Part shown: positions 1 through 64,000 of the stretch, in pieces
Position numbering within the stretch: the first letter of the stretch is position 1
How the letters are laid out: each line of letters opens with the position of its first letter
Source: Microthyrium microscopicum
Taxonomy: Eukaryota
Length of the DNA stretch: 64,000 nucleotides
Reading direction: 5' to 3'
Assembly (NCBI GenBank): GCA_010405405.1
Contig: MU004241.1
Coordinates: forward strand, 558,001-622,000
The notes under the pieces: generated by a model
The model's input: only the letters and a program-made list of their open reading frames with translations
Databases searched by the model: none
What the model was told of the DNA's origin: nothing
Position numbers and translations under genes: made by a program

Positions 1-349
1 TGTGGCTCTCGCTGTGGCTCAGGCGCTTTGTTCCGCCTGATCGTTGGCATATCATTTTCGTTTGTTGATACATCAATCAACTCCCTCTCCCACCACTTTT
101 TTGCTCCCACATCAATACCATGGATGCTATTCAGGATCAATAGCCTTCCTTTATTTCCTTTTTTGCGCTTGTAAATCTTCACTTTTACATTCTTACCACT
201 TGCTGGTCAAGTTATTTGTGCCTTTATCACTTCATAATATTCCTCTCCTCCTTATATTTCTGTTCCTTTATGCTGCCGGCAAGCACAAATCATAATACTA
301 ATTCTCACCACCTATAGCCCTTTCGTGTCTGTTCCCACTTTCTCCAGGC

Positions 350-2626
350 ATGGCTTTCCAAGAGAATCAGCAGCAAACCTTTCCGGCCGTACCTCCTTCT
401 TTCTCCGCTGGCGGTCATGAGATGCGAGACTACTACGCAGACTCCGCTGCACCACGACCGATTACGAATGAGGATCCGTACCTCACCCCATACCTCGGCC
501 TTCGAGCTAGATTATCCCAGACTTGGATAAATCAATGGACCCTCCTTCTCCTTCTGGTTCTTGCCAGAGTTATTCTCGCGCTTATTAGCGCAAACGACCT
601 CATCGAAGACGCTCATGATGAGGCTCTCTCAGCATGCTCCGTGGTAGAAAAGGCTGGTAGCACCCTTGCTTCAGTCCCTCACTATGCGGCACAAGGCTTC
701 AATTCAATGGCTGGCACAGGTGTAACCAAAGCAGTCGCTGGGTTAGAATCCATGGTTACATTAATGTTGACTGGCGTAGAGCAAATGGTTGTGTTTTATA
801 TTGGAATGCTCACAAATACCTATCTCTGCCTGATCACTTTGGCAGTAGGTGGAAGTTTGCATGCTGTTCTTGACGTTCTTAGTAGCGTGGAAGCCTCACT
901 CAACAAAACTTTGGGTACAATTGGCGATGACGTTGGCAATATCGCTGGTGGTCTACAAAAGAGCATTCAAGCTCTAGTCTCTGGAATCAACACTGTCTTT
1001 GGAAACAACAATCCTCCAAAGATCGACTTTAGTGGACCCATTGGAGAGCTCAAAAACTTCAAGCTTCCTTCAGGATTCAGTGATGATTTGCAAAAGCTCA
1101 ACAGCTCTATTCCCACCTTTGCCGATGTTCAAAACGCCACCAATTCTGTTATCGAGTTGCCTTTTGAGGAAGTCAAGAAACTGATCACAGCTGCCTGGGG
1201 AAACTATACTTTCAATCATTCGATTCTGCCGGTTCCCCAGAAAGAGACTGTGACTTTTTGCTCCGACAATCAGCACCTCAACAACTTTTTCAACGATTTG
1301 AGAAATATTGCAAAGTACGCCAAGATGATATTTCTTTCAGTACTTCTCATTTGTGCGATTGCGGCATGCATTCCTATGGCTATGCTTGAGTACCGACGCT
1401 ACTTCAAAATGCGCATCAGATCAAAGATCATCAGCAAGATGACTAGAAGTCCAATGGATCAAGCATACCTGTTTTCTAGGCCATACTCTTCCGATTTTGG
1501 CTGGGTATTGGCCAGAAGATTCAAGAATCCCAGGACTCAAGTTTTAGTGCGCTGGTGCTGGGCTTACTGCACAACACTTCCAGCTCTACTCCTTCTTTCG
1601 CTCGCTCTTGCAGGATTCTTTGCTTGTCTTTGTCAATTCATATTTCTCAAAGTTGTTGAAAAGACAGTTCCTGAATTGACCGCCGAAGTTGCTGGAATGG
1701 TTGGTGATGTAGTCAACAAGCTCAACAATGCATCAGAATCGTGGGCAAATCAAACCAACGCGGTCATACTCAAAGAAAGCGACACCCTCAATCATGACCT
1801 TCTAGGTTGGGTTGGAACAAGTACCACTGCAGTCAACAGCACTTTGAACAAGTTTGTTGATGAGACAGTCGGAGTTCTCAACAAGACTTTTGGTGGAACT
1901 CCGCTTCAACAGCCAATTCTAGAGGTTTTCAATTGCCTCATCGGACTCAAAATCGCTGGAATTGAAAAGGGCTTGACCTGGGTGCATGACAATGCCCATA
2001 TTGGCTTTCCAATGCTTTCAAATGACACCTTAACTGGAGGATTTCTAAGCAAAAGCAGTCCCACTGTCAAAAACTTCTTTGCTGATCCTCAGGGTGTCAC
2101 TCAAGACGACGTTAGTCGCGCCGTCGATAAAGTGGGAGCCAAGCTCGAAAAGGGCATTCAACAAGAAGCTATCATTTCCGCTTTCCTTCTTGCAGCTTAC
2201 GCGATAATTGTCATCATCGGAGTCGTCACCACATGTGTACGAGCTCATCAACGCGACAAGCTGCGTGGAGAGGGTGGAAACGATTACGATATGTTTGCCA
2301 TTCCAATGACCGAAATGCAGGCTTCGAGCGCGCATGACGGCAATACTGCAGCGGTCAGCACAAAAGCCAGCGATGGTGAAGACCATCCTCTCGGACCGGC
2401 CCCAGCCTACTCCCAAGCCAATTCAGACATCAACGCCAATGCCCCATACGCCCTCAACCCGCATCCTCTACCACAACATGACAACGTCGAAGATGAATAT
2501 AATCTCGAGAAAACTCACGCCACCGCCACGAACCCAGGCTGGTGGTCCCCGACAACTCAAACCCAGAACCAAAACCAAAACCAGAATCCCTATCACTACA
2601 ACAACGAGAAGGGTGGTTTCATTTGA
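350..2626 (+). CDS. PRM1: Plasma membrane fusion protein Prm1 (multispanning mating protein)
   Basis: 758 aa ORF. The N-terminal PYLTPYLGLRARLSQTWINQWTLLLLLVLAR, TNTYLCL, and GGTPL...VFNCLIGLKIAGIEKGLTWVHDNAH motifs, plus several hydrophobic segments, are as I recognise from Pezizomycotina Prm1. Confidence 0.93.
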   Translation: MAFQENQQQTFPAVPPSFSAGGHEMRDYYADSAAPRPITNEDPYLTPYLGLRARLSQTWINQWTLLLLLVLARVILALISANDLIEDAHDEALSACSVVEKAGSTLASVPHYAAQGFNSMAGTGVTKAVAGLESMVTLMLTGVEQMVVFYIGMLTNTYLCLITLAVGGSLHAVLDVLSSVEASLNKTLGTIGDDVGNIAGGLQKSIQALVSGINTVFGNNNPPKIDFSGPIGELKNFKLPSGFSDDLQKLNSSIPTFADVQNATNSVIELPFEEVKKLITAAWGNYTFNHSILPVPQKETVTFCSDNQHLNNFFNDLRNIAKYAKMIFLSVLLICAIAACIPMAMLEYRRYFKMRIRSKIISKMTRSPMDQAYLFSRPYSSDFGWVLARRFKNPRTQVLVRWCWAYCTTLPALLLLSLALAGFFACLCQFIFLKVVEKTVPELTAEVAGMVGDVVNKLNNASESWANQTNAVILKESDTLNHDLLGWVGTSTTAVNSTLNKFVDETVGVLNKTFGGTPLQQPILEVFNCLIGLKIAGIEKGLTWVHDNAHIGFPMLSNDTLTGGFLSKSSPTVKNFFADPQGVTQDDVSRAVDKVGAKLEKGIQQEAIISAFLLAAYAIIVIIGVVTTCVRAHQRDKLRGEGGNDYDMFAIPMTEMQASSAHDGNTAAVSTKASDGEDHPLGPAPAYSQANSDINANAPYALNPHPLPQHDNVEDEYNLEKTHATATNPGWWSPTTQTQNQNQNQNPYHYNNEKGGFI

Positions 2627-3939
2627 AATAAAAAAACTTTCCACATTCGAATATTTTCGACTAAACAATTATTGCTTCCGCATTGACCTCTTTCGTTGTT
2701 TCGGCATTGAACTGTTTGCGTCTCCGCAGAGCACGTTTTATCGATATTTTCGGCTATGGACAGCTTCGTAAATGCTCAGGTTACGTACCTTGGACGACGT
2801 CAGGTCATCCCCGTAGAACCAACAGGAGCAGTAAATCGAGAAGGCGCTCTTTACTACTCTTGTCTACCCGGACGCCGAATTTGAGGTAGCTTCGGCCCTC
2901 GTTCCGCGAAACCGGATCCTCTATTTTCTTTTCAGAGTCGTGTTTGCCATGCTTTGTGGGTGCGTTGCGCAGTAACGTTGGAATTTTCGACACAGCTCGT
3001 TCTCAAAGCGTACTTGGCTTTTCTGCTTTTGCCTTTGAAACTCGTTTATCGACTATTCCCGTTCCGCTCACTGGTAAAGCTCTCGAACTCGCAGCCCTTT
3101 TCCTCCCGCCCGGACCTCACTGATCCGCCCTGTCCCCTACAACCTCTTCTGATTGTGCCGACCGCAAGTTTGCGCATTGTATCTTCGGACCCCTACTTTG
3201 TCGCGTTGGACAGAAGAGCGTGTGGCTGTGTTGCGCAAGATGGATCTATGAGGCTACCGGGCCGGACTTACTGGGTATGATTTCGCTCGTCGCCACCTGT
3301 TTGGCGCTTTGCCTCCGTCCCGCCGCTGAGTTATGTATCCTTTGGACTTTGATCCTCTGGACCCGGCGCGCTGTTGTGATGTGTATGGCTCCGATGCCTC
3401 GGGTGAGGAGTGGTTGATCTTCGGAGACTGCCGTTCCTTTGCGATTTGTTAACGAGCGTGATTTGGTTTTTCTTTAAAAACTTGATCTCTTCCTGGAGTG
3501 CACTATACATTGATGGGTTGGCGTGGTCATTGGACCGGCTGTGCTGGCCCGGGTGTAGGATGCTTTGGGGGGGAGAGAAATGATTGTGCTGTTTTTGTCA
3601 CGGCCGATGTTGGTGTTTCCCTGTCTGCAAGATTGTTGGGCTGGTTTTTACATCTTTATTGGTGTCTCTTGGTATTGCTGAAATATGCGAATGTTTTGTT
3701 CTTTGTGTGTCGGGTGTGGATGGTGCTGGTTAGTCTTTCGCAGATTTAGTTAATATGGCAAATTGGTTCAAGGATATTTGGTTCTTTGCGTGATGAAGAA
3801 GTGACTTCGTGAAGTGTTCGTCATGAATGGGTTGGTATCAACTATCTTATCCCTCTCTCCGGCTTCGAACATGGTAGTGGGCGACTCGCTAATCGTTGGA
3901 TCTACGTTTGCTGTTCCGGCTGGTTCTTCCTGTCCTCGA

Positions 3940-4359
3940 TTAGCTATCAGATGATGGTCTGTTTAGCCAGTATACTCTTACGGGCTCATGAGCGCAGGAT
4001 TTGGCCTGACCCTCATGAGTCTGACGATGGCTCTCTTCTATCAGAACCCATTCTTCTCCCATCGATGCTATTCGCAGACGTCTGTTTACAGACTCGGTGG
4101 CTAGGCCAGACATCGTAGACATCGATGAGTTTTTGGGACCATTTGCTGATGTTGTGTCTCCCGACGGTGTTGAGGGAGCAGGTAAGGGGTCTTTAACGAC
4201 GACTCGACGTTTTGTGCCGGAGTCATCTTGTGAGATTGCTATCGCCTTGCGCTTTTTGGTCTGGCTGGGGTTGGTCATATCGGGAGATTGTGGATAAGTA
4301 GAGTCACAAGGAAGAGAAGTCAGTAGCAAATTCTTGACGTAAAATTGGAAAGTGTCCAC
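3940..4359 (-). CDS. Possible hypothetical protein (perhaps the 5' part of a degenerate or spliced gene running toward ~2760)
   Basis: 139 aa ORF with an NLS-like KKRK and S/T/P-rich composition. No recognisable domain. Downstream minus-strand frames are broken by stops. Confidence 0.25.
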   Translation of the reverse strand: MDTFQFYVKNLLLTSLPCDSTYPQSPDMTNPSQTKKRKAIAISQDDSGTKRRVVVKDPLPAPSTPSGDTTSANGPKNSSMSTMSGLATESVNRRLRIASMGEEWVLIEESHRQTHEGQAKSCAHEPVRVYWLNRPSSDS

Positions 4360-4856
4360 TTGAAAACATGTTCGGGATAATTTTATTCAAGTCCCCGTAG
4401 TGTACCATTACATGATATTGGTAGGCTAATCTTAGCTTCACTACTTTAAGAGTAGCTACTAGACCCTCTCACCACGATGAGGTGAAGCCAATCGAGAGGG
4501 GAAAAAAATGTGCTTTTCAAAAGCCTTAACCACTGGATACTCCAAGGAGCATTGACCATATGCGCGCTCCGAGGAGCAGACACAGAGAGGAGGGGAGAAG
4601 TGATGCAAGTTGCGACAAGCGCTAATGCCGGGAGGGTCGAGTTGGCTGCTCTGAGAGTAGCGAGCGGTACTATGCATCACGCTCTAACAGGGACCCCGAT
4701 GAGTCCCAGCCTGCGCCAGGCGCAATTAATAGGGATGGGGAATCGGTGCTATGGATGCTACAAGAGCAAAAACAGGGAAGGATCAGGATGTTACTTTGAA
4801 AGTAACGAGCGTTAATTGCACCGCGCTCTGACATGGACCCACGTGCGAATCCCCAA

Positions 4857-5050
4857 GTGCCCATAAGAGCGTTCAAATATGGTGCCCATAAGAGCGTGTA
4901 AATATGGTGCCCATAAGAGCGTGTAAATATGGTGCCCATAAGAGCGTGTAAATATGGTGCCCATAAGAGCGTAAATATGGTGCCCATAAGAGCGTGTAAA
5001 TATGGTGCCCATAAGAGCGTAAATATGGTGCCCATAAGGGCGTAAATATG
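4857..5050. repeat. Minisatellite, 8 head-to-tail copies of GTGCCCATAAGAGCG(TG)TAAATATG (25 or 23 bp)
   Basis: Units start at 4857, 4882, 4907, 4932, 4957, 4980, 5005 and 5028. No spacers between units. Confidence 0.97.
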
Positions 5051-5474
5051 TGCTGAAAGAGCGGTATGTGTGTGCAGATGCTCAGAGAGCGTTATGGGTG
5101 CTCGGAGAGCGGAACGTGTAATGAAGTTGTCGAAATTGGGGGAGTGAGGTTGTTGCATAGTCGAGAATTGATTGTGGCGAGTCTGTAAGGTCTGTATGGC
5201 GATGAAAAGGATTCTGATGAGTGATGCTGTGTCTGTGAGGGGCTCGATTTTGCGCGGGAAGGGAGGTCGACGTTGTATCTGGAGAAGTGATGATGGGAAA
5301 GATAGGCTGAAGTTGAGAAGTTGAGAGGTTCAGAAGTGGACCTCGAGTCTTGTTTTTGAATTGAAATATTGACTCGTCCTTGTGTGGGATGTTGGCGGGG
5401 TACTCTTTCCAAATAAAACAAAAGAATCTCAAAGAGAAGGAGTGACCTGTGGAAACGCGCAAGGCTGTCTTGCC

Positions 5475-5514
5475 TGTCAGCCTTATAGTTATAGCCGGGG
5501 AGAGGGCCAATCAG
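5475..5514 (+). promoter_or_regulatory. Putative promoter module TGTCAGCCTTATAG + GCCAATCAG (CCAAT box), copy 1
   Basis: The 14-mer at 5475-5488 and 9-mer at 5506-5514 recur exactly upstream of the next gene. Confidence 0.5.
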
Positions 5515-5715
5515 ATGGCATATTGGGTAGCCTCATGACTTCAGTCACTGACGAAGACACTAACACTTCACTTCGACCTCAACATCTGCCCAGCTCTAGT
5601 TTTCCTTGACGCCTATCTTACCGAACAACCACCTCTTCCTGGCTTTCCCCCAAGCACTTCTTCCACTTGCTGATTTTGTCCCTACAATTATACGAACATC
5701 CCGTCCAGCCTCACC

Positions 5716-6810
5716 ATGTCAACTTCTTTCTCGCCACAAGTGCAGCACCGTAGCTTCATTTCAGCGACGCATGATATCGAGTACGTATCCGCCATAGATA
5801 GACATAGCGTCATCTATGTGTCCAACATCAACCGCCTCACTTCTAACGATGAGTTTGTGGCCGAGCTCACACGCCTTGGCTCCAAGCCTTGGATGTGTTA
5901 CTGGCATTCCAGCCGTACTTATTGCGAAGTAGTCTTCTGTGGTGGGCACCGTGCATCAGAAGCTGCGAAAGCCATCAATCGCGCTGTGTTTCTCGGTCAA
6001 CCTTTGTGCAGCGGTATCAAAAGCTCCCCATATTTATGGGACAACCGGGACTACGTGCAAACCGCAAATCTGAAACCTGAGCCTCTTTTCCATGAGAACA
6101 AGCCGTATCGGGTATTGCTACCAACACCGCCAAAAGGGAAAATTAATCTCCATATGTTTGGAGCAGATATGTTCGGAACAGTTCGGCTTCCTACGACCAC
6201 TACAATTCCAACCGCTCCGCCAAACGCTTTATCTAACGTCCATACGTTTGGAGCGGATATGTTTGGAACGGTTCCGCTTCCTACGACCACTACAAGTTCA
6301 AGCGCTCCAGGTTTAAGCGCTCCAGCTATGGCTGCTCCAGCTATCACCACTTCAACTGCGATGATGCAAACAGCGGCATCTCAATCTCAAGCTCAATCTC
6401 AAGCTCAATCTCAAGCTCAATCTCAAGCTCAATCTCAAGCTCAATCTCAAGCTCAATCTCAACATGCTGCAGAGCACTCAAGCACACCGCCACGTTTCGC
6501 AGAATGGTTTGTTGGAAACTCCGCCTACCTACAACCACAAGAGCCGCCATCAGGGGCGCTTCAGTACAATCAGTTGCCAGCAGGAGCTGATACGGTGTCA
6601 ATTCTTGCTGCACTTGCGAATCAGGAAGAAACGAATGCCTACCAGCTGTACCTAGCTTCACTTGCAGCCAGCCATAAAGCCCTTACACTACGAACGTCGA
6701 GCTCACAGGTTGCAATAGCCGACTCTCTAGCTTCGTTGCGGCTAGCTCCTCAGAGCGAAGAGCGATTGTCTTCACTTCCACCTCGTCGCTCCTCGGCTCC
6801 CCCGAATTGA
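5716..6810 (+). CDS. Hypothetical protein with N-terminal RRM-like domain and low-complexity C-terminus
   Basis: 364 aa ORF. VIYVSNI (RNP2-like), RTYCEVVF (RNP1-like) and ASEAAKAINRAVFLGQPL fit RRM spacing. Internal duplication H(M/T)FGADMFGTV(R/P)LPTTTT and QSQA repeats. Confidence 0.7.
   Translation: MSTSFSPQVQHRSFISATHDIEYVSAIDRHSVIYVSNINRLTSNDEFVAELTRLGSKPWMCYWHSSRTYCEVVFCGGHRASEAAKAINRAVFLGQPLCSGIKSSPYLWDNRDYVQTANLKPEPLFHENKPYRVLLPTPPKGKINLHMFGADMFGTVRLPTTTTIPTAPPNALSNVHTFGADMFGTVPLPTTTTSSSAPGLSAPAMAAPAITTSTAMMQTAASQSQAQSQAQSQAQSQAQSQAQSQAQSQHAAEHSSTPPRFAEWFVGNSAYLQPQEPPSGALQYNQLPAGADTVSILAALANQEETNAYQLYLASLAASHKALTLRTSSSQVAIADSLASLRLAPQSEERLSSLPPRRSSAPPN
6379..6462 (+). repeat. Coding 12-bp tandem repeat (TCTCAAGCTCAA)n encoding SQAQ
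   Basis: Directly visible, about 7 units, in frame. Confidence 0.95.
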
Positions 6811-7100
6811 GATTTCATCAGTTCGATGTCTCCATCGCAGCACCCACTACAAACTTCTTCTCCTGTAAATGTTCTTTACCAGTTTCATGTTGCTTGTTCT
6901 CGGAACTATGCGATGCTTCAAGTGTATTATCCTTCAGCGATTAGCTCATGATAAGGTTATGGAAGGTCGGATTGAGGCGAGCTTCAAGTGACGTGTGATA
7001 GGTAGTTTGTTTCAACTTATGCAGATCATGTACTATACAGTCGTAAAGGGGTAGATTGTCACTCATTAATAGTGTTGATGCCTTGCTTAATATTCAGCCT

Positions 7101-7129
7101 TGTCAGCCTTATAGGCACTAGCCAATCAG
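7101..7129 (+). promoter_or_regulatory. Putative promoter module TGTCAGCCTTATAG + GCCAATCAG, copy 2
   Basis: Identical 14-mer at 7101-7114 and CCAAT 9-mer at 7121-7129, 145 bp upstream of the ATG at 7246. Confidence 0.5.
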
Positions 7130-7245
7130 CTCCACAACATCAACCATCCCGCACCGCCCCTTTAAGAAATTAGATAACAACCCACGACTCCTACCCTCAG
7201 AAATCTTTGCACATATCCTACACTGGCCCACTTATTCTTGTGAGC

Positions 7246-8220
7246 ATGCCTCCGTTTGAAGTTCATCCTCGTAACACAACCACCGCCTTACAAGGCAGAC
7301 AGCTTGAAGATGCCGAATATAACTGGATCACCACTGAGCGTCGCAAATTTTCCTCAAAGTACAAAGAGATTTTGAAATCTCGCAGACATCTTCCTGCCAG
7401 CTCCATTGACCAGCGCGAGGCTTTCCTTGAAGTCTACCACAAAGCAGCCATCCTCCTACTAACAGGTGGGTCCGCTGCTGGAAAATCCACCCAGGTTCCG
7501 CAACATGTTCTCTGTGACGAACTTGAAGCCATCCGCGCTGGAAAAATGGTTGCCTGTGTCCAGCCAAATCGACTACTTGCTCGGGCTATGGCAGAGCGAG
7601 TTGCGCAAGAGATGGACGTACTCTCAGGCTCCGAGGTATTTCAAATGTATTACATGTATCATGTCGGTATTGGCTAATTGGTTAAAGGTCGGATACCAAA
7701 AGTATTTCCATCAAAATATCTCCGAGCATAGAGCACTTAACTATTTGACTGCTGATGTACTAGTTCAAGAGTACAAGAGAGATCCTACCTTGTCAAAATA
7801 TGTTTGCATCATCATCGATGAGCTCCACGAGGAAACCTTGGACAAATATGTCCTGCTGGGTCTTCTCAAGCTTATCGTAACTGGATCCGCAACAATCCCT
7901 CCGCTGCGAAAGGATCTTAAGGTCATTTTCATGTCGTCCACTCTGGCGCGCACTAAGCTTGAGGAATACTTCGGGGATGTAGCAAGGCTTGATATTCCGG
8001 AGCCGGGAATCGCTGGCAGAATTAAATATACGGATAAGGATGTGCTATACGATGATTACCTTGACCTCTGTGTTGCTTTGGTCAAACACATTCATCTCAA
8101 GGAGACAAAAGGAGACATCCTTTTATTCCTCGGGGGTGAAGAAGAGATCGAAGAAATATGTACGAGGATCGCTACCGAGATGAAAGACCTTTAGGTACGG
8201 CCTCTTCACTCCAAGCTGAG
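7246..8220 (+). pseudogene. Divergent DEAH-box RNA helicase (Prp43/DHX15-like), truncated by a transposon insertion
   Basis: ATG at 7246. Intron 7636-7687 (GTATTT...GCTAAT...AAG) joins GSE|VGYQ. Motifs: GSAAGKSTQVPQ (I), CVQPNRLLARAMAERVAQEM (Ia), IIIDELHE (II), MSSTL (III), GDILLFLGGEEEIE (IV). In-frame TAG at 8192-8194, then VRPLHSKL, then an abrupt break at 8221. Confidence 0.9.
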
Positions 8221-9189
8221 CAGGGTTGGTAAACTACTTAGTATAAACTACTCTATTATTAGTCTAGTCTACTCTATTCTAATACTAGTACGAGAAAATT
8301 TTAGCGCTATTCTACTATACTACTATCTAGTATACTCTAAGATTACTCTATTCTAATACTAGTATTTAATAATACTACTCTAGTAAAAACTATTATAATT
8401 ACTATTATAATAATATAATAGTAAATACTAGTTTTTATACTAAACTTAATTATTTTTTAATAAAAACTATAGTATTTAATAGCCTTAGACTAGGAGAATC
8501 TAAATCTTATCTTAGTTTTTCTTATATACTATTATTTATAAAGATATAAATAGATTTATAAAATAATATAATAAATAAATAAACTTCTTATTTATTTATT
8601 ATAGCTATAACTATAAGATAATAAGATAATATTTATACTATATTATACTAATAAATATAGCTATTATAAGCTAGTAAGTTAGTTTTAGTTTATAATTAAC
8701 TATTTATAGTAGTTATATATCTTTTTATAATATTTATTACTTAAAAGTAACTATATATTATTTTATAGTCATAGTAAAGAGGTAGGTTATAAAGATATAA
8801 TATACTTTAGTATAGCTAGTTCTATATATAAGTAGTTATATTTAGTATAAATAATAGTTATAACTATTATAAATATTTAATATAAAAATCTATATTCTTA
8901 ATTATTTATTATTACTAGTAAATACTTAGAATTTTAATTTAATAAACTTAGTATACTATAAAGAATACTAAGCTCTATAAAATAGCGTATTTAGTTTCTC
9001 TTATCTAAATTTAATTTTAATAATATAAATTCTTAGAATAATATTATACTTTAATAGTTATTATAGTTATAACTAAAAGATAAGATATAAAAAAATATAC
9101 GTTATAATAAGAAAAAAATACTATATTTTCTAGGCTAGTTTTCATTAGTTTTCTAGTATAAAAGAAAAACTAAATAAGTATAAACATAA

Positions 9190-10230
9190 AAATAAGAACT
9201 AAAAATAAGAACTACTAATTTATAATATCTAAATCTTCCTATTTAAAGTCTACTTTATCTTTAGTATTAGCAATAGTAATAAAACTAGCGCTAAAATAAG
9301 AAGTATTTCTTAATTTAGAAATATAATTATCTAGAGTTATTTTAAAAGCTACTAGTTTAGGCTTTACTAAAGCTTACTTTCTACTTAAAAAAAATTAGCT
9401 AAAGTATTAAAATTAATAGTATTTAGTAACTTATAATATAAGCTATATACTTAATAGCGTTAGCTACTATTTTAGCTTTTTTAATAGCTTAATCGTTTAC
9501 TACTTTAGCTAAGTACTTTTATTATAATTTAGCTCTAAAAGCTACTCTTTTAGCTTTTATAGCTTCTTTTTTAGTAGCTTTTTAGTCTAAATGCTTTTTA
9601 GTAAGCATACAAAGAGCTTCCTAAATAGTTGCTTCTTAAGGCCTAAAAATAGGGCTTTTAGGACGTCTATTATTTATTAGATATTAATTAATAAAATAAT
9701 AGAATATAACTTACCTTTAAGGCCTAAAATAAGCACTAGTAGAAAGAGAAGATAGTTTATAACTAAGGCTTAGAGGAGATCTATTTAATAATTAGTTATT
9801 AATTAATTAATTAATAAAATAAAGAAATATTACTTACTTTATAGCTTCTAGATGCCTTTTAAGTTGCTTTTTAAAGGCTAGTTTTAGCCCTAACTAATTT
9901 ATACTTAATACTAGTATATTAATTATTTATTAACAACTTATACTAGTTTAAATCATAATAGTAGTAAATAGAATAGGTATAGTAGTATTTACTTAATTAT
10001 ATAGAAAGGAGTAATTTATATTAATCTTACATACTTTTAGAACGTAATATATAGTAAAAGTATAATTTAGATTAATTCCTTAGTAAATTAAGTTATTTTT
10101 AATACTAAAAAAAGTATATTTAAGTTTCTATTCGTCTATAAAAAAGATAATATAGCCTAAATAAGGGCTATTATTAGCGCTATCCCTTTTTAGGATAAAG
10201 ATTTTAAGATTATATATTCTTTTATTTAAA
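9190..10230 (-). pseudogene. RIP-degenerated spliced gene of unknown function inside the hAT element
   Basis: Minus-strand intron donors (plus-strand CATAC ~10030, CTTAC ~9833 and ~9707) with branch/acceptor-like signals separate codon-like exons. No domain recognised. Confidence 0.4.
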
Positions 10231-10575
10231 ATTAAAATATTTTAGTAGCCTAAAAACTTTAATTAAAATCTCTAAGCTTTAGTAAGCTACTTATTTAAGA
10301 AAGAACGCCCTATTAATATTAGTTATAGTTATATAAAGAGTTTAGTTACTTACTAATAGATTCTATTACGTAGGAGTCTAGCTAAGGTATTCTAATTAAA
10401 AAAGTTAATAAAAATAAAAAATAAAAAATTCTTTATAAAAATTAGAGTAACTTACAAACTAGGCTAAGATAGGCTAGATAAAGACTATAGCTAGAAAGAA
10501 GAGGAAAAAAAGATATAAAAATAATATCTTTTAGATATTAGCTATAGCTAGAAACTAAAAAAATAAAACTTTAAT

Positions 10576-10750
10576 AATTTAAGAAAGAAGAATTAAAAGA
10601 GAAGAAAGAGTAACTTATATAGATATTTTAGATTAAACTAACTATATTTTAATTAGCTTAACTATACTCTAAGCTAGATTATAGTTAATCTAATCTAAAA
10701 TATCTATATAAAGTGCTCTTCCCTCTTTTTTAATTCTTTTTTCTTAAATT
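10576..10750. repeat. Long imperfect palindrome (arms ~80 bp, short loop), possibly extending to ~10380-10930
   Basis: Left arm AATTTAAGAAAGAAGAATTAAAAGAGAAGAAAGAG...TATATAGATATTTTAGATTA...TAGCTTA matches the reverse complement of 10670-10750. Confidence 0.8.
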
Positions 10751-11860
10751 TTATAAAAAATTTACTTTTTAAAGTTTACTTTAAGTACTATTATTCTCTA
10801 GTAGTATATATATTATTACCCTTTTAGGCTATATATCTCTACTTTTTTATAGGTTTTTCTAGTAAGTTTTTTTTTACTTTTTTTACTATTTTTTTACTAA
10901 CTTTTTTTTAGTTAATTAGTATCTTACTAAGCAATCTCTACTTTTTATTTCTATTTTTAGAAGTATAAAAACCTTTTTTCTAAAGTATTTTTATAGCTTT
11001 TTTTAGTACATTTATTTTTACTTTTTTTTACTTTTTATTTACTATTTATTTACTTTTTATTAACTTTATATTAAGCTTTCGTTATAGTAGTATTTCTACT
11101 TAGTATTATACTATTAGTATATATTCTAGTAAGTTTTTTTTTTATATTTTATTTATATTTAATTAACTTTTTTATTTAGTTTATTACTTTTCTTATTAAA
11201 GATTATATTTATATTTTCTTTAATATTTCTTTATATTATTTAAGATTTATCTTTATAGTATATATACTATTCTTTATTATTTAGCTAAAACCTAGTCTAA
11301 AAGCTATTATTATTTATAATTTAGTTTTTATTTCTTAGTTTTTACTTAAGTTTTCTATAACTTAGTTATTTATTAGCTATTTTATAAAGTCTTTATATTC
11401 TTAATCTATCTTTATAGTATTCTCTAGTTTATTAAAGTTATTATAGTATATCTTTCTATTTTCTATATAGATTTATATTAAAAAATATAAAAATAAAAAA
11501 TAGTAGAAAAATACTTTTCTTCTCTTTTTATTTTTATTCTTATTTAGTTATACTATTTAAGACTAGTAAATTTTATACTATATACTTTTATATATTTCTA
11601 ATAGATCTACTAATTCAGAATTTCTTATTTAGCTCTAGGTTTTAATCTAGAAATAAAAAAGATACTTATTATTATATTTCTATTCTTATTTATAAAATAA
11701 GTTCTATAATTAATATTAAGATAAATAATACTAATTCTAATCTTAATTTACCTAATACTTAACCTACTAGCTAACTATCTAATTTAGATACTAGTATAGG
11801 TCCTAGTAATAGTACTTTTTAAATTACTATTAAATTAAATCAATATAAAAGAAATAAACG

Positions 11861-12090
11861 TGTTACGGATGTCCTCTGGATGTACGGATCCGCGCCATTC
11901 GGGCTGCCCCTCCATGGACCCCTGTTAGCGCCAAGGCTGCAGTGACGTCATCGTCACGTGTTAGCGCGCACAGTCCACCTACGTGCCTATTTATATCTCT
12001 TCCGTAGGCCCTTCTAGCTAGATTCCTCGTCTTAGATTCTATAATTACAACGAGCCCTTACTGCGCCCTTGCACCTGCCGTTCCCTGACA
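11861..12090 (+). repeat. 5' LTR of the TRIM-like element
   Basis: TGTTACGG...CCCTGACA. 220 of 230 positions identical to the 3' LTR by manual comparison. Confidence 0.95.
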
Positions 12091-12763
12091 TAATCTAAGA
12101 CCCTCAAAACCCTCAATCCAGGAGCTCTTCAATGCTCCCAGCCATCGGTTTTTGAGTAGGCTCAGAAGCGCGCGCGCGCGCAGGCTGATCTCGCGGGAGA
12201 CAGATCTTGCGGCGCGGCGCTGCCACTCCACAACAACACCAAAATCGCTGCGACGACGCACGGATCACTAAGGGGCCTATGCCACGGAGCCACCCCACCA
12301 CACGTTCACCACATTGAAGCCAACGTTGCGATTCTACTCTTGATTGGGAGTCGCAAGCTCGCGGGAGCCGCTACCACAATGGGATATAGGAGTTTCAATG
12401 CCAAAAGCCGGAGCCAAAGAGCGCGGGGCCTACCTGACGAAATTGGGAGACGAGTGCTTATAGGAGCCTCCCATAAGAGATAGAGAGAGATGTTGGTTAG
12501 GAGTAGCAAACAGATCCTGCTACGATTCGAAGCAGATCTGATAGCAATTCGACGCGTAAAATCACGCCGCCAAATTCGACGCGTAAACGCGCCGCCAAAT
12601 CACGTGTTAGATACTACGTCACCTTCATATAAATAAGATTAAGAAGGAGGGGTTTTTGCCCTGTTGGTTTCCCCTCCTAAAGCCCAATTCAAGACGAGAT
12701 GGAAGAGCAGGAGCCACGGGAGTGATTTCAGTTCAGGAGCACTGAATTTAAAGGAGGGAGTAT

Positions 12764-12993
12764 TGTTACGGATGTCCTCTAGATGTACAGATCCACGCCA
12801 TTCAGGCTGCCCCTCCATAGACCCCTGTTAGCGCCAAGGCTACAGTGACGTCATCGTCACGTATTAGCGCGCACGGTCCACCTACGTGCCTATTTATATC
12901 TCTTCCGTAGGCCCTTCTAGCTAGATTCCTCGTCTTAGATTCTATAATTACAACGAGCCCTTACTGCGCCCTTACACCTGCCGTTCCCTAACA
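12764..12993 (+). repeat. 3' LTR of the TRIM-like element
   Basis: TGTTACGG...CCCTAACA, preceded by the PPT and followed by the TSD. Confidence 0.95.
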
Positions 12994-15659
12994 AAACGAA
13001 ACTAAACTATATATACTTTTCCTAATAATAATACTTATAGAATAGCCTATATTTTTAAATATAGTCTTTTTACTAGAGAACTACTATCTATAGATTAGAA
13101 TAAAGAAAAAGAATTTAAATTAACTTATATTATTTATAATTATAATAAAATTAAAAATATAAAAAGCTTTTTAAGCTCTAACTTTACTAAATATTATACT
13201 AGCTAATATTCTTTAATAGCTACTAGTAAAGAAGATTATAAAAAGAAGTATACTTTAGAAGAATATTTAATTAAATAAGTAGAAAATATTAGCTCTTTAG
13301 ATCTTCTTTCTAATAATCTTTTTATATAAGTAGCTAGTAGTAGTAATACTATTAATAGGAAAAGAATACATTCTAGTACTAATTATAAGTTTATAGAATA
13401 AGAAGCTTTATACTTAGTATTAGCTTTTATTATAGATAATAACTTATCTTTTAATACTATAGATTCTTAATCGTTTAGAGATCTTTTAGAATATTATAAT
13501 ATTACTAAACCTATAGTAAATCATCATAATATTCAAAACCTATTAGAAACTATATATTCTAATAGTTTAAAAGTATTAAAATATAAAATTTAACTAGTAG
13601 TAAATAGTAAAAATTACTTTTTAATAACTCTAGATAGTTAGATAGCTTATAATTAAATAGCCTTTTTAGGTATTATATTAATTTATATTAATAATAATAT
13701 TAAAATATAATATAAGTTAATAGGCTTTAAAGAATTAACTAAAAGCTATATAGGCATTTATCTTTCTAAAGTTTTTAATAATTATTTAAAAAGTTATAGC
13801 TTATCTATATTAAATATTATTAGTTTTACTAAAGATAATATAGGTAATAATAATACTTTAGTAAAGTAATTAATACGTAAAAATTATATAGTTAGAAATA
13901 CTACTAATTTTTATAATATTTATTATATAGCTTATATTATTAATTTAGTAGCTAAAGATATTTTAAAATACTTTTTAGTATTTTATAATACTAAAGTTAG
14001 TTTAACTAAATATACTAATAGTATACTAGAATTAACTAATAATAATAATAAAGAAGAAGATAAAGAAGATAAAGATCCTACTAAACTTTTAAGATTAATA
14101 GTTAAAATAAGAAGAATTATTACTTCTATTAAATACGTTAAATTATATTAATAATTATTTACTACTAGTTTAAAAGTATTAAGAGAAGATAGTAATATTC
14201 CTAAATCTATTAAAATTAATAGAATATTGCCTAATAATAATACTAGATAGAATTCTACTTTTAATTATATTTCTAGCTTTTTATAGCTTAAAAAGGCAGT
14301 TTTATATATATTTATAAATATATCTAAAAATAAGTTTAAGAATTAATTAGCTTTAAATAGTATTAATTTTTATACTTTAGAAAATCTAAGAAATATATTA
14401 GAATATTTCTCTTATCCTTCTATTAGATTATAAGATTAGGTTTATACTACTATTAATTAGACTTTATTATATATTTATAAATTATTTAAATAACTAGATG
14501 CTAAAAGACTAACTATAGATAAAGAATATAATCCTATAAATAAGTATTTAGAAAAACATTATTTTATTAATACTATTTATAAAGGTATTTCTAAATTAGA
14601 AAAGTATTATAGGAAAAATATTCCTAATTTATAAGAATTATAAAAAATTAAGCCTTATATACTAGGAATTATACTAAATCTTAGATATAAAATAGCTTAT
14701 TTTAAATAAGCTACTAATAGGTCTTTATATTTTTATAATAATATATTAATTAATACTACTAAGCTTCTTAAAGAAGAATATAATTCTACTATTAAAAGAT
14801 TAAATAATTTTAGTCTTTTAACTAGAAATACTACTATTATAAATTTAGAATCTAATTCTAATACTAATTTAGATAACTTTATTAATAAAAGTCTCTTTAT
14901 TAGTAGTACTCCTAGTATTAGTTTACTTAGTAGAGATAGTAATACTAAATATATTTAGTATTTAAAAGAAGATAATATAGATTCTAAAATCTATTCTTTA
15001 GATTATTAGAAAGATAATAGAACTAAATATCCTATTCTATTTTACTTAGCATATAAATTCCTAGTTATACCTACTACTTCTATTAGTATTAAAAGTATAT
15101 TTAGTATAGAATCTAATATAATATTAAAAACTAAAAATAAGCTAGAAGCTAAAACTAGTAAAAAGATTCTATTACTAAAAAGTTAGTATATTAAAGGCTA
15201 GGAAGAATTACGTAATAAATTAACTAAATTAGAGTTAATAATTACTTAGTAGTAGTTAAATAGATTAGTTTTATTAATAAAAAGTAATTAAAAGTAATAT
15301 ATTTATTATATAAGTTTATAATAATAGTAAAAGTAAGTAGTAAAGTAGTTAATAGATTATAGAGTATAAATAAAGTAGTAGTAAAATATAGAAAGTAGAA
15401 TATAAATAAAAATATAATATTAAGTAGAAATATAATATAAAAGTAAGTAAATTTTTTAAAAAGATAATTATAAAATATAATTTTAGATTTATTAATTATT
15501 AATAATTAGAATTAGGTATTTTAATTAGTTTATATATATTTAAAATAGTATAGATATATAGTAAGTAGATAAAAGGAATACTATCTAATAGTTTATAACT
15601 TATAAGTTATAATTAGGTAAATTAAGCTAGCTTTTAAAACTTTAATATAATAAGATTTA

Positions 15660-16590
15660 TAATTTATAAAACTAGACCTAGATAAAAATAAGGTTAGTAG
15701 CTAGTATAGCTATATAAGTCTAGTATTATAGGCCCTAGTAATATAGTTTTTATTATAGAATTATTACTATACTATTAAGTAATCTAATATAATCTATTTA
15801 TAAACTATTTTAAAGTAAAGTTTAAAAGTAAAGATTTAAAAGTAAAGAAAACTAATTAAAAAATTATTATAAGGTAAATATTAAATTCCTAAAGTAGATT
15901 TAAATAGTATATTAATATTACTATACTCTTTAATAAAGTAATATAATATAATTTACTTAGTTTAAAAGTAAAGTCTAAAAATAAAGTTTAAAATTAAAAA
16001 AAACTAATTAACTAATAGTTAAAAAAGAACTATTAAAGTAAACTTAGATAGTATAAATAAGCTTTAGTATACTTATATAAGTTTTATATCTTAACTAGGT
16101 TATAATACTATATAGATTAATTAGTTATTAATTATTATAATAATTTAAACTAGATTTAGTTTAGAATAAGAATAATAATTAGTACTACTAGAAAGGTCTT
16201 ATATTTTAGATACTAATATTATACCTTTTAGCATTAAAAGACTACTATACTATTAAGTAATCTAATATAGTAGTATTTAAAACTTAGTTTAAAAAGTAAT
16301 ATTTAAAATTAACTAAAACTAAAAGAAATATATTTATAAAGTAAATATATTAGTTTAAAGGTATAATTAGATAGTATAAATATAGTTTAGTATATTTCTA
16401 AAGCTTTTATATATTAAATAGTTAATAATATAAATTAAATTAATTATATATTAATTATAACTATAATTATATAAAACTAGAATTAGACTAGAATAAAATT
16501 AGCTATAGCTACTACTAGGTAGATTTAGTCTTCTAGACTTTAATAGTATATATTTTCATATAGAAATATTACTATATTAGTCTAGAACTA
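15660..16590. repeat. Degenerate direct repeats downstream of the hAT transposase (3 copies of a >=120 bp block)
   Basis: AAACTAGA...AATAA...TACTATA(C/T)TA blocks at ~15668, ~16147 and ~16473. Confidence 0.55.
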
Positions 16591-16662
16591 TTTTATATAA
16601 AATTTAATTTTAGATAAAATCTTAATTTTCTAATTTTTTATAATATAGTATAAGTAATTCTA

Positions 16663-19600
16663 TATTATTAGGGGTTAAACCCCCTAAAGCTATACTCGTT
16701 TAGGCTACCTCTATTATATATAAATACCTTAATTAAAGAGTCTCTTAACTCTTCTTTCTCTCTAAGTTACTTTCCTATTTAGTAGGCTTATAATATAACT
16801 TATTTCTTTATTATTTAACCTATAATATTAGGTAACTTTAAAACTAATTCCTTTTTTTACTTACTCTCTTTTCGTTTATTAATAAATAGCTAGAATAGTA
16901 GACTAAGATTCTTTTTATCTAATAATTACTAGATAGAATAAAGAAACGTCCTTTAAGAGCTTTACTTATAAGAATATAGAAGTATACTTTATATATATTA
17001 ACTAATAATAGATAGAGCTATAGAACTACTTAGATATATTCTAGAAGATAACTAATAATAGCTTATAATAAGTAATAGATAGTATTTTACTACTTAATAA
17101 TATACTTAATTTATCTATCTTATAATTATATATAACTATTACTAGTTATAGATAAGCTTTATAATAACTAAATAGGTTAACTAGCAAAATTTATATATAA
17201 TTAAATAAAAATATATAATAAATTATAGTAGTTTATACTAAACTTTAGGCCTAAGTTAATAGTTAGAATAAATAGCTTACTAATATCTATATTAGTAATA
17301 AGATCCTTATATAATAAGTAAATAATACTACTTATAAAATACTAACCTAATAGTAGTAGTAGAAATAGGAATAACTCTAGAGGAAATCTATAATACTTAG
17401 TATAACTCTTTCTTTAATACTAGCTATATCTTTTATTAGAGAAACTTTTAACTATAGCTACTACTTTTCTCTAATTCTATAAGCTAATCTTCTTTAGACT
17501 CTAATTATAATAGTTAGACTAGTAGCCTTTTCTCTACTTTTTTTAATAAATCTTCTAGTTACTTAATATAAGCTATTTTAATTACTACTATAAAACCTCT
17601 AACTAGCTCTTCTAAACTTAGAATAATACTTATATAAAGACTTAACCCTTTATCCTAGTTTTTACTAAATAATTAAAGCAAAATTATATATTAATAGATA
17701 GATTTATATAGATAACTATGCCTAAATTTACTATATATTTAGTTAGCTTATAGAAAATACTACCTAATAAGTTCTTCTTTAGATTTAAAATCTTATTAGC
17801 TATAGTATTATAAGTTTTAGTAAGTTTATAGAATAGATAGACCTTCTCTTTTATAACTTATATAAAGAAATAAGAGCTTTAATAAATCTTTAAGAGATTT
17901 AGTAGAGAAATAGAGAATAGAGAATCTTTTAGGCTAAGTTTTAATAATATCTTATTTATACTAAAGTATAATTTTAAGCTACTTTTATCTAGATATAGTT
18001 CTTAAAAAATACTATAAATTCTAGTCTTAAAATAGCTTTAATTGCTTATTCTTAGCCTAATAACTTAGATGCCTTTACCTAAGAAGCTTTAGAAACTTAG
18101 AATTAAATAGTTTAAGCCTATATAAGTTATTATAGCTTAAGAAACTTAAGCGCTAAAATAAGTACTTAGTAAACTTAACTATTTAAGAATTAGGACCTAG
18201 ATATAATAAAAGGTATTTAGGTTAGAGCTAGCTAAGTCTAGTATAACTATTATAAGTAAAATAACTTTTATTTTTACTATAGCTTAGCTAATTATAGAAT
18301 TTAAGACTATAAATAAGTGCCTTAAGTATTATCTAGAAACTAGAATTCCTTTTATAGCTAGGTTAGTTATAAATAAAAATAAGATAGAGAAGGCTCTATT
18401 AAAAGTAAATGCTTATAAGATAATACTAGTAGATTCTAGACTAGTACTACTAATGCTCTAAATATCCTTTAGAATAGCTAGCTAATAAGAGCTACTACTA
18501 CTTAGCTAAAAAATAATAACCTTTATAATAATCTATATAACGTTACTAATATAAAATTAAAAAACTAGTAAGCTTAAATTAAAGACGTAATACTAAGCTA
18601 GAAAATTATAAAAATATTATTTTAAAATAGCATTAAAAGTTTTTTACTTAAAATATAGTTATAGAGCTCTTTTTAATACCTTTAATAATAAATTAACTTT
18701 CTTTATATATAGGCTTTATTAATAGTAGCTACTTAACTTATTCTTTTATAAGTTTTTACTTTACTTAAAGATATAAATTTAAATATATATTACTACTTTA
18801 AGTAATTCTTATTAAAAAGATAAATAGTAAAGCTAGAAAAATTTATAAAATAGTAATTATAAAGATTAATATTAAAGGCTATAAAGAAACTATTTAAGCC
18901 TTTATAATAAAAGAGACTCTAAGCTATAATATAATTCTTAGCCTACCTTAAATAAAGAAACGTAATATTATTTTCTATATAAAACTTAAGAAGTTAGTCT
19001 TTAACGAAATAGGTTATATAGTTATAAGTCTAAAGACTCCTTAAAAGAAGTATAACTATATAGTAATTAAAGTTATAGTATTTAGAATACTTACCTAATA
19101 AGCTAGAAAGTAGATAAGATAATCTTAAGAAGGCTTAGTATTAATTATATAAGTCTTTATTATAAGTCTTTATAGCTTATAGAAAGCTTTTACTCTTAAG
19201 AAGTATATTAACTCTTATAAAAAGCTTTCTAAATAGTATTTAGATTACTTTAACCTCTTTTAAAGAAAGCTAGCTAATAAATAGCTACTTATTTAAGGCT
19301 TTTCTATAGACTATAAGATTAACCTAATTCTAGATGCTAATAAAAAGAAACCTTAGTTACCTTAGTAGGTATTATACTCTATAAATTAGAATAAGTTACT
19401 AACCTTTAGAAGAATTCTTAATAATTTACTAAAAAGTAGGTTTATTTAAGTAAGTAACTTACTTACTAGAGTACTAGTTCTCTTTATTTATAAAGTAAAT
19501 AGATTAATTTAGTTTTATTATAACTACTATATATTAAATAAGTTAACTATAAAGGATTATTACTTCTTACTACTTATTTATAAGATATTAAATACTTTAA

Positions 19601-19878
19601 GAAAGATATAATAGTTTACTAAATTAGACATATCTTAAGTATTTTATAAGATTTAAATATATAAGGATAATAAGTAAAAAATAGCCTTTTAAATATAATA
19701 TAGCTTATTTAAATAGATAGTAATATTATTTAGGTTATTAAATACTCTAAGTACCTTTTAGAAGTTTATTAACTTTATTCTTTAGAATATCTTAAATAAC
19801 TATATTTTTATATACTTAGATAATATCTTAATCTTTAACTTAAGTACTAGGAAGTAATATAAAGCTTATATTTAAGAG
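16663..19878 (+). mobile_element. Ty3/Gypsy LTR retrotransposon, 5' half (probable LTR ~16663-16826, gag, protease, RT), cut inside RT
   Basis: Protease-like FINSSYLTYSFIS (~18715, xIDSG). RT motifs VLVLFIYK...FYYNYYILNKLTIKDYYFLLLI, FTKLDIS*VFYKI, K*KIAF*I*YSLFK*IVILFRLLNTLSTF* and YLDNILIF (~19813, YLDD). RNase H and integrase are not seen after 19878. Confidence 0.9.
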
Positions 19879-19989
19879 CATTATTGTACTAAAAGATTAA
19901 TTTCTTAGAATTATTCTATAAAACTATTATTATTAGATTCATCTTATTAAGACTATTACAATGGTATAACTTTTAACTAGACATAAGTA

Positions 19990-21630
19990 ATAGCTAGCGC
20001 TATAGAGATAGATAAAGATTTATAATAGACAGCCGTTATTACTACAAAGGCTACCTATATTAAAAACGAGGCAATATAGAAACAAAAAAATAACCTAAAA
20101 CTACTACTTATAGAAGTATAAAGAGGAATCAAAGTACTATTAGGAGGACTTATATCTAAAGAGAGGGATCTAATATAACTATTCCTTAACTAGCTAATAA
20201 CTAATTTTATATAATACTATGCGTCCTTTATTATAGCACAAGACTACATTAAATAACTAGTATTCTACCTAGCTCTAACTATAAATAAGGCCTCTCTACT
20301 AATGTACCTTAAGGTGCGTCTTAACTAAAAACTTAATATAATTATAAAGCAAATTACTAAGATTAAAATAACCTCTAACTCCTAGGCAAAGGTCACAAAA
20401 GGACCTAACCTACTAATCCCTAACTAAAAGGCCCCCTTTATAAGCCTAATAGTCTAAATTAATATTATAAAAGTAGTTAAAAATATATTAAAGAAAGATA
20501 AGTAAGACAAAATAAAGCTATTTAAAAAGATTAAGGAAACTATCTTATAAGTAATAGCTATTAGGCTACTACCTAGCAAGAACGTTAACGTTATAGTTAA
20601 TATATAATTAGATAAGGACTATATCTAAAATAAGCTATACTAAATAGGCTTAGATAAAGTCTAAGTTCTATAATAAGACTATCTAGTAGAGATCCTAAAG
20701 ACTCTACTTAAACTAGACGTAGCCTATAGTAAGAATATAAATAATAGTAAACTAATTAAAGAACTAGTTAATAGAAATAAGATAAGGTTTAAACGCCTAA
20801 AGATAAAAGTAGTTTAGTAACTTTATAGAGGCGTAGAGTATAAATAGGTAAAAGAAGAACTAGAAAAGCATAAAAAGGTATATACTAAGGGATTACTTAT
20901 ACTATACTACTTAATAATAGTAATAAGAAATAAGGTTATTTAGAAGAAGTTTATTATTAGGGTAGAGGAACTCTTTACTAGATTATATAACCTAAAATAT
21001 ACTACTAAATAGTATTTCTACTACTAAGTCTAAGGCTATATATAAATAGCTTATACCTAGCATAAACTAAACTATAATAAATATATAAGTAATTATAATA
21101 CTAGGGACTATACTAGGATAAGCTTAGTCTAATACTCTAATTATAAAGATAATAAAAAAAGAAAAAGGAGAAAAAAAGAGTAAGGCTAAGAATACTATAT
21201 ATAGCAAAAGAATATATATAAAGTATACTAAACCTACTTTAAGAGTATAAAAAAATTCTAAGTAGTAAATAAAAAATATATAGAATAAATAAAAGCTATA
21301 ATACTTACCTAAATTATACTAATTTAGCTTATAGATAATAATAAATATACTATAGTAAATAATATAAAGAAAAGAAAAGTAAAGACTAAGAACCCTAAAA
21401 GACTATTAGCATTATAAGAAGTAAAGGATAAAATATATAATAACCTAGTCTAAAGTATTTAGAGATTAATTATAAGTATATTTAACTTTAATAGAAGTAA
21501 TAATAGCTTATAAACTATAAGAAATAGCGCTCTAGAAAACTAATAAAAAAATAACTATAAGAAAATAAAATAAGCTATAGATAACCCTAGGCTAATCTCT
21601 AGTAATAAAATAAACAGAATTTAAACAATA
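19990..21630 (+). pseudogene. LINE ORF1 (gag-like, CCHC knuckles)
   Basis: NS*AKVTKGP (SWAxVA motif, ~20380). K*YFYY*V*GYI*IAYT...YNKYISNYNTRDYT (~21008-21114) reverts to QCxxCQxxGHxxxxC...CxxCxxxHxxxxC. Confidence 0.8.
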
Positions 21631-21639
21631 GACTTAAAT

Positions 21640-24600
21640 AAATAATATTAATATTATATAATATAACTATAAGAGGTTAAATAAGAAGGAAGTAAGGCTA
21701 TTCTTTAATATACTAAATAATACTAAGCAACTAATTATAGTAATCTAAGACCCTAGAAGAATTATAAAGCTAAGAAGAATATACTACCTCCCTAGCTACG
21801 TACTAGTATATAACTAGGATAATTAATTAAGAGTATACTTTATAATAAGTAAGGTACTTAATATAAGAGACTAGTAAGTAAAATATTATAACTAATTTAT
21901 CTTAATACTACACTTCTAGCATAAGTATACAATACTAATAATTATTAATATATATAGTAAAGGCCTAGTAGTAAGTAACTATAACTACATTACTAAATAC
22001 TTAATACTAATAAAGATAATTAATAAGGTAGAAAGAGAGATCCTATTAGTAGAAGACTTTAACTACTACTATTATTAATAGAAAGGCGTAGTATTAGCTA
22101 CTAAACCTTAAATAAATACCTTACTTTATAATATAATTAGGTAGAAGCTCTATCTATATATATTAGAAAGAGAACTAACCTATAGGTTATATAAGAAAAG
22201 GAGAGTAGAAGTAGCAAAGATAATAATTAACCTTACGTTCTTATTCTAGTTTCTTTAAGAAAGACTAAAGTTCTATAGCCTAATTAATACTTAGGTATTA
22301 ATAGAAGATTATATCTTAGTACTAATCTAGCTAACCTTAAGATAAGAGAAGTATATACTAAAAGTATAGTATAATATATAAAAACTAGATATAGAATAAT
22401 TTATTAAATATATAAATAATAGCTTATAAGATATTAAAGATATACTAATAGAGGCTCTATATAGAGTAATAATAGAAGTACTAAAGATTTACTACCTAAA
22501 AGTAAAACCCTTAAAGTAAGCTTTATATAAGTAGTTACTTATAATTACTCTACTAATATAAAGAAAATATTACATAAGATAAAGATACCTCTAAATAGAG
22601 ACTAACTAAGATAAGTACGTATATAAGTTAGTTATAGCTTAGCTAAAAAAATCTCTACGCTAGAATAAAGTAATATCTTAGTAGACCTTTATAGAAAAGA
22701 TTATAAAGAATTATAAACGCTATAAGAACTAAGGCTTATAAAGAATAAGTAAATAAATAAGAACTAAAGCTAGTAGACTAAGAAAAGACTTATACCTACT
22801 AGTACTTAAATAGACTACTAGTAATAACTATACTTATAATAACTAAGGCAAGGCAAATATACTATCTATAAAGTTCTTTCCTTAAATAGGAATAGCAAAC
22901 CTTAGTAACATAAAGGACGCTATTCTACCCCTAGAACTAAAGATAGACTATAAGATAATAGCAGAAGAGATAGATTACGTAATTAGTAGCCTCCTAAATT
23001 ATAAGGCAATAAGACTTATTAATATACTAAACGAGGTTTTAAAGGCTTTTAGGCTTAAAGTATAACTAGAAAAGAAGGATAATAATCTAAAACTAATAGA
23101 ATTTAGTAAAAAACTAGCACTTATAATTAATAGAATATTAATAAGTAGTATAATCTTAGAATATTTAAAGTAATCCTATATGCTAGCACTTAAAAAGCTA
23201 AGTAAGAAAGACTACTTATTACTAGTAGCCTACTAGCTAATTACCCTTAAGAATATAATAGTAAAGTTAGTTAAAAAGATTATTATTAATAAACTTACCT
23301 AACTTATAAAAGATAATAACTTACTACCCTAGAACTAGATAGAAGCTAGGGTAGAGTAGTTAATACTAATAATAATATAGCTCTTAAGAAATACTATTAA
23401 GGTAGTATAGAAAGGAAACATAAGAGCTATAGTATTAGTATTTAGCCTTAACCTTTAAGGAGCGTATAATAATATTAATCTAAGGAGGCTTCTCTATATC
23501 CTAAAGATAAAGAGAGTCCCCTAGTAGCTAATTAACATAGTAGTAAGCTTTACTATTAATTATATAATTTAAATTATATTTACTAAGTACTAGAGCCTAA
23601 TAATAATAACTAATATAAGGATCCCCTAAGGATCTCTTCTCTTACTTATTTTCTTTCTCTTCTTTATATTAGAATTATTAGAATACTTCTAGGACGTAAG
23701 TAATAATATCTTTAGATTTAGCTTTATAGATAATACTATATTAGTTATATAAGGTAATACTACCTAAGAGAACTATATAAGACTAGAAGAGGCTTACTAA
23801 AAGTATACTAACTAGGTAAATAGGCATAAAGCTAAGTTTACTTCTAATAAGTATTAAGTAATATACTTTACTTAGAATATTTACTACCTAAAAGTAGACC
23901 TATAGACTATAGTAATAGTAAATAGTATATTTACTAAGCTTATACTAGAAAGCATTAGAATACTAAGTATATAAATAGATAAGAAAATAAACTAGAAAGA
24001 CTATATTAAAAAGACTAGAACTAAAGAATTTAAGTAAGTAGTAGTACTTTTAAAAATAGCGTAGTTAAGATAAGGACTAGTCTTTAGAAAGATAAAGCTT
24101 CTTTATATAATAGTTATTAAGCTAACCCTTATATATAGAGTATAAGTATAAAGTCTAAGATTACTATCCTCTAAGGCGCTAGAGGATTATTATAAATTAC
24201 TAGTAGTAGTTTAGAATAATATACTCTATAAGATAATAAGAAAGTACTAAAGAACTCTTATTACTTTATTAAATAAAGAAATAGAGGTTAAATTACTCTA
24301 AATAAACGCTATAGTTTTAGTAAAGAAATATACTAATAAGAATAAAGACTTAATAGTAATATAAAAGATAAGTAAAATTATTACTAAAGTATACTAAGTA
24401 AACCTCCTAAGAAACTAAAGAATACCTTCCTAATAGTAATAACTAAGAAGCCTAATAACGCTTAAACTAGTATAGATATATATAATTAAGGTTATAGCTT
24501 AGAGAGTTAATGTATTAAAATAATAAAAGAAGAGATTAGAGATAAAGTAGAAGCAAGATACTAATTATAAGTAAGTAATATAACTAATAGATAGTACGCT

Positions 24601-25140
24601 ATAAAAGAAGAAGGAGGTAAAAACTAAACTAGAGCTAGAGATATTTCTAATTAGAGTATATTACTATAGGCTCTAGATAGATACTTAGGTATAGCTTATA
24701 AGGATATAGTAGTATACTACTATAGTATAAAGAATATTATAGAGTAACTAATTAATTAAGCTCTATAATAGTTTTAATAAAGTATAAGTAATAGTACTCT
24801 TTCTTATATAATTAGAAGTTATTAGACTTAATAACTAGCTATATAGCGTATAGGTATTAATAGTCTCCCTATTATAGTACCTATATAGTTACTAGTAATA
24901 AATAGTTTACTATATACTACTAAACTACTTATAATATTATAGAAAAAGATTACTAGAATAAGTAATAATACTAAATAAGGCCTATATACTTTCTAATCTA
25001 AAGGATACCTAGGTAGTAGCTAGATAGTTACTAAAGAGTAGAGCTCTTTAGTAATTTAGGCTAACTAAAAAGATTATAAAAATAGACCTTAAGATACATA
25101 GAGAACTACTAAGACTTAAAGATCCTATAAATAACTAATT
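21640..25140 (+). pseudogene. LINE ORF2 (AP endonuclease + reverse transcriptase)
   Basis: II*YNYKR and IIVI*DP (APE motifs QYN and IQEP). RT motifs SLNL*GAYNNI (DxxGAYDNV, ~23445), RIP*GSLLLLIFF (GIPQGSPLSP, ~23620) and FSFIDNT (FVDD, ~23720). C-terminal Cys/His-like motif ~24876. Confidence 0.9.
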
Positions 25141-25229
25141 ATAATACTATAGTACTAATAGGCTAGTAATATATAATTATAAAGAAAATAACTAAGTCTA
25201 AGAATATAATTAATTTTATTTTATATTTA

Positions 25230-26032
25230 TCTACTACTTTTTATTAAATAACGCTACTACTCTACTTAACAACTAAGATATCTTTACTAATAAATCTATT
25301 TTTATGCTTTAAGTATAAAGCTCTAATAAGATAGCTTATAAGTAAGCTAAATTAGTAGCTAATATAGCTATATTAATCTTTAGCTTCTTTTTCTTTTACT
25401 ACGCTAGTAAGGCTATAGTAGAAGTAAACTAAGCTCTATAGCTAGTAAACTTACTTACTAAATCCTTTATAACCTCTACCTACTTAGTAGCCTTTTTATT
25501 TATACCTAATAATATATACTCCTTAATATCCTAATAGAGGTTAACTAGGTTAGCTATTACCTTATTAAAAGCATATTAGAGGCGCTTATTCTACTCCTTT
25601 AACTTTACTAGTACCTTATTATAATATTAGAAAAGGTAAAAGATTAAAAATAAGGATATACTTATAGCTTTATACTTAGAATATTACTCTTTATAATAAA
25701 AATAAGGATACTAGCTAAGGCTAACCTAACTATAGATATAGGTAATTACTATAGTAAGTACGCTAAGATTAATTAAGTACTTACTATTAAGTAACTTTAT
25801 GTAATAGCGTAATACTTAGAAATAGTATAGATAGATTTTTACGCTAAGAGTATATATAGTCTATATTATAATAGTTAATACTATATATAAAAGGATACTA
25901 AAAGACTTATAATAAGAGCTAAGATAGAATTAGCTAATTTTACGTCTAAGAATAAAGTAGTATTTTTAATATTTATAGATAAAGTAGTTTTTGCCTTCTT
26001 TAAAGATAATAGAAGGGGGATACCTATAGGCA
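25230..26032 (-). pseudogene. Antisense spliced ORF in the LINE 3' region with a Zn-cluster-like Cys pattern
   Basis: Minus strand reads KIYLYYF...TYIY...YPYFYYKE*YSKYKA|intron 25665-25615|VLVKLKE. With TAT read as TGT this gives CxxC...C...CxxCxxxxxxC..VP, followed by a helical K/E-rich segment. Confidence 0.5.
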
Positions 26033-26948
26033 TAAAACGTTTACTAAGTACCTAAAGGTAAAAAAGAGAGAAGAAAGAAGAGCCTATAAAGGACTTACCC
26101 TTAGAAAAGAAATTAGAGAGAGTAGGAAGTATAATAAAAACTTAAAGAAAAAAAAGTAACTAAAACTATATAAATTTAAAATGCTTTATACTCTAAAGAT
26201 AGACTATATAGACTACTAGAAACTTAGAAGTAGCTATTTAGTAGCCTATTATATAATATTAAAGAGTATAGATTAATAAGGAAAACTTAGTTAAGGAGTA
26301 TTATAAGTACTCTACTTAATAGACATTAAAAGAGAAGGCTTAATATAGCTAAGAGATATTATAATACTAGAGCTTATTAAGGGTAGAAATTAATTATAAA
26401 AACTTAAGAATACGCATTATATATATCTATTATAAAACTATATAGAAAGTTAACTATATAAAAATAATAGCTATAGGCCTCTAGGAAAGGAAAAATTAAT
26501 AGAAACTTATTAAACTATAATAGTAAAACTTAATAATAAGGCAATACTAAATAGAAATAGGCACTAAAAAGCTAGATTTAACCTATCCTACATTGTAAAA
26601 AAATTATTATTAATTTAAGTTATCTAATAACACTATAACTACTTATTACTATAATACGTAGTCCTATATCTAAGTACTTAACTTAACATCTAATTCGTTT
26701 AAAATATATAGAATAATTAAAATAAATTTACTAATTTAAGATATATTAAATAGAAATAAGAACTAAAACTACTTATAGCGTTTAAATTAATAAAATAAGA
26801 TAAACTATTAAAGTACTTCTATAAAGCTAATAAAGGATATTCTTTAAATAAGATAAATAATTAGAATTCTTAAATAAGTCTAATATACTCTATTACTTAA
26901 GTAATATTAATAGCTAGAACTAGTATATATTTATAATAAATATTATTA

Positions 26949-27943
26949 NNNNNNNNNNNNNNNNNNNNNNNNNNNNNNNNNNNNNNNNNNNNNNNNNNNN
27001 NNNNNNNNNNNNNNNNNNNNNNNNNNNNNNNNNNNNNNNNNNNNNNNNNNNNNNNNNNNNNNNNNNNNNNNNNNNNNNNNNNNNNNNNNNNNNNNNNNNN
27101 NNNNNNNNNNNNNNNNNNNNNNNNNNNNNNNNNNNNNNNNNNNNNNNNNNNNNNNNNNNNNNNNNNNNNNNNNNNNNNNNNNNNNNNNNNNNNNNNNNNN
27201 NNNNNNNNNNNNNNNNNNNNNNNNNNNNNNNNNNNNNNNNNNNNNNNNNNNNNNNNNNNNNNNNNNNNNNNNNNNNNNNNNNNNNNNNNNNNNNNNNNNN
27301 NNNNNNNNNNNNNNNNNNNNNNNNNNNNNNNNNNNNNNNNNNNNNNNNNNNNNNNNNNNNNNNNNNNNNNNNNNNNNNNNNNNNNNNNNNNNNNNNNNNN
27401 NNNNNNNNNNNNNNNNNNNNNNNNNNNNNNNNNNNNNNNNNNNNNNNNNNNNNNNNNNNNNNNNNNNNNNNNNNNNNNNNNNNNNNNNNNNNNNNNNNNN
27501 NNNNNNNNNNNNNNNNNNNNNNNNNNNNNNNNNNNNNNNNNNNNNNNNNNNNNNNNNNNNNNNNNNNNNNNNNNNNNNNNNNNNNNNNNNNNNNNNNNNN
27601 NNNNNNNNNNNNNNNNNNNNNNNNNNNNNNNNNNNNNNNNNNNNNNNNNNNNNNNNNNNNNNNNNNNNNNNNNNNNNNNNNNNNNNNNNNNNNNNNNNNN
27701 NNNNNNNNNNNNNNNNNNNNNNNNNNNNNNNNNNNNNNNNNNNNNNNNNNNNNNNNNNNNNNNNNNNNNNNNNNNNNNNNNNNNNNNNNNNNNNNNNNNN
27801 NNNNNNNNNNNNNNNNNNNNNNNNNNNNNNNNNNNNNNNNNNNNNNNNNNNNNNNNNNNNNNNNNNNNNNNNNNNNNNNNNNNNNNNNNNNNNNNNNNNN
27901 NNNNNNNNNNNNNNNNNNNNNNNNNNNNNNNNNNNNNNNNNNN
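26949..27943. other. Assembly gap (995 N)
   Basis: Run of N. Confidence 1.
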
Positions 27944-28169
27944 TATATTTATAATATTCTAGATACTAATATAGGTATAATATAGTAGATAGCTCTAATT
28001 ACTATATATAGAGCTACTTTAGAAACTAGCCTTACTAGAATAATTACCTAAATACTTAGAATTGTCTAGGATTATTTAGGATTATCTAGAAGAATTAGAA
28101 GCCTCTACTCATCCTTATTAGAATTAAATACTTTATTATATTATAGTATTAGATCTTAACTTTATAAAC

Positions 28170-30900
28170 TACCTTATTATAGGTATATTAAGATTAAGTT
28201 CTATAATACTATACCCTTCTTATTATTATCTATAATCTATACTTCCTTCTTTTAGCTTAAGTCTTTATCTATAAGATAGAATAATAAGGCATAATTTAGA
28301 TCTTTCTTATTATTAGTAGCGTCTATAATATCCTAAGGGGTTAGAAGGCCCCTAAGGTTTAGTAGCTTAGTTTCTATCTATCCTAGTTTAGTAAACTAAA
28401 TATATATCCTTTTTAGCTAATTCTTATTACTAAGTTCTATTTATATAATTTATTAGTAATTAGAGCTTATATATTTACTTAAATATATAAGACTTACTTA
28501 TTAGGTCTATATAATTAGGATTATTCTACTTATTATCTACTTTATGCTTATTATTAGCTAAGAACTTACTATATAATATTACTTTCTTAGGCTATAGGGT
28601 ATATTCTTTATATTTATGTTGCTTATTAAACTTAGCTTTAGAACTACTTTGCTTATACCCTAAATATTATAATAGCTTAGAGGAGTTTTAGTTCTTGTTG
28701 TCTTCTTAAGTAGGTAGATTATAATTATCTTTCTATATAAGCTAAGGTTTTGCTTAAATAGTAATATTAGTAAGATTATTACTAGTTTTTTAAAGAATAT
28801 ACTTTATAAAGCTTATTAATATTATTATAGTTAGAAATATATATGTCTAATATTAGCTCTTATTATTTTTTATATTATATTTTAGTTTTATATAATATAA
28901 GATCTTTAATAGTTTTTTAAATAAGTAAGCTTATTTTTTATTTTAAATAAGGTAGTTATAAGTTCTATTATTTAAGCTATTTTTAATAACTTGCTATAGT
29001 TACTAATTAGTATTATATTATTTATTTAATAACCTAAATTACCTTAATATATAGGTAAGTTATACTAAAAATTATTAACTTTTTAGGTAATAGTTTCTAT
29101 ATATAGCTTAATAAGTATATAGATATATGTAATAAGTTTACCTAAAAATAGTAATTTTATAGTCTTTATAGCTTAGTAGTCTCTAAAATATTTTCTACCC
29201 TAACTAAGTATAAGGATTTTATGCTTATAACTAGTATGTAAATAGAATAGTAAGTTATTAATAAGAAAAGGAATTATCTTACTAATAAATAATATATATT
29301 CTTAGAAGTATTATTAATATATAGTTATAATTTAGTCTTATTTAAAAATATAAACTTATATAAGGTTTACTTTCTCTATTTTTACTATGCTTATATAATT
29401 TAGTAAAGTTACTATCTTTTCTTAGCTACTTAGTAAACTTCTATATATCTAGTTTCTTAATCTTAAGTAATTTTAGGAATATAGAGTTAAATAGTACTAA
29501 CTAGTATATATCTTACTTAGTCTAAATATTTAGTAATAATATTTTTAACTATTTAGATATAGTAATTCTATGCTAACTAATGTAATGCTATATCTAGGTA
29601 GTTTTTAAAGTTAGCTAAATTCTATATATACTATATCTAAAAAGATATAAGAATAAACTTATATTCCTATAGAATTAGTTATACTTAGATATAGTTAGTA
29701 CCTTTAGGATATTAATTACTATAGTTAGGAACTTAGGTAGCGCCTCTTCTAAATATACTTTATAGTAATAGTTCTAAAGCTTATTACTTATTATACTTTA
29801 CTTATTAATATTGTTTTAATAATTTAGCTAAGGATCTAAGTTATACTTACTATTAAGAGTAGCTAAGGTTAGTTTATTTATAGTTAACTTAATAACTTTA
29901 TTATTATATAGACCTTAGCTTAATATAGGTTCTTATTTACTTTTTCTTATAGGTAAATGTAAACCTTATAATAGACTAAATCTATTAATAAGATTATTAG
30001 TATTATAATAATAAGCTTAGAAAGAAATAGTTATTTAAAGATTATATATAGCTACTAAGGTATAGAAACTAGTAGACTAGATTATATAGATTATAAAGAG
30101 AGCTTATTTATATTTATACTATATATAAGGTAATTACTAAAAAAATAATTGCCTAAGCTAAGAATAAATATTTAGTCTATATTAGAAAGTAGTAGGTTAT
30201 ATATTTATGCTTATCTTAGTTTCTATAAATAAAAATAACCTAGCGTAGCGTTTTTATTACTTATAATTTAAGAAGGGCTATAATTAGAAGAATCTACTTT
30301 AATACTATTATATTAGCTTATATATATAATAAGGTAGAAATAAAATAGAATAAAAGAGATAGATACTAGTATATTATATAATACTACGTTACTTATTAAG
30401 CTTTTCTAAGTAATTATATTACTATAACTAGTAAGATAAAGAGAAGAAGTTTCTAGAATAGTTTAAGACTTATATATTTATTAGTATTTATTAGTTTTCT
30501 AAATAAATCTAAATAAATAAATAATAGAAATACTTAGCTACTACTAAAAGATTTATCTAAGGTACTTATAGGTCTTATATCTTAAATAGCTTCTAGAGCT
30601 TTATTAGAAGTAGCGTTTAATACTATATAGGAATTATGACTTAATTAATATTTAATAGGAATTATTTTTTTAGAAATTATTAAGCTAGTTTTTAGATAGT
30701 TAAGTAAGCTTAACTTAGAGTTTAAGGCCTAGAGTTTATTAGTACCTCTAGATTTATAAGTATTATTTTGCTTAATAGTAGTACCTTTAACTTATATCTA
30801 CTTAGTTAGGTCTAAAAACTTTATCTATTTATCTAGCTAGCGAGCGATTATTATATTAGCTAATATTTAGTTTAGTAAGTATATTTAGAGTATATTATAT
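28170..30900 (-). pseudogene. RIP-degenerated multi-exon gene(s), unknown function
   Basis: Minus-strand introns (e.g. GTAAGT at ~28497 ... TACTAAT ... TAG at ~28437; another at ~28802-28753) join codon-like exons. No domain recognised. Confidence 0.4.
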
Positions 30901-31579
30901 TAGTATTAAACGTCTATTTTATAAAGTCTATTCTGTTTTATTTATTATAGCTCAAAAGGTCTTAAGCTATAAAGTTTTATAATAGAAATCTACTATTTCT
31001 AATAAAGAAGAATATATAAATTAGAATCTAATAAAAGTAAATTGTAGGCTAAGAAAATATACGTAATAGTTTACTTAGCCTTACTTCTCTTTATATCTTA
31101 ATCTTTATAAGTTTCTATAAGTCTACTTCTTATTTTACTTTTTATAATATTGCCTTACTTTACTAAATTTATTACGGTTTTATTAACTTAGTATAGGCTT
31201 ACTTAAGAGATTATATTATATATAAAACGTATTATTAGGATTTAAATATTAAAGTAAAGTAGTAGTAAGAATCTAATAAGTATAATATTATAATAAAGAT
31301 TACTAAGTATATAGGTATTTTAATAGAAATATATAATTAGTAGAACTTTAGATAAGTATAGTAAAGAATAAGAAGTAAATTATATAGAATAATAAAGAAA
31401 GAAGATAATATTTTAAAAGTTATACTATATAATATATAAAAGATATTAGTACTAGGACTAATTCTAGTAGCGTTTCTTATTACTTTTTAACTCTTAACTA
31501 ATATAGTATATGCTAAGTATATATAAAGGCTATATTCTTAAAACTTATTTAGCTATTATTATTAGTTCTTATTAAATAG

Positions 31580-32060
31580 GCTATTTTAAGGACTATATAA
31601 AAGGAGTAAGAGGAGGTAAGTTATGTTAAGCTATTTCTATATTACGCTATATTAATATAAGAGGTTAAACTAAAGTAGATTATAAAATCCTATTTAGCTA
31701 TTACTTTTTATTATTATTAGATTTGTTAATTCTAAGGCTACGTAAAAGGGGCTAGAGATTATTAAGTCGTACTAAGTAATTTCTATGCTACGCTATATTA
31801 AAGTAAAGACTAGGTAGTAATCCTATATTATAAAATTAGGTTTAGCCTATTATTATATTTAATTATCGTTTAATACGCTAATTATTATATATACTAATTC
31901 TTAGGCTATATAAAAGGGGCCTAAGATTATAAGCTTATACTAAGCTATTTCTATATTCCCTTATATTAAAGTAGAGGCTAGGTATTAATTTATATTATAA
32001 AATTGCGTTTAGCTATATTAATCTATATTATAAAGTTGCGTTTAGTTATTACGCTAATAT
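31580..32060. repeat. Degenerate tandem repeat, ~3 units of ~150-170 bp
   Basis: GGCTA(T/C)(A/G)TAAAAGG...TAAG(C/T)..TTTCTAT...TATATTAA recurs at ~31590, ~31735 and ~31904. Confidence 0.7.
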
Positions 32061-33245
32061 ATTATTAAACGTATAAGTAAGCTTAAGTATTATATAAAGT
32101 AGGTAAGAGATTTATAGTTTATAATTAATAATAGTAGGATAAGCTAAATCTAAATAGTTAAATAGAAGTTAATATTAGATTTACGCTATTTCCTATAAGA
32201 ACGTCTTAATTGCTACTCTATTAAGCTACTAAAAGTTTATATTCTCTTTTATTACTACTATGCTACTATAATAAGCAAAATACTAGCTACTATTATTACT
32301 CTTCCTATATAAGATAAGTTAATTATTTACTAAATTATTCTAGGAATATATAAATATATTTAGCTACTAACCTTTACTAGCTAGAGTAAGCTTATCTAGT
32401 TTATATAGGGGGACATTTTTAATAAAGAGGCTAGCATTAAACCTTTTAATTACTTTATTTAAGTAACTAGTCTATTAGTAATTACTATTATATTATTTTA
32501 TAGCAACTAGTTTATCTCTTTTAATTATAAGTAAGCTATAGAAGCTACCTTTATTACTAATTAAGCTAATATAGGGTCTAAACCTATAGAGTCTATAAGT
32601 CCTAAAGTATTATATTAGTTACTATCTTTATGTATATTAATAAATAATAGTTAAATACTAGGTATTACTATACTTATAGTCTATGCTTACTTAATAAGTC
32701 TAAACTCTTCTATTATTATATAATAGTTTAATTTTAATTCTATATATTAAACTTAGTAAGATATTAGTTAACTATTATAGTACTAATTATAAATACTATT
32801 CTAACCTTCTATAGATAATTACTTAATCTATATATTATATAACTATCTACTCTTTTATAAATATAGTAATAAATATATTAACTATATATAGACTAGCTAT
32901 ACTTTAATAAGTTATATTAATTCTATAGAAACTTATTATAAAGTATATAAGAAAATACTAAAGAATAGTATTCTAATAATCCTATAATATATAGATAATC
33001 TTTTATATACGTAAGCCTATTAGCTAGTTAGTACTATTAGATAGAACTTAATATTTATAGTGCTATAAAATACTATTTCTTAGTTAAATTCTACTAGTAT
33101 ATAAAGAATAAGTAATACTTTCTAGTTTTATTAAATAGGACTACTAAACTTAGCTAATATATATTAAAAGTCTAATTAAGATACTTCCTTAGTATTAGAA
33201 TTACTAATAATTATTAACTCTAATCTATTAGATACTACTCTAAAG

Positions 33246-33600
33246 TTAGAGTTATAAGCTCCTTCTATTATAAAGCTTAAGGCCTTTATTAAATAATTAC
33301 TAAACTAAGAGTTATAGTAGGCACCTTATTTTATAATTTTTATTAAATAACCTCTAGAATTAGAGTTATAAGCTTTATCTATTATAAAGCTTAAGACCTC
33401 TATTAAATAAGCTTTAAACTTAGAGTTATAGGCTCCTTTCCTTATAAAGCTTAAGGCCTCTATTAAATAAGCTTTAGACTTAAAGTTATAAGCTTCTTCT
33501 ATTATAAAGCTTAAGGCTCTTATTAAATAAGCTCTAAGCCTAGAGTTATAGGCTACTTCTATTATAAAGCTTAAGAACCTTATTAAATAAGCTCTAGAGC
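33246..33600 (+). repeat. 60-bp coding-type tandem repeat (~6 units) within a plus-strand gene relic (~32500-33900)
   Basis: TTAGAGTTATAAGCT...ATTATAAAGCTTAAGGCC..TATTAAATAAGCT at 60-bp spacing. Reverts to a P/E/S/A/Q-rich 20-mer like SESQAPSVxEPEAxxEQAP. Confidence 0.85.
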
Positions 33601-36600
33601 ATTTTATTAAAACTAAGTTATAATTATTTCTTTAACTTAAGATAGAGGCTAGCTCTTAAGTTTTACTAGAAGCTCTTATTAAGCCTAATATAAAGCTACC
33701 TTTTAATATTAAGCTTAAGGCATTTTTTAAAACTAGAATAAATACTATTATATTAAGAACTAAAATATAGCCTAATCTTTAAGTATCTAATAAACCTATA
33801 TTTAATTAATTTATAGTATTATTTACTATCTATACTAAGTAGCTAGTAGACTCTAAACGCTATTAACTTAATAGATATATATAGATATATTAAGAAGGTA
33901 ATTAGTTTACTATATAGGAGTAGTAAAATAAGTAATATGCCCTAAAGAGTAAAAAAATACTTAAACTAAAGCTAGGATTTAGATTAGTATATATAAGGAT
34001 TTAATATCTAAAGCTAACCTATCTTACTAAGCTATTAAGATCTAATACTAATTTATCTTGCCTAAAAAACGTTTACTTTATTAACTATAAGGTTATAAAG
34101 CTAGGTTTTAACTTAGAAATTAGGTATTTTAGTATACCTTAGTATCTTACTTATAATAATTAATATTATGCTTTGTTCTAATTATTAGTATATTTCCTAG
34201 GTTAAAAAGGAAGGAAGAACTTATAATAGTCTAAGGATTATATAATAATAAATTATATTTTATCTTTTAATTTATTTTATTACTTTAAATTTAATAGTCT
34301 ATCGCCTAATTAATATAGTACTATTAATTACTTTATAAAATAAGACCTTACTATTAATAGGAGTTCTTTTCGTTTAATTAAATTTATAGAAAAGTAAAAG
34401 CTCTTTATGTTGCCTATACTTAAAGAATTCTCTAAAGAACTTAACTATAGTATTATAATTTAGAGTATTAGCGTTTTTCTTAAAACTATTATAGCTACTA
34501 TTTATAAACTTTCTATAATCTAGAGTATAAATATAGTTGTTTACTACCTTATAAATATATATTTATATATTTATAACTACTAAAGAAGAGTTAGAGTCTA
34601 GAAGTATATATAGCTATACCTTAGGTTATATATTACTATAATTCTAAAATTATTTTAATTCTTTTAGCTTTAAGTTCTAGAGAGATGCTAGTAAAGTTCT
34701 ATTAATAATAGACTCTATTTATTATTAATAAATAGTTAAAGTTAGAATAGAGGTTTATTTACGTATATTCTAAGTTTAGGCTTTTATTTATTTTTATTAG
34801 CGTATATTTTATTAGTAATAATAGACTAATATAAAAAGTAATTTTTATTATTTATCCTTATATATAACTTTATTATACTTTATACTTAGCTAACGTAATC
34901 TTCTAATATATAGATAGCCTTATTTAGCTAGTAATTATATACTTAAGTATTATATAATATTAATAATTATTTCTTACTTTTCTTTATACGTATTATAATT
35001 ATTAAGACTATAGTATAAGTCTTAAAGTTACTTCTCTACGGCTATAGCTAATTAGATATATTTATTTAAGTTTATATTAAGTTATTATATTAGCTTCTTC
35101 TTAGTTATATTTAAATACTTCTTTAAGCTATTTTGCTATCTAGTTATATTATCTTCTAAAAGTCTAACTATAATATAAAGGAGTTATTAAGTAAAGAGGA
35201 TAGTATAAGATTAAAGTTAGAATAGAGAGAATATACTAAAGATTAATAATAAGTATATTATAAAGATTAGGAGTTATAAATTTATTATAATATAGAAAAG
35301 AGAATATAAGAGAAATATACTATAGTAGTACTTAAATAGTTAAAAACGCATTATTACTTAGGACTATATACTACTTATAACTAGATTTACTAGTTCTAAA
35401 GGCTTATATATTAAGCCTATAGATATCTTTACGCTACTAGAAAAAGACTTATAAACTTATATTTAGGTTAGTAGCTATAATTAGGTTATATTTATATATA
35501 AGATATAAAGTAAGTAGTAGTATTTAGTATTAATAGTATAATAAAGTAAATATTCTTTAAGGTTATATAAGATATTTTTAGAAATTTCTAAACTTATTTA
35601 GACTTTCTAGACTTTTTTAAATATACTATTATTTAAAACTTATATACTTTTAAGAAAGGTTACTTTATAGATATATTTATAGCTTAGAACTACTATCTTT
35701 ATATTTCTTATACTATAATATATAGTACTATAGATTTTATCCTTTAGTATAATAAGTTAGCTAATAGTTATAATTATTCTAATACTATAGGATTATAACT
35801 TCTATATTACTATAGTTTTACTTTATAATTTATTATTTAGTATATTTACTATACTTAAATAATAACTAAGTCTAGTATATAAATTCTAAAAAGTAATATC
35901 TATTCTAGATATAATTAAGGCATTCTATACCCTATTATAATAAAGGTCTAAATAGTAAATTATTCCTAGCCCTTTCTAATAACTAGCCTTCTATATATTA
36001 ATATTTTATAAGCTTCTATTATTAACGTAAGATTTCTAGTAATAACTTACTTACTAGTCTTATAATTTAAGAAATTATATATTTATAAAATAAACTATAC
36101 TTACTAAGATAAAGAGGGTTATATAGGTAGTAGTTTAGATATTCTAGCTTGTTTATTATTAGCTCTCTATATTTAAAATTATTAATAGCTATATAGTTTT
36201 ACTTATAAGATTACTATCCTTATCTCTATTAAGTTAAGAAATATTAGTACTAAAAGATATATTATAGTAATAAAGCCTTTAGTTATAATCTTTTACTTCT
36301 AAAAATAAATCTATAGTAATAACTTTAGATTTAGTAACTCTAATAAATTAATAAAAAGGTTAGTAATTATTATTATTATTCTATTTTTATTTAAAAGTAA
36401 AATAAGTAAATTAAGAGTATGCTATAAAGCTTAAAAATTATTTATAGCTACTTATATATAGTTACTACTATATAATAAGTTTGTCTTAAGTAGGTATTAT
36501 TATAAGCTTTAATATAGCTAGTTTACTTATAATTAGTATTAATTAAATAATAAGAAGTAATATAAATAAAATAAAAGTCTAATAGCTATTTTATATAAAG

Positions 36601-39399
36601 TAGACTTATAATAAGATTACGTCTTTTCTTTACTATAGTAGTTAAAAGTCTTAGTATATTATCTAAGACGCTATATTACGTTCTAAATCTTATATTATAT
36701 AATCTATTATAAACCCTATAGCCTTTTATAAACGTAATTCTATTAAGTACTTTATTTATAAAATACTAAAAGTAAGTACCTAAGTATATATAGTCTTTAA
36801 TATTTTCTAAGTTATTTCTACTAAGGTAAATAAGAAGTATATCTACTTAGAGGTAAATAGGAATAATATAAAGAGAAAATATAATATACTTAAATATTTT
36901 AGATTTAATAACTCTAGTTAATATTATATCTCCTTAATAGGAATTAAAGGCTCTTTTATTTTTAATAAATAATAATATTTCGTAATATAGACTAGGTTAT
37001 ACTAATTAATTTATAAAGCATACTAATAGAACTAAATAATAATAATTATTATTTAGTTCTCTACTTAAAGTACTAACCTCTTCTATTTTAATTTCTAGCC
37101 TAAATATAATTAATAATAATAATTTAGACTTTTATTACTTCTAAATTATTATATTAGCTTAGTTTTATAGCTAATTATAATAGTCTAGTTATTCTTTACC
37201 TCTACTTACTATATCTCTTCTTCTTTTACCTTCTATTCTATTTATTTCTTTTTCTTTTCTCTTTTCTCTTTTTATTTTTTATTCTTTTTACTTATAATCT
37301 TTTCCTTCTCCTCTTTCTTCTTATTTACTATTTTAAAGTATAAGTAAAAGAGGTAGTAGTAATAATATTAATATAGTAAATAGTTTTATAGCTAAGGTTT
37401 ATTTTATTTTAGTAAACTCTACTCTTTTCTCTTTAAAAATAATATCTTAACCTTTATACTAACTAATATATATTTAATATAAAAGTATAGTTACTATAGA
37501 TAAGAAAAAATAAGTAGTAAAAAAGAAGATAAGAAGCCTTAAAGCTTAGTAATAATTTTAAGTTTAAAACCTTACGTAACTTTTTTAATAGTTAATTAGA
37601 TTCTTAGATTTTAAGAGTAATAAGGTAATCCCTTCTATTAAATATACCTATAATTTAAGATTCTATTTCTCTTAATTATTACTTCTAATTACTACTTCTC
37701 TTATAACTTATCTTATTATTTACTATATATCTTCTATAAATAAGTATATTTAGAACGTCTAAGGTTATATTAAAAAGCTTTCTAATATAGAGACTAGAAC
37801 CTTTAAAATAAAAAAGTATAGATAAAGAAAATTATTTAAGCTTTTAGAGCTAATATTATTAATTAACTTTAATATAGTAACTATAGGTTTTATATAATAA
37901 CTTTTAGTTTCTACTTAGTAAAGAGTATCTTATATCTTAAACTTTAGGCCTTCTTAGCCTCTTTAGCTACTATCTTAATTTTATTTTTAAGTATAATCTT
38001 CTCTAATAAGTTAGTAACTTTTTCTACCTTAGTCTTCTCTTCTAACTAAGTCTTCTTTATAGCCTTCTTTATAGTCTTCTTTACGTACTTCTTTACTTTC
38101 TTTATATTTTCTAATTTCTTTATATTCTTAGCTTTTAAGTAAGAATATAAGATATAGTAAGCTTACTCCTAATAGAGTAAATAATTACGTAGCTATAACT
38201 CTATATTTGTAGAATAATTAGTCTATACTTAATTATTCTAGAGGATTATAGTTCTTACTCTTAATTTTATTTATATCTTAAGTATTACTTTACTCTTCCT
38301 TAGACTCCTTAAAAATTAGCCTAGGGTACTCTAAGTAGATTTAATTAAAGTATAGTAATACTTACCTAAGTAAATCTTAATAAGAGATATAGAAGGAATA
38401 GGTTGCTATAACTAGAATAAGTATATATTAAAGTATATATCTAAATAAAGCTAATTATAGAGAAGTATAATTATAGTTAACGTATTAAGATTAAATACTA
38501 TTTAAATTTAAATACTATATTAAGTTTCTTAAGGTTTATATATTTATATAAGCCTATTAGGTTTATAGAAGCTTAACTAAGTTTATAGATTATCTTAGTA
38601 TAAAAGATAATATAATATTTATAGTTATTAGTAGTAAATATAATACTAAAATAGATAAAGATATTAGGCGTAAAAATAGAGTTAAATAAGTAAGTTAGGA
38701 ATTAAAACTAGTAATAATTATTATAAGTAAGTCCTAAATTTAGGTAGTAAAGTTACTTAGACTAGTAGTTTATTATTAAGGTTATAAAAGGATATAGCCT
38801 TTCTTATCTAATTAAATAGAACTTAATACCTTAAGTTTAAGCCTTCTTAATCTCTAGTTCCTTATTCTTATCTTTTTTTATCTCTCTCTCTTTTATTACT
38901 TTTTCCTTAGCCTTTAGATATAGATAAAGTAAATAATAGAATTAATCCTAGTAAAGAGAGTAGTTATATAGCTAAATTTTTTTTAGTTTATTTAAGCATA
39001 TTAATAATGCTAGTGTTATAATATAGTATAATTTATTAACCTTTTACTAATAAAGATAATAGATTTACTTATAGAAAAGCTAAAGTTAAAGAACTAAACT
39101 ACTAATTTTTATTTTTAAGAGAGTTCTAATATTATAAATAAATAGAAAGAAGATTAATAAAATATCTTATTAGAACGTTAGCTTAGATTATTAATTACTT
39201 AATAGTATAAATAATATAACTTTATAATTCTTCCTAAGCTTTTTACCTAAGATCTTAATAAGAGCTATAGAAACTAATAGTACTACGTTATTTACTTTAT
39301 AAGTTAATATTACTAGAAAGAAAGAATATAAGTAGAATAGCGTTTATAAATAGATATAGCTAGGTTATATCTTATAAATATATATTAAAAAATATTTAG

Positions 39400-42300
39400 C
39401 TAAATAAATACTCTATAAGTTATAAGGTATTATTATTTATCCTTATTATTCTTCTATCTCTCTCTAGATTCTTTTAGCTACTAAATATATTTATTAGTTT
39501 AGTTAAGATATTTAGATTTACTATAAAGGCGTATTTTACGTATTAATAGTAATAATATTAACTTTAAGTATATTTTTTAATATTCTATATTATTAATAAT
39601 TTAATAATAGTACTTTAACCTTTACTATAAACTAAACTAATTATATATAAAGTTATTTATTAAATTTGTTATTTCTAGGCTTTGTCTTAATTATAACTAA
39701 ACTTTCTTTAATATTCTAGTATATATTATTTTTAATATTCTTTAGGTATTTTTATATCTTTTTTATAGATAGAGAAGCTAGGGCTTTCTTAGGTTAGGAT
39801 ACTAGTTTAGTTAACTTAGGCTAGGTTAGTCTTAATTTAAGATATATTTATAAATCCTTAAGTCTTATTAGTTATATTACTTAACTTTTAAAATAAGCCT
39901 TTATAAAACCTATAATATTTAATTAAAGCTTATTAATATTCTATAATAGTATATTAATTAGATTATTATTTAAGCATAATATATTAATTAAGATATACTT
40001 TACTATATTACTTACTTAAAGAACTCTTCTAATACCCTAAGTCTAATTGCTTAGTAATATTAGAATAGATATTATAATTAGATACTTTATCTACTACTAG
40101 TTGCTTCTAGTATTATAGTTGCTATATATTCTAACTAGAACCTAGATATTCTTATTAAAGAGGTATTTACCTACTTTTAATAATATTTAACTACTTATAA
40201 TAGACTTTAGAATATTTTAAAAGAAATAATAAATATTAGCTTTATTACGTAAAGATAAGCTAGTTCTTAAATAGCCTACTTTAATTAAAGATAACTTTTT
40301 ACTTAACATATTAGTTTTATTAAAATAAGGTACTTAAAGATTAAATTTCTTAATTATATATTAAAGCGCTACTATAATTATACTAATAAAAGTAGGATAC
40401 TTTATAATAATTAAGACTTTACCTTATTATAAACCTTATTTCTTTTACTCTCTATTAAGAAAGTACGTTTCTAGGTTAGTATAAACCTTTTTAATAATAT
40501 TTACTATATACTATATCTAAGTATTTATCTTTAGAAACTAAGAAGCTTTTTTAATAAAGAGATTATCCTTAGGCTTAGCTAGTTTCTTAGAGTTAGGCTT
40601 TAAAGATAGGCTACTATTAATTCTTACTAATATATAATAGAGATTATTTTTAGCCTATCCTTTAATTTCCTTTACTTATTTTAATATTAATAAATAAGGT
40701 ACCTTAATAACAAGTCTATAATATATAATCTTAGTAGAGATTTAGTAGACTATATAGTTAGCTAGCCTAATTTATATTTATTTAGCTTAATATAGTTTAC
40801 TTTTATACTAAGTAGTAGAGTTATTAATAATACTTATCCTTAGTTTATTTATTTATACTACTATATATTTATTAAGCTTATCTATAAGCTATATTACTTC
40901 TAGGTTTATTATATTAATAATAATAAGCTCTATTTTATTTAGAGGTAGTATAATATACTTTTAACTAAAAAGCTCTATATTTATTATATAATAAAGTTTA
41001 AATAAGGTATATATACTAGCTAAAGTAGTACTTACTTAAGCTTATTCTCTTATAAGCTATTTCTTTTCTCTTTTATTAGAATACTTATATAATCTTATAT
41101 CTTTTATAATAAGTATAGTAATCTAACTAGAAATAGTATTAAATAATAAAGAAGTAAATAATATATAGTTATTAGTAAAAATTACCTAATCTTTCTTTAA
41201 TTTATCTTTAAGAAACTTCCTAATATCTTTATTAGTATTAGAGAAGTAAATATATTATATATTTACTAAATAAGTAATTAAATTTAATTAGCTTATTATA
41301 GTATTATAATATATCCTAGATTAACCTAATATAGTAGCTTTAGACTATATACTATAATAGTACTTTAGTAGTATATAACTAGATATATAGATTTCTTTAT
41401 TAATATTAAAATAAGTTAAGTTATTTAGTATTTAATATTTATAAAACTTATCTAAAATTAAGACTCTAACTATAAAGTATCTTTAACTACATAGGTATTT
41501 ACCTTTATTTACTACTAATTCTATATTAGTATAGAAATAATTCTTAGGTTCTAAAGTTTTATAATATCTAGTTTTCTATTCTTCTAACTACGCTTATAAA
41601 AGTCTTATAATTAGTTACAAGACCTAGGATATATATAAACCTAATATTATTAGTATAATAATACTAGTCTACTTAAGTATTCTAAAATTAGTTTTAATAT
41701 TAGTAAAAAGTCTATATATATAAGAGACTTTATTTAAGAATATAAACTTAGGTTTTATGCTTAAATAGTTAATATAGAGGATAAATACCTAATTAGGCTT
41801 ACTTTTATATTTTAAGGTATTAATTGCTTTTTTCTATTTATCTAACTAAACTAAAATTATAAATATAATTATTTATATATAGTTTATACTAATAATAAGA
41901 GTACTATACTAGTAGTTATTTAGATTAACGTAAGTTATAGTAAATTTTAATTATACTAATAATTTCTTAAAATAATAGTATATTATAAGTTAGTTAAGAC
42001 TTCTTAACTATATATAAAGACTTTTCTCTTTATCCTTAGGGCCCTAATAACTAGGAACCTAAACGTCTAATAAATATTCCTTAAGAAACTTAGGTTTCTT
42101 TTTTCTTATAAGGCGCTACTCTTTTATATATATTACTATACTTTTAATCTATTAACTATTTATCTAAATAATAACTAGTATCTAGATAGTCTTTCCTAAG
42201 CCTAAAATATTTATAATATAGAAACTTTACGTAAGGATAATATACTTATATATAATTATTACTTTAATAGCTTAATAAATTTAAACGTTAACTTTAAATC

Positions 42301-45250
42301 TAAGAATAATAAAGTCTAATATATTACTCTTATCTTTATAATTAAAGAATATATATATCTCTCTCTAGTTTTTAAGTATTAAGTACTTATAAGTTTTATT
42401 TTATAGTAATCTTATATAGAAGCTTATAATAAAGAAAACTTTTAAATTCTTATCTTTAACTATTCTAGACTTTTTACGTTTTATATATATATTACGAAAT
42501 AGTTTAGCTTATAAAGCTTTAATATATAGAGCTTTACTTATTATAAAAGACTTAAGTATAATAGATCTATATTTAGTATAGTTAAAGTAGTTAATAAGGA
42601 AACTAGTTTATTCTTAAATATATTTATTTTTAAAAGTCTTTAGTATATAAAAGCTAATAATATTAAGTATTAGTTTATATATATTAAATAAATAAGGTTT
42701 AATCTATTTCTTATAAGCTTACTATATATTAATTCTTACGTTACTATTCTTACTATTATAATTATATTATTACTTATTCTTATAAAGTTATAACTCCTAA
42801 AAATATTTTACTTTTATACTACGTAATATATTTACTTTGTTTTATAAAGAAGATAGTAAGTCTAATAACTAAGGTTTAGATAGTATAGTAATCTTTTCTA
42901 TAGTTAAATTAATTACTTTAGTAGCTATAAAGTTATCTAATATAGTAATATCTTTCTTAGTTAAGTTTTTAGTATTTATAGAAACGTTTATTATAAGTAG
43001 TAATAATTCTAAGTTATTAATAATAAAATTAATAACGTTCTTAGCGCTAGTAAAATTAATAATACGTTTAGAGGAACTTAAAAGTTTAGTATAGTTAAAA
43101 AAAGATAGCTTATTTTAAAAAGATAGCGTAGTTAAAAAAGCTAGTATACTTAGAAAGCTATAACGTTTTTTTAAGTAATTAAGAAGAAGTTTAGCTATTA
43201 TTAGATAACTTAATTTTTATAAAGTAAAGAATAATATAATATAATCTAGAGTAGTAGAATTAGGTTTTTATAAATAACGTATTTTAGATAGATAATTAAT
43301 ATCTATAGAAATTAGTACTTATACTTTACTATCTTCTATCTATATATTACTAATAAGAGGCTTAAGGCTTTAAGGCTACGTAAATCTATTACTATCTAAA
43401 GGTAGTACTTAATTTTATTATACGCTCTCTATCTTTAGCTTAATAACGCGCTCTTTAAGTCCTTAAAAAGATATAGTAGTAGTATCTATAGGTTTAGTAC
43501 TATCTAGAAATAATACTTAATCTTATTATATACTCTCTATCTCTAGCTTAATGATATACTCTTTAAGTCCTTAAAAAAATATAGTAGTAGTATCTATAGG
43601 TCTAGCGTTATCTAGAAGCGGTACTTAATCTTATTATATACCCTCTATCTCTAGCTTAATAACGCGTTCTTTAAGTCCTTAAAAAGATATAATAGTAGTA
43701 TTTATAGGTTTAGCGCTATTTAGAAGTAGTACTTAATCTTATTATATGCTCCTTATTTCTAACTTAATAATAGGCTTTTTAAGTTCTTAAGAAAATATAG
43801 TAATAGTATCTATAAGTCTAGCGCTATCTAGAAGTAGTACTTAATTTTATTATATACTCTCTATCTCTAGCTTAATAATACGCTCTTTAAGTCCTTAAGA
43901 AGATATAGTAGTAGTATTTATAGGTCTAGCGCTATCTAAAAGTAATACTTAATCTTATTATATACTCTTTATCTTTAACTTAATAATATGTTTTTTAAGT
44001 CCTTAAAAAAATATAGTAATAGTATCTATAGGTTTAGCGCTATTTAAAAGTAATACTTAATCTTATTATATACTCTCTATCTCTATATTAGTAATAGTAT
44101 TCTAAAGCTATAATATTTAGACTAGTAAGTTTAGAAAAGTATAATATTCCTAGCTACTATTCTTATTAATTACTTCTAAGATTAGAGTTAATTTTGCCTT
44201 TATCTCTTTACGTTTAGACTTACTTCTATTTTTCTTACTAAATAAGCTTATTTATACTAAAGTCTATTATTCTTTATAATTATAAGAACTAAATTCGTTC
44301 TTAAATTTCTTTCTATTTATAGATACTAAAAGATTATAGCTATTATTAATTCCTTCTATATTATCCTTATTATTATTATACTTCTACTTTATTCTACTAG
44401 GTAGTACTAATAAAAATTCTAAGTCTTCTTCTTTAGAATTATTTAAATTACTATTTAACTCTATTTTAGAATCCTTAATTAAGCTATCTTTAGAATCCTT
44501 ATCTAAGCTATCTTTATTATCTTTAGTAACCTTACTATCTTTATTATTTTTAATAACTTTACTATCTTTATTATCTTTAATAACCTTACTATCTTTATTA
44601 AATTAGTTAAAAATAAAATCTTTATATATATTATGTTTATATATTAATAGTTTAGTAGTAGAGGTAAGTTAAGTAGTTAACTAAGGATTTATATAAGGTT
44701 AAGTATAAGGTTTCTTATTACGTTTATTTTAGGGTAAAGGAGAAGAGCTTAAAGTAGAAGTAACTAAAGCTTTACGCTTTTATTTACTAGTATAAGTTTT
44801 CTTTAAGAGAGATTTAATCTAAGTAACCTTAAAAGTAATCTTTTTTAGCCTATAAGGATTATTATAGGTAACTTTAGTAAAATTATATATATTTAAACTT
44901 ATTAAAATAGTTTAATTATTTTATACTTAATCTATACTATAAATTATATCTAAACTTTTAGATAAGTTTAACTTTAGGCTTATTATATCTTTAAAGTACT
45001 CTATATTAATCTTAACTATATATTTATAGATATCTATATTTATCTTAAATAAGTTAAAGGAGCTTAGTTTATATATATCTTTTAAGTCTAGTATAACCTA
45101 TTTTTATAAGAAGTCCTTAGTAAATATTAATATAATTATATTAAGGTCTTTATTGTCCTAAGTATTAATTTCCTAAAAGGTAAATAAGAACTATTAAGTT
45201 TTATAGTATTTCTTTAAAGTAGGCTTTTTCTTTTTTAATTATATATGTAT
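39400..45250 (-). pseudogene. SNF2-family (SF2) helicase/ATPase with a long repetitive acidic N-terminus
   Basis: One frame holds SFYIINILGLGKTI* (motif I, 42202-42182), VLILDKFY (DEFH, 41452-41441), LG*SRI (SGT-like), VLVRIYSNYNTRSN* (motif V-like) and *GIRRVL*VS (QxIGRxxRxG, 40039-40010). Motif spacings of 750 and 1413 bp are multiples of 3. Start and end are approximate. Confidence 0.85.
43400..44085 (-). repeat. 108-bp (36 aa) tandem repeat, ~6.3 units, in frame with the SNF2-like ORF
   Basis: CTTTAAGTCCTTAA recurs every 108 bp (43453, 43561, 43669...). Reverts to about PLPDSAGPVDTAAMSSQGLEERVIEPEMESAQQDQV. Frame offset to motif I is 1410 bp. Confidence 0.95.
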
Positions 45251-45264
45251 AAAAAAGTCTAGCA

Positions 45265-45418
45265 AAGCTAAAAAAGGTAGCTAAGTAAATCTAAGTAGTA
45301 TATAGCTATTACTAAAAGTATATATATAAGATTAAAGAGAGTTTAATAGAGCTAAAAAAGGTAGTTAGGTAAATCTAAGTAGTATATAGTTATTATTAGA
45401 AGTATATATATAAGATTA
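45265..45418. repeat. Two ~70-bp direct repeats (period ~84 bp) between divergently oriented gene relics
   Basis: AGCTAAAAAA(A)GGTAG(C/T)TA(A/G)GTAAATCTAAGTAGTATATAG...AAGTATATATATAAGATTA occurs twice. Confidence 0.85.
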
Positions 45419-45499
45419 GTTATATTATAGCGTATTACTATAATAACTTCTTAAGGTACCTTAAAAAAAGTTATTATTACCTTTATTAGTATAGCTTAG

Positions 45500-47300
45500 T
45501 ACTATATTCCTACTAATATTAAATTACTATAGAGTTTAATATAAGCTATAGCTATTAGGACCTAGCTAAGATAGAATTATACCTCTAAATCTAAATATTA
45601 TAAAGTTATACTAAGTTAGGTTACGCTATATAGATAGTAGAAGTTATATTTTATAATAGCTAGGTTACTACTATAGTTAATAATAGATATTACTATTCTA
45701 AAAGCTTAATAGTAATATTATATAGCCTTAGTATCTATATTAGTTAAATAAAGAATAAAATGTAGCTAAACTTAAGCTATTACTTTATAGTTATAGTACG
45801 TTTAGTAATACGCTATTAATAGGGTTTAGATAGTAAGTATAATTTCCTTATAGTCTATTTATAGTTCTATAAGGCTAATTAGGAAGCTAGGAATAATATA
45901 GCTAATATCTTTTAAAAGTAGAATTACTATATATATCTTTATTATTAAATATTATAAATACTTAAGTTATTTATAGAATAATTAGAATTATATTTAGCTT
46001 TAAAGCAAAACGATTATATAGATTATAGGGCTACTTTTGCTACTTACGTCGTTCTTAATAAGCTTATTTATTACTAATAAGGTATTATGTATATAGAAGT
46101 ATAATTTAGTCTAAAGCTTTATAAGAGAGGATATTAAATACTAATAAGATAATAGCTTAAAAGAATTGCAAATTATATTTAATAACTTTAATATATTTAA
46201 GATTATAGCTAATAGTATTAGTAAGCTATTTAATCGTACTAAATTAGTTAAGAATATTCTTTTTTATAATAAAGATAATATTAAGGACTATTTTATTAGT
46301 ATAATAGCCTAATTCTATATAAAGATTTACCTTAGTTACGTTATTCTTAACTCTAACTATCTACTTAGCTTACTTATAATCTCTTTAATTATACTTAGAG
46401 TTTATTCTATAAATTATCTTTATTATATTATTTATAAAGTTTAGTATAGATTTATTAATAGAGTTAATAGCGCTAAAAAAGGAAGATTTATTAGATATAG
46501 TAAATTAATAATAGATTAAAAGTAAAGAGTATTTAATAAGGATATATTAAAGCTAGTAAGTTAAGTTAGCTAAAATATTTATTTAGTACCTCTAAGTAGT
46601 ATTATACTATACCTTTAAAGTTAACTATTATAAAATATTATATCTATAAGCTATTATTAGCTAAAAGTAAGGTTTATACTAAAGAAGAGCTAGTTCTAAA
46701 GGTCTATATATAAAATACTAAAACCTTTTAAAATAAGAGTACTAAGAAAATAGCTTATCTAATATTATAATTAATTTATAAGAAGAAATTATACCTAGAG
46801 GCTTTATTAAAAGAATAGTTAGGTATATAAAAGCTTTAAGCTATAGAATTAAAGATACTAATTTATATTTCTAACTTAAGAGAAAGGATTTAATACCTAT
46901 AGAGCTAAACTAAAGTAATTATTAAGTATATAAAACACTAATAGCTAAAGAATAAATAAATTAAAAGAACTTATTTAATCTAATAATTATAAAGGAGTAA
47001 TAAGGTAGAGATATAATAATAAGAAAGGAAGTATTAAAAGCCTAAAAAAAGGATATTTTAAAGTAGTAAAGTAGAGCTTAGCTAATATAAGCTTAAACTT
47101 AAAAGGAAGTCTTAGCCTATATAAGGTTAGCTAAGTTCCTAACTTAGTAGTTATAATATAAGGTTTAGTAGTAATTATAATAGAATAGGAAACTATAATT
47201 AACGTTTATATCTATACTTAATATTTAAGAAGAAAGAAGTAGTTTCTCTTAATCTTAAGAGCTATATAGTTATTACGTATAAGCTCTAGTAAGGTTTCTA
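45500..47300 (+). pseudogene. Possible Ulp1-like (C48/clan CE) cysteine protease relic
   Basis: GCT TTA AAG CAA AAC GAT TAT ATA GAT TAT AGG at 45997-46029 reverts to A.KQND.xDCG by RIP-type changes. An in-frame (H)(H)FxVxV strand at 45778-45798 lies 75 codons upstream. The catalytic Asp is not clear. Confidence 0.45.
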
Positions 47301-47999
47301 CTTATTTAACTAAAAGATTCTATACTAAAAGAAGGAATATTTCTATTTTCTTACTACTAAATCTTTTTTACTACTATTCTCTTACTACTATTCTATAATT
47401 ACTAAATTAAATAAGTTCTTCTAAATCTATTTTATACTTAGTTATTATATATAGAATAGCGTAGCTTTATAATAACTTTACTAATAGATAAACTTTTAGT
47501 TATATTTCTAGTAAAAAAAGTAATTCCTTACTTTATTCTTATAACCTCTTTCTTACTACTACTTCTCTCTCTTACTACTCTTTATAATTATAAAAATTAA
47601 ATAAGTCCTCTTAAATAATTTCTTAAGTTTATCTTTTTATAGATAGTATAGCTTAGTAACCTAAAGTTTAGGCTAAATAGCTAATTTTTAATAGTTACGT
47701 TTTTAGGCTTTAGTATAGTAAGTAAGTTATTACTTTTATTATTATTATTTATTTTTTCTTCTTAATACTTTTCCTTTCTTAAAAAAAATACTATCTAAAT
47801 TCTTTATATCTTCTATTTCTTTCTTAGCTCTTACTCTACTTATTATAAGCATAGCTACTTATAATGCTTTATATACTTAGTAATTAATATATAATTATAA
47901 TAGCTAAATCTATAACTAAGATATAAGTAAAGATAAAATTTCTACTAAGATCTTTAGCTATTTAGTTATTATAATTCTAAAACTTCTTCCTAATTAGTA

Positions 48000-50900
48000 T
48001 AAAACTTATACTCTTTATAAGAATAATAAGCTAAATAATTCTAAGGCTATTAAAATATAAGTTTAAAGAAATTTATTCTTTTATTCCTAGCTAATTACTT
48101 ATATAAACTAAATTCTATAGCTATTTCTACCTATCTAGCTAAAGAAGATCCTTTACCTATATTTTTAAACTTAAGTAAATAAAATCCTAAAACTAAAGAT
48201 AAAGGTAAAGTAAAAGTCTAAAATAGTTTAGAAGCCTTTAAATATATCTTTATATTAACGCCTTAAATAAATTCTAAGAATCTTTAATATACTATCTATA
48301 ATTTTATAGTAAATCTATTTAATAGTAAGCCTCTAATCTAGTAAATTTATAGCTTACGAGTATGTTTAGGTAAGCCTTATCTAGAAAATATACTAAAGAA
48401 AAGTCTAAAAGTAGCTCTTAGTAAAGATAATCTAGTTAATAAAGTAAATTAATACTTAAGTAATAATATTAATAATAAAGTTAATTAAGATAATACTACT
48501 AATAAGCCTAAATATATACGTAGATTAAAAAAGAAGTATTAATAAGCTATAGTTTCTAATATTAAAGCATAATTCTCTATAATAAAGAATAATAAATAGG
48601 TTACCTAGTTTATATTAATCTTAACTATCTACCTATATCTTAGAAATAAGAGAAATACTTTTAAAGTTAATAAGAATAGAAATAATATATAGAAAAATAT
48701 TATAATTCTAATAGTTAAAACTATCTACTTTTTATTAGATAATCTAATTATAAAGAAGAAAAAGATAAACTAGATAGTTACTAAATTTTCTATAGTTATT
48801 TTAAAGAAGTAACTTATCTAGTTAGCTTATAAAATTAATTAAGATATTAAATATTATAGAAGTATGCTAGCTATAGGCTATGTAATTATACTTACTATTA
48901 AGATGTACTCTAACCTATTAAATAACCCTTTTTAAGTCTACTTTACTATAACTAGTAATTTAATAATTAGTAATAAGGATATTAAATTTAACCTACTTCT
49001 TTACTATTTTTAATATATTATTTAGAATTAGTACTTTATAGTCTTCTAGTTCTTTAGGGTTAATACTAACTTAGCTATGCTTATAGAAAAGAATTTTTCT
49101 TAGCTAATTTCTTAAGGCGTATAAACTAATTTAGATATTATTCCTACTAATATTAATTATCTATTTATAAATAGCGTCTTTAGCCTATAGAAGGGTTATA
49201 TTGCCCTCCTAGATAATTATAATAATCTTATAAAAATAAAGAATAATAGAATTATAAGTTTATTATATATAGTTTATTTTTTAGTTCTATATCTATTTAT
49301 AGCTTAAAGTATAGATCTAGTAGAATAGCTTTATTAGGCATATAAGCAAAATAAGGCTTCTTATAATATTATATTATGTACTACTAGAATACTAGGAAGT
49401 AAAGACTATAAATTCCTAGTAAGCCTTAATTTTTATATTATAGTAAATAGATATAAATGTTCCTATTTTTAAGAGAGTAATATCTATATAATTTAACTTA
49501 AGCTAGGAGCTAGACTTAAGAGCTCTTAATTTACTACTAAAGTTATTAACTAAAACTATAATATTTAAGCTATCTATAACGTACTTATAATTATATATTA
49601 TCCTTTTATTATACCTAATAATAAATATACTAATAATGCTTAATTCTCTTTATTCTAAATCTCTAAAGAAGTTATTATTCTTTTAGACTATAGCTAATTA
49701 ATTAAGAATCTACGTAAGGCCTTTCTTAAACTAAAAAAGCTAAAGGTTAAGGTATATATATATAATTTAGATAAGCTTATTATATATTAAATAAATAGTC
49801 TTAACTAGGCGTAGTTAAGATAGAAAGAATATAACCTAGATTACTACTTTACTATAGTACTTAGCTTATATCTAGACTCTTTAAAATATTAGCCTTTATT
49901 AGAAAAGATTTTTACTATCTATACTTTATCCTTATTTTTTAGAAAGGTAAAGTTTAGTATTATATTAAAGTATACTAAAGAAGTATTAATAGATATTAAT
50001 GCGCTAAAAAAGTTAATTATAAAGGTTAATAAGGTATAAGAAGATACTCTATTAGGTAGCTTATCCTCTAATAATATTAAGAATAATATATTAAAACCTT
50101 TAACTAGTTAGATTAAAGAAACTTTAAAGGAAATAAGTAGTAGTTCTACTTTATAAAAGCTAATTAATAAGCTACTTAATCTAGATTTATCTAACTATAT
50201 AACTAAATCTTAGTTTAAATAAGAATTTAAAGCTAATAACGATAGTACCTTTTATCCTTCCTTCCTTTCTATTTAAGATAACGTTAATATAGAATTTTTA
50301 GATATTACTATAGTAATGCTCCTTTATTCTATTAATAATAGTATCTCTTAGCTCTTTCGCTCCTTTATTTAAAATAATATTAATATAGAATTCCTAAATA
50401 TTATTATAATAGCACTCCTCTATCTTAATAATGATAGTACCTCTTATCCTTCTTCTCCCTCTATCTAAGATAACGTTAATATAAAATCCTTAGATACTAC
50501 TATAATAGCGCTCTTCTATTCTACTAATAATAGTACCTCTTATCCTTTCTCTTCCTTTATCTAAAATAACGTTAATATAGAATCTCTAGATACTATTATA
50601 GTAGCGCCCCTCTATTCTACTAATAATAGTACCTTCTTCCTTATAGAGTCTTAAGCTTAGAATTAATAGACTAAGCTAGAGGTTGCTAAAGCTAATAGTA
50701 AATAGGGTTAGTAATTAAAAGTGGCTAATAACGAATAGGGTTAATAATTAAAAGCGGCTAATAATAAATAGGGTTAGTAATTAAATATAGCTAACGACGC
50801 TAATAATAATAATAATAATAATAATAATACCTACAAAGATATATTTAAAGATATTTCTAATTCTAATGAATAGTTAAACGATAAGATTACGCCTATAAAA

Positions 50901-53150
50901 AACACTAATAATACTAATAATAGTAATACTAATAATAATAATAATAATAATAATACTACTAATATTAATAATACTAATATTAATAATAATTAGTACTAGT
51001 CGCTAAGCACTTTCGTAGGACTAGGTATAGCTACTTTTATATAATTACTAAAAACTAACTTTAGAATTACCTTAGAAGAGATTTAAAATCTTATAAAAAA
51101 GGCAGAATAGATTAGTATTATAAAGGCTCTTTATAAAGATTAAAAAGAGTTTATTAATGTTATTCTCTTAAAAGACAATAAGGATAGACTTAATATCTAT
51201 TATACTAGGCTAGGATGCGGTAAGACTAAAACTATAAAAGCTATAATAATAATATTAATTGCCTTTATAATATTCTATTCTAATTTTAAAATAAAGATTT
51301 TAGCTATATATACTATAAATATATAATTAGATAACCTTATTACTAAGTATATAAATATTTATATAGAAGTTAATCCTATAAACCTTTTATAATTTTTTAC
51401 TATCTAAGAATATTTAATTAAGATAAAGAAATCTATTACCTTAAGGAAATTAAAAGAGGTATGAACCTAAGTCTACTAAAATTAAGATCCTAGTACGTAA
51501 TAGTAAAATATAAATAATATAAATAATTATGGTATTAATATCCTAAATACTAAAATAGTATTACTTACTAAATAATATAGTGCTTACTACTTATAGTAAC
51601 TCTACGTAAATACTAAACGTTAAGACTTTAAAGGTATTTATAATCGTTATATTAAATATCTTAAATACTTATTTAGGGAATTCGTAGGTTAAGCTAGTAA
51701 AATAATTAGCGTAATTAACTTAGTAATAAAAAAGTAAGAATATAATATAAATATAGCTACTAAAGAGTTACTTAATTATGCTTTTAATCTTTAAATTCTT
51801 AACGAAAAGTATTATAGTAGGGAGAAGCTCTTAAAATTAAAAAGCGCTAATTATAGTAAACTACTACTAGATATAGAGTAATATTATTTATAATTAATAA
51901 TTACTCTTTTTAGTCTTATAAACTATAACGCTCTATAAGAGCTTTTTTAAGTAAATTTTATAGGTATTAACTTATAGATTTGTAATAAAATAGTAGTATT
52001 ATATAAACTATAGATAATAGTTATTATATCTCTATATAGACTTTAAATAATTATATAGACTAGAGATCTATTCTAGCCTAGACCTATCTATAATCTTAAA
52101 TATAAAAAAATTGCGTTTTGTAATAGTTCTTAAGCATTATTAATATATAACGCTATAATGAATAGCTTTAGCTAAACTATACTAAAATAGGTATTTAGAT
52201 TTAATTCATTATACTATAATCTCCTTAATAATATAGGCTATAAAATTCTTAAATATATTAATAATAATAATCCTAAATTTAACTAACTATAATATATTAT
52301 AGGCTAGCTCTTTTTATTCTTAGAACGTAAAAAAAATACACTACTTATAATATTTATAAATATTAAAGATAGTAAAGTTAAAAAGGACGTTATTAATTTA
52401 AATTCTAATACTTGTAACGCCTATATTGTAGCTTTTATATAAATTAAACTTTTACTATAGATATAATTAAAAGACGTTAATACTATAGTTATTACTCCTT
52501 ACTTTATGTAAACTAGCCTTTATATTAAAACTAAAGGTTAGCTACTTAAATAAGTTATTATATATATTTAAGATAATTATATATATACTTAGTAAGACTA
52601 TTAAGATATATCTTTATAATTTAGCTAGGTTCTAATAACTACTTATAATAATAATTCTAATATTAAGCGTAATTAGAATCTTATTAATCTTATTTAAAAA
52701 GATTATACTAGTTTCCTTATAGAAAACCTATAAATAAATACTATAGTATCTTAGGGCTATTTATCCTTATTCTTTAGTAACTTAAAGCTTTATAATACTA
52801 TAATAGCCCCTAGTACTAAGAAATAGAAAGAGTTTAAATAATCTATACTTAGTAGATTATTAAAGCATTTTATTAATAATAGCTATATATAGTATATACT
52901 ATTTACTAATAATTACTCCTATTAGAATTTAAAGAAACTTAATATTCCTAACTTTAATAGGGTAGTTTCTTATTACAAAAAAGAGCTAAATATATATAAG
53001 GAGATTAAAACTATTATACTTAAAGAACTAAAAGCAATTAAAGATTTTATAAAACTAACCTTGCTTTATAATTTTAAACCTAAGGATAAAGAATTTAAAA
53101 CTAATAAAGCTAATAAAAAAGGTAAAGTTAGTAAAGATTAGTAATAAGGA
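48000..53150 (+). pseudogene. Large protein (~1700 codons) with a C-terminal UPF1/DNA2/NAM7-like SF1B helicase
   Basis: One frame holds RLGCGKT (GPGCGKT, 51207), KILAIYTINI*LDNL (Ia), ICNKIVV (CDExA, 51978), TRDLF*PRP (GDxxQxxP, 52059), *VFRF (QxxR), VITPY (52488), TYNNNSNIKRN, and SFL...*INTIVS*G (GFL..RxNxAxSR, 52731). The frame extends upstream to at least 48351. Confidence 0.9.
50233..50995 (+). repeat. Coding repeats in the linker of the SF1 helicase: ~96-99 bp x4, 33 bp x3, (AAT)n tracts
   Basis: AATAA(C/T)(G/A)ATAGTACC...AACGTTAATATAGAA units at 50233-50640. GCTAATAA..AATAGGGTTA.TAATTAAAA x3 at 50691-50790 (about ADDEWGQQSKA). AAT runs are probably RIP-converted Asp codons. Confidence 0.85.
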
Positions 53151-54169
53151 ATAATAATAAGGAAAAGAATAGTAAGAAGGTTTAAGTTTAAAGTAAAGTT
53201 TGTTTAGCTAATTAATTAACTAACTTAAATAGTATAATAGTTAGTACTAAATAGAAAAAGGGTTTAGAATAAAGAGATTATATAGGTAAGAAAATTTAAT
53301 AAAAAAGGATATATAAGAGGGTTAGACTAAAAAGATAGATAAAATAGTACTATTACTAGAAAAGTTAATTTACTAAGCTAGTAATTAATAATATAAAGTT
53401 GTGTAATACGTCTCTAGCGTAATATTATAACCTATTAGTTATATAAGATTAGCTAGCATCTTTGCTTAGTCTTAGTACTAGCTATTTAGAATATTTAGAA
53501 ATGTCTAGTACGTCTAGAAATATCTAGTAAGTAAAGGTATATTATATATATAATAAAATATTATTAAGTAATATTTTTAGAAGTTAACTCTACTACTTAA
53601 GTCTTAGAATACTAAGTAAAATTAAACGCTAGTTATTATTAGTATAAATTTAATGCTAAATTTACTACTTATATACTAAGAATGTACCTATATCTTTAAA
53701 AGTTAATAAAGATAAAATAAGTATAGAAGTTAATATATTAGCGTAACTCTTTTAGTATTATGTATAATAATAGAGAGAGGTAATTAGATATAGATATATT
53801 TAACTTATACGTTTTAGTCCCTTAGTATATATTTAACTTAAATAAGTTATATTACTATTCTTATAGACTAATCTTCTTAAACGTAGGTATATTAAGTCTT
53901 CTAAATAGTATATAGTTCCTCTTTATTATAAACCTTTATAATTGCCTCTAAAGGCTCTTTAATTAAGTATAAAGGTTAATATTAGTAATAAAAACTCTAG
54001 TAAGAGAATTCTCTATAAATAGTTTCTTTACTAGTATAAGATCTACTACTTATCCTAGTTATAACTATACTATATATAAAATGCTTATAATAGAAGATAA
54101 GATAATTACGCTTTTTGCTATATTTTTATTTTTAGCTATCCTTAAAGCTATAAAAAGAGTTATTACTCT

Positions 54170-57100
54170 AATATAGTACGAACGTAGTTTATAAAATAAA
54201 ATAGATAAGGCTAATAAGTCTTAAAAGTCTAAGAATAGTATATAATATATAGTTAATAAAGTTATTATATATTTATAATAAAATCTAGGATATCTAGTAG
54301 GTATACTTATATTAGCCTATAGAACTAATGAAAGCTATAACTAGATTAATAAGTATAAGCTACTACCCTAAGATACTATTAAAATAGAGTACTAATATTA
54401 TTATTTAAGGAGAGAAAAGCTCTATAGAGGAGTAAAGCTATAGAGTTAACTAAAGAAAGAACTAGAATTTACTAATTAAGTAGTTTCTAGTAGTATATTA
54501 AAGAATAAAGTAAATAAGTTATTCTAAGGAATAGTCTTTAAAAGTAAAATACGTAACTTACTTAGTTAGAAGGTAAAGGATTATAAATTGCTAATAGAAA
54601 ATATTAATAACCTTAAAGGCTTTATACCTAGCTAATAAGAAGTAATACTTAAGGGGCTACTATATAATAAGATAAAAAGCATTAAAAATCTTCTAGGTAG
54701 TAAAGTTAAAATATACTTTTAAAGTATCTTAGAGATTATTAAATTCTTTATCTTCTATAAGCCTTTTACTAAAGACCTTTACTTTAAGCTTATAATATAA
54801 AAGAATAAAGACAATAAGCATATCTATATTAATGCTTAATTAGTAGAAAGGTAATAAGAATTATAAAATAAAGTTAATTTAGGTATTATGCTTATCTCTA
54901 TCTACTAAGAGTTAGATAAGACTATAATATCTAAATAATATAGTAATAACTATATATAAGCTTACTATATAACTATTTTTAATCTATTAGAAAGTATTAG
55001 AAGAGTTATAAAAAGACTAGGATTTCTTTTTATTATAGTACTCTTTAGGCTAAAAGGTATAGACGTTAATAGTAAACTTAAGATATTTTATAATACTATA
55101 GATATTATATTTAAAGGTTTAATACTACGCGTTTAAGTATTATAAAGCTATTTACTAATAAAATATAGAACTTAGAATAGTTCCTAAAAGTAATTATATT
55201 ATAGTGACTACTAATAGCTAATTTTAAAGGTATCTTCTAATTCTTACTTATATAAGTATAGATTATAAAGAGCTTATTATAATTATAAGTATTTAGTTTA
55301 AATATTACTATTTTATTTACTTAGTACTATAACTATATTAGTAAGACCTTACTAGTAAATAGGCTTATTAGACTTATATAACTTTATAAAAGAATATATT
55401 AAAGTAGGAAGTACTTTGCTACGCTAATTAGAAAAGAAAGTATACTAAGTAGCTTACTACTATTAATAATACTAAAGGTAAAGACTATATTTATAAAATT
55501 TATAATTTTGCTTAGAATTATCCTTTATTAAATATTTATATAGTAATCACTTTTAATTTACTATATATATTCTTTTTAAATAGACTAGTTAAGTAAATAA
55601 TAGACTAGATAGCTTAAATTATTTTAGAAAAGAGAGTACTAGTAATATCTATAGTACTAGTAGCTAAAATAAAGAATAATAAAGCTATATAGAAAACCTA
55701 TACCTATAAGATACTAAAGACTAAGAGGAAGAATAATAATATACTAAAGACTAAGTAGAAGAAAAAAAAGAAGAAGTTTATATTTAGCGTAAAAGTAAAG
55801 TCTATAATTAATTATAGGTTTCTATAGTATTTTATTTATTTAGGCTTTCTAAGAATAGCCTAAGGCTATTATAACGTTTAATAGAAAACTAGCCTAGAAT
55901 TATAAGTACTTTTAAAGTAACTTATAGCTACCTTAGTTCTACTCTTAATCTTAAAGGACCTAATTATAATAAAATTTATTAAAGCTTTAATAAATATTAT
56001 TATACTTTCTAACTATAAGTTATATAATAAGAATATACTTAAATATATATAAGTTTATTTATAAATTATAGAATATACTAAAATAGTAATATATAAGCAT
56101 AAGACTTCTTAAGCTAGATTTAAAGAGCTTAATTTCTCTAAGTTTTATAACTTAATCTATCTTATACTATCTATTTATATATTTAGTACTATAGATAGAA
56201 CTAGTTCTAGTATTATAGAAAAGTTATATTAGGAGTATATTATACTAGTAGTAAAATAGACTAACTTTTAATTTAGTTAGTACGTTTAAATAATCTACTA
56301 TTTTACTAATTATATTAAGAATATAATCTAGAATAATAATAATAACTATAACTATTAAGTTTATAATATTACTAAAAAGAAGATTACGTTTAAAGAAACT
56401 TATCCTATAATTATTCTATTAAGTATATCTAAATATAGTTTATAACTCTAATTATATTATATAGATAAGCTACGTAATAAGGGCATTTATAAATCTAGTA
56501 TACTTCTTACTAAGGATATTAGTAAATAGGCTAAGCTTAATGACCTTAAAAGTTATTTATATAGCTAGTTAATTAATCGCTATAAAGAAGACCTTAAGAA
56601 GCGCTAGTCTTTTTTAAAGCTAATACTATTATATATATAGGGTAAAGAAATATACTTAGATAAAAATCTTATTAATAATAGACTAGACTTTATATACTTT
56701 AGTAAAGTATTATATCTTAATGCTCTCTAGCTAAGTTACCTTATTATAATACTATATAGTAGTATAACTTACGTAATAAATAATAATAAGAATAATACGT
56801 AACTTTTTATAGCCTACTATAAATAAGAATAGTAGAAAGGTAAGGATAATAGTTAATAATATAGTAAAGTCTTAATTAAGAACTACTAGTAATATAACTT
56901 TATATAGGCTTAGGCCTATTTTATATCTAAGAAAAAGCTTAATAATAATTTTAGTCTTTTAGGTTAACTTTCTATATAACTATTTATTATTTATACAATA
57001 TATAATATAAATTAAATAATAAGAGATTTTAAATTATAGTATAAATATACTAGATTTCTTATAGCTTTAATTTAGGAGTATATACTAATCTTAAGAAAAG

Positions 57101-57590
57101 CTATAGAACTTATATTTAATAGGCTATTAGGTTTTATATTATTTAAGCTAGCTATAAAGTTAAAAGTATATAAACTAAATAAACTATTAACTATTATATA
57201 TATAGTTCCTTATAAAGACTTAAAGTATCTTAATTACTATTAGTTAAATTTATACCCTAATTATAATAATTATACTAAAATATATAACCTAGTTACTTTT
57301 AGTAAATAAGGAATTAAGGTAGCTAAGGCTAAAACTATAGTAAAATATAAAGCCTTAGAAAGAAAAAATAGAGAGCTTTATAAAGCCTAGATTAAAGTTT
57401 ATCTTAAGAAGCTTACTAATAAGATAAAGAGAATAAAGCGTAGTAATAGAAAAGAAGTAAAAAATAGAGAGAATAAACTAAATAGTAATAGAGAGGATAA
57501 GTAGAAGACTAGTAAAGATAATAAAAAAGAGACTAATAATAATAGTAAAGAAGATAATAGTAATAATAATAAAGATATATAGTAAAATAA
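54170..57590 (+). pseudogene. Plavaka-family (CMC/EnSpm-related DDE) transposase, spliced, RIP-inactivated
   Basis: Ordered motifs: IYF*SILEIIKFF..YKPF; HIYINA*LVER**EL*; ELDKT (SDKT, 54912); YYITIFNLLESIRR; 40-nt intron 55190-55229 restoring *NSS*K-YLLILTYISIDYKE (PILA...DYxE, 55261); YYFIYLVL (CxxCxVP); NFA*...NIY..ITFNLLY (DxLH); LNFSKFYNLIY...FSTIDRTSSSIIEKLY...*TN (KxH..H...FGT.D....ExLH, 56218). Confidence 0.85.
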
Positions 57591-57899
57591 AAGTCTAATA
57601 AATATTTTATTACTTAAGAGTTATATATTTTATAAACTACTAAGTATTATTATTATTATTATAATATTATCTTCTAAGTAATTTAGTTTTATTAGTATTA
57701 GTTATAGACTTAAATATAATAATTAGTATAATATAGAATATAATAAAATAAATTAACTTAAAAACTTTAGAAATATATATTTATATAGAATAGTATATAT
57801 ATAAGAGGTAAAATTATTTATTCTTTTTAATAGCTTTTAATTTATAATTCTTTAAATAAAATAATAGGCTATTAATTTTAAATCCTTTTTCTTTAGTAC

Positions 57900-58710
57900 T
57901 TATAGTAATCTAAACTTATTTTGCTTTTTTACCTTACTTTTAATATATATATCTTCTCTATACTTTACTTTAAGCTTCTATAAAGAGTTTATCTAGTTAC
58001 TAGACCTAAATATTACCTAATAATTATCTACTACTTATAGTAATAATTAAAATAGTAGCTATTTACCTTTATTATATATCTTTATTATCTTAGTTTCTAA
58101 TAACCTTCTTTATTTATAATAACTTACTTAGTTAATTAATAGCTTTATTACTACTTATTATAATACTATTATATTTTTCGTTTAATTTTACTATAAACTA
58201 TATACTATAATCTTTAAGATAACTAAAAATTATACTTAACTTTCTTAGTACCCTTATTTAAAGTATACTCTTATCTAAAAAATATAAATTATAAATACCT
58301 AGAATTCTAAACTACTCCTTAACTCCTTAAAGCTATTATATTAGCTAAATTAATACTTAAGTTAGAAAAGAATAATAATAATGCTCTAAACTTAGACGTA
58401 GAATCTTCTTTAGAAACTAATTAAACTAAACTTAAGTATAAAGTCTATTTAGACTTCTATACTACCTATTAGCAAAACCTTAGTTTTACTAAATAGACTA
58501 CTAGCTAACTTATAAATACTATATTATTAGACTTTCTTTAGTAAGATATAGTCCTAAAAGTAGATAAGCAAGTTATTACTATATAAGCATATAAAAACTA
58601 GATTCTTAAGTAGGGCCTTAGCATCCTTCTAAAAGTAGTTAAGCTATTAGTACTAATACTAATAATAGAGGAGGAGGTATAGGCGTAGTATTTTAATATA
58701 TATTAAGATA
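57900..58710 (-). pseudogene. RIP-degenerated low-complexity (P/Q-rich) ORF relic
   Basis: Minus-strand frame from ~58690 reads PIPPPL..., with many TAA/TAG where Gln codons would fit. No domain recognised. Confidence 0.3.
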
Positions 58711-60496
58711 TTTATAAGGCGCTAAATCTATAATTATCTATATAATATATACTATATTATAATTTAGTTAAAGTATAATAGAAATCTTCTCTTCTTAGCT
58801 ATAAATAGTAAAGCTTATAATAAAAAGATAATTATTATATAAAGATATAAGGTATCTCTTTTTAAATAGATAAAAAGAAAAAATAAGATATAGGTATAAA
58901 TAATATGCTATTTAAGAAAAATAAAGATAAGAGTTTAATGTAGGCTTAATAGAATTCGTAGTCCTATTAGAATATCTTTAATTTTTTTATCTTTAAGTAA
59001 ATAAGACTTTATAGTTAGAGCTTTTAGATCTACTCTTTACGTCCTAGTAAGTATAAAGCTAAGTTTCTTTTAGTATAGTACGTTCTAGACGTTAACGCTT
59101 AATCTTCTTAAGTTATTATAAATAAGTATATTAATATTAGTTAATTAGCTCTTATTTTACCTCTCTTATACGTTAAACCTACTCTACTAGTACTACTTAT
59201 TATTTTTTAGCTAGCTCTTAATTAATAATTACGTTAACTTTAGTAACTAATTAATTCTTATCCTACTATAAATAGTAATACTTCTTTTACTTAACGCTAT
59301 AAATATAGTAAAACTAATTAACTATATTTATAACTAATTTTCTAATATATTAGTATAAGATAGAAACTTAAAAAGTATAGCTTACTATATATAATAGTAG
59401 CTAGTATTTAGTTTAATTATTAATTTATAAACGTTATAATGCTATTAATTTATCTTTATAGCTAGTATAAGTATAGCTTATAAAGCCTTATCTTTAAGAT
59501 AGTTACTATATCTTATTAGTCTAGAATTATAATATCCTAGTATATGTTAAAAAGATAGTATCTATTATTTAGAATACTCTTAAAATAAGATATAAGAGCT
59601 ATTAATAAGGATAGAAGACTCTAAAGGTTTAAGTATCTTTCTATATTATATTATTAAAAAGATATAATAACTAAGCGCCTTACCTAGTATATTTAGCTTT
59701 CTTATACTAAATATATATCTAATAGAAGTATTTATTATATATTATAATATTAAGACCTAAAGCTATAAGTAGAGTAAGGAATTTTCTATAGCTTAATTTA
59801 CTATAATAAAGCTAATTCTTAGTAGTAAACTTAATAGCTACTAACTAAAAAGCGTTTAATTCTTTAGGTAATAGAACTAGCGTAATAAGCTTAATTACAA
59901 CTTTTTATTAATAATAACGTAAAGGGAAATAGTTTTTATCTTTAGTAGCTAGTAAGAAAAGCTTTTTTAGAAGATTTAGAAGTTATTATTCTTTAGTAGC
60001 TTAATAATAATATTATAAAAGCTTTTAATAGCTAAATAAAGAAGAATATTAGATAGTACTATTAATAGGTTTAGGGCTAAATATCTCTAAAGTTATAACT
60101 AAACTAAAACTTACTAGAATATTATTATTATTAAACTAAACTTAATTCTTATGCGTCTTATTTTCTACTAATATTCTTAATACGTCCTCTATATTCTACT
60201 ATACTTCTTCTTACTTATACCTATAGCTATTATATCCTATATTATATTTAGGTACTTATTACTATTATTTAAATTAAATAAGTAGCTATCTATAGTAGCT
60301 ATAATACGTAATAAACCTATAACTAAAATTAAGCTAAACTATATACTAAAGTAGAAAGTTATTAAGATTTTTAGACTTATTAATACTTTATTTAATATAC
60401 TCTAGCTTACGTTTATTAATACTATATTAAAGCGCTAGAGTACTAAAGCTAGACCCTCTTCCTAACTCTCTTAATTTCCTACTACTAAAGTATAGG

Positions 60497-60885
60497 CTCC
60501 TTTCTATCTTTAAATAAGTTTAAGTAATAACTTATAAAACTTAAAGTAGTATTATATTAATAATAAAATAGTATTAACGTAATATTATTTCTTAGAAAGT
60601 TAATATATAGCTATTATAAAAGTAGAATAGCTTTAGAGTAGTACTATAAAAGAATAATTATAACGCTAGTACTAAGGTAAATATTACTATATTATCTTAA
60701 TAATATTCTTATAAGTATTATACTATAAGTATATACTAATTATATAATAATAATAATAATAACGTATAGTAATATACTACTAAAATATAGATTCCTCTTC
60801 TTTTATAAATAAGTTTAAGTAATAACTTATAATACTTAAGGTAGTATTATATTAATAATAAAATAGTATTAACGTAATATTTTCT
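60497..60885. repeat. ~90-bp direct duplication, ~295 bp apart
   Basis: TAAATAAGTTTAAGTAATAACTTATAA.ACTTAA.GTAGTATTATATTAATAATAAAATAGTATTAACGTAATATT at ~60511 and ~60806. Confidence 0.9.
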
Positions 60886-62529
60886 TTAATAAAATCTTAT
60901 AAAAGAGAAACAACATATTAAATAAGAAGTAGAAGACTTATTAGTAATAATAGTAATTTATATAGATAATAGAATTTTACTCTAAAGTTACTACCCTAAT
61001 ATTTTTATCTATTATTTAGAAGCCTAGTAGTATTATAGTAAGCACTACTACTATACGCTCTATAAACCTAATCTATAAAACGTTATATACTTATATTATA
61101 GCTTATTATACTATAAAATATACTAAAGTTAGCTTTAGTAGTTTAAATTAAGTCTTTATAGATATTTCTAGACTTTTAAGTATATATAAACCTATATTTA
61201 CTTATAAAGTAGATTAGTATATAGATAATTATTATCTTATACCTACTTTATCTTATATCTACTACGTAGTTACTCTTATTATAAATCTATATTACTAAAG
61301 TAATTTCTAAAGTTAAGAATAAAGTTAAAACTAGGCTAGCTACTCTATCTAAGTAATATCTTATACTTTAGTACTCTAAGTATAAAAAATACTCTACTAA
61401 TGTTATTATCTACTAAGATAGTATATTAAAAAAATAATATAAAATAGCTCTTAATACTAAACTTTTCTAACTTTATAAATTATATAAAGGGCTCTATCCT
61501 ATTAATAATACTACTATAAGCCTTCTATATATAATACTTATTATTATAGCTAAATACCTTTATAGTTTCTATTCTACTAGCCTTTAAAATACTAGCTATA
61601 AAGGTAACTATTACTTCTTAGTATTTATATAAGAGTAGCTTACTATTTACTATAAAAGTTAAGACTTTAGTTATATACTAATAGGATATATATACTATAG
61701 AAAATTATAAATACTAGATAAGGTTTTTAAAGTAGGTAATTATATATTTAGTAATAGGGCTACTATTTTTAAACTATTAAGTAGGATATTAAGAAGGATT
61801 TTAAATATATAACTACTCTTAATAGTAATAAAGATTAACTTAACGCCTATTATACTCTACCTTAATATTTATTATTACTTACGCTATTACTTATATACTT
61901 ATTAGTCTTAGTTGTTTCTAAATAGATTATTTTTATTTTAAGCTTACTATTTAAAAACTAGTTCCTTATTATTATTCTTATTATTATAGACAATTAATAT
62001 ACTACTAAAAAATACCCTTAATTAAAGTAATTATACGCTTACTCTATTTATTTAGCTTATATTATCTTATAATAGACCTATACTACTAAAATATAAAGTT
62101 AGAGTTTATAAAGTTAATAGTAATATTATTACTTCTTAAGATACTTAAGTAAGGCTTTATAACTAACTTTAACTAGCTTTGCTACCTATATTCTAATTAA
62201 CCTATCTAGGATAGTAATTATAGTAATATTAAACTACTAAACTTCTTTATTAGTATAGGAGCTATATTTAGTATAAAAGTAATACTTTTAACTTAATATA
62301 TATTATTATAAAGGAAAGCTACTACTACCTAGCTTCTCTAAAGAATACTATATTTAGAGGCTATTATTACTATATATAGCTACGTTACCTTTTTTTACTT
62401 ATACTTCTAAAATACCCTAGAAGTCTAGGAACGTTTAAAAAAGTACTTTAAGTATTTACTACTTAGTATCCTTTATTCTTTATAAGGTCTACTTTATATA
62501 AGAAAAGGTTAGAAATATTATAGTAATAC

Positions 62530-63125
62530 TTAGTATATTACTCTACCTCTATTACTATAAAAGTTATCTCTATAGCTACTATCTTAACCCTTCTATATCT
62601 TTACCTTAACTACTATAAAACTTATCTTTATTGCTATTACCTTCTTCTTTATTATTATCTTAACTACTATAGAATTTACCTCTACTATATATTTTATATA
62701 TTTTAAAGCCTTTAATATTTTAGTTAGCTTTATAAATAAAGTAGTAAGATTATATTAAAGTTTAGAAGTAATAAAAAAAAAAGAGATAGAAATAAAAAAT
62801 ATAGTTAGGCTATTATTAAAGCTACTAAGTAAATACTAAAGGAAGCATAATTAATAATAATAATAATTACTATCTCCTTCTTTATTAAACTTACTTCTAT
62901 ATTAATTACTATAGAATTTACCTCTATAGTTGCTACCTTCTTTTCTATTAAACCTACTTCTACCTTAACTATTATAGAATTTACCTCTATAGCTATTATC
63001 TCTTTCTCTATTAAATCTACCTCTATCTTAACTACTATAGAATTTACCTCTATAGTTACTACCTTCTTCTCTATTAAATCTACCTTTACCTTAACTACTA
63101 TAAAATTTACCTTTATAGCTATTAT
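62530..63125 (-). repeat. 63-bp (21 aa) tandem repeat in two clusters, RGG-like
   Basis: TTAACTACTATAGAATTTACCTCTATAG recurs at ~62903, 62965, 63028 and 63091, with related units at 62540-62690. Minus strand GRGRFNREEGSNYRGKFYSS* reverts to about GRGGFDxEEGGNHRGEFHGGR. Confidence 0.85.
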
Positions 63126-64000
63126 AATTACTATAGTAAGACATAAAGAGCTTATTAAGTTAAAGAATATAAAAATTAAAGTAATAAGAAAATAAACCCT
63201 AAGTAAAGATTATTCTTAACTATATTAAAATAGTAAGTATCTAAAGATTTAATAGTTACTAAAGTAGTTACTAAGATATAATAATCTTTCCTTCTTAGTT
63301 AAGATAGTACTCTTTCTAAATTTTTCTTTTAGCTTTAACTTAATTTAATTTCTTCTCTCTTTCTTTACTTTACTTTCTACTTAGCCTAAGTATAAGGAAA
63401 ACGCCTATTAAAGTTATTTTAATAGCTTTTATATAGCATAATACTAAAGTACTACTATACCTAAAAAAGTACGTTTCTTTATAACTACCTAAGACTTTAA
63501 ATCTTACGTATAAAGTAAAAAAAACTCTATTTTTTTATATTATAGATACTTTTTATATAAGAAATAAAAAAGATTAATAGCTAAGCATAAATAGCTTATT
63601 TTCCTTCTTTACTTTACTTTCTATACTTATTTAGTTCCTTTAAATTAATTATATAAGACGTATATCTACTTTATAGTCTTTTTCTTTATAATAAATATAA
63701 TAGATAGAGTTCTAAGTAACTCTTACCTTCTTAAATTAGTAATAGACTATATATATTTATATACTTATTTACTATAAGAATATAAAGAAGTTATAAAGCT
63801 CTATCCTATTTACTATTTAGTTAATATTATACTATTATATATAGTAAAACTACTTTCTATAGACTTATATTTATTAAGATATAGAAGTAGCTATATAGTT
63901 TTATATAAGTAGATACTATTTCTTACCTATATATACTTAATAAATAGTTTTAGTTATATATAGTATATAAATAATATATATATAAATATTTAGTATAGCT

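Follow-up and report, generated by a model that had tools for sequence, protein, structure and literature searches.

RIP-mutated relics of a Plavaka transposase, an SF1 helicase and an SNF2-like ATPase in Microthyrium microscopicum: possible remains of a composite giant transposon

The RIP-mutated block and its features

The window analysed, a stretch of 64,000 nt from contig MU004241.1 of Microthyrium microscopicum (GCA_010405405.1, positions 558,001 to 622,000 of the forward strand), is occupied from ~8001 to 64000 by a RIP-mutated isochore of ~20% GC, which thus measures at least 56 kb and continues past the window edge. Within this isochore, a sequence-only reading had described positions 27944 to 64000 as RIP-saturated and as closely packed gene relics, and both descriptions were borne out. 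The block had 18-22% GC, every 2-kb bin was RIP-like (TA/AT of 1.54-1.77 and (CA+TG)/(AC+GT) of 0.02-0.14 in all bins), and the dinucleotide table gave CA = 0.0017 and TG = 0.0037, against 0.070 and 0.074 in the flank at 1-8000. Long relic ORFs were present, each keeping one frame. The limits given for the block lie inside RIP-mutated DNA but are artefacts and not biological limits, 27944 being the first base after a 995-N assembly gap (26949-27943) and 64000 the window end. The following features were recognised:

27944..64000, no strand: RIP-saturated AT-rich block, part of the larger isochore (GC, dinucleotide ratios)
27944..38443, minus strand: unassigned relic ORFs, mainly in minus-strand frames (frame path)
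38444..45283, minus strand: SNF2-like ATPase relic ORF (motifs, frame path, RIP-aware profile)
45778..46029, plus strand: candidate Ulp1/C48-like catalytic motifs, visible after RIP reversal only
48105..50900, plus strand: relic stretch with an in-frame tandem array (96 bp = 32 aa, 50233-50642) (frame path, stop density, repeats)
51030..53400, plus strand: UPF1-like SF1 helicase relic (ordered motifs, RIP-aware profile)
54435..57327, plus strand: Plavaka-family (PF18759, CMC/EnSpm clade) DDE transposase relic (Pfam, phmmer, RIP-aware profile, tblastn)
57401..64000, no strand: unassigned RIP-mutated sequence 3' of the transposase (frame path, repeats)

Left of 45.5 kb, the frame path placed most relic ORFs on the minus strand; right of it, most were on the plus strand. 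Further in-frame arrays were found at 33224-33598 (60-bp period) and at 62863-63125 (63-bp period). No Pfam match was obtained for the relic at 48105-50900, for 28334-30103, 31724-34063, 34065-36464 and 36463-38445 on the left, or for 58993-60732, 61754-62743 and 62743-63972 on the right. Residual CpA+TpG density varied 2-3 fold among segments (p 5e-5), amounting to 3.2-3.5 per kb at 34.1-48.1 kb, 7.2-10.4 per kb at 48.1-53.4 kb and 5.8 per kb in the transposase, with shifts at ~34.06 kb and ~57.4 kb. The five core segments were also heterogeneous among themselves (p 4e-4), and the segments may have had different RIP histories.

A transition-collapsed self-comparison, which as a positive control raised RIP-diverged tandem copies from 80-87% to 98-99% identity, yielded no dispersed direct or inverted repeats of at least 60 bp in the block, tandem arrays aside. 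No LTR pair was found in the block, the references for RT, integrase and protease scored no higher than the null there, and 27944-38443 gave no match to retroelement or hAT references; the earlier statement that the block lacks retroelement domains held with the references used. Under RIP-aware scoring, LINE, Copia, protease and hAT references matched left of the gap only. The matches there included a hAT relic (PF05699, E 3e-12; RIP-aware scores of 90, 72 and 89 vs null <=51), a LINE RT (141-188 vs null <=74) and an aspartic protease (63.9 vs null <=47). The isochore left of the gap is a mosaic of hAT, LTR-like and LINE relics.

Gene relics between 38.4 and 57.4 kb

The Plavaka transposase of the sequence-only reading was confirmed. 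Pfam matched the X-read relic to PF18759 below the cut-off (E 4.7e-4, 19.9 bits against a cut-off of 26.3, profile positions 38-158, nt 54687-55034). A phmmer search against 1.84e9 representatives returned 19 matches at E<=1e-3 (best 9.2e-10), all at nt ~54.4-55.1 kb, and 19 of 19 were themselves PF18759 members (E 1e-22 to 1e-47). The RIP-aware Plavaka profile scored 312 vs a null of 42±3.7. The closest relative (L113) was matched by tblastn at E 7e-17 and 5e-10, and RIP-aware alignment to its transposase scored 264 and 381 vs a null of 39±3.8; of 841 aligned positions, 188 were identical and 439 RIP-compatible. With aa 201-1083 of a 1104-aa relative covered, the relic is near full length; it contains one frame change at ~55.16-55.31 kb, and its N-terminus is probably at ~53.6-53.9 kb. 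The DDE residues of Plavaka are described with C(2)C and H(3-4)H motifs ahead of the last E (PMC12730594). Opposite L113, the relic keeps an SDKT-type 'ELDKT', while 'ADYEEQ' corresponds to 'IDYKEL' and 'HCAKC' to 'YYFIY', for which G>A and C>T changes suffice. Plavaka termini read TGT..ACA, CATCA..TGATG or CATAC, with TSDs of 2-3 bp. RIP converts such sequences into TA-rich strings, and the sole candidate inverted end pair was a CT-rich tract.

The ordered motif set of UPF1-like SF1B helicases (PF13086/PF13087) comprises I, Ia, II, III, V and VI. In the relic upstream of the transposase, motif I (LGCGKTKT, 51210), motif Ia (TINIxLDNL, 51312), TIVITPYFMx (ITPY..Q, 52464) and motif VI (TSFLIENLxINTIVSx, 52695) occurred in the expected order; motifs II, III and V were not recognised in the profile traceback. 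The pattern G.GK[TS] was found three times in the block; 300 dinucleotide shuffles averaged 0.057, and none of them (0/300) reached 3. A RIP-aware collinear profile built from 13 bacterial AAA_12 proteins gave z 4.68, reached by 0/150 codon and 0/100 block shuffles, with cross-controls at z 1.3 and, for the SNF2 profile, z -0.08. The SF1B claim was thus supported by motif order and profile (z 4.7), but Pfam, PDB and two large protein searches, among them phmmer against the 1.84e9 representatives, returned no match for this part. From these sequence features, the identity of the relic as an SF1B helicase appears reasonably supported. Its UPF1-like subfamily assignment rests on motif wording, since single-sequence RecD and single UPF1-like profiles (z -0.7 to 0.7) were without power.

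One frame runs through 48104-55123, 171 bits above the next-best frame. Stop density climbs at 53.05-53.5 kb, between helicase and transposase, which suggests that the two are probably separate genes in a common frame by chance. Both lie on one strand, with ~0.9-1.1 kb between the end of helicase motif VI and the point where the transposase probably starts.

SNF2 family ATPases (PF00176 + PF00271) are marked by a Q motif with GLGKT(I/V)Q, followed in turn by DExH, by TGTP..W and by the helicase-C motifs. The minus-strand relic showed, in order, a Q motif plus motif I (42301 to 42167, with GLGKTIx at 42202; block score 57.9), a motif II-like VLILDK (41464), a motif III-like stretch (IRKFLKDKLKKDx, 41224) and a helicase-C-like start, YKVILF (39262). 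Motifs V and VI were not recognised in it, and its motif I-II spacing (246 aa) exceeds that of the profile. The N-terminal part contains an in-frame tandem array (108 bp, 36 aa, 43379-44097). A RIP-aware profile of 22 diverse bacterial SNF2 proteins gave z 4.85 (reached by 0/120 codon and 1/80 block shuffles), with negative controls at z 0.98 and -0.60. The proposed SNF2 ATPase thus gained support from ordered motifs and this profile, but a narrower profile gave z 2.55 only (2/150 shuffles reached it) and Pfam gave no match. Judged by sequence, the SNF2 identity appears reasonably supported as well.

Peptidase C48 has the catalytic arrangement H...D...Q-x5-C. The QNDxxDCG motif that had been read as protease-like was absent as written from every frame, and 'DCG' occurred 0 times in the block. 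At 46006 on the plus strand, KQNDYIDYR becomes ...DCG after two RIP-type changes are undone, and the surrounding layout would, after such reversal, be possibly Ulp1-like: Y(<-H)YFIVIV, LDS 17 aa on, and QNDYID-Y(<-C)-R(<-G) 59 aa further. The C48 profile jump score was 82.2 vs a null of 71.3±7.0 (z ~1.6, not significant), yet this was the top-ranked site and frame. A loose C48 pattern matched four times vs a shuffle mean of 1.8, and the stretch had no Pfam or PDB match. In HMMER profile searches of the relics, PF18759 was recovered at 19.9 bits, but SNF2, UPF1-type helicase and C48 gave no match.

One mobile unit or several

With a probability of roughly 0.4, the core at 38.4-57.4 kb is a RIP-killed copy of a Plavaka element that was composite and measured at least 19 kb. 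What the sequence documents directly is RIP, the transposase relic and, with reasonable support, the two ATPase relics, together with their order and frames; we infer that transposase, helicase and SNF2 relics once formed one mobile unit, and the RIP of the block suggests that it was multicopy. The core is compact and uninterrupted by other transposons or nested retroelements, and such a 19-kb tract with frames kept is consistent with a single duplicated unit. The SNF2 relic and the helicase relic each lie in a single-frame tract, of 5160 nt (193 bits above the next-best frame) and of 7020 nt (171 bits above it) respectively. These very long frames and the preserved motif order point to whole, intron-poor genes; whole intron-poor genes of several kb are unusual among host genes of filamentous ascomycetes. 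RIP targets any duplicated DNA, and the saturation of multi-kb non-transposase genes implies that these were themselves duplicated; a single event that copied one unit accounts for this more simply than three separate ones. Of the giant element originally read over all 36 kb, the named relics, except the Ulp1-like one, were retained within this 19-kb core, but the case for the full block is weakened by its artefact limits, the CpA+TpG heterogeneity, the mosaic isochore and the 0/80 result for relatives given below. The last three also count against the core as one element, as do the simple look of the L113 locus, the rise in stop density at 53.05-53.5 kb and the transposase-free helicase cluster of Stagonospora nodorum described below, and no inverted terminal repeats, TSDs or second copy are visible in the window.

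The Plavaka lineage is part of the CMC/EnSpm-Transib ('CMCT') clade, whose members are DDE elements of the cut-and-paste type. By analogy with this family, a transposase of ~1100 aa would excise the element at short terminal inverted repeats, and reinsertion elsewhere would leave 2-3 bp target duplications. The element would also have carried the UPF1-like SF1 helicase directly upstream of the transposase on the same strand and a divergently transcribed SNF2-type ATPase of ~2300 aa, with an Ulp1-like protease possibly between the two. These accessory genes would plausibly have aided in reaching or escaping silenced chromatin. Once at least two copies were present in a sexual lineage, RIP would have changed almost all CpA/TpG and the majority of CpG and CpC, resulting in ~20% GC and in stops where Q, W and R codons stood. 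The dead copy would now lie in a transposon graveyard adjoining hAT, LTR-like and LINE relics.

A serious, if somewhat doubtful, alternative is a mosaic, in which an ordinary one-gene Plavaka copy of 4-6 kb lies beside unrelated, independently repeated helicase and SNF2 relics, all flattened by RIP. The hAT, LINE RT and aspartic protease relics left of the gap and the unequal residual CpA/TpG of the segments agree with it, as do Plavaka relatives that have no helicase or SNF2 neighbours. In 80 metagenomic loci with such relatives (698 kb), the bacterial SF1 and SNF2 profiles matched 0 ORFs, and among the 61 largest non-Plavaka ORFs, the 57 that were scanned with Pfam showed no SNF2, helicase or C48 domain; L113, where neither the 2.8 kb upstream nor the 3.4 kb downstream holds a long ORF, has the look of a simple element with a single gene. 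RIP-mutated SNF2-like helicase clusters are also on record without a transposase, namely the X3X3R8 repeat of Stagonospora nodorum, described as a multi-copy Rad5/SNF2-like helicase cluster (PMC3017866). Compared by description, it resembles the present locus in its ascomycete host and in RIP-mutated SNF2-like genes beside unknown ORFs, which came to light only once RIP had been reversed; it differs in having a Rad6 gene and no reported transposase. Against a mosaic, three complete multi-kb genes adjoin here with no nested insertion and no fragments, and genes that are not transposons would have had to duplicate several times independently.

It is unlikely that a host segment with SNF2 gene, helicase gene and resident Plavaka was copied by recombination, aneuploidy or hybrid origin and then mutated by RIP. 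Any duplicated DNA is open to RIP, the 18-22% GC is homogeneous over at least 36 kb, and transposon ends were not detectable in the block in the search for repeats of at least 60 bp; however, intron-poor single-frame relics of 5-7 kb would be unlike typical host genes, and residual CpA/TpG is heterogeneous.

The larger form of the composite Plavaka reading, which would make a single Plavaka-driven element of at least 36 kb out of the whole of 27944-64000 and its continuation, is distinctly unlikely. Dispersed repeats and retroelement relics are absent throughout the 36 kb, and the change of ORF strand at 45.5 kb would suit one element, but the giant Plavaka elements described are 17-19 kb long (bioRxiv 10.1101/2025.02.11.637652). 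Moreover, both limits are artefacts, CpA/TpG density changes at ~34.06 and ~57.4 kb, and the flanks are without assignable genes (0 Pfam matches on nine translations).

Starships, the tyrosine-recombinase giant elements of Pezizomycotina with a DUF3435 captain at one end, resemble the proposed element in their giant size, their cargo, their occurrence in the same fungi and their liability to RIP if multicopy, and differ in using the captain instead of a DDE enzyme. That the relics are cargo of a Starship or another larger element, with Plavaka as a passenger and the captain in the gap (which conceals at least 995 bases) or past the window edge, where the RIP-mutated tract of at least 56 kb runs off, is very improbable, given no DUF3435 match in 23 X-read translations (a search of low sensitivity that likewise missed LINE/RT relics) and no Starship report naming SNF2 in a limited literature search.

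Relation to known elements

Both giant Plavaka elements with accessory genes, in red algae, and Plavaka in truffles have already been reported (bioRxiv 10.1101/2025.02.11.637652; PMC12581995). The view of Plavaka as best known from basidiomycetes, taken in the sequence-only reading, is dated, given the report of Plavaka consensus sequences in the truffle Tuber, where the TSDs measure 2 bp (PMC12581995). The present transposase is a clear member of the fungal family (PlavakaA/B, PF18759; PMC12730594, PMC12581995). Some fungal Plavaka are reported to carry an accessory TET/JBP gene (PMC12730594), whereas the neighbouring relics here are those of an SF1 helicase and of an SNF2-like ATPase. The families described are mostly from Agaricomycotina, and the present one is a dead copy in a RIP-competent host with unreadable termini and TSDs.

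The red-algal giant Plavaka elements are described as 17.4-19.1 kb long with three accessory genes, PAG1-3 (bioRxiv 10.1101/2025.02.11.637652). The core here (~19 kb) is similar in size class, in internal tandem repeat arrays and in combining a transposase with several accessory genes of chromatin/DNA-modifying flavour. The accessory genes themselves differ, being DNA methylase+SET and ParB-like+2OG oxygenase in the algae and helicase and SNF2 here, and the algal elements are multicopy with defined ends, in contrast to a single relic here that lacks visible ends. ULP1 is carried by plant CACTA elements, and in the CACTA-ULP and MULE-ULP elements described (PMC2528002) a CMC-clade transposase is associated with an Ulp1-like protease domain, as it may have been here, but they belong to another kingdom and the candidate Ulp1 relic here is without statistical support.

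We tentatively propose that an autonomous giant Plavaka lineage with SNF2, a UPF1-like helicase and perhaps Ulp1 spread in a RIP-competent filamentous ascomycete. Such a lineage might, with similar reservation, be viewed as a cut-and-paste counterpart of Starships and the red-algal giants with another chromatin/RNA tool kit. If helicase and SNF2 were Plavaka cargo, ascomycete DDE transposons could grow into multi-gene giants with their own chromatin/nucleic-acid machinery, and this cargo would be a natural place to seek anti-silencing functions; multi-gene giant Plavaka are so far documented in red algae only, and a single TET/JBP gene in other fungi. If the relics came to lie together by chance among dead transposons, the locus is an ordinary one.

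As a separate observation, standard searches missed most relics in this RIP-mutated DNA of ~20% GC, and simple RIP-channel scoring recovered them.

The RIP-mutated tract and its other transposons

The flank (1-8000) was of normal composition (GC 45-49%), and the DNA from ~8001 to the window end formed an AT-rich tract with a GC content of 16-25% (an island at 11.8-13 kb excepted), a TA/AT ratio of 1.4-1.9, and a (CA+TG)/(AC+GT) ratio mostly below 0.15. CA and TG had frequencies of 0.0017 and 0.0037 in the block at 27944-64000, compared with 0.070 and 0.074 in the flank, a collapse that bears out the heavy repeat-induced point mutation (RIP) claimed for the block from sequence alone (hereinafter referred to as the sequence-only reading). 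In the dinucleotide table for the block, CG, CC/GG, and GC were reduced by 70-90% and CT/AG was retained; its composition is that of saturating RIP sparing CpT. Across 8001-64000, the C lost to RIP was ~96-98% of C before A, ~88% of C before G, and ~80% of C before C; C before T was spared, and CpT held 81% of the C still present. This pattern differs from the textbook order of RIP context preference in Neurospora.

The GC-richer island inside the RIP-mutated DNA (11848-12993; ~34% GC) was bounded by a direct repeat of 233-244 bp (11848-12090 and 12750-12993; 95% identity, 99% in the purine/pyrimidine alphabet), and its translation was protein-like with normal composition. In the flank free of RIP mutation, five long ORFs (including 350-2626 and 5716-6810) matched no Pfam family at E ≤ 0.001.

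Relics were scored with a RIP-aware scheme, in which profile columns emit codons via a C>T/G>A channel and are compared with a generic protein under the same channel. A frame-path (Viterbi) model was run on the RIP-channel coding score, with the known hAT relic as positive control. RIP-channel log-odds replaced both "best ancestral codon" scoring, whose positive drift made scores meaningless, and a null from pooled codon counts, which the GC-richer island dominated. Neither a stop-density scan nor G/C three-base periodicity singled out the relics.

Fungal transposon ORFs from metagenome loci, used as references in RIP-aware scoring against a null, matched the following relics left of the assembly gap.

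12981-15230, plus strand: hAT transposase relic (two hAT references 72-90 at 13.0-15.3 kb, null ≤51; PF05699 at ~14956-15183, E 3e-12)
~19.0 kb, plus strand: aspartic-protease-like relic (score 63.9, null ≤47)
23.2-24.2 kb, plus strand: LINE-type reverse transcriptase relic (scores 141-188, null ≤74)

Left of the gap, the isochore is therefore a patchwork of relics from three or more other kinds of transposon. The match to the hAT dimerisation domain indicated that Pfam was able to work on RIP-mutated DNA here; Pfam missed the LINE reverse transcriptase that the RIP-aware test detected. By eye, ~19.9-20.3 kb also resembled a reverse transcriptase ('FTKLD...YLDNILIF'), and an 'EDFNYYYY' endonuclease-like motif lay upstream of the LINE-type reverse transcriptase, among plus-strand retroelement relics (18591-25610) missed by Pfam.

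Within the block, nine of ten transposon references scored at or below approximately the null. One hAT reference ORF (10793-11857 of L190, a metagenomic locus with a Plavaka relative) scored 65.8 at ~57285 (+) against a shuffle maximum of 50.6; this match falls in the C-terminal end of the Plavaka relic and may reflect chance or a shared C-terminal fold.

Plavaka transposase relic

The block was searched against Pfam as 19 translations along the best-frame path, with stops read as X, plus extra frames near 54-57 kb. Two of the 19 translations gave a match, both to PF18759 (Plavaka) at the same site (54687-55034, plus strand; E 4.7e-4 and 9e-4; 19.9 and 19.0 bits, short of the 26.3-bit cut-off). 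A phmmer search with 51525-55124, likewise translated, against 1.84 billion representatives gave 19 protein matches with E ≤ 1e-3, the strongest at 9.2e-10; every one aligned to query residues ~958-1198 (54.4-55.1 kb) and contained PF18759 (E 1e-22 to 1e-47). Their RIP-aware profile scored 312 half-bits at a single place, compared with 42±3.7 in codon-shuffled frames, and 288 without the RIP channel. In word-indexed searches of longer proteins, neither the Plavaka part nor the Plavaka alignment had a match.

Nine of the 19 proteins, used as queries in a metagenome scan, yielded 80 loci (698 kb, 4775 ORFs of at least 60 aa), of which the closest was L113, encoding a transposase of 1104 aa. By plain tblastn, this transposase matched the relic in its first half (E 7e-17) and, in another frame, in its second half (55462-56269; E 5e-10). 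In RIP-aware alignment, its residues 201-503 fell on 54435-55313 (score 264) and residues 445-1083 on 55156-57327 (score 381), against a null of 39±3.8. Over 841 aligned positions, 188 were identical and 439 RIP-compatible. The relic had stops opposite 17 of 26 W and 12 of 32 Q and Y opposite 15 of 27 H, an enrichment that is partly built in because the alignment method favours such pairs. The L113 motif 'SDKT' was kept as 'LDKT', and 'ADYEEQ' and 'HCAKC' corresponded to 'IDYKEL' and 'YYFIY'. Judged by these similarities, the Plavaka transposase relic named in the sequence-only reading is real.

The relic changes frame at ~55.16-55.31 kb, which coincides with the end of all 19 database proteins (P0002-P0020; profile position ~193-196) and with an in-frame stop in L113 (4132/4133). 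This shared break is probably a conserved intron or a gene-model break in this clade. By eye, 'YYxYKFNAKFTTYILRMY' at 53631 (+) resembled the N-terminal C2H2-like finger of P0008, 'CPACWRRNFTTLSGLTRH', after reversal of C>Y and H>Y; this stretch may be where the transposase gene begins.

Helicase, SNF2, and Ulp1-like candidates

Two relics were each assigned to a single frame, and the motif G.GK[TS] occurred three times in the block; 300 dinucleotide-preserving shuffles averaged 0.057 occurrences, and none reached three.

40124-45283, continuing in 38444-39733, minus strand: single-frame relic (40124-45283 is 193 bits above the next-best frame)
48104-55123, plus strand: single-frame relic (171-bit margin)
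38912, minus strand: G.GK[TS], in a frame other than that of the 42202 site
42202, minus strand: G.GK[TS]
51213, plus strand: G.GK[TS]

The two P-loop regions had no Pfam match as X-read translations, and bacterial SF1 and SNF2 profiles gave borderline or null results in plain local RIP-aware alignment. With collinear chaining, a profile of 13 bacterial AAA_12 proteins scored 113.3 on 50913-53612, compared with 69.7±9.3 (z 4.68), which was reached by none of 150 codon shuffles or 100 shuffles of 25-codon blocks; the SNF2 profile, as a cross-control, gave z -0.08 there. The AAA_12 traceback contained four blocks in order.

51210, plus strand: 'PGtGKTt' on LGCGKTK
51312, plus strand: 'avnnl' on TINIxLDNL
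52464, plus strand: 'igvlspYraQ' on TIVITPYFMx
52695, plus strand: 'gFLsslnRlNValsR' on TSFLIENLxINTIVSx

Helicase motifs II, III, and V were missing from the traceback. The region had no match in the word-indexed protein search or in PDB (phmmer). The profile score and the ordered blocks support the helicase proposed here; its placement as UPF1-like is tentative, and single-sequence profiles, which lacked power, did not separate UPF1-like from RecD/Pif1-like proteins. Stops in the plus frame become denser at 53.05-53.5 kb, so that the helicase and the transposase were probably separate genes in a common frame.

For the minus-strand relic, a profile built from 22 diverse bacterial SNF2 proteins scored 140.2 on 38444-42802, compared with 87.6±10.8 (z 4.85); this score was reached by none of 120 codon shuffles and by one of 80 block shuffles, and the negative controls had z values of 0.98 and -0.60. 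The best block (57.9) aligned 'LrdYQ...W...GLGKTvq' with 'VxIYx...GLGKTIx', both Q positions being stops, and was followed, in order, by weaker DE-, TGTP-, and helicase-C-like blocks. The broad profile and block order favour the suggested SF2 SNF2-like ATPase; a narrower SNF2 profile reached z 2.55 only, and neither motif V nor motif VI was recognised in the relic.

The QNDxxDCG protease motif fared worse, as 'DCG' was absent from every frame of the block. At 46006 (+), the frame reads KQNDYIDYR, preceded in the same frame by SYYFIVIV and then, 17 residues on, LDS. Reversal of C>T and G>A at this ~46-kb site gave an H-17-D...Q-5-C-G layout resembling that of Ulp1. Against a profile built from 14 bacterial C48 domains, this site and frame came top, with a score (82.2 vs. 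71.3±7.0) within the null (maximum 84.5). A post-hoc loose Ulp1 pattern gave four matches vs. 1.8 in shuffles, which was not significant, and its "strict" version missed the site; Pfam and PDB (phmmer) gave no match. The Ulp1-like protease is an unproven candidate.

Extent and origin of the 19-kb core

The relics form a tight 19-kb core (~38.4-57.4 kb) without interruption, consisting of whole, intron-poor genes. Because the core is RIP-mutated throughout, its genes must all once have been duplicated, most parsimoniously as a single unit. A composite element mobilised by Plavaka is, tentatively, the most likely form of this unit (probability roughly 0.4). The 36-kb extent given to such an element by the sequence-only reading was unsupported: the block starts at the edge of an assembly gap (26949-27943, 995 N, within the RIP-mutated isochore between the LINE relic and the block) and stops at the window end, and therefore neither limit is an element boundary.

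Self-blastn of the window found tandem arrays only, and dispersed repeats of at least 60 bp, whether direct or inverted, were absent from 8-64 kb in the purine/pyrimidine alphabet, which is immune to RIP transitions; hence there are no LTR pairs, long TIRs, or second copies within the window. The only inverted pair over a long distance (37236-37317 and 57421-57506) was ruled out as a TIR, being a CT-rich low-complexity tract. The inverted repeats examined in L113 included no convincing termini.

Residual CA+TG was heterogeneous (chi-square, p 5e-5 for ten segments and 4e-4 for five core segments).

Residual CA+TG per kb
27.9-34.06 kb: 7.7-8.3
34.06-48.1 kb: 3.2-3.5
48.1-53.4 kb: 7.2-10.4
transposase: 5.8
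57.4-64 kb: 3.6-3.9

Among the 80 Plavaka loci, none of the 4775 ORFs matched the SF1 or SNF2 profiles. Of the 61 largest ORFs unmatched by the Plavaka profile, 57 were searched against Pfam (the other four overlapped with others in the list) and showed no SNF2, helicase, or C48 domain; they included Plavaka C-terminal halves, ankyrin/NPHP3_N proteins, retroelement genes, and a hAT. Near the L113 transposase (2.8 kb upstream, 3.4 kb downstream), ORFs of at least 90 aa were small only.

These relatives without helicase or SNF2 cargo, together with the heterogeneous RIP residue, the mosaic isochore, and the absence of a visible element end in the window, keep alive a juxtaposition of a Plavaka copy with independent helicase and SNF2 relics, which we consider less likely than the composite element. 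The same four observations leave some room for segmental duplication of a host segment including Plavaka, helicase, and SNF2, followed by RIP, which is the least probable of the three.

Related systems are described in published reports. Plavaka falls in one group with EnSpm, Mirage, Chapaev, and Transib; ends and TSDs are TGT..ACA and 2 bp in PlavakaA and CATCA..TGATG and 2-3 bp in PlavakaB, and TET/JBP is carried by some Plavaka elements (PMC12730594). Tuber Plavaka consensus sequences have 2-bp TSDs and a CATAC motif (PMC12581995), red algae contain giant Plavaka elements of 17.4-19.1 kb with three accessory genes (bioRxiv 10.1101/2025.02.11.637652), CACTA-ULP is known in plants (PMC2528002), and a RIP-mutated cluster that includes Rad5/SNF2-like helicases occurs in nine copies in S. 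nodorum (PMC3017866). A literature search outside supplements yielded no paper that connects Plavaka/EnSpm in fungi with genes for SNF2 or SF1 helicases.

In a search of sequencing runs, 0.26-0.58 of the words were present in four runs from one sample of one study; these runs, probably the assembly's own source, add no independent evidence.

The tandem arrays had 80-87% identity, which rose to 98-99% in the purine/pyrimidine alphabet.

33224-33598: period 60 bp, peptide repeat in the printed frame
43379-44097: period 108 bp, peptide repeat in the printed frame
45251-45419: period 84 bp
50233-50642: period 96 bp, peptide repeat in the printed frame
62863-63125: period 63 bp, peptide repeat in the printed frame

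All five periods were divisible by three, and differences between copies were almost all transitions.
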